A stretch of DNA of 32,000 bases, taken from positions 570,001 through 602,000 of the forward strand of contig OY969425.1 of assembly GCA_963699255.1 (NCBI GenBank). The letters run 5' to 3'. This stretch comes from an uncultured bacterium. GTDB taxonomy: Bacteria; Margulisbacteria; WOR-1; CAVSGV01. A program made the position numbers and the translations under genes. Below the pieces are notes generated by a model, which saw only the letters and a program-made list of their open reading frames with translations, had not been told where the DNA came from and did not search any database. Of the stretch, positions 1 to 32,000 are shown piece by piece. How positions within the stretch are numbered: the first letter of the stretch is position 1; every line of letters begins with the position of its first letter.

Positions 1-43
1 AATACAGGGTCACGCTATTTGAAGTAAAGGTGCAGTTTGAGAA
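1..43 (-). CDS. Giant surface protein, fragment 5 (partial; continues past the left window edge)
   Basis: The reverse complement of 2..40 reads SNCTFTSNSVTLY with no stop, which is the canonical coil motif in the third frame. Confidence 0.5.
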
Positions 44-596
44 TCTCTATTGTGGAGGACTCACTATAGATCCCGCCGCCGCCGTATACCGCGCTATTTG
101 ATTCAAAAGAGCAGTTCAAGACGACCGGAGAGGAGGAGTAGTAGCTGGCTAAACCGCCGGCGTTGTGACCTGCCCTATTTGAAATAAAATCACAGTTTTT
201 GATGGTTGGAGAGGAATTGTCCAAACCAAGCCCGCCGCCATCTCCGCCGGAGACATAACCATTTTGTATGGTGAAGTTCTCAACGGTGGTGGCAGAACCA
301 AGCCCCTCTCCGTGCATGCACTGGACGCTGCCTTCTCCGGATATTCTGGTAAGCGAGGGATCGTTGATCTGCGCCCAACTATCGTCGTAGCCTCCCATTA
401 AATGGACGCCGCTTGAGAGAAAAATTGTGCCCGGAACAGTCAGAGAATATGTCCCCATCTTCACATGTATCTCATCGCCGTAGCGCATGTTCCCATTGCT
501 CTCGGCTGAGTTAATGGTATTAAAGGCGTCATTCGTAGAGCGGCCGGTATGAGTAAAGTCATTTCCATTGATGCTGTCAACGTACCAGATCGTTGG
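1..596 (-). other. Beta-helix module M13 (at least 3 coils; truncated by the window edge; contains the fourth frameshift)
   Basis: N-cap WYVDSINGNDFTHTGRSTNDAFNTINSAE..GDEIHVKMG; coils KNCDFISN, LNCSFESN, then (frame change) ISNCTFTSN. Confidence 0.7.
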
Positions 597-1088
597 AACA
601 GGTATGATGCTGAACTTGCCGCTTTCACCGTACCCGCTGTTGCCGGAGGTATCTACCGCGGTGATCTTTATCTTTGCCTCCGTGGTGGCGATATTAGGAA
701 CCGTCCAGGCATAGCTTCCACTGTTAGCTATACCCGTGACGATCGCAGTATAGGATGATCCCCCGTCTATTGAGTAAGAGATGCTGATGGGGTTTGTAAT
801 AAGCCCCTGATCATCGGAAGCTTCCCAGGTAATATCGTAGCTGTACCCCCCGGTCCAGACATCCCCGCCTGCGGGAGAAAAGACCTCAACGGTGGGAGGC
901 GTGATATCGGTCAGGACCGATTCAGAGCTGGTGTAACCATAATAATGGTATCCCATGTTCACTATCCCATCGTCGCCGTGGAACCTGTCCAGGTTGGTCC
1001 CGTAACCTTGCTGCCATCCAAGACCAAGTATCTGACGCCTCGCCGGTCCCGGTATTAACGCAGGGCGAGTTATTGGGAAGGTGCACAT
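15..1088 (-). CDS. Giant surface protein, fragment 4 (end of M12 C-cap, Ig-like spacer, start of M13)
   Basis: The first 19 aa are out-of-frame overlap. Homologous reading starts at LGLGWQQGYGTNLDRFHGDDGIVNMGYHYYGY (about 1028). It ends ..SESSTIEILKLHLYFK*, where a 1-nt shift gives ..STIE-ISNCTFTSNSV. Confidence 0.75.
   Translation of the reverse strand: MCTFPITRPALIPGPARRQILGLGWQQGYGTNLDRFHGDDGIVNMGYHYYGYTSSESVLTDITPPTVEVFSPAGGDVWTGGYSYDITWEASDDQGLITNPISISYSIDGGSSYTAIVTGIANSGSYAWTVPNIATTEAKIKITAVDTSGNSGYGESGKFSIIPVPTIWYVDSINGNDFTHTGRSTNDAFNTINSAESNGNMRYGDEIHVKMGTYSLTVPGTIFLSSGVHLMGGYDDSWAQINDPSLTRISGEGSVQCMHGEGLGSATTVENFTIQNGYVSGGDGGGLGLDNSSPTIKNCDFISNRAGHNAGGLASYYSSSPVVLNCSFESNSAVYGGGGIYSESSTIEILKLHLYFK
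597..932 (-). other. TWEASD Ig-like spacer 10
   Basis: DITPPTVEVFSPAGGDVWTGGYSYDITWEASDDQGLITNPISISYSIDGG..SYAWTVPNIATTEAKIKITAVDTSGNSGYGESGKFSI. Confidence 0.6.
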
Positions 1089-3999
1089 CGCCGGCAGACG
1101 GATTTACTAATTTTGGATCCGCAGTGATATTGCCGGTCATTCCGATGTAGCCGTCAGGAATGCAGGTGTAAGTTACATTTGATGAACCTCCGTTGTCGTA
1201 GATGTTCCCTCCGGTATTTCCATAAACGATCGAATTCAAAATTATCGGAGAGGATGATTCGTTATATATACCACCGCCGCTGCCTGCAATGTTTGAAGTA
1301 AAAGTGCAACCTTCAATGGTCGGAGTGCCATTGTAATCATATATCGCTCCGCCGTTGCTGCCGCCTGCGTTATTTGAAATAAAGGCGCAATTAAAGATAA
1401 ACGGTGAAGGCAAACCATAATTATCATTGTATATAGCGCCGCCGCCGTTCGTGCTTGCGCTATTTGAAATAAAGGCACAGTTTTTGATGATCGGGGTGGC
1501 ACCACTGATCCAGATAGCGCCGCCGACATTGAGCGCCCTATTTGCAATGAAATTGCAATTTGATATGGTTGGCGAAGAGTTATTGTAAAGTATAAGACCA
1601 CCGCCACCGGGGAGAAGGTGTCCATTGTAATATCCATCTCGTATGGTGAAACTTTCAATTGTGGTAGCAGAACCAAGCGAGTTCCCGATCATGCACCGGA
1701 CCTGGCCCTCTCCGGATATTATGGTAAGCGCGGGATCGTTAACTTGATTCCAGCCGTCATCATAGCCGCCCCTCAAATATATGCCGTCATAGAGAGTGAT
1801 GGTTTGTGGTCCGGTCCCCGGTCCACTGTCACTGCTGTACAGATAATATGTCCCCTGCCTCACATGTATCTCATCGCCGTAGCTCATGCCCACATTGTTC
1901 TCGGCCGCGTTGATGGTCTTGAACGGATGCTCCGCAGAACCGTCCGCGCCAGCCTCGGGAGAGGCAGCGTCTACATACCAATAGGCTGAAGCACGGGAAA
2001 TGCTGAATACTCCTGCGCTTTCACCATACCCGCTGTTGCCGGAGGTGTCTATTGCGGTTATCTTTATCCTTGCCTCCGTTGTTGAAATATTGGGAACCGT
2101 CCAGGTATACCTGCCGGTGTTAGCCGCATCTGCGGTGATCAGGTATGAATAGTTAGCTCCCCCGTCTATTGAGTAAGAGATGCTAATTGGATAATCAATA
2201 AGCCCCTCATTATCGGATGCTTCCCAGGTAATATCGTAGCTGGACCCGCCGATCAGGGCCTCTCCGCCTTCGGGAGAAATAACATCAACGGTGGGAGCCG
2301 TGAAGTCCGTGATGGCATCTTCGGAGCCCGTGTATCCGTAATAATGGTAGCCCATGTTCACCTGACCGGAATCGCCGTAAGCAAGCAAAGGATTGGTCCC
2401 GTAATGCTCGTTGTAGCTGAGGCCGTAATCTTCCGCCTGCCCTTCGCCGCTGTTAACGCAGGGCGAGTTGCTGGCAAGATGCACACCATTCACAAACAGC
2501 GGATCAGCGGTGATATTACCGGTCAATCCGATGTAACCGTCCGGAATGCAGGAGTATGTCACATTTGAAGAAGATGAGTTGTCATCGTGGATGTTCGCCG
2601 CGGAATTTCCGTAAATGATCGAGTTAATGATATTTAGAATGGAAGATGAGTCGTTATATATCCCGCCGCCGTCGCTCGCGCTATTTAAAGTTAAAGTGCA
2701 GTTTCCGATAGTTGATGTGGAGGAATCGGTGTTATATATCCCGCCGCCGGTGCCGCCACCCGTGCGATTTAAAGTAAAGACGCTGTTTGAAATGGTCGGG
2801 AATGAGTTGTCGTTGTATATCCCGCCGCCACCGTAACTACTATTACTCGCGCTATTTGAATTAAAGGTGCAGTTTGAGATGGTCGGATAGCAGGTGGAAA
2901 TGTTATATATTCCGCCGCCGGCTTCCGCGCTATTTGAAATAAAATCACAGCTTGATATGGTTGGATCGGACTGATTCTCATCATATATCCCACCGCCTTC
3001 GCCCGCGCTATTTAGCTCAAAGGTACAGCTTGAAATGGTTGGAGAAGAAACGGAATTTGCGATACCTCCGCCGCTATTTAAAGTAAAGGCGCAGCCCAGA
3101 ATGTTTGAGCCGGAGGGGAAGTAGCTATATATTCCGCCGCCGAAAGTTGCGCCATTTGATGTAAAGAAACAGTTTGAGATGGTGGATGTAGAAGAAGAAT
3201 AGCTATATATCCCGCCGCCGTAAGTATCTGCCCAATTTGAAGTAAAGGCACAGCTTGAGATGAGGGATATAGAGGCTGTGTCGTTAAATATCCCGCCGCC
3301 GCCGTAACTACAACTATTCGCGTTATTTAAATTAAAGACGCAGCTTTCGATGCTTGAGTAGGAGGAATTGCCGCAATATATACCGCCGCCGCCGTAACTG
3401 CCATAATTCGCGCTATTTGACTCAAAGGTGCAGTATGAAATAGTTAAGGTAGAGGAAGAGTTGTTATATATACCGCCGCCGTCGCCAGTCTCAGCAGTAT
3501 TTGATGTAAAGGTACAGCTGTCGATGGTCGCGGTGGAAGAGGATTCATTATATATCCCGCCGCCGGCAGCCGCGTTATTTGATGTGAAAGAGCAGGTTTC
3601 GATGTTTGCGGCCAGTCCGTTATATATACCGCCGCCTTCGCCGCCGTAATTATCATTCGAGCTGTTTTGATCAAAGCTGCAGTTTGAAATGGTCAGGACG
3701 GAAGAAGCGTCGTTATATATGCCGCCGCCATAATAATCCGCGCTATTAGATGCAAAGCCGCAGTTCGAGATATTCGCCATAGAGTTGTAGTAAACATTAA
3801 TACCGCCGCCGTAACAGTAATACGCGATATTTGAATTGAAGTTACAGTTTGAGATTCTCCGGCGCGGAGTAATCATAGATAAAGATACCGCCGCCGCCGG
3901 CGTAATCCGACCTGTTCGAATTAAAATCGCAGTGTGAGATGGTTGGAGAAGCCGCGTCGAGATAAAGTCCTCCGCCATAGTTGCCGTAAGCATAACCAT
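922..3999 (-). CDS. Giant surface protein, fragment 3 (rest of M11, Ig-like spacer, most of M12)
   Basis: The first 48 aa of the ORF-track translation (MVMLTATMAEDF..TPRRR) are out-of-frame overlap with fragment 2. Homologous reading starts at ISNCNFNSNIAYY (about 3855). After ..VNTGTGEASD (about 1030) the sequence becomes non-homologous (TWSWMAARLRDQ..). Confidence 0.75.
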   Translation of the reverse strand: MVMLTATMAEDFISTRLLQPSHTAILIRTGRITPAAAVSLSMITPRRRISNCNFNSNIAYYCYGGGINVYYNSMANISNCGFASNSADYYGGGIYNDASSVLTISNCSFDQNSSNDNYGGEGGGIYNGLAANIETCSFTSNNAAAGGGIYNESSSTATIDSCTFTSNTAETGDGGGIYNNSSSTLTISYCTFESNSANYGSYGGGGIYCGNSSYSSIESCVFNLNNANSCSYGGGGIFNDTASISLISSCAFTSNWADTYGGGIYSYSSSTSTISNCFFTSNGATFGGGIYSYFPSGSNILGCAFTLNSGGGIANSVSSPTISSCTFELNSAGEGGGIYDENQSDPTISSCDFISNSAEAGGGIYNISTCYPTISNCTFNSNSASNSSYGGGGIYNDNSFPTISNSVFTLNRTGGGTGGGIYNTDSSTSTIGNCTLTLNSASDGGGIYNDSSSILNIINSIIYGNSAANIHDDNSSSSNVTYSCIPDGYIGLTGNITADPLFVNGVHLASNSPCVNSGEGQAEDYGLSYNEHYGTNPLLAYGDSGQVNMGYHYYGYTGSEDAITDFTAPTVDVISPEGGEALIGGSSYDITWEASDNEGLIDYPISISYSIDGGANYSYLITADAANTGRYTWTVPNISTTEARIKITAIDTSGNSGYGESAGVFSISRASAYWYVDAASPEAGADGSAEHPFKTINAAENNVGMSYGDEIHVRQGTYYLYSSDSGPGTGPQTITLYDGIYLRGGYDDGWNQVNDPALTIISGEGQVRCMIGNSLGSATTIESFTIRDGYYNGHLLPGGGGLILYNNSSPTISNCNFIANRALNVGGAIWISGATPIIKNCAFISNSASTNGGGAIYNDNYGLPSPFIFNCAFISNNAGGSNGGAIYDYNGTPTIEGCTFTSNIAGSGGGIYNESSSPIILNSIVYGNTGGNIYDNGGSSNVTYTCIPDGYIGMTGNITADPKLVNPSAGDVHLPNNSPCVNTGTGEASDTWSWMAARLRDQPGQVPRRRWDSEHGIPLLWLHQL
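933..1990 (-). other. Beta-helix module M12 (5 coils; the C-cap contains the fragment 3/4 frameshift)
   Basis: N-cap WYVDAASPEAGADGSAEHPFKTINAAE..GDEIHVRQG; 5 coils; C-cap ADPKLVNPSAGDVHLPNNSPCVNTGTGEASD | LGLGWQQGYGTN..VNMGYHYYGY. Confidence 0.75.
1991..2331 (-). other. TWEASD Ig-like spacer 9
   Basis: DFTAPTVDVISPEGGEALIGGSSYDITWEASDNEGLIDYPISISYSIDGG..RYTWTVPNISTTEARIKITAIDTSGNSGYGESAGVFSI. Confidence 0.6.
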
Positions 4000-4351
4000 C
4001 CTCTATGGTGAAGTTATCAATAATGGCGGCAGAGGTAAGCCCGGATCCATACATGCACGGGACATTCCCTTCTCCGGATATTATGGTTATTGTAGGATCA
4101 TTAACCTGATTCCAGCCGTCATCATAGCCGCCCTTCAAAGATATACCATCCGTGAGATAAATCATTTGAGGTCCCGTCCCCGGTCCGCCGTCGCCGCTGT
4201 ACAGATTATATGTCCCCTTCTTCACATGTATCTCATCGCCATAGATCATGTTCATATTGCTTTCGGCCGCATTGATCGTTTTGAACGGATGCTCCGCGGA
4301 ACCGTCCGCGCCAGCCTCGGGAGAGGCCCAATCTACATGCCAGATGCCCAT
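2332..4351 (-). other. Beta-helix module M11 (17 coils, the longest; contains the fragment 2/3 frameshift)
   Basis: N-cap WHVDWASPEAGADGSAEHPFKTINAAE..GDEIHVKKG; 17 coils; frame break after coil 2 at about 3855; C-cap ..ADPLFVNGVHLASNSPCVNSG..VNMGYHYYGY. Confidence 0.8.
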
Positions 4352-7300
4352 AACACGGGAAATGCTGAATACGCCCGCGCTTTCACCGTCCCCGCTGTTG
4401 CCGGAGTTATCCAGCGCGGTCACCTTTATCATTGCCTCCGTCGTGGAGATATTGGGCACTGTCCAGGTATATCTTCCACTGTTGTCTATACCGGTTGCGA
4501 TCGAATATGGATAGCTGGCTCCCCCGTCTAATGAGTAAGAGATGCTTATGGGATTTACAGTAAGTCCGCTGCCGCCGATATTATCTGCCGCTTCCCAGGT
4601 AATATCGTAGCTGAAACCCCCGGTAAGGACTTCCCCGCCTTCAGGAGAAATGACCACTACGGTGGGAGCCGTAATGTCGGTTATGGCATCTTCGGAGCCC
4701 GTGTAGCCGTAATAATGGTAGCCCATGTTCAACTGACCGGAATCGCCGTAAGCAAGATTAGGATTCGTCCCGTAATGATGGAGGTAGTCAAGTCCCAGGC
4801 TTGCCGCGGTGGCAGAGCCGGCATTGACGCAGGGCGAGTTGCTGGCGATATGCACATCGCCGGCCGATGGAGCTATTAACTTTGGATCCGCGGTGATATT
4901 GCCGGTCATGCCAACATATCCGTCCGGAACACAGGAATACGTCACGGTAGACGACCCGCCGCTATCCAGGATATTTCCCCCTATATTCCCGGAAATGATC
5001 GAGTTGATGATCGTCGGATAAGATGATGAAGTATATATTCCGCCGCCGCCGCCGTAACCGCTGTTCGCGCTGTTTAAAGTAAAAGTGCTGTTAGCTATTG
5101 TCGGGTATGAGTTGTAAGTGCTGATATACATACCGCCGCCGGTTGCAGCGTTCGCTAGGTTTGAAGTAAAAGCACAGTTGAATATTGTCGCCGTAGAGTA
5201 AACATCATCATACATCCCGCCGCCAAAATAGCCATTCGCTTCATTTGATGTAAACGTGCAGTTCGAGAGGTTTAAGAAGTCATAGTAGCTATATAACCCG
5301 CCGCCGCCGAAAGCGCTATTTGAAGTAAAGGCGCAGCTCTCCAGGGTTAAGGTGGAGAAGTAGCCGTCATATAACCCGCCGCCGTCGCCGCTGCTTGATT
5401 CAGCTCCATTTGAAACAAAAGCACAGCCGGAGATGGATGAGAACGTATAATAACCCTCATAGATGCCACCGCCGGCTTCAGCGGTGTTTAAAGTGAACGA
5501 ACAGCCGGAAATGATCGAATTGGTATTTTCATCGTTATATATGCCGCCGCCGTAATCGCCGTTATTCGCGCTGTTCGAAATGAATAAACAGTTCGTGATC
5601 TCCTGGGTTGAAACGTCGTTATATATACCGCCGCCGCCGTTATACGCGCTGTTCGATTCAAAGGTGCAGTTTGAAAGGGTCAGATAGGCCGTTTCATCAT
5701 ATATGCCGCCTCCGTAACCGCTATTTACACTGTTTGAAATGAAGCTGCAGTTCAAGAAAGTCGGCGAGGAGCCGTTATCGGAATAATTATATACCGCGCC
5801 ACCGCCGTAGTCCGAGTTGTTCGAATCAAAGATACAGTTCGAAATCGCCGGCGAGGAATCATCCAGATATATGCCGCCGCCGTAGTCTCCGGCGGAATAT
5901 CCGTTCTTTATCGTGAAATCATCAATGACAGCGGCAAAGCTGAGCAGGTATCCGGACATGCACTCCACGTTGCCTTCTCCGGATATTATCGTAGATGAAG
6001 GACCCAGGGTCTGTTCCCAGCCGTCGTCATAGCCGCCCTTCAATTGGATGCCGTCATAGAGAATGATGGTAAGCGGCCCGTTGCCATCCTGGTACAGGTT
6101 ATAAGTCCCATGCTTAACATGTATCTCATCATCAAAGCTCGCGGCCGCCTCAGCTGAATTGATATCCATAAATGGAGATTCCGGCGTCATTCCGCTGTTC
6201 CCCTCGGGAGAGGCGGCGTCCACATACCAGATATGCGTGCTTGAATCCGTCTTCTGCCAGAACCCGGAATAATGGTAGCCCATGTCCACCTTTCCGGAAT
6301 CGCCGTTCTGCCCATTCGGGTTGGTCCCGTAACCCTGCTGCCATGCCAGCCTATGGCTGAAGGCCGAGCCCAGCCCGGCATCTACGCAATCCGAGGTCGG
6401 GAGCAGATATAAGTCTCCATACGGCCCGGTCGCGAACAGTGGATCCGTACTGATATTGTCCGCGCCGCTGCCCGACCACCCGTCCTGGACGCAGGAATTA
6501 TTTACGGTCGAAGAGCCTCCGTTATCGAAGATGCTTCCGCCGGTATTCCCGTATATGATCGAATTGAAAATTGTCGGAGAGGTTGTGTCATTATATATTC
6601 CGCCGCCTTTGTTGTCAGGCGCGCTATTTAAAGTAAAGGTGCAGTTTTCGATCGTCGTGGTGGAGTTTATGTTAAATATCCCGCCGCCGCTGCTGCTTGC
6701 GCTATTTAAAGCAAAGGCGCAGTTTGAAATGGTTGAGAAGGAATAGTAGCCGTTATATATCCCGCCTCCATGGAGAGGTGTGCTATTTAAAGTAAAGAAG
6801 CAGTTTGAAATGGTTGAGAAGCCGTAGTCGCTATATATTCCGCCGCCGCCGCCACTTGCTTCGTTTGAAGTAAAAGTGCAGTCTTCGATAATTGCCATGG
6901 AGGTGTAATCATAAAAGTTGTTACATATACAGCCGCCGCGGCCAGAGTATTTATTTAAAGTGAAATCGCAGTTTGAAATGGTTGAAATGAAATAGCTCCC
7001 ACCGAGATTAATTATACATCCGCCGTTATTTGACTCAAATGTGCAGTGAGAGATCGTTGAGAAAGCTGAATAGTTAACTATGCCGGCGCCGACTTCTACG
7101 GTATTTGAAGCAAACATGCATCTGGAGATCGTTGGGTTGGAAGAATCGTCGTTATATATACAGCCGCCATCACCATACAAGCTGTTATTTAAAGTGAACG
7201 TGCTGTCTGTGATCTCCAGTGTTGCGGTGGGGGCAGTATATATCCCGCCGCCGCTCAAATATGCGCTATTTGATTTAAAGGTACAGTTTGAGACAGTTAA

Positions 7301-9859
7301 AGTAGAAGACGAGTCGTCATATATCCCGCCGCCGTAGCCGTCGCCACCGCCGTAGCTCGCACTGTTTGAATTGAACGAGCAGTTCGCGATCTCTAGCATA
7401 GAATAATCACTGTAAATACCGCCGCCGCCCCATTCCGCGCTGTTCGACTCAAAGGAACTGTTGAAGATGCCCATGGTGGAATAAGAGTCACTGTAGATCG
7501 CGCCGCCGCCGCCATCGTCATTGCCGTCGCTTGCGGCGTTCGAATTGAACGCGCAGTTCGATATCTCTAATGTGGAGCCGTCGCTATAGATCCCGGCCCC
7601 TCCGTAATCCGCGCTGTTCGAGGTGAACCCGCAGTTGGATAGAATAGAATATGAGCCGTAATCGCTGTATATCCCGGCTCCGTAGCCGGAAACTATCGTA
7701 TTTGCAATAAAATTACAGTTCGTGATCTCAGGCGCGGAATATGTCAGATAAATCCCGCCGCCGCCGTAATACATGTCTGCCGTATTTGAAACAAAATCGC
7801 AGTTGCTGATGGTCGGCGAAGAAGTGTCAAGGTATATACCGCCGCCATTATAATAGCCGGAGATGCTACCGTTGCTGTAGCCGTTTCTTATGGTGAAATT
7901 CTCAATGGTGGCGGCGGAGCCAAGCTCGTATCCATGCATGCACTGCACCTGGCCCTCTCCGGATATTATGGTAAGCGAGGGATTGTTAATTTGCGTCCAA
8001 CCATCATCATAGCCGCCCCTCAAATATATGCCGTCATTGAGAGTGATAGTGCCCGGCCCGGGACCGCCCTGGTATAGATTGTAAGTCCCCCGCCTCACAT
8101 GTATCTCATCACCGTAGACCGCGACCCCGACCGACTCAGCTGAATTGATCGTCTTGAACGGAGAGTACATCGTCCCGCTGCCACCCTCAGGCGAGGCGGC
8201 GTCCACATACCAGTAGCCTGCAACGCGTGAAATGCTGAATAGTCCATCGCTTTCACCATACCCGAGGTTATAAGAAGTGTCTGCTACTGATACTTTTATC
8301 TTGCCCTGAGTGGTTGTGATATTGGGGACCGTCCAGGCATAGCTTGTAAGACCGGCGTCACAGGTGCCGATCACATTATAGGATGCACCCCCGTCTGTTG
8401 AGAAAGATATGACCTCCGGAGTGACAATACCCACATCATCGGAAGCTTCCCAGGTGATATAGTAGATGGAATTCCCGGTCAGGATTTCGCCGCCTTCGGG
8501 CGAAATGACCTGAACCGTGGGAGGCGTTGTGTCGGTAAGAAGGTTCGCGGAAACCGAGTATCCGGAATAATGGTACCCCATGTCCACCAGCCCATCGTCG
8601 CCGTGAATGCCGTCCGGATTGGTCCCGTAAAAACGGGTGTAGTCAAGTCCCAGGCTTGCCGCGCTGGCAGAGCCCTTGTTAACACAAGGCGAGTTGTTGT
8701 ACAGGTGAACGTCCCCCAGATCAGGCCTGAAGAACAGGGGATCAGCATCGATATTTCCGTCCCCGCCAAATCCGCCCTGGACGCAGGAGTAAGTTATAGT
8801 TATATATGGGGAGCCGTTCGTGATGCCCCCCGCGGAATTCCCGTAAATGATAGAATTAATAATGGTCGATGCGCCAGTGATGTCATAGATCACGCCACCA
8901 AAGCCATAAAGTGCGTTGTTCCTGGTGAACGTGCTGGCCCTGATGGCTGCGCCGCCATTGCTACTGGCTATCGCGCTGCCGCCATAAGCGGAGCTATTTG
9001 AAACAAAAGCGCAATTAAAGATGCCCGGAGAGGCGTAGTAGTTCCATATCGCGCCGCCGTAACCGGCATTTGCTTCATTTGAAACAAAGATGCAGTTTGA
9101 AATGCCCGAGTTTGAATCGTCACTGTTAATTATCGCGCCGCCATTGGAAGGAGAGATATTTGAAGTAAATATACAATTTGAAATAGTTGGAAAGGACGTC
9201 TCGTTGGCGATCCCGCCGCCGGAATTCGAGGTAAAATTGCAATTTGAAATTTTCGCGTTGCAATTGTTTTCGTTATATATCCCGGCGCCGGCGCCGTATC
9301 CCGCGCTATTTGAAGTAAAATTGCAGTATAAGATATGTGGAATTATGGCGCCTGCGCTGGATGAGTCATATATCCCGCCGCCGGCTTCAGCGGTATCCGC
9401 AATAAAGTCGCAGTGTGAGATGGTCGGGGAAGAATTGTAGAGATAAATCCCGCCGCCGTCGCCGGCAGAATAACCTTTCATTATTGTGAAATATTCAATG
9501 GTCGCAGCCGAAGTAAGCGCGGTCCCATACACGCACTGTATGCTGCCGCCTCCATCGATCGTGGATACCCCGGTCTGAGACCAGCCGTCGTCATAGCCTC
9601 CTCTTAAATATACGCCGTCCGTGAGAGTTATGGTGCCTGTGCCCGGAGCGGTGAGAGAATAGACCCCCTGCCTAACCCGTATCTCATCACCGTAGACCGC
9701 GACCCCGGCCGACTCGGCTGAATTGATCGTCTTGAACGGAGAGTACATCGTCCCGCTGCCGCCCTCGGGAGAGGCCGCGTCCACATACCAGAACGGCACG
9801 CGTGTTATACTGAACGTTCCGTCACTTTCACCGTACCCCATGTTGTAAGAAGTGTCCAC
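3842..9859 (-). CDS. Giant surface protein, fragment 2 (modules M8-M10 and the first two coils of M11)
   Basis: The ORF-track start (GTG at 9859) is arbitrary. This frame stays homologous upstream to about 9898 (APNISTTEARIKVAAVDTSYNMGYGESDG..), completing the Ig-like spacer begun in fragment 1. It has no signal peptide or RBS of its own. It ends ..YDYSAPENLKL* where the paralog reads ..SDYSAPEISNCNF. Confidence 0.8.
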   Translation of the reverse strand: MDTSYNMGYGESDGTFSITRVPFWYVDAASPEGGSGTMYSPFKTINSAESAGVAVYGDEIRVRQGVYSLTAPGTGTITLTDGVYLRGGYDDGWSQTGVSTIDGGGSIQCVYGTALTSAATIEYFTIMKGYSAGDGGGIYLYNSSPTISHCDFIADTAEAGGGIYDSSSAGAIIPHILYCNFTSNSAGYGAGAGIYNENNCNAKISNCNFTSNSGGGIANETSFPTISNCIFTSNISPSNGGAIINSDDSNSGISNCIFVSNEANAGYGGAIWNYYASPGIFNCAFVSNSSAYGGSAIASSNGGAAIRASTFTRNNALYGFGGVIYDITGASTIINSIIYGNSAGGITNGSPYITITYSCVQGGFGGDGNIDADPLFFRPDLGDVHLYNNSPCVNKGSASAASLGLDYTRFYGTNPDGIHGDDGLVDMGYHYSGYSVSANLLTDTTPPTVQVISPEGGEILTGNSIYYITWEASDDVGIVTPEVISFSTDGGASYNVIGTCDAGLTSYAWTVPNITTTQGKIKVSVADTSYNLGYGESDGLFSISRVAGYWYVDAASPEGGSGTMYSPFKTINSAESVGVAVYGDEIHVRRGTYNLYQGGPGPGTITLNDGIYLRGGYDDGWTQINNPSLTIISGEGQVQCMHGYELGSAATIENFTIRNGYSNGSISGYYNGGGIYLDTSSPTISNCDFVSNTADMYYGGGGIYLTYSAPEITNCNFIANTIVSGYGAGIYSDYGSYSILSNCGFTSNSADYGGAGIYSDGSTLEISNCAFNSNAASDGNDDGGGGAIYSDSYSTMGIFNSSFESNSAEWGGGGIYSDYSMLEIANCSFNSNSASYGGGDGYGGGIYDDSSSTLTVSNCTFKSNSAYLSGGGIYTAPTATLEITDSTFTLNNSLYGDGGCIYNDDSSNPTISRCMFASNTVEVGAGIVNYSAFSTISHCTFESNNGGCIINLGGSYFISTISNCDFTLNKYSGRGGCICNNFYDYTSMAIIEDCTFTSNEASGGGGGIYSDYGFSTISNCFFTLNSTPLHGGGIYNGYYSFSTISNCAFALNSASSSGGGIFNINSTTTIENCTFTLNSAPDNKGGGIYNDTTSPTIFNSIIYGNTGGSIFDNGGSSTVNNSCVQDGWSGSGADNISTDPLFATGPYGDLYLLPTSDCVDAGLGSAFSHRLAWQQGYGTNPNGQNGDSGKVDMGYHYSGFWQKTDSSTHIWYVDAASPEGNSGMTPESPFMDINSAEAAASFDDEIHVKHGTYNLYQDGNGPLTIILYDGIQLKGGYDDGWEQTLGPSSTIISGEGNVECMSGYLLSFAAVIDDFTIKNGYSAGDYGGGIYLDDSSPAISNCIFDSNNSDYGGGAVYNYSDNGSSPTFLNCSFISNSVNSGYGGGIYDETAYLTLSNCTFESNSAYNGGGGIYNDVSTQEITNCLFISNSANNGDYGGGIYNDENTNSIISGCSFTLNTAEAGGGIYEGYYTFSSISGCAFVSNGAESSSGDGGGLYDGYFSTLTLESCAFTSNSAFGGGGLYSYYDFLNLSNCTFTSNEANGYFGGGMYDDVYSTATIFNCAFTSNLANAATGGGMYISTYNSYPTIANSTFTLNSANSGYGGGGGIYTSSSYPTIINSIISGNIGGNILDSGGSSTVTYSCVPDGYVGMTGNITADPKLIAPSAGDVHIASNSPCVNAGSATAASLGLDYLHHYGTNPNLAYGDSGQLNMGYHYYGYTGSEDAITDITAPTVVVISPEGGEVLTGGFSYDITWEAADNIGGSGLTVNPISISYSLDGGASYPYSIATGIDNSGRYTWTVPNISTTEAMIKVTALDNSGNSGDGESAGVFSISRVMGIWHVDWASPEAGADGSAEHPFKTINAAESNMNMIYGDEIHVKKGTYNLYSGDGGPGTGPQMIYLTDGISLKGGYDDGWNQVNDPTITIISGEGNVPCMYGSGLTSAAIIDNFTIEDGYAYGNYGGGLYLDAASPTISHCDFNSNRSDYAGGGGIFIYDYSAPENLKL
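4352..4702 (-). other. TWEASD Ig-like spacer 8
   Basis: DITAPTVVVISPEGGEVLTGGFSYDITWEAADNIGGSGLTVNPISISYSLDGG..RYTWTVPNISTTEAMIKVTALDNSGNSGDGESAGVFSI. Confidence 0.6.
4703..6240 (-). other. Beta-helix module M10 (11 coils)
   Basis: N-cap WYVDAASPEGNSGMTPESPFMDINSAE..DDEIHVKHG; 11 coils; C-cap ..ADPKLIAPSAGDVHIASNSPCVNAG..LNMGYHYYGY. Confidence 0.8.
6260..8221 (-). other. Beta-helix module M9 (16 coils)
   Basis: The N-cap WYVDAASPEGGSGTMYSPFKTINSAE..GDEIHVRRG is nearly identical to that of M8. 16 coils; C-cap ..TDPLFATGPYGDLYLLPTSDCVDAG..VDMGYHYSGF. A short linker (WQKTDSSTH) leads to M10, with no Ig spacer. Confidence 0.8.
8222..8557 (-). other. TWEASD Ig-like spacer 7
   Basis: DTTPPTVQVISPEGGEILTGNSIYYITWEASDDVGIVTPEVISFSTDGG..YAWTVPNITTTQGKIKVSVADTSYNLGYGESDGLFSI. 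Confidence 0.6.
8558..9799 (-). other. Beta-helix module M8 (8 coils)
   Basis: N-cap WYVDAASPEGGSGTMYSPFKTINSAE..GDEIRVRQG; 8 coils; C-cap ..ADPLFFRPDLGDVHLYNNSPCVNKG..VDMGYHYSGY. Confidence 0.8.
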
Positions 9860-10134
9860 CGCGGCTACCTTTATCCTGGCTTCGGTCGTTGAAATGTTGG
9901 GGGCGCCCAGGAATATCTTCCGCTGTTAGTTATACCGGCTACTATCAAATTATAGGTAGTTCCCCCGTCAATTGAATAATATATGCTGATGGGATTATCA
10001 ATAAGCTCCTGATCATCGGAAGCTTCCCAGGTAATGTCGTATAGCGTCCCGCCGGTCCAGACATCCCCGTTCGCGGGAGAATAGACCTCAACAATGGGAA
10101 GCGTGGTGTCGGTAATAAGGTTTGCGGAAACTGA
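9800..10134 (-). other. TWEASD Ig-like spacer 6, split by the fragment 1/2 frameshift
   Basis: DTTLPIVEVYSPANGDVWTGGTLYDITWEASDDQELIDNPISIYYSIDGG..GRYSW | (frame change at 9899-9903) | PNISTTEARIKVAAVDTSYNMGYGESDGTFSI. Confidence 0.65.
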
Positions 10135-13100
10135 GTATCCGGAATAATGGTACCCCATGTCCACCAGCCCGTCGTCGCCGTGAACGCCGTCCGGATTTGT
10201 CCCGTAATGCTCATTGTAGCTGAGTCCCCAATCCTCCGCCTGCCCTTCGCCGCTGTTGACGCACGGCGAGTTGTTGTAAAGGTGAACATCGCCGAGTTCG
10301 GGATGCGCGAAAAATGGATCCGCGCTGATATTGCCTGTCCCGTCAAAACCTGTTCCTACAGTATCGCCGGCCTGAACGCAGGAGCAGGTCACATTTACAG
10401 CTGAAGGTGCTGAGTAATTCGTGAGGTTCTGCCCGGAATTCCAGTAAATAATAGAATTGAAAATGGTCATAGAGCTGCCGTAGTTAAATAGTCCGCCGCC
10501 TACGTTGCCATCCGAGCGATTCAATGTAACGGTACAGTTCAGGAAGGTCGGGGAAAAAGAGGTTCCTTCGCTATATACGCCGCCGGCAATATTAGCGCCA
10601 TTTGAGATCAAGGCGCAGTTTTCGAAGGTCGGGGAAGCGTTGTTGATAACTATCCCGCCGCCGTAATACGCGTAATTTGAATTAAAGGTGCAGTTTGAAA
10701 TGTTCAAATGAGTATAAGAATCATTGAGATCAAGCCCGCCGCCTTCGATGTTCGCGCTGTTTAAAGTAAAGTCACAGCTTTCTATAGATGCGTCAGAATA
10801 TGCGCAATATACACCGCCGCCTTTGTTATACGCGCTGTTCGACTTAAATGAACAGTTTGAAACTGTCATGGAAGAGAAGACGTCGCAATAGAGCCCGCCG
10901 CCGCTATCATAAATCGCGCTGTTCGACTCAAAGGTGCAGTTTGAAATACCCGAGTTTGCATAGTCATAATTAGCTACTCCGCCGCCATCGCCTCCCTCGG
11001 CGGTATTTGAGGTAAAAGTGCAGCTATCGATGGTCGCGGTAGAGATGTTAAATATCCCGCCGCCGTAATACGCGGTATTTGATGTGAAAGCGCAGCTTTC
11101 GATACTTGCTGATAAGAAGTTATATATACCGCCGCCCTCAGCCGCGTTATTTGACGTGAAAGCGCAGTTTGAAATAGTTAAGACGGAGGAGGAATCGTTA
11201 AATATGCCGCCGCCATTACCGCTATTCGAGATATTTGAATCAAAGTTACAGTTTGATATCTCCGGCGCGGAGTAGTCGGAGATAAAGATCCCGCCGCCGC
11301 CATAATCCGCGTTATTTGAAGTAAAGTCGCAGTTTGAGATGGTTAGGGAGGAACTATCCAGATAAAGCCCGCTGCCATAGCCATAACCGGAACCATTGCT
11401 TGCACTGCTATAACCATCCTCTATGGTGAAGTTATCAATAATGGCAGCAGAGGTAAGCCCGGATCCATACAGGCACGGGACATTTCCTTCTCCGGATATT
11501 ATGGTAAGCGCGGGATCGTTAACCTGATTCCATCCGTCATCATAGCCGCCCCTCAAATATATGCCGTCATAAAGAGTGATGGTTTGAGGTCCCGTCCCCG
11601 GACCGCCGTCGCCGCTGTACAGATAATATGTCCCCTTCTTAACGTGTATCTCATCGCCGTAGCCCGCAATCGACTCAGCCGAATTAATGTCCTTGAATGG
11701 AGATCCCGGCGTCATTCCGCTGTTCCCCTCGGGGGAGGCCGCATCCACATACCAGATGCGGGCCGTAGGGGCGCCCGCTCCTATGCTGAACACTCCGCTT
11801 TCACCTGTCCCCAGGTTATAAGCGGGATAATCTGCCACGGCCACCTTTATCCTGGCATGAGCCGTGTTAATATTGGGGACCGTCCAGGAATGACTTGTAT
11901 GATTGACGTTGGCATCGGCCGCGATCAAATTATATGTGGCTCCCTCATCTGTCGAATATGAGATCATGATGGGACCGATAAGATTCGCGGGATCCTCCTT
12001 CACTTCCCAGGTGATATTGTAGCTGGCGCCTCCGGTCAATGTATCGCCTGGTGCCGGAGAAATAACTTCAATAGTAGGAGGCATGATGTCATTTATGTCC
12101 GTTTCAGGCCCTGTGTATCCGGAATAATGGTAGCCCATGTTCACCTTTAATGCGTCGCCATATTGCGCCAGAGGATGAGTCCCGTAACCCTCCTCCGATC
12201 CCAGACCAAGGTCAAAGGCGTTTCCGATCCCGGTATTTATGCAGGGCGAATTATTGTACAGGTGCACATTATTAGTCCCGTACACGAACAGCGGCTCCGC
12301 GCTGATATTGCCCTCCCCTTCCCATCCGCCCTGAATGCAGGAATAAGTTACAGTTGAAGAAGAGGCGCTCTCATCGATGATGCTTGCCCCTAAATTCCCA
12401 TAGATGATAGAGTTGGAAATGACCGGATGACAATTGGAACTATTATCAATCCCGGCGCCGTGGTCGCTTGCGCTATTTAGAGTAAAGGTGCAGTCTGAAA
12501 TGATCGGGTTGGATTGGAAGTTATTCCATATCCCGCCGCCCATCGATGCGCTATTTAAAGCAAAGGCGCAGTTTGAAATAGTCGGGGAGGAGAGGTTGTT
12601 CTCTATCCCTCCGCCGCTGCCAGGCGAACTATTTGAAATAAAGACGCAGTTTGAAATGGTCGGGTTGGAGGCATTGTTAAATATCCCGTCGCCGCTGTTT
12701 GAAGTAAAGGAACAGTTTGAGATGATCAGGGAGGCGTCAACATCGGAGTTAAATATGCCGCCACCGCCGCCGCTATTTGAAGCAAAAGAACAGTTTGAGA
12801 TGATCGAAGAGCCCCCGGCGTTATAGATGCCACCGCCATCGCCGCCGCCGGCTTCATTTGAAACAAAATCACAGTATAAGATGGTCGGGGAGGAATCAGT
12901 AAGATATATCCCGCCGCCGCCGTTGCCTTCTGCGGAATTTAAAGTAAAGAAACAGTTTGAAATGGTCGGGGAGGAATTTTCGAGATAAAGCCCGCCGCCG
13001 GCGTCAGAATTATAACCCTTCTTTATGGTGAAGTATTCAATGGTAGTGGCGGAGCTAAGATTGAGTCCATACACGCACTGGACGCTGCCCTCTCCGGATA

Positions 13101-16100
13101 TTATTGTAGTTGAAGGGCCTAAGGTCTGCGCCCAGCCGTTATCATAACCGCCCCTCAAATATACGCCGTCCTCAAGAGTGATGGTGCCTGTGTTTGGAGC
13201 GGTCAGGGAATACACCCCATGCTTCACATGTATCTCATCGCTGATAACAGCGACCAATTCGGCTTCGTTTATCGTCTTGAACGGAGATTCCGGCGTCATT
13301 CCGCTGTTCCCCTCGGGAGAAGCCGAGTCCACGTACCAGGTAAGGGTGGTGGTATCCGGTTGCTGATATCCGTAGTAATGGTAGCCCATGTCCACGATCC
13401 CCGTATCGCCGCGAATGCCATCCGGGTTGGTCCCATAATGCTGCTCCCATCCCAGCCCAAGGTCAGAGGCCTGCCCGGTCCCGGTACTTATACAGGGCGA
13501 GTTATTATGGCGGGAAAGGTGCACATCGCCCGCCGGCCCGTTCACGAACTGCGGATCATCAGAAATATTGCCTACTCCCACAAAATAGAAATCAATGCAG
13601 GAGTAGGTTACAGTTGAATGAGAGTTTGAAGTATCCAGGAAGCTTCCTCCGGAATTCCCGTAAATGATAGAGTTGGAAATTATTGGGGCGGAGTCATTGT
13701 TACAAATCCCGCCAGCCGCCCCTGCGCCGTAAGGCGCACTATTTGAAGTAATGGTGCAGTTTGAGATGATCGGGGAGGAGGAGATGTTCAATATCCCGCC
13801 GCCCGTGGTTTCCGCGCTGTTTAAAGTAAAGACGCAGTTTGAGATGATCGGGGATGACGAGCTGATATCTATCCCGCCGCCGTAAGGCGCGTGATTTGAA
13901 GTGAAGGCGCAGTTTTCGATGGTTGCTGCAGAGGAGTCTTGGTGCAGTATCCCGCCGCCGCTGGCATCCGCGCTGTTCGATGTAAAGGTGCAGTTATTGA
14001 TGATGGAGAAGCTGTTATCATCAAATATACCGCCGCCGGAATATGCATTGTTTGACTCAAAGGTGCAGTTTGAAATGACCGGGTAGGTGCCCGACGATTG
14101 GTATATCCCGCCGCCGTTACCCTTGCTGACACCGGTTAAAGTAGTGTTTAAAATAAAGTTGCAGTTCAAAATGACCGGGGATCTTTCACTGAATATCCCG
14201 GCGCCGGTGGGCGCTTCATTTGAAGTAAAGGTACAATTTGAAATAGTCGGGGAGGAGGAATAGTCGTTTTCTATAGCGCCGCCGTTGCCAACTCCACAGT
14301 TTGAAGTAAAGGCGCAATTAATGATCGTTGGAGAAGAATTAGTGAGATAAAACCCGCCGCCATAGGTAGATCTGCCATTTTGTATGGTGAAACCCTCAAT
14401 GGTGGTGGCGGAGCTAAGCCCGGATCCGTAAAGGCACTGGACCGCGGCATCTCCGGATATTACAGTGAGCGAGGGATCGTCAGCCGGGGTCCAATCATAG
14501 TTACATGCCATTAAAAAGGTGCCGCTTTCCAGGGAAATTGTGCCCGTGCCCGGAGTAGAGAGGGAATATACCCCGCGCATCACATGTATCTCTTCAGTGC
14601 CTGTCATGACAGCCGCCTCGGCGCTGTTGATCGTCTTGAACGGATCGTCAATAGTGCCGATCCCCGGACCCGGACCGGGAGCATTGGCATTTACATAGAA
14701 TGTCAGCGGGCCGGGCGGCCCGGAAAGCGTTTCAAATGAAACCGGACGGCTGTACGCGCTGCTGCCGGCTTCATTGGTGGCCAGGACCTTCCAGTAGTAT
14801 TTGGTGTTCGGAGAAAGGACCGGCCAGGTATATGAAGCCTCGTAAGTGATCCTTGTTCCCATATTGGAAGCTGACGGATCTATCCCATAGCTGACAATAT
14901 AATATGTAGGCAGACCGACCGGGACCTCCCATGTGCCGTTGGCGGTAGTTTCGGCGATGCCGTTGGTGAACAGGCCTTCGGGAGTTAAAGGCTTGGAAAG
15001 GATGGTGAACGCATTGCTTAAGCCGGTCCCGCTGTTGTATGAGTGATCCAGCGCGACTATCTTTATTTCAGCCCAGGTTGAGGCAATGAACGGAACTGTC
15101 CAGGTATAGTGTGTAGTGGAAATATCGACCGTATCTATCTTATACGTGTCCACATCAGTCTCTCCTGTCGCGTAATAGATAGTGATGGGATAAATAAGCC
15201 CGTTTTCATCGGCCGCTGTCCAGCTGATATCGTGGGTGCTTCCAACGATCCAGCGTTCGCCGCCTGCGGGAGAATAAACAGTAACAGCAGGCGGCGTGAT
15301 ATCGGATATATCGTCTTCTGGAAGCACATACCCCGCAGAATAATAATGATATCCAATGTTCACATTTGAGGAATCGCCGTGAACGCCATCCGGGTTCGTC
15401 CCATATCCGTTGGTCAAGTTGTAGGTGAGCGCATAAGCATCGGGGGTCCCGGCGTTAATGCAGGGAGAGTTGCTGGCAATGTGCACATCGCCCGTTAATG
15501 GGTCCACAAGATATGGATTACCGTTTATATTCCCTACTCCCGGATAAAGCGGGTCCGTTCCGATGTCGCAGTAGGTGGCGCTCAAAGAAGAATCGGCTGG
15601 ATCATTGAATATGTCCCCTCCATAACACCCATAAACTATGGAGTTCACAATAGTCGAATGGGAACCCTGAACGTTCCATATCGCGCCGCCGACACGAGGA
15701 GCGCTATCCGCGGCAAAGGTGCAACCATAGATGTGCGGAGATGAATGGTTATTATAGATCGCGCCGCCCCCGTAAAAATGCGCGCTGTTCGTGGTAAAGA
15801 TGCAGTTCACGATATCCAGGGAGGAGTAAGCGTTACATATCGCCCCGCCGCCCCCGATGTCTACGCCGCCCGCGCTGTTTGAAGTAAAGATGCAGTTAGC
15901 AATGAGTATGCCGCTGCTGTTCGCGTTAAAGATCGCGCCGCCGTAATCATCTACATTATTTGAAGTGAACGTGCAGTCCAGGATCTTCGCGGCGGAGTCA
16001 TCGCCAAAGAGCGCGCCGCCGTCGCTATCCGCGCTGTTCGAAGTGAAGATACAATCTGAGATGATCGGGGCGCCGCCCGAATAATATATGCCGCCGCCAT

Positions 16101-19100
16101 AGCTAGCCGCATGATCTAAAGCAAAGGCGCAGTTCGTGATGGTCGGGGAGGAATCAGTAAGATAGATACCGCCGCCATTTCCGCTGTATGAATAGCCGGA
16201 ATTGCCCCTCATTATGGTGAAGTACTCGATCGTGGTGGAAGAGCTAAGCCCGGATCCGTACATGCACCGGACCGCGTTCCCTCCATCAACTATCGTCGCT
16301 GACCAGGTCCCTGTCTGCGTCCAGCTGTCATCATATCCGCCTGTCAAAGATACGCCGTTCCCGAGAATAATGGTGCCCGTTCCCGGATCTGTCAGGTCAT
16401 AGGTCCCCTGCTTTACCAGTATCTGATCATTGCCATACGCGGCCGACTCGGCGCTGTTGATCGTCCTGAACGGAGATTCCGGCGTATCTCCGCTGTTCCC
16501 CTCGGGAGAAGCCGCGTCCACATACCAGATCGCCGGAGTCTCTCTCCACGTCTTAAAAGATGCGATCGCACTGGGCAGCCCTTCACCGGCTTCATTGCTG
16601 CCCGAGACCTTCCAGTAGTATGTTGTGGCTGGCGTGAGCCCGCTCCAGGAATAATTTGCCGCCGTCGTCGTTATTATCCCGCCGTTGGTCGCGGTCGGAT
16701 CCGTACCCCACCTTATAATATATGTATCCGGCTGGCCGTCCGGGACAGTCCAGCTGCTGTCGGCGGAATTGGTCGTTTGATTGGTGGTGACCAGGCCTGT
16801 GGGAGCCAGAGGCGTTGCGACTATATTGAATACCTGGCTTGCTCCGCTTCCAAGATTGTAGTAGCTGTCGACCGCCGTTATCTTTATTCTGGCATCGGTG
16901 GTAGGAGTTCCGGGGATCGTCCACATGTAGTCTGAATCGGTCGTGTTTTTGGTCGCTATCTTATATGGATATGATGCTCCGCCGTCTATTGAGTAATAGA
17001 TCGTGATCGGATTGATAAGCGAGCCGCCGCCGCTGTCGCTAGCCATCCAGTCGACATCTTTGCTGCTTCCAACGACCCAGGAAACCCCGCCAGCGGGATC
17101 TTCCACCGAAACCGCGGGCGCCGTGTGGTCAGTTATATTTGACTCGGGACCCGTGTATCCGCTGTAATGGTAGCCCATGTTAACTCTTAAGGAATCCCCA
17201 TATTGCGCCAGAGGATGCGTCCCATAACCTTCCTCCGATCCCAGCCCAAGGTCAAATGCCTCGCCGGTCCCGGTATTTACGCACGGCGAATTAGCATAAA
17301 GGTGTACGTCATTTGGCGCGTTTCTGAACAGCGGATCCGTGCTTATATTCCCGATCCCGGAGCAGCCGCCCTGAATACAGGAATAGTTCACACCAGAAGA
17401 AGACGTCGAGTCATTTAAAATGCTCCCTCCCGGGTTCCCATAAATGATGCAATTGTAAATGACCGGCGATGAATGGTTCGAGTTATAGATGCCCCCGCCG
17501 CCGCCGTCCGAATATGTACCCCAGAAGGCGCTGTTAGAGGTGAATGTGCAGTTGAATATTGCAGGCGAAGAATAGTTGGTGTTATAGATGCCGCCGCCGT
17601 GATCCGCGTTATTTGAAACAAAGAAAAAGTTCTTTACGGTCGGCGAAGAATTTGTCAGATACAGTCCGCCGCCATCGGTGGCGCTGCCATTTTGTATGGT
17701 GAAACCCTCGATCGTTGTGGTAGGGCTGAGATCGATACCGTACATGCACTGTACGCTCCCCTCCCCTGATATTATGGTCGTTAAGGTCCCCGTGCCCTGG
17801 TTCCAGCCGTTGTCATATCCGCCCCTTAAATATACGCCGTCTTCGAGAGTAACGGTGCCGGTATCAGCCAGAGAATATATCCCCTGCCTTACATGTATCT
17901 CATCCCCGCCGAACGCTGCGGACTCGGCGCTTTGGATGGTATTGAACGGAGACTCCGGCGTCGTTCCGCTGTTCCCTTCGGGAGAAGCCGCGTCCACATA
18001 CCAGACCGTCAGGCTGGAACTTCTCGTTTTAAAAGACGCGATCGTACTGTACGGCCCTGCTCCGACTTCATTGGTGGCTAAAACTTTCCAGTAGTATTGG
18101 GTGGCAGGGTTAAGTCCGCTCCAGGAATAATCCGCCTCTGTTGTCATGATTGTGTTTATGTTGTCGGCATTATCGGCATTTGTCCCATAGCTGATAACAT
18201 AATATGCCGGTGAGCCGGCCGGAACGCTCCAGCTGCTGTAGGCGGTGGTCGTCGTTTTATTGATCGTGCTCAGGTTCGTGGGCGCTAACGGGACCGAGCC
18301 TATCGTGAACGCCGGGCTTGCTCCGCTCCCGAGGTTGTAAGAGTTATCCGGCACTGTCACTTTTACCATGGCCTCGTTGGTGTTTATATTGGGGACCGTC
18401 CAGCTATAGGTTTTATCGGTATATTCACATGTGCCTATCTTATTATATGTGGCTCCCTCGTCTGTTGAATAATATATGGTTACGGGATCGGTAAGCCCTC
18501 CGCTGTCGGACGCGTCCCAGGTAATATCGCGGCTCTCCCCGCCGGACCATACTGTGCTGCCTGAGGGTGTATATACCGTTACAGAGGGAGGCGTCGTGTC
18601 GGATATATCTGTTTCAGGACCCGCGTATCCGCTGTAATGGTAGCCCATGTTGACCCGAAGGGAATCTCCGTAAAGGGTATTCTGATTGGTCCCGTAACCC
18701 TCCTCCGATCCCAGACCAAGGTCAAAGGCCTCGCCGGTCCCGTAGTTTACGCAGGGAGAAGTATTATATAGATGCACATTATTCAGCCCGGCCACGAACT
18801 GCGGATTGTCGCTGATATTGCCATCCCCGAGATAGCCGCCCTCTATGCAGGAATATTTTATATCGGGGGAAGATGACCCGTTTGAAATGTTATCTACCGA
18901 GTTCCCGAAGATTATCGAATTAATAATGCCCGGGGAAGAGCAATAGTTGGCGATCCCGCCGCCGCTGGTCGCGCTGTTCGAAGTAATTGTGCAGTTCGAT
19001 ATCTCCGGGGTGGAGGCGCCGTTATATATCCCGCCCCCGCCGCCGCTTGAATGATTTGAAATAAAGGCGCAGTTATTGAGGACGGGCAAAGAGCTTTCGA

Positions 19101-22100
19101 TGTTCGCCATGCCGCCGCCGAGCGCGCTGAGCCCGTTGCTTACGCTGTTCAAAATAAAGGTCGTGTTTTCAATGTCAGGAGAAGAATTGTCGTTCTCCAG
19201 GCCGCCCCCGTTTTCCGCGGTATTTGAAGTAAAGGCGCAGTTTTCAACGGTCGGCGATGAAGCATAGTTCCATAACCCGCCGCCGCTGCCGCTGTCCGCG
19301 TGATTTGAAGTAAAAGCGCAGTTTGAAACTGTTGAAGCCAGCACTCCACTGTTAAACATCCCGCCGCCGTTCGAATCCGCGCTGTTAGAAATAAAGTCGC
19401 AGTTCAAAACTTCCGGAGTTGAAGAAGAATCGCTATACATCCCGCCGCCGTAGTTCGCGATATTTGACTCAAATGAGCAGTTTGAGATAGTTGGGGAGGA
19501 AAAAGTTTCGTTATACATCCCTCCGCCCTCTATCCCGCCGCTGTTCGATGTAAAGGTGCAGTTTGAAATTGTCGGGAAGCAATAATTATCATTCAGCATT
19601 CCGCCGCCAAACACCTCAGCGCTGTTAGAAATAAAGGCGCAATTAGAGATGAATGGAAAAGAGGCGTCACCACTATTAATTCTTGAATTACTAATACCTG
19701 CGCCGCCGCCCGCGCGGTTCAATATAAAGGTGCAATTAGAGACCTCCGGAGATGAGCCGTCGATACAAAGCCCTCCACCGGCATCCCCTGCATAATTTGA
19801 CTCAAAACTGCAGCTTGAAAAAGTTGAAAAAGAGCGAAACATATATATTCCGCCGCCCTGGTAATACGTGTAATTGGATACGAATGCGCAGTTCAATATG
19901 GTCGGTGAAGAATATTCCAGATAAAGTCCGCCGCCGAGGCCGAAAACCGCCCTGTTATTATTAAAGGCACAGTTCGTGATCGTTGGTGAAGAATAAAAAA
20001 GAGCGGCCCCGGCGCCCTTGCCGCCAGTGTCGCCTTCGTATTCATTGACATACCCACCTTGTATCGTGAGGTTTTCAATGGTGGTAGCGGAGCTAAGATC
20101 GTCGCCATACAAGCACCGGACGCTGCCCTCTCCGGATATTATAGTGATTGAAGGGTCATCGATTTGATTCCAACCGTTGTCATATCCGCCTCTCAAATAT
20201 ACGCCGTCCTCGAGAGTGATGGTGCCTGTATGCGGAGCGGTCAGGGAATAGACTCCCATTCTTACATGTATCTCATCACCGTCAATCGCGGCAGACTCGG
20301 CGCTGTTGATGGTATTGAGCGGAGACTCCGGCGTCATTCCGCTGTTCCCCTCCGGAGAAGCCGCATCCACGTACCAGGTCGCAGGATGGCGTATGCTGAA
20401 CTCCCCGCTTTCGCCGGTGCCAAGGTTATAATAAGCATCGGCCATTGTGATCTTTATTTTGGCCTCATTGGTGACAAGATTGGGAACCGTCCAGGGATAG
20501 CTTGTAAGAGTTGCGTCACATGTATCGATCTTAGTATAGACCTTCCCCTCATTTGTTGAATAATAGATGGTGACGGGACTGATAAGCCCGTCGCTATCGG
20601 ACGCTTCCCAGGTAATATCGCGGCTGGTGCCTGTAACCCAGGCATTGCCGGCTGCCGGAGAATATAAAGTGATAGTTGGAGGCGTTGAATCGGGTACATT
20701 TTGTTCAGAGTTAGTGTATCCGGAATAATGGTAGCCCATGTTAACTCTTCCGGCATCGCCATATATCGCCAGAGAATGTGTCCCGTAACCCTGACCGAAA
20801 CCTAATCCAAGGTCTGAAGCCTCGCCGGTCCCTTTATCAACGCAGGGCGAGTTGTTGTAAAGGTGCGCATCGCCTGCTGACGCATTAACGAACAGCGGAT
20901 CTGCATGGATAACGCCGGCGCCTGAAATTATTCCCGGAAAACAGGAATAAGTAATAGTTGGATTGTTGCCTTGAATATCGACTGCGGAATTACCGTAAAT
21001 TATTGAGTTCTTTACTGTAGGAGTACATGAAAAGCTATACAGCCCGCCACCGTTAACTGCGGTATTTTCTGTTAAAGTGCAGTTTGAAATGATCGGCGAA
21101 GATTGGATACAATATATCCCGCCGCCGCCATAACCACCCGTGCCGGCAGTTGAGATATTGAATATAAAGAGGCAGTTTGAGATGGTCGGGGTGGAGTTGG
21201 ATACCTGGCTATATATTCCGCCGCCGGAAGCCCCGGTGTTTGAAGTAAAGGTACAGTTTTCGATGGTTATATTTGCGGTGGCGGCATACTCATATATATA
21301 TATGCCTCCACCGCCGGTGGTGCTTGCGCTATTTGAAGCAAAGGCGCAGTTTGAGATAGTTGGGGAGCCGTAAAAACTAGCTATACCGCCTCCGTTAGTA
21401 GCGTCTGCGCTATTTGACTCAAAGGTACAGTTTAATACCTCCGGGGTGGAGTTGTTGCCATATATTCCGCCGCCGAAACCGGCAATTGCCTTATTTGAAG
21501 TGAAAGTGCAATTTTGAAAGACAGGGGAAGATGCTGTGGCAAATACCCCGCCGCCGCCTGAATTTGCCCTGTTTGAAGTAAAGGCGCAATTTCGGATGGT
21601 CGGGGAGGAGGTGGTAAGAACAAGTCCGCCGCCACAGCCGGCAGCGCCGGAGCCGGAGTTATAACCATTATTTATGGTGAAGCATTCAATAATGGTAGCG
21701 GAGTTAAGGTTTGTTCCGGACAAACATTTGACACTGCCCTCTCCTGATATTATGGAAAGCGAAGGGTCATTAGTGGGATTCCAGCTGTCGTCATAACCGC
21801 CTCCCAAATATACGCCGTTTTTGAGAGTAATAGTGGCAGGCAAACGATATGTCCCGTGTTTCACAAGTATCGCGTCACCGGTAGAGACAACCGACTCGGC
21901 GGTGTTTATGGTTTGAAAGGCGTCAAGCGCAGTAAGCCCGCTGTTAGAGTCGCGCCCATTAATGCTATCAACATAATAAGTTAAAGGCATATTATTCGAC
22001 TCCAGAAATTGATAGGCCTGGGTCGCCCCGACAGGGTCAGAAAGCTGAGTGACAGTGCCGGCCGTGTCATCCAGGGGAACGGCATAGACGGTGTGATATC

Positions 22101-24459
22101 CGCAAGTTAACGAAGAAGGCGCTGTCCCGGTCCATGTCCTGGTAGTTGTGCCTCCTCCCAATGCAGCCATGGTCCAGGGCCCCTGAGTGGAGTCTATCTG
22201 GAACCCTACCATCTTGATCGTGGAATTGGTCAGTGTGGTAGTGGCTGTACCGCTGAAGGAGGGAGTTGTGTTCTTTGTTAAATTATTAACAAAAGGATTG
22301 ATCGAGGTTGTTAAAGGAGAAGACACTGTCTCTTCGGATATCACGGTTACATTACCACTGTTATTATTGGCCACATAGATCTTATTGGTGTTGGGATTTA
22401 CGGCTACATAACCAGGATGAGTTCCGGTAGTTACCGTAGTGGTGGTATTAGTAGCTCCATCAATTACGGTTACATTACCACTGTTATTATTGGCCACATA
22501 GATCTTATTGGTGTTGGGATTTACGGCTACAGATAAAGGAGTGTTTCCGGCAGTTACTGTAGTGGTTGTATTAGTAGATCCATCGATCACGGTTACGTTA
22601 TTGCTGGTAGCCTGATTGACCACATAGATCTTATTGGTATTGGGGTTTACAGCTACATCACTAGGATAAGTTCCGGCAGTTACCGTAGTGATGACATTAT
22701 TAGTAGCCCCATCGATCACGGTTACATTATTACTCCCAAAATTAGCCACATAGATCGTGTTGGTCTTGGGGTTTACGGCTACTGCTCTAGGATTAGTTCC
22801 GGCAGTTACCGTAGTGATGACATTATTAGTAGCTCCATCGATCACGGTTACATTACCACTATCATTATTAGCCACATATATCTTATTGGTATTAGGGTTG
22901 ACGGCTACTGCATCAGGGGCCGTCCCGGTAGTTACCGTAGTGGTGACATTATTAGTAGCTCCATCAATTACGGTTACATTATTGCTAAGAGGATTAGCCA
23001 CATAGACCTTATTGGTATTGGGGTTTACGGCTAAAGCATTAGTATTACTTCCGACAGTTATTGTAGCGGTGGAATTATCAGCCCCATTGATCACGGTCAC
23101 ATTGGGACTACCTGTATTAGACACATAGACCTTATTGGTAATGGCGTTTACGGATACAGCCTGAGGATAAGTTCCGACAGCTACCGTAGTGATGACACCA
23201 TTAGTAGCTCCATTGATCACGGTTACATTATTAGTGCCATTATTTACCGCATAGATCTTGTTGGTATTGGGGTTTACGGCCACTGCATCAGGGCCAGATC
23301 CGACGGTTACCGTAGCGGTGGAATTTGCAGCCCCATCGATCACGGTCACATTATTAGTGCTCATATTGGCCACATAGATCTTATTGGTATCGGGGTTTAC
23401 AGCTAAAGATTGAGCGCCAGATCCCACAGTTATCGTAGCGGTGGAATTGTCAGCCCCATTGATCACGGTTACATTGTAATCCAAATAATTTGCCACATAG
23501 ATATTATTGGTGTTGGGGTTTACGGCTACGGCATACGGATAAGTTCCGACAGTTACCGTAGTGGTGACATTATTAGTGGTTCCATCGATCACAGATACAG
23601 TATTACTATTTTGATTGCCCACATAGACCTTATTGGTATTTGGGTTTACGGCTACAGGCCAAGGTTGAGACCCAACAGTTACTGTAGTAATGACACTATT
23701 ATTAGCTCCATTGATCACGGTTACAGAACCACTGGAATTATTGGTCACATAGATCTTATTGTTATTGGGGTTTACGGCTACTGCACGAGGGCCAGATCCG
23801 ACGGTTACCGTAGTGGTAACGGCATCAGTAGCCCCATTGATCACGGTTACGGTCCCGCCCCCCAAATTAGCCACATAGATAACATTGGTATGAGGGTTTA
23901 CGGCTACTGCATAAGGAATACTTCCGACAGTTATCGTAGTTATGACATTATTAGTAGCCCCATCGATCACGGTTACATTATTAGTATTTGCATTGGCTAC
24001 ATAGATCTTATTGGTATCGGGGTTTACGGCTACTGCAATAGGATATGTTCCGACAGCTACTTCAGTGGTGATATTAGTGGCTCCATCGATCACGGTTACA
24101 GCATTACTATTCTGATTAGCCACATAGATCTTATTGGTATTGGGGTTTACGGCTACTGCATCAGGATTAGCTCCGACCGTTACTTGAGTGGTGGTATTAG
24201 TAGCCCCATCGATCACGGTTACAGTGTTACCGCCACTATTTGCCACATAGATCTTATTAGTATTGGGGTTCATGGCTACAGCAATAGGTTGACTTCCAAC
24301 CGTTACCGTTGCGGTAACCGATTGAGTGTGCGCCAGGGATACAAGCATCAGTAAAAAGAAGCAGGAAATAAGAAGTACTAAGCTGGATTTTCTTTTTGAA
24401 TTTTGCACCAACTTAAAATAAAAAAAATCGATCCAAGAAGCCTGTGTCTTCCTAGACAT
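9871..24459 (-). CDS. Giant surface protein, fragment 1 (N-terminal 4862 aa): signal peptide, 16 YVTN blades, Ig-like domain, beta-helix modules M1-M7, 3 FN3 domains
   Basis: ATG at 24457-24459. N-terminus MSRKTQ..KRKSSLVLLISCFFLLMLVSLAHT. Ends ..NSGRYSWAPPTFQRPKPG* where paralogous spacers read ..SGRYTWTVPNISTTEA. The stop lies 9 codons after a 1-nt deficit at the plus-strand G5 run 9899-9903. Confidence 0.9.
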   Translation of the reverse strand: MSRKTQASWIDFFYFKLVQNSKRKSSLVLLISCFFLLMLVSLAHTQSVTATVTVGSQPIAVAMNPNTNKIYVANSGGNTVTVIDGATNTTTQVTVGANPDAVAVNPNTNKIYVANQNSNAVTVIDGATNITTEVAVGTYPIAVAVNPDTNKIYVANANTNNVTVIDGATNNVITTITVGSIPYAVAVNPHTNVIYVANLGGGTVTVINGATDAVTTTVTVGSGPRAVAVNPNNNKIYVTNNSSGSVTVINGANNSVITTVTVGSQPWPVAVNPNTNKVYVGNQNSNTVSVIDGTTNNVTTTVTVGTYPYAVAVNPNTNNIYVANYLDYNVTVINGADNSTATITVGSGAQSLAVNPDTNKIYVANMSTNNVTVIDGAANSTATVTVGSGPDAVAVNPNTNKIYAVNNGTNNVTVINGATNGVITTVAVGTYPQAVSVNAITNKVYVSNTGSPNVTVINGADNSTATITVGSNTNALAVNPNTNKVYVANPLSNNVTVIDGATNNVTTTVTTGTAPDAVAVNPNTNKIYVANNDSGNVTVIDGATNNVITTVTAGTNPRAVAVNPKTNTIYVANFGSNNVTVIDGATNNVITTVTAGTYPSDVAVNPNTNKIYVVNQATSNNVTVIDGSTNTTTTVTAGNTPLSVAVNPNTNKIYVANNNSGNVTVIDGATNTTTTVTTGTHPGYVAVNPNTNKIYVANNNSGNVTVISEETVSSPLTTSINPFVNNLTKNTTPSFSGTATTTLTNSTIKMVGFQIDSTQGPWTMAALGGGTTTRTWTGTAPSSLTCGYHTVYAVPLDDTAGTVTQLSDPVGATQAYQFLESNNMPLTYYVDSINGRDSNSGLTALDAFQTINTAESVVSTGDAILVKHGTYRLPATITLKNGVYLGGGYDDSWNPTNDPSLSIISGEGSVKCLSGTNLNSATIIECFTINNGYNSGSGAAGCGGGLVLTTSSPTIRNCAFTSNRANSGGGGVFATASSPVFQNCTFTSNKAIAGFGGGIYGNNSTPEVLNCTFESNSADATNGGGIASFYGSPTISNCAFASNSASTTGGGGIYIYEYAATANITIENCTFTSNTGASGGGIYSQVSNSTPTISNCLFIFNISTAGTGGYGGGGIYCIQSSPIISNCTLTENTAVNGGGLYSFSCTPTVKNSIIYGNSAVDIQGNNPTITYSCFPGIISGAGVIHADPLFVNASAGDAHLYNNSPCVDKGTGEASDLGLGFGQGYGTHSLAIYGDAGRVNMGYHYSGYTNSEQNVPDSTPPTITLYSPAAGNAWVTGTSRDITWEASDSDGLISPVTIYYSTNEGKVYTKIDTCDATLTSYPWTVPNLVTNEAKIKITMADAYYNLGTGESGEFSIRHPATWYVDAASPEGNSGMTPESPLNTINSAESAAIDGDEIHVRMGVYSLTAPHTGTITLEDGVYLRGGYDNGWNQIDDPSITIISGEGSVRCLYGDDLSSATTIENLTIQGGYVNEYEGDTGGKGAGAALFYSSPTITNCAFNNNRAVFGLGGGLYLEYSSPTILNCAFVSNYTYYQGGGIYMFRSFSTFSSCSFESNYAGDAGGGLCIDGSSPEVSNCTFILNRAGGGAGISNSRINSGDASFPFISNCAFISNSAEVFGGGMLNDNYCFPTISNCTFTSNSGGIEGGGMYNETFSSPTISNCSFESNIANYGGGMYSDSSSTPEVLNCDFISNSADSNGGGMFNSGVLASTVSNCAFTSNHADSGSGGGLWNYASSPTVENCAFTSNTAENGGGLENDNSSPDIENTTFILNSVSNGLSALGGGMANIESSLPVLNNCAFISNHSSGGGGGIYNGASTPEISNCTITSNSATSGGGIANYCSSPGIINSIIFGNSVDNISNGSSSPDIKYSCIEGGYLGDGNISDNPQFVAGLNNVHLYNTSPCVNYGTGEAFDLGLGSEEGYGTNQNTLYGDSLRVNMGYHYSGYAGPETDISDTTPPSVTVYTPSGSTVWSGGESRDITWDASDSGGLTDPVTIYYSTDEGATYNKIGTCEYTDKTYSWTVPNINTNEAMVKVTVPDNSYNLGSGASPAFTIGSVPLAPTNLSTINKTTTTAYSSWSVPAGSPAYYVISYGTNADNADNINTIMTTEADYSWSGLNPATQYYWKVLATNEVGAGPYSTIASFKTRSSSLTVWYVDAASPEGNSGTTPESPFNTIQSAESAAFGGDEIHVRQGIYSLADTGTVTLEDGVYLRGGYDNGWNQGTGTLTTIISGEGSVQCMYGIDLSPTTTIEGFTIQNGSATDGGGLYLTNSSPTVKNFFFVSNNADHGGGIYNTNYSSPAIFNCTFTSNSAFWGTYSDGGGGGIYNSNHSSPVIYNCIIYGNPGGSILNDSTSSSGVNYSCIQGGCSGIGNISTDPLFRNAPNDVHLYANSPCVNTGTGEAFDLGLGSEEGYGTHPLAQYGDSLRVNMGYHYSGYTGPESNITDHTAPAVSVEDPAGGVSWVVGSSKDVDWMASDSGGGSLINPITIYYSIDGGASYPYKIATKNTTDSDYMWTIPGTPTTDARIKITAVDSYYNLGSGASQVFNIVATPLAPTGLVTTNQTTNSADSSWTVPDGQPDTYIIRWGTDPTATNGGIITTTAANYSWSGLTPATTYYWKVSGSNEAGEGLPSAIASFKTWRETPAIWYVDAASPEGNSGDTPESPFRTINSAESAAYGNDQILVKQGTYDLTDPGTGTIILGNGVSLTGGYDDSWTQTGTWSATIVDGGNAVRCMYGSGLSSSTTIEYFTIMRGNSGYSYSGNGGGIYLTDSSPTITNCAFALDHAASYGGGIYYSGGAPIISDCIFTSNSADSDGGALFGDDSAAKILDCTFTSNNVDDYGGAIFNANSSGILIANCIFTSNSAGGVDIGGGGAICNAYSSLDIVNCIFTTNSAHFYGGGAIYNNHSSPHIYGCTFAADSAPRVGGAIWNVQGSHSTIVNSIVYGCYGGDIFNDPADSSLSATYCDIGTDPLYPGVGNINGNPYLVDPLTGDVHIASNSPCINAGTPDAYALTYNLTNGYGTNPDGVHGDSSNVNIGYHYYSAGYVLPEDDISDITPPAVTVYSPAGGERWIVGSTHDISWTAADENGLIYPITIYYATGETDVDTYKIDTVDISTTHYTWTVPFIASTWAEIKIVALDHSYNSGTGLSNAFTILSKPLTPEGLFTNGIAETTANGTWEVPVGLPTYYIVSYGIDPSASNMGTRITYEASYTWPVLSPNTKYYWKVLATNEAGSSAYSRPVSFETLSGPPGPLTFYVNANAPGPGPGIGTIDDPFKTINSAEAAVMTGTEEIHVMRGVYSLSTPGTGTISLESGTFLMACNYDWTPADDPSLTVISGDAAVQCLYGSGLSSATTIEGFTIQNGRSTYGGGFYLTNSSPTIINCAFTSNCGVGNGGAIENDYSSSPTISNCTFTSNEAPTGAGIFSERSPVILNCNFILNTTLTGVSKGNGGGIYQSSGTYPVISNCTFESNNAYSGGGIFDDNSFSIINNCTFTSNSADASGGGILHQDSSAATIENCAFTSNHAPYGGGIDISSSSPIISNCVFTLNSAETTGGGILNISSSPIISNCTITSNSAPYGAGAAGGICNNDSAPIISNSIIYGNSGGSFLDTSNSHSTVTYSCIDFYFVGVGNISDDPQFVNGPAGDVHLSRHNNSPCISTGTGQASDLGLGWEQHYGTNPDGIRGDTGIVDMGYHYYGYQQPDTTTLTWYVDSASPEGNSGMTPESPFKTINEAELVAVISDEIHVKHGVYSLTAPNTGTITLEDGVYLRGGYDNGWAQTLGPSTTIISGEGSVQCVYGLNLSSATTIEYFTIKKGYNSDAGGGLYLENSSPTISNCFFTLNSAEGNGGGGIYLTDSSPTILYCDFVSNEAGGGDGGGIYNAGGSSIISNCSFASNSGGGGGIFNSDVDASLIISNCSFTSNSGDGIFNNASNPTISNCVFISNSSPGSGGGIENNLSSPTISNCAFALNSASMGGGIWNNFQSNPIISDCTFTLNSASDHGAGIDNSSNCHPVISNSIIYGNLGASIIDESASSSTVTYSCIQGGWEGEGNISAEPLFVYGTNNVHLYNNSPCINTGIGNAFDLGLGSEEGYGTHPLAQYGDALKVNMGYHYSGYTGPETDINDIMPPTIEVISPAPGDTLTGGASYNITWEVKEDPANLIGPIMISYSTDEGATYNLIAADANVNHTSHSWTVPNINTAHARIKVAVADYPAYNLGTGESGVFSIGAGAPTARIWYVDAASPEGNSGMTPGSPFKDINSAESIAGYGDEIHVKKGTYYLYSGDGGPGTGPQTITLYDGIYLRGGYDDGWNQVNDPALTIISGEGNVPCLYGSGLTSAAIIDNFTIEDGYSSASNGSGYGYGSGLYLDSSSLTISNCDFTSNNADYGGGGIFISDYSAPEISNCNFDSNISNSGNGGGIFNDSSSVLTISNCAFTSNNAAEGGGIYNFLSASIESCAFTSNTAYYGGGIFNISTATIDSCTFTSNTAEGGDGGGVANYDYANSGISNCTFESNSAIYDSGGGLYCDVFSSMTVSNCSFKSNSAYNKGGGVYCAYSDASIESCDFTLNSANIEGGGLDLNDSYTHLNISNCTFNSNYAYYGGGIVINNASPTFENCALISNGANIAGGVYSEGTSFSPTFLNCTVTLNRSDGNVGGGLFNYGSSMTIFNSIIYWNSGQNLTNYSAPSAVNVTCSCVQAGDTVGTGFDGTGNISADPFFAHPELGDVHLYNNSPCVNSGEGQAEDWGLSYNEHYGTNPDGVHGDDGLVDMGYHYSGYSVSANLITDTTLPIVEVYSPANGDVWTGGTLYDITWEASDDQELIDNPISIYYSIDGGTTYNLIVAGITNSGRYSWAPPTFQRPKPG
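10135..11763 (-). other. Beta-helix module M7 (12 coils)
   Basis: N-cap WYVDAASPEGNSGMTPGSPFKDINSAE..GDEIHVKKG; 12 coils; C-cap ..ADPFFAHPELGDVHLYNNSPCVNSG..VDMGYHYSGY. Confidence 0.8.
11764..12114 (-). other. TWEASD-type Ig-like spacer 5
   Basis: DIMPPTIEVISPAPGDTLTGGASYNITWEVKEDPANLIGPIMISYSTDEG..HSWTVPNINTAHARIKVAVADYPAYNLGTGESGVFSI. Confidence 0.6.
12115..13344 (-). other. Beta-helix module M6 (8 coils)
   Basis: N-cap WYVDSASPEGNSGMTPESPFKTINEAE; 8 coils; C-cap ..AEPLFVYGTNNVHLYNNSPCINTG..VNMGYHYSGY. Confidence 0.8.
13365..14706 (-). other. Beta-helix module M5 (9 coils; divergent N-cap)
   Basis: N-cap FYVNANAPGPGPGIGTIDDPFKTINSAE; 9 coils; C-cap ..DDPQFVNGPAGDVHLSRHNNSPCISTG..VDMGYHYYGY. 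A ~7-aa linker joins it directly to M6, with no Ig spacer. Confidence 0.75.
14727..14995 (-). other. Fibronectin type III domain 3
   Basis: PLTPEGLFTNGIAETTANGTWEVPVGLPTYYIVSYGI..YTWPVLSPNTKYYWKVLATNEAGSSAYSRPVSFET. Confidence 0.8.
14996..15324 (-). other. TWEASD-type Ig-like spacer 4
   Basis: DITPPAVTVYSPAGGERWIVGSTHDISWTAADENGLIYPITIYYATGE..YTWTVPFIASTWAEIKIVALDHSYNSGTGLSNAFTI. Confidence 0.6.
15325..16533 (-). other. Beta-helix module M4 (7 coils)
   Basis: N-cap WYVDAASPEGNSGDTPESPFRTINSAE..NDQILVKQG; coils use GGAI/GGGI plus [ND]C.FTSN; C-cap ..GNPYLVDPLTGDVHIASNSPCINAG..VNIGYHYYSAGY. Confidence 0.75.
16553..16815 (-). other. Fibronectin type III domain 2
   Basis: PLAPTGLVTTNQTTNSADSSWTVPDGQPDTYIIRWGT..YSWSGLTPATTYYWKVSGSNEAGEGLPSAIASFKT. 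Confidence 0.8.
16816..17154 (-). other. TWEASD-type Ig-like spacer 3
   Basis: DHTAPAVSVEDPAGGVSWVVGSSKDVDWMASDSGGGSLINPITIYYSIDGGASY..YMWTIPGTPTTDARIKITAVDSYYNLGSGASQVFNI. Confidence 0.6.
17155..18012 (-). other. Beta-helix module M3 (3 coils, the shortest)
   Basis: N-cap WYVDAASPEGNSGTTPESPFNTIQSAE; only 3 coils (KNFFFVSN, FNCTFTSN, YNCIIYGN); C-cap ..TDPLFRNAPNDVHLYANSPCVNTG..VNMGYHYSGY. Confidence 0.75.
18030..18295 (-). other. Fibronectin type III domain 1
   Basis: PLAPTNLSTINKTTTTAYSSWSVPAGSPAYYVISYGT..YSWSGLNPATQYYWKVLATNEVGAGPYSTIASFKT, with the classic P.aPt.l / W / Y.v.Y / L.P.t.Y.. v.A.N..G.g FN3 pattern. Confidence 0.8.
18296..18624 (-). other. TWEASD-type Ig-like spacer 2
   Basis: DTTPPSVTVYTPSGSTVWSGGESRDITWDASDSGGLTDPVTIYYSTDEG..YSWTVPNINTNEAMVKVTVPDNSYNLGSGASPAFTI. 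Confidence 0.6.
18625..20385 (-). other. Beta-helix module M2 (14 coils)
   Basis: N-cap WYVDAASPEGNSGMTPESPLNTINSAE..GDEIHVRMG; 14 [NS]C.F..N coils; C-cap ..NPQFVAGLNNVHLYNTSPCVNYG..VNMGYHYSGY. Confidence 0.8.
20386..20715 (-). other. TWEASD Ig-like spacer 1
   Basis: DSTPPTITLYSPAAGNAWVTGTSRDITWEASDSDGLISPVTIYYSTNEG..YPWTVPNLVTNEAKIKITMADAYYNLGTGESGEFSI. Confidence 0.6.
20716..21984 (-). other. Beta-helix module M1 (8 coils)
   Basis: N-cap YYVDSINGRDSNSGLTALDAFQTINTAE; coils GGGIY..NCTFTSN; C-cap ADPLFVNASAGDAHLYNNSPCVDKG..VNMGYHYSGY. Confidence 0.8.
21985..22334 (-). other. Bacterial Ig-like domain linking the propeller region to the first beta-helix module
   Basis: ..TPSFSGTATTTLTNSTIKMVGFQIDSTQGPWTMA..TRTWTGTAPSSLTCGYHTVYAVPLDDTAGT.. 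matches the tP.fsGta ... G.htv.a.a.D.aG pattern typical of adhesin Ig-like domains. Confidence 0.5.
22335..24318 (-). repeat. 16 tandem YVTN-family beta-propeller blades (41 aa / 123-bp period)
   Basis: Sixteen hand-counted units of consensus VTVGs.P.AVAVNPNTNKIYVAN..sNNVTVIDGATN.V. On the plus strand the motif acatagatcttattggtattggggtttacggctac recurs every ~123 bp. Confidence 0.85.
24325..24459 (-). other. N-terminal signal peptide / signal anchor of the giant protein (about aa 1-45)
   Basis: Basic n-region (KRK), a hydrophobic run LVLLISCFFLLMLVSL, then A-H-T/QS before the first propeller blade. Confidence 0.7.
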
Positions 24460-24468
24460 TAGGGCGTT

Positions 24469-24497
24469 ATTTTAGCATAAGACGAGAAAAAATGCAA
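24469..24497 (-). promoter_or_regulatory. Candidate sigma70-type promoter of the giant gene (TTGCAT-17 nt-TAAAAT), implying a leaderless or near-leaderless mRNA
   Basis: The minus strand reads tccTTGCATtttttctcgtcttatgcTAAAATaacgccctaATG. The -10 element ends 9 nt before the ATG, and no Shine-Dalgarno sequence is visible. Confidence 0.3.
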
Positions 24498-24508
24498 GGA
24501 GATTTTGA

Positions 24509-24679
24509 AAGGAAGAGAGGAAATATTGGGAATACAGGGATACTGGAATATGGTTTAGGAAATGGGGAATTAGGATTCGATCGTTTTATCAAAAGATTTA
24601 TACTGCTCCCCATATCCCTTTTAACCATATCCCCAAACTTATTCCCCATATTCCGATATCCCCTTTTTCCGCTATTCCC
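24509..24679 (+). repeat. Intergenic palindromic GGRATAT-rich element, copy 1 (between the divergent giant gene and the PBP gene)
   Basis: The left arm carries GGAAATAT/GGGAATAC/GGGATAC/GGAATATGG units. The right arm carries their complements (CCATATCCC, ATATCCCC, CCATATTCC, GATATCCCC, TATTCCC). ggaatatgg at 24545-24553 pairs with ccatattcc at 24646-24654. The whole unit aligns to the reverse complement of 28195..28372. Confidence 0.7.
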
Positions 24680-24694
24680 TTGTAACTTCAACTG

Positions 24695-24703
24695 TGATAT
24701 AAT
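24695..24703 (+). promoter_or_regulatory. Candidate extended -10 promoter (TGaTATAAT) for the PBP/phosphohexomutase operon
   Basis: tgtgaTATAATctcctcctgtttttATG. The TATAAT ends 14 nt before the ATG at 24718, giving a very short leader with no SD. No convincing -35 element. Confidence 0.3.
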
Positions 24704-24717
24704 CTCCTCCTGTTTTT

Positions 24718-26763
24718 ATGCAAAGCACTGACCCGAAAAGAAAAAATATTTTCCAGAATATCGGCTCTTATCTGCCGCGGCAGAGAAGCAACAGGGTCAT
24801 ACTGTATTTCATCATCCTCGCCGCGATACTGAGCGGGCTTTTCCTTCAGATCCTGACGCAGCTGCCGAACGTTGAAACGATAAGCATATTCTCACCCTCC
24901 GAGACAACGGAGATATACGCTTCCGACGGGACCGTCCTTGCCAAGCTCCACAGGGAAGAGAACAGGTACGTGGTCCCGCTTGAAAAGATATCCCCGATAC
25001 TACAGAAGGCCGTCATATCCATAGAGGATGAGAGGTTCTTCCGACACAAAGGGGTTGACCTTCAGGGCGTGGTAAGGGCCGCCGTCACCAATATAGTGAA
25101 AAAAAAGGTTGAAGAGGGCGGAAGCACCATAACACAGCAGCTCGCGAGGAACCTGTTCCTTACCAAGAAAAAATCGATCACCAGAAAAATAGCGGAGATG
25201 GTCCTAGCCCTTCAGATAGAGAGAAGGTATACGAAATCGGAGATACTTGAGCTTTACCTTAACGAGATCTACTGGGGGCATAACGCTTACGGCATCGAGT
25301 CCGCTTCGCTCCTCTACTTTAACAAGCACGCTTCGGACCTTAACCTTTCCGAGGCCGCCGTTCTCGCCGGCATAATAGAGGGGCCCGAAAAATATTCCCC
25401 TTACAAGAACATGGAGGGGGCGAAAATGAGGCAGGCGGCCGTTCTTTCAAAGATGGTCGAGCTCGGATTCATCACGGAGGCGTCCGCGAACGCCGCGAAC
25501 ATCCAGCCTCTGAACCTTTCCACCGAAACGCCGAATAAATACAAGTTCGTCGCGCCGTATTTCACCACTTACGTGATCAACCAGTTAATAGACAAGTACG
25601 GTGAATTCACCGTTTATAACGGAGGCTTAAGGGTGTATACGACCCTTGACCTTAAAAAGCAGAGGGTTGCCGACGAGGTTGTAAAAAAGTTCCTTCAGGA
25701 AGAAGGCGAAACATACAATTTTTCCCAATCGGCCCTGGTGTCGCTTGACCCCAGGACAGGCTATATCCGGGCCATGGTCGGAGGAGCAAGCTTTGAAGCT
25801 TCCGAATTCAACCGGGCATGGCAGTCAAAAAGGCAGCCCGGATCCTCCTTTAAAGCTTATGTATATACCGCCGCCATGGAAATGGGCGTGTCCCCGGGTT
25901 TCATCCTTGAAGATTCACCCGTAACATACGAGGTGCCAGCGGACGAGTGGAACCCCGAGGGCAAGTGGGAGCCGAAGAATTTTGATGAAAAATACAGGGG
26001 CAAGGTAACTCTCCGAACGGCCTTTGAAAGATCGCTGAACATCCCTTCGGTAAAGCTGCTCGACAAGATCGGCGTGGGCAGCGCCATAGATGTCGCGCAA
26101 AGAATGGGGATAAAAAGCCCCCTTAAAAGAAGTCTGGGGCTTACGCTGGGCATATCGGAGGTCAGTTTGCTTGAGATGACATCGGCTTACGGCGTTTTCG
26201 CTAACGGCGGGATCAGGGTGGAGCCGACCGCTATAACAATGATAGAAGGCCCGCGCGGACAGCTGATCTACAAGCATACGATCGTGGAAAAAAGGGCGCT
26301 TAACAAGAACATAGCCGCGGTCATGGTGGACCTGATGCAGGGCGTTCTTCTTCGCGGAACGGGCGTAAGGGGGAATATCGACAGGCCCGCCGGCGCAAAA
26401 ACCGGGACTACCGAGGAATTCAAAGATGCCTGGTTCATCGGATATGTCCCTCAGCTGGTCACAGGCGTCTGGGTGGGCAATGACAATAACGAACCCATGG
26501 AAGGCGTAACGGAAGTGGCCGTAACGCCGAGAATGTGGAAGGCTTACATGTCGAACGTGCTGATGGACGAGCCCATAATAGATTTCCCGAAACCGGAAGG
26601 GCTTGTTGAAGAGAACATCTGCCTGGATTCCGGAAAGATCCCGAACCCTTCCTGCCCGGGAGACAGGATCGTAAAAGCGACCTTCTGGTGGAATGACAGG
26701 CCCACGGAAAAATGCACTTACCATCCGACCACCGAAGCCCTGCCCAGTTACATTACGAGGTAA
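24718..26763 (+). CDS. Class A penicillin-binding protein (PBP1A family: GT51 transglycosylase + transpeptidase)
   Basis: N-terminal TM helix VILYFIILAAILSGLFLQIL. GT51 motifs EDERFFRHKG, GGSTITQQ, RKIAEMVLA, KSEILELYLN. Transpeptidase motifs SSFK (SxxK), SLN (SxN), KTGTT (KTG). Confidence 0.95.
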   Translation: MQSTDPKRKNIFQNIGSYLPRQRSNRVILYFIILAAILSGLFLQILTQLPNVETISIFSPSETTEIYASDGTVLAKLHREENRYVVPLEKISPILQKAVISIEDERFFRHKGVDLQGVVRAAVTNIVKKKVEEGGSTITQQLARNLFLTKKKSITRKIAEMVLALQIERRYTKSEILELYLNEIYWGHNAYGIESASLLYFNKHASDLNLSEAAVLAGIIEGPEKYSPYKNMEGAKMRQAAVLSKMVELGFITEASANAANIQPLNLSTETPNKYKFVAPYFTTYVINQLIDKYGEFTVYNGGLRVYTTLDLKKQRVADEVVKKFLQEEGETYNFSQSALVSLDPRTGYIRAMVGGASFEASEFNRAWQSKRQPGSSFKAYVYTAAMEMGVSPGFILEDSPVTYEVPADEWNPEGKWEPKNFDEKYRGKVTLRTAFERSLNIPSVKLLDKIGVGSAIDVAQRMGIKSPLKRSLGLTLGISEVSLLEMTSAYGVFANGGIRVEPTAITMIEGPRGQLIYKHTIVEKRALNKNIAAVMVDLMQGVLLRGTGVRGNIDRPAGAKTGTTEEFKDAWFIGYVPQLVTGVWVGNDNNEPMEGVTEVAVTPRMWKAYMSNVLMDEPIIDFPKPEGLVEENICLDSGKIPNPSCPGDRIVKATFWWNDRPTEKCTYHPTTEALPSYITR

Positions 26764-26768
26764 AACGA

Positions 26769-28175
26769 ATGATAAAATTCGGCACCGACGGCTGGCGTGC
26801 TGTAATATCCGATGACTTCACTTTTGAGAACGTAAGGATCGTAGCGCAGGCATACTGCAACTATCTGAAAAAGAACGGTCTCCACGGTCAGGGCATAGTC
26901 ATAGGATATGACAACAGGTTCCAGTCCGAGGATTTTGCGTTCGAATCGGCAAAGGTCGCCGCATCCAATAATATAAAGGCTTATCTCACCGGATCGGTCC
27001 CCTCCCCTGTCATATCATTCACCGTTAAGAACAGGTCCCTCGGCGGGGGAATAATGATAACCGCTTCCCACAATCCCTCCCAGTGGAACGGCTTCAAGAT
27101 AAAATCACAGTTCGGATGCTCGGCTTCGGGGCAAACAACAAAAGATATCGAAGCCGAATTGTTGAACGTGAAAGCCCCGGTCATCACTTCGGATCATCCG
27201 GACCTTATCGTGAAGATCGATCCGAAAGAAGATTATTTTACGCACATCTCAAAGTTCGTAGATCTTGCAAAAATAAAGCAGGCCGGCATAAACATTGTGA
27301 TCGATCCCATGCACGGAAGCGCGGCCGGCTATGTGAAGGAGATCCTGGCCAGGAATGGCATCGGCTGCAAGGAAATAAACAGCGCGAGGGACCCGCTGTT
27401 CGGAGGTATAAATCCCGAACCGATCCCTCTGAACCTCGCGGAGCTTTCCGACCTGGTAAAAGACAGCGGCATAACGGATCCCGGTCTGTGGATCGGGCTG
27501 GCAACGGACGGCGACGGCGACAGGATAGGCGGGGTTGACGGGCAGGGTAACTTCCTTACTTCTCACGATATGTTCGTTCTGCTGCTGAAGCATCTGGTGG
27601 AGAACAAAAAACTCTCAGGCTCCGTGATCAAGACCTTCAACATAACGAACCTGGTAGGCATGCTCGCAAGCAAATACAAATTGACCGTCCATGAAACTCC
27701 CATAGGTTTTAAATATATTGCCGACCATATGCTGAAGGAAGATGTCCTGATAGGAGGCGAGGAATCGGGAGGGATCGGGATAAAAGGCCACGTTCCGGAA
27801 CGCGACGGCGTTCTTAATTCGCTATTACTGCTCGAATGCATCGCCTGTTACAAAAAAGACGCGAGAGCCATTTTGAACAGCGTGATGGATGAGTTCGGGT
27901 ACTTTTACTACGACAGGATAGATATCCATCTGACGGAGGAACAAAGGAACAGGGTCAGGTCAAAGCTGGGCGTTCTTAAACCGGGGACCTTTATCGGGGA
28001 AAAAGTAACGGACATGCAGGACCTGGACGGCATCAAGATGTTCCTTGAAGACAGGAGCTGGATATTGTTCAGGCTGTCGGGGACCGAACCCCTTGTCAGG
28101 ATATACTGCGAAGCCACTTCGATCGACAAGGTCAAAAGAATGCTGGGTGAAGGGGAGAAACTGCTGCTGGGCTGA
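26769..28175 (+). CDS. Alpha-D-phosphohexomutase (phosphoglucomutase/phosphomannomutase family)
   Basis: Active-site loop TASHNPSQWNGFK, metal loop ATDGDGDR, sugar loop GGEESGG, phosphate loop RLSGTEP. The start is moved from the ORF-track 26712 to ATG 26769 (MIKFGTDGWRAV, the conserved family N-terminus). GAGG at 26757-26760 sits 8 nt upstream, and the start is 5 nt after the PBP stop. Confidence 0.9.
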   Translation: MIKFGTDGWRAVISDDFTFENVRIVAQAYCNYLKKNGLHGQGIVIGYDNRFQSEDFAFESAKVAASNNIKAYLTGSVPSPVISFTVKNRSLGGGIMITASHNPSQWNGFKIKSQFGCSASGQTTKDIEAELLNVKAPVITSDHPDLIVKIDPKEDYFTHISKFVDLAKIKQAGINIVIDPMHGSAAGYVKEILARNGIGCKEINSARDPLFGGINPEPIPLNLAELSDLVKDSGITDPGLWIGLATDGDGDRIGGVDGQGNFLTSHDMFVLLLKHLVENKKLSGSVIKTFNITNLVGMLASKYKLTVHETPIGFKYIADHMLKEDVLIGGEESGGIGIKGHVPERDGVLNSLLLLECIACYKKDARAILNSVMDEFGYFYYDRIDIHLTEEQRNRVRSKLGVLKPGTFIGEKVTDMQDLDGIKMFLEDRSWILFRLSGTEPLVRIYCEATSIDKVKRMLGEGEKLLLG

Positions 28176-28194
28176 TCACTCAATTGCGGAACCA

Positions 28195-28372
28195 AAGGAA
28201 AAACGGGATATAGGAATATGGGAATATAGTTTGGGGATAATGGAAAAAAGGAATACAGGAAAAGTCCTCAGACAAAAAATCGAGATCTAATTCCATCGAG
28301 TTCTAATTCCCGTATCCCTCATTTCCTAAACCATATCCCTATATCCCCATATTCCCACATTCCAATGATTTC
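28195..28372 (-). repeat. Intergenic palindromic GGRATAT-rich element, copy 2 (inverted relative to copy 1; fills the convergent gap)
   Basis: The reverse complement aligns with copy 1. An identical 17-mer atatggtttaggaaatg links 24548-24564 to rc 28320-28336. An identical 11-mer atccccaaact links 24629-24639 to rc 28228-28238. The arms are about 86-88% identical by eye; the centre differs by an indel/duplication (aattagaactcgatgg aattagatctcgat). Confidence 0.7.
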
Positions 28373-28373
28373 C

Positions 28374-29756
28374 TTACTGCCCCAGTTTCTGCTGTATCTC
28401 TTTCTCAAATTTCTCTTTTTTATCTATCCTCGCCAGCTCAGCCCGCTCTTTTGCCGCGTCGGCCTTGGCTCCGATGTTATCGAATATCTTCTTCAACTCC
28501 GTGTGCATATCCTTGTCATCGCCGGCAATGAGCGACGCCTTCCTGTAGCTCTGGAGCGCCAGATCGTTCTTTTTCAGGCCGTGATAGGCGTCTCCCACGG
28601 CGATCAAAAGGTTCGCGTCGGCGCCGCTGAAATCACCGGCTTTCCCGTATTCCAGAAGGGCGAATTCAGCGTTCCCGGCTCCCTTGTACGCGTCGCCCAG
28701 GAACAGGTGAACATACGGGTTTGACGGATCATCCATGCTCGCCTGATTATAAGCAGCGATCGCTTCATTTATTTTCCCCATAAGGTACAAAGAATTCGCC
28801 TTTATGAGCGGTTCGTTTATCTCAACTTTCTCCTTCTGGCTCAGCTGATACATCCATTTTTTCAGCGCCTGGTCCTGCTTCTCTGCAAGCACTTCCTCGT
28901 TCAGGTCTTTGCCCTTTTCTTTGATCTTTCTGAGCCGCGTATCTTCCACCTGGATGATATGGTAGCCGTAAGAGGTTCTAACGATACCGCTTACCTCTCC
29001 GGGTTTAAGAGAGAACGCCGCTTTTTCAAATTCAGGGACCATCGCTCCGGTCGTAAAGAACCCCAGATCCCCGCCTTTTTTTGCGCTCACCGTATCATCT
29101 GAATATTTTGCAGCCAGGGCAGCAAAACTCTCGCCCTTTTTGATCCTGGAAAGCAGCTCTTCGGCCTTTGCCCTCGCCTCAAGATCGCCTTTTTGGTCCG
29201 CGCTCTTTGGCATGATCAGGATATGCCTTGCTTTTACTTCCCTCAGATCATCGGCCGTTATCGTTACTTCTGATCTTACCTTGTTCATCATTTTTGCGAC
29301 AAGTATCTCTTCCTTTATGTTGTTCCTGAAATCAGAATAATCCTGCCCTATGTTCTTTAACGCGCTTTTCAGAGTGTCCCTGTTCGGGATCTTATTCGCC
29401 TGCATTATCTGATCCACAGCCTGATCTACCTCTCCCCCTCCCACCCTGCAATTCTTTTTCGCGTCATCAAGCATTATCGTGAAATCTATGACCTGCTGCA
29501 GCGCCATGGTCTGGTACAGCATCACATCCTGGGGCTTTTTCCGCCCTTTATCTTTGGACATGATCTTTTGTATCGTTTGTTCCAGTCTTTTGTGGTCGAT
29601 CTCTTTCCCGTTGATCGTGGCTATGGATCCCTTTTTAGGGCTCTCCTGCACGCCCTTTATGCCCCTGTAACTGAGACCGTAAAACATCGTCGCCGCAAAA
29701 AGTACGGCGACAATTATCATTATCGTCTTCATTTTTCTCCTTAAATATGAAAGCAT
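28374..29756 (-). CDS. Membrane-anchored parvulin-type peptidyl-prolyl isomerase (PpiD/SurA/PrsA-like) with a C-terminal TPR-like region
   Basis: N-terminal TM IMIIVAVLFAATMFYGL and a SurA_N-like region. Parvulin core ARHILI..GGDLGFFTTGAMVPEFEKAAFSLKPGEVSGIVRTSYGYHII. C-terminal helical repeats AIAAYNQA.., FALLEYGKA.., LALQSYRKA... SD AGGAGAG (rc of 29763-29769) lies 6 nt upstream of the ATG. Confidence 0.85.
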   Translation of the reverse strand: MLSYLRRKMKTIMIIVAVLFAATMFYGLSYRGIKGVQESPKKGSIATINGKEIDHKRLEQTIQKIMSKDKGRKKPQDVMLYQTMALQQVIDFTIMLDDAKKNCRVGGGEVDQAVDQIMQANKIPNRDTLKSALKNIGQDYSDFRNNIKEEILVAKMMNKVRSEVTITADDLREVKARHILIMPKSADQKGDLEARAKAEELLSRIKKGESFAALAAKYSDDTVSAKKGGDLGFFTTGAMVPEFEKAAFSLKPGEVSGIVRTSYGYHIIQVEDTRLRKIKEKGKDLNEEVLAEKQDQALKKWMYQLSQKEKVEINEPLIKANSLYLMGKINEAIAAYNQASMDDPSNPYVHLFLGDAYKGAGNAEFALLEYGKAGDFSGADANLLIAVGDAYHGLKKNDLALQSYRKASLIAGDDKDMHTELKKIFDNIGAKADAAKERAELARIDKKEKFEKEIQQKLGQ

Positions 29757-29806
29757 GTTTTTCTCTCCTGTCTCACCCCTTCTGTCCCTCGCTTATGCTC
29801 GGGACA

Positions 29807-29829
29807 TCTCCCCCTTAGTAAGGGGGAGA
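29807..29829 (-). other. Perfect 10-bp GC-rich stem-loop in the ftsX / ppiD-like gap
   Basis: tctccccctt (29807-29816) / agt / aagggggaga (29820-29829). It is flanked by an imperfect outer pairing accccttctgt (29775-29785) / acagagggggt (29831-29841). No U-tract follows on the transcribed (minus) strand. Confidence 0.5.
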
Positions 29830-29840
29830 CACAGAGGGGG

Positions 29841-30728
29841 TTAACTGAATTCTTTCAAAGACTTTGAGACTGAAATGTATCCCCCGAGCATTCCAAGAAA
29901 CACTCCCACGCATCCAACGATCAAATACACAGCGATAAGATGTTTCTGGTCGATTATCAGAGGAAGGAACGGCAAAGCCCGCATCGCCTGCACAAGCACC
30001 AGATCATAGGTCATCTTTAAGATCACAAATGAAAATATCGAGCCGATCATACCGATGATCACGCCTTCTATTATAAAGGGCCATTTTATGAAAGTGTTGG
30101 TCGCTCCAACCAGTTTCATTATGGAGATATCTTTTTCTCTCGCTATAACGGTAAGCCTTATCGTATTGATCACAATGAGCAGCGTAGCGACCGAAAGCAT
30201 GCAGACCAATATCAGTCCGCCTATCCTTATGGCGGAGGCAAGGGATTCAACCTGTTCTATCAGCTTGCCGCTGAACCTGACCTCTGATATGGAAGGCATC
30301 ACCGATATCTGCTTCGCGACCGATGCCACAAGCTCCGGTATCTGCACGGTAACATTAAAGGTGTCAGGAAGAGGATTATCGGAAACAGCGTCTTCCAGCT
30401 TCAAGTTCCCGCCGTATTCCTCTTTGAATTTTTTCCACGCATTCTCTTTTGAAATATATTTAACGTCCGCCACGCCGCGCAGCATTGATATCCGGTTAAT
30501 AATGCTGTCGACCTCATATTTATCAAGGGACTTGTCCACATAAGCGGAGACCTGTACGTTGCTGCTAATGCCGCCGATAATGCTCCCGATATTCGCGACG
30601 CCCATCAGGAACACGCCGAAGACAGTAAGGGAAACAATGACCGTTCCCACCGCAACGAAGCTCATGATCCCGCTTCTCTTAAAGCCCGTCCATGCCTCGC
30701 TTACGAAGAACTCGATGCTATTTAGCAC
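29841..30728 (-). CDS. ftsX: Cell-division ABC transporter permease FtsX
   Basis: N-terminal EAWTGFKRSGIMSFVAVGTVIVSLTVFGVFL, a periplasmic domain, then the C-terminal 3-TM FtsX-like core (REKDISIMKLVGATNTFIKWPFIIEG). The GTG start overlaps the ftsE 3' end by 11 nt. Confidence 0.9.
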   Translation of the reverse strand: MLNSIEFFVSEAWTGFKRSGIMSFVAVGTVIVSLTVFGVFLMGVANIGSIIGGISSNVQVSAYVDKSLDKYEVDSIINRISMLRGVADVKYISKENAWKKFKEEYGGNLKLEDAVSDNPLPDTFNVTVQIPELVASVAKQISVMPSISEVRFSGKLIEQVESLASAIRIGGLILVCMLSVATLLIVINTIRLTVIAREKDISIMKLVGATNTFIKWPFIIEGVIIGMIGSIFSFVILKMTYDLVLVQAMRALPFLPLIIDQKHLIAVYLIVGCVGVFLGMLGGYISVSKSLKEFS

Positions 30729-31404
30729 TTCCGTAAACCCCCAGCTGTTCGTCCCTTATTATCCGCCCCGCTTCAAGGGCTATGACGCGTTTTCTCATGA
30801 TATCCACTATGTTCTTATTGTGGGTGGTGACAATGACGGTGGTCCTTCTTTTATTTATCTTGTCGAGAAGGTTGATGATCTCCCAGGAAGTAGCGGGGTC
30901 CAGGTTCCCCGTCGGCTCGTCCGCGATCAGAAGAGGCGGATTGTTCACGATAGCTCTTGCGATGCACGCTCTCTGCTGCTCTCCGCCGGAAAGATCATTT
31001 GGAAAACTGTCCGCCTTTTTCTGCAGGCCCACCAGTTCCAGCGCGAGAGAAACATGCCGCCTTATCATAGACCTTGGATGTCCGACCACCTGCATGGCAA
31101 AAGCTATGTTCTCCCACACGGTCCTCTTCGGCAGAAGCTTGAAATCCTGAAAAACGACGCCCATGTTCCTTCTTAAATAAGGGACCTGATAGGATTTAAG
31201 CTGCCCCACATTGATCTTGTCGATTATCACCTGTCCGGAAGTCGGAAGTTCTTCCCTGTACAGAAGCTTCATAAGGGTCGTTTTCCCCGATCCGCTCGGC
31301 CCGACGATGAAAATGAATTCTTCTTTTCCGATGTGGAGATTTATATCGTTCAGGGCTTCAAAATTATTGTGGTAGACCTTGGAAACGCCAACAAGTTGTA
31401 TCAT
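30718..31404 (-). CDS. ftsE: Cell-division ABC transporter ATP-binding protein FtsE
   Basis: Walker A GPSGSGKTT, signature LSGGEQQR, Walker B LLIADEPTGNLD, H-loop TTH. Its ATG directly abuts the glyA stop (TAGATG). Confidence 0.95.
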   Translation of the reverse strand: MIQLVGVSKVYHNNFEALNDINLHIGKEEFIFIVGPSGSGKTTLMKLLYREELPTSGQVIIDKINVGQLKSYQVPYLRRNMGVVFQDFKLLPKRTVWENIAFAMQVVGHPRSMIRRHVSLALELVGLQKKADSFPNDLSGGEQQRACIARAIVNNPPLLIADEPTGNLDPATSWEIINLLDKINKRRTTVIVTTHNKNIVDIMRKRVIALEAGRIIRDEQLGVYGSAK

Positions 31405-32000
31405 CTATTTATATAAGGGGAATTTGCTGCAAAGCTCTTTAATGCCGGAAGCGACATCCTTTTTCACTTTTTCATCTTCCGGGTTTGAAAGAGTTCTGTT
31501 TATGAACGAGCCGATCATTTTCATCTCATCTTCCTTCATGCCCCGCGTAGTAAGCGCGGGCGTCCCTATCCTTATCCCGGAAGCGACCGAAGCCGCGGCT
31601 GTCTCGAACGGAATGGTGTTCTTGTTCACGGTGATCCCTACAGCGTCAAGAAAAGTTTCCGCCTGCTTGCCCGTAAGATTTTTGTTCCTCAGATCGATGA
31701 GCATAAGGTGGGTATCGGTCCCGCGCGAAACAAGCCTGAAACCGTGTTTCATTAGTTCGTCAGCCAGCGTCTTCGCGTTCTTGATTATCTGCTCCTGATA
31801 TTTTTTGAACTCCGGTTTAAGAGCTTCCCCGAACGCCACCGCTTTCGCGGCGATCACATGCATAAGAGGCCCTCCCTGGCTTCCCGGGAAAACCGACTTA
31901 TTCACCTGTTTGGCATATATTTCAGGGCAAAATATCGCTCCGCCTCTCGGTCCCCTTAATGTTTTATGCGTCGTGGTCGTTACCACGTGTGAACACGGGA
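31405..32000 (-). CDS. glyA: Serine hydroxymethyltransferase, C-terminal part (5' end beyond the window)
   Basis: ..[18 protein letters not shown].. contains the PLP-lysine motif. The frame is open to the window edge. The ORF-track 'M' at 31986 is an internal GTG (Val). Confidence 0.95.

Follow-up and report, generated by a model that had tools for sequence, protein, structure and literature searches.

Adhesin-like proteins (ALPs) with up to seven right-handed beta-helix domains have been described for methanogenic archaea (PMC11532034). In the bacteria, the giant proteins of the Omnitrophota are secreted, multidomain products of uncultivated organisms with small genomes, and a role in adhesion has been proposed for them (West-Roberts et al. 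2023, bioRxiv 10.1101/2023.11.21.568195). These giants of more than 30,000 aa contain C39/S8 peptidase, SecA-like, and antiparallel beta-helix regions (bioRxiv 10.1101/2023.11.21.568195). The Margulisbacteria are also rich in very large genes and huge proteins, none of which has been characterized (PMC11573180; bioRxiv 10.1101/2023.11.21.568195). Here, we analyzed a stretch of DNA of 32,000 nt (the window), a large part of the minus strand of which is occupied by a giant gene. With moderate confidence, we propose that this giant gene is a single unit and encodes a Sec-exported, non-enzymatic fibre with adhesin-like properties on the surface of a bacterium of the Margulisbacteria lineage.

Between the window edge and position 24459, the minus strand contains four long ORFs (9871-24459, 3842-9859, 922-3999, and 15-1088). 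Their products have sizes of 4862, 2005, 1025, and 357 aa and are, according to the ORF listing, encoded in frames 0, 1, 0, and 2, respectively. A preliminary description of this DNA gave no weight to the four frame breaks. In its deposited form, the gene consists of four ORFs in different frames. After four single-base repairs, i.e., the addition of one C to a run of five C and the removal of a single base from each of the three remaining sites, translation of the mended minus strand yielded 8152 codons without a stop. Three-frame translation at the junctions revealed that all four breaks are located within a domain, namely one in an Ig domain, two in helix rungs, and one in a C-cap, and no fresh signal peptide was seen after any of them. 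As each break lies in mid-domain and the single-base repairs restore a stop-free frame, the four ORFs belong to a single gene and not to an operon of paralogues. The single very long, secreted, modular protein of the preliminary description was thus recovered, with 8152 stop-free codons once mended. Its placement on one strand also stood, whereas the stated lack of an internal gap is correct only after the frame repairs and incorrect for the four ORFs as deposited.

The public annotation contains four separate proteins (P0245, P0261, P0371, and P0012) of 4497, 1999, 984, and 313 aa. P0245, which is the public call for the first ORF, begins at the internal Met366 and thereby loses the signal peptide and eight blades of the propeller. 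On the plus strand, opposite the YVTN repeats, there is a further ORF of 314 aa (23410-24354) with a repetitive translation ('IDHGY…'); rather than a gene, it represents a shadow ORF of the repeat array. Searches of the window for RNA families and tRNAs gave no match. The giant gene has the following features, from the N-terminus onward:

1..24459, minus strand: giant gene as far as the window reaches, >24 kb, 8152 codons when mended, with the C-terminus beyond position 1
24322..24459, minus strand: N-terminal signal-peptide region with n-region KRK, hydrophobic core, and AHT-QS, judged by eye
22306..24321, minus strand: tandem double propeller according to the AF2 model, with 16 YVTN beta-propeller blades that repeat every 41-42 aa
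21991..22305, minus strand: post-propeller beta-sandwich domain, which many 'YVTN family' surface proteins have conserved along with the array of 16 blades
20716..21987, minus strand: bead 1 (N-cap, coils, and C-cap)
18625..20385, minus strand: bead 2
17155..18012, minus strand: bead 3, the shortest (286 aa)
15334..16536, minus strand: bead 4
13366..14709, minus strand: bead 5, which joins bead 6 directly without a spacer
12115..13347, minus strand: bead 6
10135..11763, minus strand: bead 7
8558..9799, minus strand: bead 8, modelled with AF2 together with its Ig spacer
6260..8221, minus strand: bead 9, which joins bead 10 directly
4703..6238, minus strand: bead 10
2332..4351, minus strand: bead 11, the longest (673 aa), which holds frame break 2
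933..1989, minus strand: bead 12, with frame break 3 in its C-cap
2..596, minus strand: bead 13, cut by the window edge, which holds frame break 4
within 618..20700, minus strand: ten Ig-like spacers of the Big_7 / Kre9_KNH type
20404-20700, 18313-18609, 16834-17139, 15013-15312, and 11794-12099, minus strand: Ig-like spacers 1-5
9821-10116, 8246-8539, 4376-4684, 2014-2313, and 618-914, minus strand: Ig-like spacers 6-10
~18022-18294, ~16546-16815, and ~14722-14994, minus strand: three fn3 domains (coordinates converted from residue numbers)

Translation may start either from the ATG at position 24459 or from a GTG/TTG close to 24410. The YVTN blades, 16 according to motif and local-HMM counts, span residues ~47-718, and the YVTN model TIGR02276 reached 352.9 bits (cut-off 27.85). 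The best sequence match of the head in the PDB was the YVTN S-layer protein 1L0Q (E = 1.2e-52). The head was modelled with AF2 from an alignment of 60 sequences (pLDDT 92.4, pTM 0.85), and the predicted structure comprises 64 strands, which correspond to 16 four-stranded blades, plus a beta-sandwich. The top fold matches of this model were the tandem double propellers 2ymu, Utp21, and BT4673 as well as 1L0Q. The unit of 16 blades and a sandwich recurs in many 'YVTN family' surface proteins of ~1200-1370 aa with identities of 45-60%, several of which have T9SS-type tails.

The remainder of the protein is a chain of beta-helix modules, or beads, each of which starts with an N-cap ([WY]YVD…PF.TIN.AE…) and ends with a C-cap (…ADPLF…HL..NSPC…MGYHY). 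The 13 N-caps are located at residues 828, 1362, 2153, 2645, 3254, 3708, 4236, 4891, 5417, 6078, 6707, 7494, and 7958, and 12 C-caps are present, because the 13th bead is cut by the window edge. The bead sizes of 286-673 aa track the number of rungs of 26-28 aa, and in total there are ~100 canonical C.F..N rungs. Direct joins between beads occur twice (5-6 and 9-10), and each fn3 domain comes right after the Ig spacer behind beads 2, 3, and 4. The Pfam family Beta_helix (PF13229) scored 291.9, 193.8, and 126.3 bits in ORFs 1-3 (cut-off 25.9), fn3 63.2 bits with three stretches (cut-off 25), Chlam_PMP 46.3 bits (cut-off 20.6), POMP_repeat 19.9-21.4 bits (cut-off 15), Big_7 33.1 bits (cut-off 24.1), and Kre9_KNH 26.7 bits (cut-off 24.6). 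The match to DUF1565 (PF07602; 31.6 bits, cut-off 20.3) was marginal and confined to three stretches in ORF1. None of the NCBIfam choice-of-anchor Q models matched any of the four ORFs at E <= 0.01; the bead homologues P0047 and P0083 (E ~1e-34 and 8e-28) carry this name at NCBI.

The AF2 model of bead 8 and its Ig spacer (alignment of 62 sequences; pLDDT 94.7, pTM 0.92) predicts a regular right-handed parallel beta-helix with rungs of three strands, followed by an Ig-like sandwich. A Foldseek comparison of the bead model with the PDB yielded weak, generic beta-helix matches, i.e., a PL9 rhamnogalacturonan lyase (E = 8e-4, TM 0.31) and, also weak, pectin methylesterase, AlgE4, and a tailspike. 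No sequence relative of the bead was found in the PDB. The preliminary description had listed a single signal peptide, a head of double-propeller size with 16 YVTN blades, and a string of 13 beta-helix modules joined by 10 Ig-like spacers and 3 FN3 domains. The signal peptide was confirmed by eye, the blades by TIGR02276, the blade counts, and the 64 modelled strands, and all other numbers hold, with the 13th module cut by the edge. The resemblance of the N-cap to DUF1565 that it had noted was found as well, albeit marginally. HMM searches and a structure prediction per module had been proposed as checks: the families YVTN, Beta_helix, fn3, DUF1565, Chlam_PMP, Big_7, and Kre9_KNH scored above their cut-offs, and the models gave propellers for the head and a beta-helix for bead 8.

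The four frame breaks have the following positions and contexts:

9898..9902, minus strand: frame break 1, a run of five C where six C would maintain the frame (W-A-P-P-N-I); the break is inside an Ig domain, and the translation reads …GRYSW and then …PNISTTEARIKV…
3851..3859, minus strand: frame break 2 in a helix rung, GAGAATCTC for GAGATCTC (E-I-S-N-C) on the coding strand; …SAPE and then ISNCNF…
1026..1032, minus strand: frame break 3 in a C-cap, GATACTT for GATCTT (D-L-G-L-G) on the coding strand, a would-be AGATCT; …GEASD and then LGLGWQQGYGTN…
39..47, minus strand: frame break 4 in a helix rung, GAGATTCTC for GAGATCTC (E-I-S-N-C) on the coding strand; …STIE and then ISNCTF…

Errors of long-read sequencing at methylated motifs are well established. 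At three of the four indels of the giant gene, a single A or T has been inserted into a would-be AGATCT (GAGA[A]TCTC, GAGAT[T]CTC, and GAT[A]CTT). The window contains 13 intact AGATCT sites, ~0.25% of its positions are inside one, and by our own arithmetic the chance that three of four indels fall into AGATCT is ~6e-8, i.e., of the order of 1e-7. Both would-be copies of the octamer palindrome GAGATCTC in the window are disrupted by a central A/T insertion, and an intact copy is not present. In the uninterrupted ORF of the relative L003 this octamer encodes S-E-I-S-N-C in frame, and the relative protein P0288 terminates with '…STPENLKLHF', which is the same signature ('PENLKL'). A related MAG of a nanopore project, L002 (CAVYHE010000003.1, MFD03726.bin.2.164), is full of frameshifts; between positions 10001 and 16500 they affect FtsE, PBP1A, phosphohexomutase, and a SurA-like gene at a frequency of ~1/kb. 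The proteins of L002 are unreliable for comparison, and the contexts of its frameshifts revealed no clear motif. Indels at homopolymers have been documented for nanopore assemblies (PMC9262707). Taken together, the three indels in AGATCT, the in-frame octamer of L003, the signature in P0288, and the frameshifts of L002 indicate that the four breaks are most likely motif-specific long-read sequencing errors and that the gene is intact in the cell. The AGATCT error, if it is one, is sporadic, as 13 sites are intact.

The link to AGATCT suggests a type of error that is motif-specific, possibly related to methylation, and that could fragment genes systematically across the MAGs of this lineage. 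Programmed frameshifting was considered as well and was rejected, because a slippery or stalling context is lacking and both A and T were inserted at the palindrome centre.

Alternatively, the frameshifts could be real, and the gene could be a recent pseudogene or could alternate between on and off states through indels in a hypermutable motif. The product would then comprise only the first 4862 aa, that is, the head and seven beads without a C-terminal anchor. The four breaks do stand in the deposited sequence (P0245, P0261, P0371, and P0012), but across 8152 codons there is no other lesion. The remaining ~7.5 kb of the window are free of frameshifts, which speaks for this reading; however, the lack of breaks in 7.5 kb is unsurprising, as 1.2 would be expected and P is ~0.3 (own arithmetic). 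The accessory nature of the locus, which is dispensable in relatives, is a further point in favour of real frameshifts; the lesions, however, are single A/T insertions at a palindrome centre and not in a repeat tract of the phase-variation type, and the signature recurs in the unrelated copy P0288. We regard real frameshifts as unlikely; among the rival explanations they nevertheless come first, followed by a string of glycan-active enzymes and, last, by separate genes or a misassembly.

The neighbours of the giant gene encode PBP1A, phosphohexomutase, a SurA-like PPIase, FtsX, FtsE, and SHMT, and the contig from which the window was taken has a length of 1,770,855 bp. The named homologues of PBP1A are from Candidatus Margulisiibacteriota (76% identity) and from Saganbacteria / WOR-1 (56-62%). 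As judged from this PBP1A homology, the host is a bacterium of the Margulisbacteria lineage and does not belong to the Omnitrophota, and the link to episymbiotic or predatory lineages that had been drawn in the preliminary description was not borne out. A genome scan with PBP1A returned one relative, L002. In L084, L086, L087, and L002, PBP1A is 85-89% identical, and aroQ is located upstream of PBP1A, sometimes with a small unrelated insert; the giant gene is absent from the slot adjoining PBP1A in all four. A giant gene occupies this slot only in the closest relative, L003 (PBP1A 94%), where it runs without interruption for at least 3242 codons. The L003 protein is 52% identical to that of the window over 2286 aa, and its first bead follows directly after the signal peptide without a YVTN head. 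The flanking genes are 85-89% identical to those of L003 at the DNA level. The absence of the giant gene from the slot in four relatives and the identity of 52% for the L003 protein versus 85-89% for the flanks indicate that the giant gene is an accessory, fast-diverging island.

The region from 24356 to 24503 of the window, which comprises the 5′ leader and the first ~35 codons, is 88% identical to L003 9687-9833. Between the two genomes, the cassette for export and expression is conserved, while the payload is swapped (head present or absent, 52% identity). The aroQ-PBP1A slot contains a giant gene in the window and in L003, nothing in L084, a KAP NTPase and unknown genes in L086, and an unknown gene of 250 aa in L087. 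It looks like an insertion hotspot beside core cell-wall genes. A sigma-70-like promoter was not found in the divergent intergenic region of 258 bp (24460-24717).

Homologues with a single bead are abundant; they are named 'parallel beta-helix repeat', 'choice-of-anchor Q', or 'predicted outer membrane repeat', and many are from Planctomycetota. Homologue searches with single-module proteins return matches of up to ~1.74 times the length of the query (917/527 aa and 1378/791 aa), so that giants cannot appear in them. In a metagenome scan with a profile of the bead junction, most matches covered the C-cap only, and the contig of L003 was not recovered. The metagenome loci include ORFs with 3-7 C-caps. 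One of them, L010, is a complete protein of 3077 aa with five beads and two LamG domains, and in L042 and L037 an S8 peptidase head is attached to the beads. Giants of 4.7-6.4 kaa from a representative library contain 5-10 C-caps that alternate with 8-15 Ig domains of the type found in the window (P0290, P0318, P0285, P0305, P0311, P0289, P0314, and P0355), and P0311 has seven DUF1565 stretches. The Ig part of the junction profile matches giants with up to 56 stretches of this domain per protein. Beads and YVTN blades were not found together in any of the 150 best representatives, apart from the fragment of the window itself.

The homologues also have C-termini that can be compared with the truncated protein of the window. 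L004 is 56% identical across the junction and continues in the order bead, Ig, three fn3, unassigned region, and Por_Secre_tail; its C-terminus scored 32.1 bits with Por_Secre_tail (TIGR04183; cut-off 23). A domain of this type is the exact C-terminus of P0314, P0285, P0289, and many Ig-repeat giants. In L004 (3899-5019), a DUF208/QueH-like gene and then dapA follow, not aroQ, and the genomic context differs from that of the window locus. A search of ~150 kb of Margulisbacteria loci did not reveal a C-terminal domain of the T9SS type, and no literature linking the Margulisbacteria to T9SS was found.

The proposed surface fibre has the following order: a signal peptide, a YVTN double propeller of 16 blades with a beta-sandwich, and at least 13 capped right-handed beta-helices with Ig and fn3 spacers, the rungs of which have a PMP-like period of 26-28 aa. 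By analogy to the relatives, the missing C-terminus would carry the signal for export and anchoring, probably a domain of the Por_Secre_tail / FlgD-Ig type. Given such C-terminal anchoring, the N-terminal propellers might be located at the distal tip of a segmented rod with a length of the order of 100-150 nm, an estimate that assumes ~170 rungs of 0.48 nm, 13 spacer domains of ~3.5-4 nm, and the head. Binding of glycans or proteins on the surface of other cells or of a substrate could take place at the propeller head and at the flat helix faces, which we infer by analogy to the binding proposed for beta-helix adhesins and methanogen ALPs. The gain, loss, and divergence of modules at the locus might shift the specificity of binding. 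The role as an adhesin or fibre, which had already been suggested in the preliminary description, is upheld as the most reasonable interpretation.

In a different scenario, the beads would be strung polysaccharide-active enzymes (lyases, esterases, or epimerases), and the protein would be a giant multi-catalytic glycan degrader and not an adhesin. The beta-helix is also a common enzyme fold, and the weak Foldseek matches include the fold of pectate and rhamnogalacturonan lyases, pectin methylesterase, and AlgE4; however, the near-invariant residues in the alignment of the bead family are confined to G, N, C, P, F, Y, T, I, L, S, and M, and no conserved D, E, K, R, or H was found in this alignment. 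The lack of a conserved acidic or basic residue argues against a conserved active site in the beads and agrees with the preliminary description, which had recognized no catalytic motif. Some of the multi-bead relatives have LamG, S8 peptidase, or weak Pectinesterase matches, but no CAZyme-type Pfam family scored in the protein of the window, and its rungs are highly regular, resemble those of PMPs, and lack long loops for an active site. A string of enzymes appears doubtful and is even less probable than real frameshifts.

A more specific version of the adhesin-like fibre would be a fibre for the recognition of a partner or host in a Margulisbacteria lineage with a small genome (about 1.8 Mb) that lives attached to other cells. 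In this joint reading, the distal YVTN double propeller and the interchangeable beads would form a rapidly evolving specificity cassette. If true, this would explain the head-less, 52% identical version in L003 as well as the empty slot in other relatives; at present it is a speculation, to which we assign a low probability, slightly below that of the enzyme string. More generally, the position of an accessory, fast-diverging island beside core cell-wall genes makes the giant gene a candidate determinant of surface interactions.

The internal repeats are 74-85% identical at the DNA level, with a longest exact repeat of 66 bp, and the N-caps are 44-74% identical to each other. Because the repeats have diverged to at most 85% identity and the longest exact match is 66 bp, paralogues are unlikely to have been collapsed or fused into a chimera. 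The weakest rival, several separate paralogous genes or a chimeric misassembly of them, could point to the four CDS of the public annotation and to the repetitive sequence, but it is very improbable and essentially excluded by the mid-domain breaks, by ORFs that overlap or abut without the context of a ribosome-binding site or signal peptide, by the restoration of the frame with one base per break, by repeats too diverged to collapse, and by the one continuous ORF of L003.

The locus provides a concrete, well-modelled architecture for one of the uncharacterized huge proteins of the Margulisbacteria. It also illustrates how length-based surveys can overlook giant genes when indels at certain motifs break them up in long-read MAGs, as the public annotation splits the gene in four and drops the signal peptide.

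A comparison with known systems places the proposed fibre among several classes of surface proteins. The ALPs of Methanobrevibacter smithii and Methanosphaera stadtmanae are likewise secreted and contain several helices per chain as well as bacterial Ig-like domains (PMC11532034). Their presumed role is the binding of glycans or cells, and they have no assigned enzymatic function (PMC11532034). The giant protein matches this type, a secreted chain of several helices and Big-type Ig domains, in terms of architecture. The ALPs differ in that they are archaeal, have far fewer helices, lack a YVTN double-propeller head, and are anchored in another way. The premise of the preliminary description that Pmp and pectate-lyase-fold proteins carry one helix was wrong in view of the up to seven helices of the methanogen ALPs (PMC11532034), and it is also contradicted by many metagenomic giants with 5-10 beta-helix modules.

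The single-module beta-helix proteins of Planctomycetota and other phyla and the multi-bead giants (L010, L057, L075, P0285, P0290, P0311, P0314, and P0318) have the same N-cap as the giant protein and share with it the GGxI/NCxFxxN rungs and the 'ADPLF..HL..SPC' C-cap. Some of the multi-bead relatives alternate beads with the same type of Ig domain and end in a Por_Secre_tail-type domain. The differences are that they are ~26-50% identical and contain 1-10 beads, versus at least 13 in the window, and that the multi-bead relatives have other heads (S8 peptidase, C25 propeptide, or none) and other tails (LamG). The chlamydial Pmps and autotransporter passengers have the GGA(I/L/V) and FxxN rungs in common with the giant protein, and also the architecture of a beta-helical adhesin passenger. 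However, Pmps consist of one passenger helix and a C-terminal beta-barrel, whereas 13 N-caps and 12 C-caps mark 13 capped helices in the giant protein, interspersed with spacers; in place of a Pmp-like barrel, the relatives of the giant protein have a T9SS-type domain at the C-terminus.

The YVTN surface proteins (the Methanosarcina S-layer protein 1L0Q and bacterial proteins of ~1200-1370 aa) have the same repeat, and the unit of ~16 blades and a sandwich covers 98% of the head, but they run on into Ig, fn3, or C-terminal sorting domains and not into a chain of beta-helices. The C39/S8 peptidase, SecA-like, and antiparallel beta-helix regions of the Omnitrophota giants were not found in the giant protein of the window, and the Omnitrophota are a different phylum from that of its host. 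The Ig-repeat giant adhesins (LapA, SiiE, and the Mobiluncus adhesin of 7651 aa) are alike in scale, in their rod-like modular build, and in the type of Ig-like domain. These adhesins are chains of Ig domains that are exported via T1SS or anchored by sortase, whereas here the Ig domains are only spacers and the signal peptide is of the Sec type. With its Sec-type N-terminus (judged by eye) and beta-helix rod, the giant protein does not conform to RTX or LapA-type T1SS adhesins, and Pfam searches found no RTX/HemolysinCabind families in its 8152 aa. In summary, chains of beta-helix modules are already known, and the giant protein, which is unusually long, belongs to a widespread group of functionally uncharacterized, adhesin-like giants; what is new is that at least 13 beads are combined with a double-propeller head of YVTN blades, as well as the lineage and the evidence of a hypervariable island.

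Follow-up and report, generated by a model that had tools for sequence, protein, structure and literature searches.

A lineage-specific foldback repeat of phased eight-nucleotide words at gene junctions of a Margulisbacteria-like genome

The two inverted elements that bracket the class A PBP gene and the phosphohexomutase (PGM)-family gene in the analyzed stretch of 32,000 nt (hereafter, the window) can be assigned, from sequence comparison, to a lineage-specific non-coding foldback repeat family, or "word palindrome", present in 12 copies. The genome analyzed was a single contig of 1.77 Mb, 95% complete and Margulisbacteria-like, in which searches with blastn, an arm profile and a signature identified 12 elements of the hairpin repeat, including both copies from the window. 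The signature GGRA-N4-GGRA-N4-GGRA-N4-GTNTRG matched 23 of the 24 family arms, with 0 control matches, and gave no match across 64 other genomes of the class. All 12 copies were intergenic, and the genome-wide arm-profile search found their arms to be paired and inverted in every case, with no solo or widely spaced family arms in the genome. The first-pass annotation of the window had proposed a dispersed REP/MITE-like repeat and had made the proposal dependent on the existence of further copies; with 12 copies in the genome, the proposal stands.

The elements were 135–171 nt in length, with arms of approximately 60 nt, and were laid out as a purine-rich arm followed by a variable loop and a complementary pyrimidine-rich arm. 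The purine arm was composed of about four phased 8-nt words, a distinct central GTTTRG and then three or four further words; the logo of the 8-nt word was GGRATAYR, in which GG.A was invariant at the 8-nt phase and the intervening bases were free. The purine-rich (G-) arm came first in all copies (12/12), and the ends of the elements faded out without sharp termini. The 12 copies aligned in register over their full length, loops included, with a copy-to-copy identity of 60–78% and invariant word cores, and they descend from a single ancestor, in which the order of the words was fixed and one arm differed slightly from the other. Because the two arms differ slightly, each element has an orientation, and a preference in orientation was clear in a subset of copies.

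The features of the window are listed in Table 1. The local alignment of copy 1 with the reverse complement of copy 2 scored 99, versus 19.3 ± 3.0 for dinucleotide shuffles (z = 26.5), while in direct orientation the value was only z = 7.4; the positions and the reverse-complement homology described by the first-pass annotation were thereby confirmed, as were the contexts of the copies, between divergent gene starts and between convergent gene ends, respectively. As to the exact cores that it had listed, the 17-mer ATATGGTTTAGGAAATG was indeed present and was the longest exact match, whereas the claimed 11-mer was in fact an exact 12-mer; its by-eye arm identity of 86–88% was slightly too high (80% over 56 nt and 84% over 44 nt in the repeat search, and 71.6% over 162 nt with blastn). 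Copy 2 carried one extra 8-nt unit relative to copy 1 and was 77.6% identical over 165 nt to the genomic copy at 1299021-1299177 on the minus strand (blastn). Both copies folded, on both strands, into the long imperfect hairpins that had been described (copy 1: −50.9 and −61.7 kcal/mol, z = −1.8 and −4.2; copy 2: −53.1 and −78.4 kcal/mol, z = −3.9 and −7.5), and no ORF was found inside either of them. The motif had not been recognized as any described family, and a search of Rfam agreed with this for RNA families, returning only sub-threshold look-alikes of miRNA precursors. The promoter of the PBP gene, TGTGATATAAT, lay immediately beyond the right-hand end of copy 1 and belongs to the context rather than to the repeat.

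Table 1. Positions of the repeat copies, their parts and the neighboring features in the window
Feature	Position	Strand	Context or evidence
Giant gene	9871-24459	-	Diverges from PBP gene
Copy 1	24509..24679 (model match 24518-24672)	no strand	Giant gene and PBP gene start divergently on either side
Copy 1, purine-rich arm, GTTTAG type	24525..24574	+	Arm profile 37.2 bits; signature 24529-24558; phased GGRA words and central GTTTAG
Copy 1, variable inner part and loop	24575..24608	no strand	Alignment of copies
Copy 1, complementary arm, GTTTGG type read on minus	24609..24670	-	Arm profile 36.3 bits; signature 24633-24662 minus
PBP extended -10 promoter TGTGATATAAT	24693..24703	+	14 nt before ATG; conserved in relatives
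Class A PBP gene	24718-26763	+	Bracketed by the copies; order and orientation kept in relatives
Phosphohexomutase (PGM)-family gene	26712-28175	+	Bracketed by the copies; order and orientation kept in relatives
Copy 2	28195..28372 (model match 28195-28365)	opposite to copy 1	Fills the space between the PGM-family and SurA-like genes, whose stop codons converge
Copy 2, purine-rich arm, GTTTGG type	28197..28259	+	Arm profile 43.4 bits; signature 28205-28234
Copy 2, variable inner part and loop	28260..28303	no strand	Loop homologous to that of the copy at 1299 kb
Copy 2, complementary arm, GTTTAG type read on minus	28304..28363	-	Arm profile 41.3 bits; signature 28326-28355 minus
SurA-like gene	28374-29756	-	Convergent with PGM-family gene

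In 11 of the 12 copies, the start of the element was located from −11 to +19 nt from a stop codon (median approximately 5 nt after it); eight copies occurred between co-directional genes and three between convergent genes. The genes flanking the 12 copies were functionally unrelated and had no common theme. A shared local function, which had already been considered unlikely on account of the differing contexts in the window, is excluded, since the copies are flanked by housekeeping genes that are unrelated to one another, and both window copies are to be annotated as an ordinary non-coding repeat rather than as a regulator specific to the PBP and PGM-family genes.

Comparison with related genomes revealed presence and absence of the element at individual junctions. 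At the copy-2 site in L012 and L013, the element was absent and the stop codons abutted; at the 1174 kb site, stop and start codons overlapped as ATGA in G005 and G002, and G003 and G001 carried two other, unrelated hairpin inserts; the 1213 kb site was empty in G005 and occupied by a different word palindrome in G004. The same junctions were colonized independently by unrelated hairpin elements in sister genera. Orthologous elements were detected upstream of the PBP gene in G005 and at the 197 kb junction in the metagenome relative L120. The words of the family were uniform within the genome studied, and in G005 the central word was shifted in concert on both arms. No clear direct repeat that could represent a target-site duplication was seen in three filled-versus-empty comparisons, in which the flanking genes had 75–87% amino acid identity and the boundaries were imprecise.

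Between copies, and likewise between orthologues, conservation concerns the central word and the phased GG.A words, whereas base pairing is not conserved. The complementarity of arms was 0.61 within a copy versus 0.64 between copies, and native hairpins were less stable on average than chimeras (−52.7 and −56.2 versus −56.9 and −61.7 kcal/mol). No covariation supporting pairing was found, the RNAalifold covariation term being positive (+0.88). In the one orthologous pair measured, the outer arms had 41/47 and 39/44 matches (87–89%), in excess of the 67.5% identity at third codon positions (synonymous sites) used as the reference (p = 0.002 and 0.001), while the inner arms and loop had 38/69 matches, and the changes in the left arm were uncompensated. 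The term "structured" in the first-pass annotation, if understood as a selected hairpin, is not supported, given the positive covariation term and the weakness of native arm pairs relative to chimeric ones. The same two results, together with the lack of a match to a curated family, led to rejection of a structured RNA gene or cis-regulatory RNA as the probable identity of the element. Conservation of the arms in orthologues would not be expected of a purely selfish decaying insertion and points to a host-level role or to inter-copy conversion.

The explanation considered probable, on balance, is that of a non-autonomous insertion element whose arms are word arrays read by a putative trans-acting factor. 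The putative factor would be lineage-specific, and may be either a mobilizing or maintaining enzyme or a host protein. Since the elements lie inside or at the end of transcription units, they would be co-transcribed. The transcript would fold into a long imperfect hairpin, purine-rich on its 5′ side and pyrimidine-rich on its 3′ side, and the hairpin could punctuate mRNA by terminating transcription in part, by serving as a site for RNase III or by blocking 3′ exonucleases; any such role of the hairpin would be secondary. No autonomous partner was found in the genome, the single Y1 transposase gene of which (1290815-1291165; Y1 being the family searched) had no flanking family arms.

Among known insertion elements, Correia/NEMIS, ERIC and RUP are MITEs (reviewed in Delihas 2011, PMC3184786), and the family resembles them in its length of about 150 nt, its non-coding and intergenic character, its long imperfect inverted repeats at the termini, and its dispersed copies with presence or absence between relatives (12 copies; three junctions empty in relatives). 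It differs from MITEs in that it has no sharp termini, no cognate transposase-bearing element was found (Y1 family), its arms are internally periodic word arrays, and its copies are old (by their 60–78% identity) yet have invariant word cores; a target-site duplication was not recognizable across the imprecisely placed boundaries. REP/BIME sequences and the REPINs associated with RAYT genes for Y1 transposases (Bertels and Rainey 2011, PMC3116915; Di Nocera et al. 2013, PMC3733652), are likewise extragenic palindromes of lineage-specific sequence at gene junctions, often just after stop codons, and REPINs are inverted doublets, as are the paired arms of this family. REPs are GC-rich palindromes of 20–40 bp with a GTAG or CGTC tag that flank a RAYT gene (PMC3116915; PMC3733652), whereas the present element is four times longer and AT/purine-rich, and its consensus has no GTAG or CGTC tag. 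A REPIN–RAYT system was rejected, as family repeats do not flank the only Y1 transposase gene.

A reading with some, though rather low, probability is that the host keeps the element mainly as an RNA hairpin, namely, a bidirectional terminator, an RNase III site or a barrier to 3′ exonucleases, similar to REP/BIME in enterobacteria. The proximity to stop codons, the three copies between convergent genes, folding on both strands, conservation of the arms in place and the polarity of the class (purine/A-rich, then pyrimidine/T-rich, as in bidirectional terminators) are consistent with this, but compensatory changes were absent and native hairpins were weaker than chimeras. Moreover, the more stable strand was the transcribed one in only 3/7 cases, with no advantage in fold energy; a run of at least four T was present at only 7/24 arm ends (read by eye from alignments); and a scan for consensus terminators, that is, a GC-rich stem followed by a U-tract, found none in either window copy. 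In one case the copy had separated two genes that overlap by ATGA, a place at which termination would do harm, and in relatives the same junctions exist without the element.

Word arrays are not restricted to this family. The genome contained 230 loci of arrays of 6–10-nt words, and where arms of other vocabularies formed adjacent inverted pairs, 25/28 pairs had the purine-rich arm first (p = 3 × 10−5). Most word palindromes of the same class in the genome were not G-rich. Genes of PF05635 (23S-IVS-type four-helix bundle) were enclosed by word-type hairpin arms in eight of ten cases. The arms of these cassettes and the heptamer word palindromes are similar to the family in their architecture (purine-rich arm of phased words, loop, complement), their location at junctions and their purine-first polarity, but the family has 8-nt words, its own vocabulary and no enclosed gene: family arms enclosed none of the 10 PF05635 cassettes in this genome and none of the 24 in the five same-family genomes G001-G005 (best resemblance 3 bits, E = 0.65), and no gene of any kind in the genome or in those 24 cassettes. 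Cyanobacterial STRR are heptamer repeats; they are grouped with word palindromes as having a similar architecture, the words of the present family being 8 nt. The family belongs to an already noticed, poorly understood class of bacterial word palindromes and does not represent a novel genetic system.

For decades, hairpin repeats made of short words have been observed at the junctions of genes, examples being STRR, the Xanthomonas GGGAATC pairs and the Margulisbacteria word palindromes. The family offers three testable facts, namely, that the target of selection or inter-copy conversion is the phased words rather than pairing of the arms, that unrelated hairpin elements in sister genera colonized the same junctions independently, and that the purine-rich arm lies 5′ in every case, whichever strand is read. 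These narrow the possible mechanisms and favor a reader of sequence that would act on single strands or on nascent RNA. It is conceivable, albeit improbable, that the phased words are the recognition code of a putative lineage-specific, co-evolving reader and that the whole class (the present family, the families of heptamer words and the cassette arms of IVS-type four-helix-bundle genes) makes up a single undescribed system of mobility or maintenance in which the vocabularies of the arms are programmable; the basis for this was the uniformity of words within the genome and the shift of the central word on both arms in a sister genus. If so, action on single-stranded DNA or nascent RNA would account for the strict polarity in which the purine arm comes first.

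It also seems unlikely that the element is a symmetric double-stranded DNA array of binding sites for an oligomerizing protein (nucleoid-associated, partition-like or of ribbon-helix-helix type), with the hairpin as a by-product of convergent arrays. Proteins of these types read tandem repeats of 7–8 bp, which fits the invariant GG.A at the 8-nt phase with free intervening bases and no need for pairing, the joint change of the central word on both arms in G005 and the outer arms conserved in place. A protein-binding array was also among the readings put forward by the first-pass annotation, and conservation at the level of the motif is compatible with it. However, arrays of one or two words were not enriched elsewhere in the genome (56 versus 55 in the control), unlike a regulon; there were just 12 sites, whose neighboring genes had no functional theme and which were missing from the same junctions in relatives; and no candidate protein was identified. 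A CsrA/Rsm-type GGA sponge was rejected, since a search for CsrA (PF02599) had no match in this single-contig, 95%-complete genome, while control genomes were positive.

Among the closest known repeats are the G-rich GGGNATC heptamers of Xanthomonas and Nostoc, the function of which is unknown (Rehm et al. 2015, PMC4692102). In Xanthomonas, GGGAATC arrays of approximately four units form 70–75 pairs per genome, always convergent (G-rich plus, then G-rich minus), and are over-represented between aligned ORFs and within 50 bp of stop codons (PMC4692102). The family shares with them tandem, short, G-rich, AT-tailed units (GGGAATAT versus GGGAATC), about four per array on each side of the center, as well as the convergent inverted pairs and the near-stop position between aligned ORFs. 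It differs in having an imperfect unit of 8 nt, an identity for each word position that is kept from copy to copy, a distinct central GTTTRG and a nearly fixed length; its only 12 copies are homologous end to end, which marks the family as a dispersed element and not as simple repeats that expanded locally. That the repeat acts, like GGGNATC, through four-stranded DNA or RNA as a G-quadruplex or i-motif is very doubtful. In addition to the above likeness, all 22 tested arms had at least four GG runs with loops of up to 7 nt, and G4Hunter maxima were 0.9–1.8; however, the invariant run is GG and not GGG, and the canonical three-tetrad motif (at least four G3 tracts) was rare, with only 3/22 arms qualifying. 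A quadruplex would explain neither the invariant A nor the central GTTTRG, nor does it suit a class whose members are mostly not G-rich.

Inversion of the block between 24.7 and 28.2 kb by recombination between the copies, which the first-pass annotation had suggested from their inverted orientation 3.5 kb apart, is highly implausible: the order and orientation of PBP, PGM, and then SurA and FtsX on the opposite strand were identical in three relatives lacking both copies, a longest exact match of 17 nt at approximately 72% identity is below the usual requirement of RecA-dependent recombination, and the remaining 10 copies were scattered singly.

The two repeats of the window belong to a dispersed, lineage-specific family of foldback repeats that share a common ancestry, are polymorphic for insertion, persist at some sites, and preferentially occupy junctions close to stop codons. 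Both sequences flagged by the first-pass annotation were found at the coordinates in the table below, copy 1 between divergent gene starts and copy 2 between convergent gene ends. As had been noticed, copy 1 was alignable over nearly its full length with the reverse complement of copy 2 (local score of 99 vs. 19.3 ± 3.0 in dinucleotide shuffles, z = 26.5; in direct orientation, z = 7.4 only), with an overall identity of ~72% (blastn) and one extra 8-nt unit in copy 2. An exact 17-mer core was shared as claimed, while the second core proved to be a 12-mer and not an 11-mer; the arm identity of 86–88% estimated by eye was somewhat too high, the best arm segments measuring 80–84%. Folding computed for either strand confirmed that each copy was a long imperfect hairpin, and a consensus scan revealed no terminator or sigma-70 promoter within either copy.

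Coordinates of the two copies, the adjoining genes, the remaining family members and the arm-enclosed PF05635 cassettes
Feature	Position	Context
Giant gene	window 9871–24459	minus strand; 4,862 codons; start adjoins copy 1
Tandem 123-bp direct repeats	window 24000–24306	within 5′ part of giant gene
Copy 1	window 24509–24679	between divergent starts of giant gene and PBP
Predicted extended −10 box of PBP, TGTGATATAAT	window 24693–24703	14 nt before ATG at 24718
PBP, class A penicillin-binding protein gene	window 24718–26763	start on other side of copy 1
PGM, phosphohexomutase-family gene	window 26712–28175	stop codon on one side of copy 2
Copy 2	window 28195–28372	occupies whole gap between convergent stop codons of PGM and SurA/PpiD-like genes
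SurA/PpiD-like gene	window 28374–29756	strand opposite to PGM; stop codon on other side of copy 2
Family copies	197, 335, 463, 594 (copy 1), 598 (copy 2), 676, 1129, 1174, 1213, 1299, 1502, 1638 kb	
Eight arm-enclosed PF05635 cassettes	genome 716334–716787, 182431–182900, 495228–495702, 465359–465860, 1541573–1542109, 999805–1000305, 1000736–1001215, 676849–677358	

The host genome is a single contig of 1.77 Mb (47.5% G+C), the nearest named relatives of which are Margulisiibacteriota, Saganbacteria, and WOR-1 MAGs. Whole-genome blastn, arm-profile, and covariance-model searches each returned the same set of 12 elements, so that the proposal of a dispersed repeat with further copies was borne out. 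In all 12, a purine-rich arm was followed by the loop and a pyrimidine-rich arm, and the number of solo arms was zero. The signature GGRA-N4-GGRA-N4-GGRA-N4-GTNTRG, derived from the invariant columns, matched 23 of the 24 arms in the host genome, with 0 matches for the reversed control pattern and 0 in 64 other genomes of the class. Two-word arrays outside the elements occurred only at control frequency (56 vs. 55), and thus the motif was confined to complete elements. Comparison with Rfam yielded only eukaryotic miRNA-precursor models, far below the threshold, and hence no known RNA family; no match of the element indicating a phage origin was found. Among 120 metagenome stretches scanned, all except one represented chance single-arm matches, and exact-protein look-ups for strain-level polymorphism recovered a single 2-kb contig, which ended short of the junction.

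In each arm, approximately four words of 8 nt (logo, G(0.97) G(0.95) R A(0.97) T/A A Y R) were followed by a central GTTTRG and then by three to four looser words; the loop and inner words varied in both length and sequence. Although the word logo was clear, the periodicity of information content did not reach significance in a Fourier test of the entire arm, since the central word introduces a phase shift. In eight of the 11 scorable copies, one arm carried GTTTAG and the other GTTTGG, and full-length alignment clearly favored one relative orientation in five copies (594 and 1299 kb vs. 335, 598, and 1502 kb). The element is therefore oriented and is not a true palindrome, copies 1 and 2 lying in opposite orientation, as had been described.

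The neighboring genes were co-directional at eight copies, convergent at three, and divergent at one (copy 1). In 11 of the 12 copies, a stop codon lay close to the beginning of the element (offset of −11 to +19 nt), while the next start codon was farther away, at a more variable distance. The flanking genes (encoding ROK kinase, HycI, PurA, QueC, Lpd-like, LeuC-like, and MiaB-like proteins, radical SAM enzymes, MgtE, SppA, and RsmH) had no common feature. The closest published description is that of the GGGAATC repeats of Xanthomonas, in which four units are preferred; these repeats are found between aligned ORFs, no more than 50 bp from stop codons, and form 70–75 pairs per genome that are convergent without exception (PMC4692102).

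Comparison with relatives revealed both empty and occupied sites. The order PBP, PGM, and then, on the opposite strand, SurA and FtsX was kept in three relatives (75–87% protein identity). Inversion of the PBP/PGM block between the copies, which the first-pass annotation had considered, is thus unsupported by the constant gene order, and the longest exact match between the copies was 17 nt. At the copy-2 site, two stop codons abut in two relatives (L012 and L013), and a third (L014) contains a different 95-bp insert with two short GC-rich hairpins. The hairpins of this insert (L014:7460-7565) are perfect, with GGAACC...GGTTCC stems, and the palindrome TGATCA, made by the two abutting stop codons, is present on both sides; this pair may represent duplication of the target by another element, of REP-like type. 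At the 1174536/1174694 junction between the Lpd-like and radical-SAM genes (compared in loci L101, L102, L103, and L105), the genes overlap by ATGA in two of the five same-family genomes, G005 and G002, which belong to two genera, while CCAAT-type words form a 144-bp palindrome in G003, and G001 has a 151-bp GC-rich hairpin insert, a REP-like doublet; three genera thus carry three unrelated hairpin inserts at one junction, namely, the GGRATAYR family, the CCAAT-word palindrome, and the REP-like doublet. The 1213 kb element extends into the final codons of the HypC-radical-SAM fusion gene upstream and provides the stop codon of this gene (1213187-1213198); this junction is empty in G005 and is occupied by a CTCGAAA-word palindrome in G004. 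The empty site of G005 (L107) ends with ATAGGAATATCGTAG, with a GGAATAT word already inside, a hint that insertion may have targeted sequences similar to the word of the element itself. Since other hairpin elements were found at four of nine junctions in relatives (three sites checked), compared with word arrays at roughly 13% of junctions in the host genome, certain junctions look like hot spots for hairpin elements.

A strong family match (105 bits) was found in G005 at the position that copy 1 has in the host genome, directly next to the conserved TGTGATATAAT promoter of PBP; its central word was GGCTGGG/CCCAGCC in both arms, and it had no special similarity to copy 1. The metagenome contig L120, collinear with the host genome (82% identity over 2.7 kb), bears an orthologue of the 197 kb copy. 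In this single orthologous pair, the outer arms matched at 41/47 and 39/44 positions, exceeding the 67.5% identity of third codon positions in both flanking genes (binomial p = 0.002 and 0.001), while the inner arms and loop matched at 38/69 only, and changes in the left arm had no compensation in the right arm. Thus, the empty sites, the occupied sites, and the constraint on the arms indicate insertions able to persist, with word cores constant in place. It is here that the simple MITE reading meets its main difficulties: the target duplication is not visible, an autonomous partner was not found (the transposases surveyed belong to the Y1 family), and the arms are conserved in place, unlike what is expected of a decaying selfish insertion.

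It is the words, and not the pairing, that are under constraint. A left arm had a complementarity of 0.61 with its own right arm, vs. 0.64 with right arms taken from other copies, a result repeated after orienting the copies. Native hairpins had −52.7 kcal/mol and chimeric hairpins, with arms from different copies, −56.9 kcal/mol on one strand (−56.2 vs. −61.7 kcal/mol on the other); in a permutation test, 98% and 99.8% of shuffled pairings equalled or exceeded the native pairs in stability, so that the latter lie at the weak end. The covariation term of RNAalifold was positive, i.e., unfavorable, only the invariant GG:CC pairs being held, and the invariant parts were GG.A at an 8-nt phase and the central word. 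No trend suggesting single-strand selection at the RNA level was observed, the transcribed strand being more stable in three of the seven co-directional copies and the GTTTGG-type arm being first in 4/5. The elements are probably co-transcribed with the neighboring genes, and the transcript would then form a hairpin in which the 5′ arm is purine-rich and the 3′ arm pyrimidine-rich. A host RNA hairpin is an improbable reading, since compensatory changes are absent, U-tracts are largely lacking (a run of at least four T at 7/24 arm ends), one copy went into an overlapping gene pair, and the same junctions exist in relatives without the element. Given the constraint on words, a putative trans-acting factor, either a mobilizing enzyme or a host protein, may read them. 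The units resemble the CsrA site ACARGGAUG, but the genome lacks a CsrA gene, which excludes a CsrA sponge. A canonical G-quadruplex was rejected, such motifs being rare (only 3 of 22 arms qualified).

In the host genome, TRF detected 326 arrays of period 6–10, mostly heptamers, in 230 loci. Eight of the ten PF05635 genes (23S-rRNA-IVS-type four-helix bundle) were enclosed by inverted short-word arms, with a vocabulary differing per cassette; one cassette lies ~370 bp from the 676 kb copy. An origin from such cassettes was rejected, since the GGRATAYR vocabulary was absent from those of the host genome and from 24 cassettes in G001–G005; one cassette arm near 1000.27 kb is similar by eye to a family arm, yet scores 3 bits. 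In other families of the class, the covariance model recovered elements built in the same way from different G-rich or purine-rich words. Among 28 adjacent inverted array pairs of other vocabularies in the host genome, the purine-rich arm came first in 25 (p = 3e-5), and A exceeded T in the first arm in 27, a polarity obeyed by all 12 GGRATAYR copies. Word palindromes of every vocabulary in this genome follow the rule of a 5′ purine-/A-rich and a 3′ pyrimidine-/T-rich arm on both strands, the reverse being almost absent. It should be noted that an unrelated metagenome contig (L131:170-262, Ga0066652_100064827) carries two arrays of TGGAATAC/TGGAATAT words in direct rather than inverted arrangement, each centred on GGTTTGG and with a weak likeness to the family arm (24 and 18 bits).

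The TGTGATATAAT box was kept upstream of the PBP orthologue in four relatives (L012, L013, L014, and L060). Its distance of 14 nt from the ATG, with no Shine–Dalgarno sequence evident, suggests a leaderless or near-leaderless PBP mRNA. In these same four relatives, the giant gene is not the neighbor of PBP, and in G005 the gene after the element is the orthologue of a host-genome gene 42 kb away; copy 1 therefore lies at a synteny breakpoint. The tandem repeats within the giant gene, 83–87% identical, correspond to a repeated 41-residue module in the N-terminal region of the protein.
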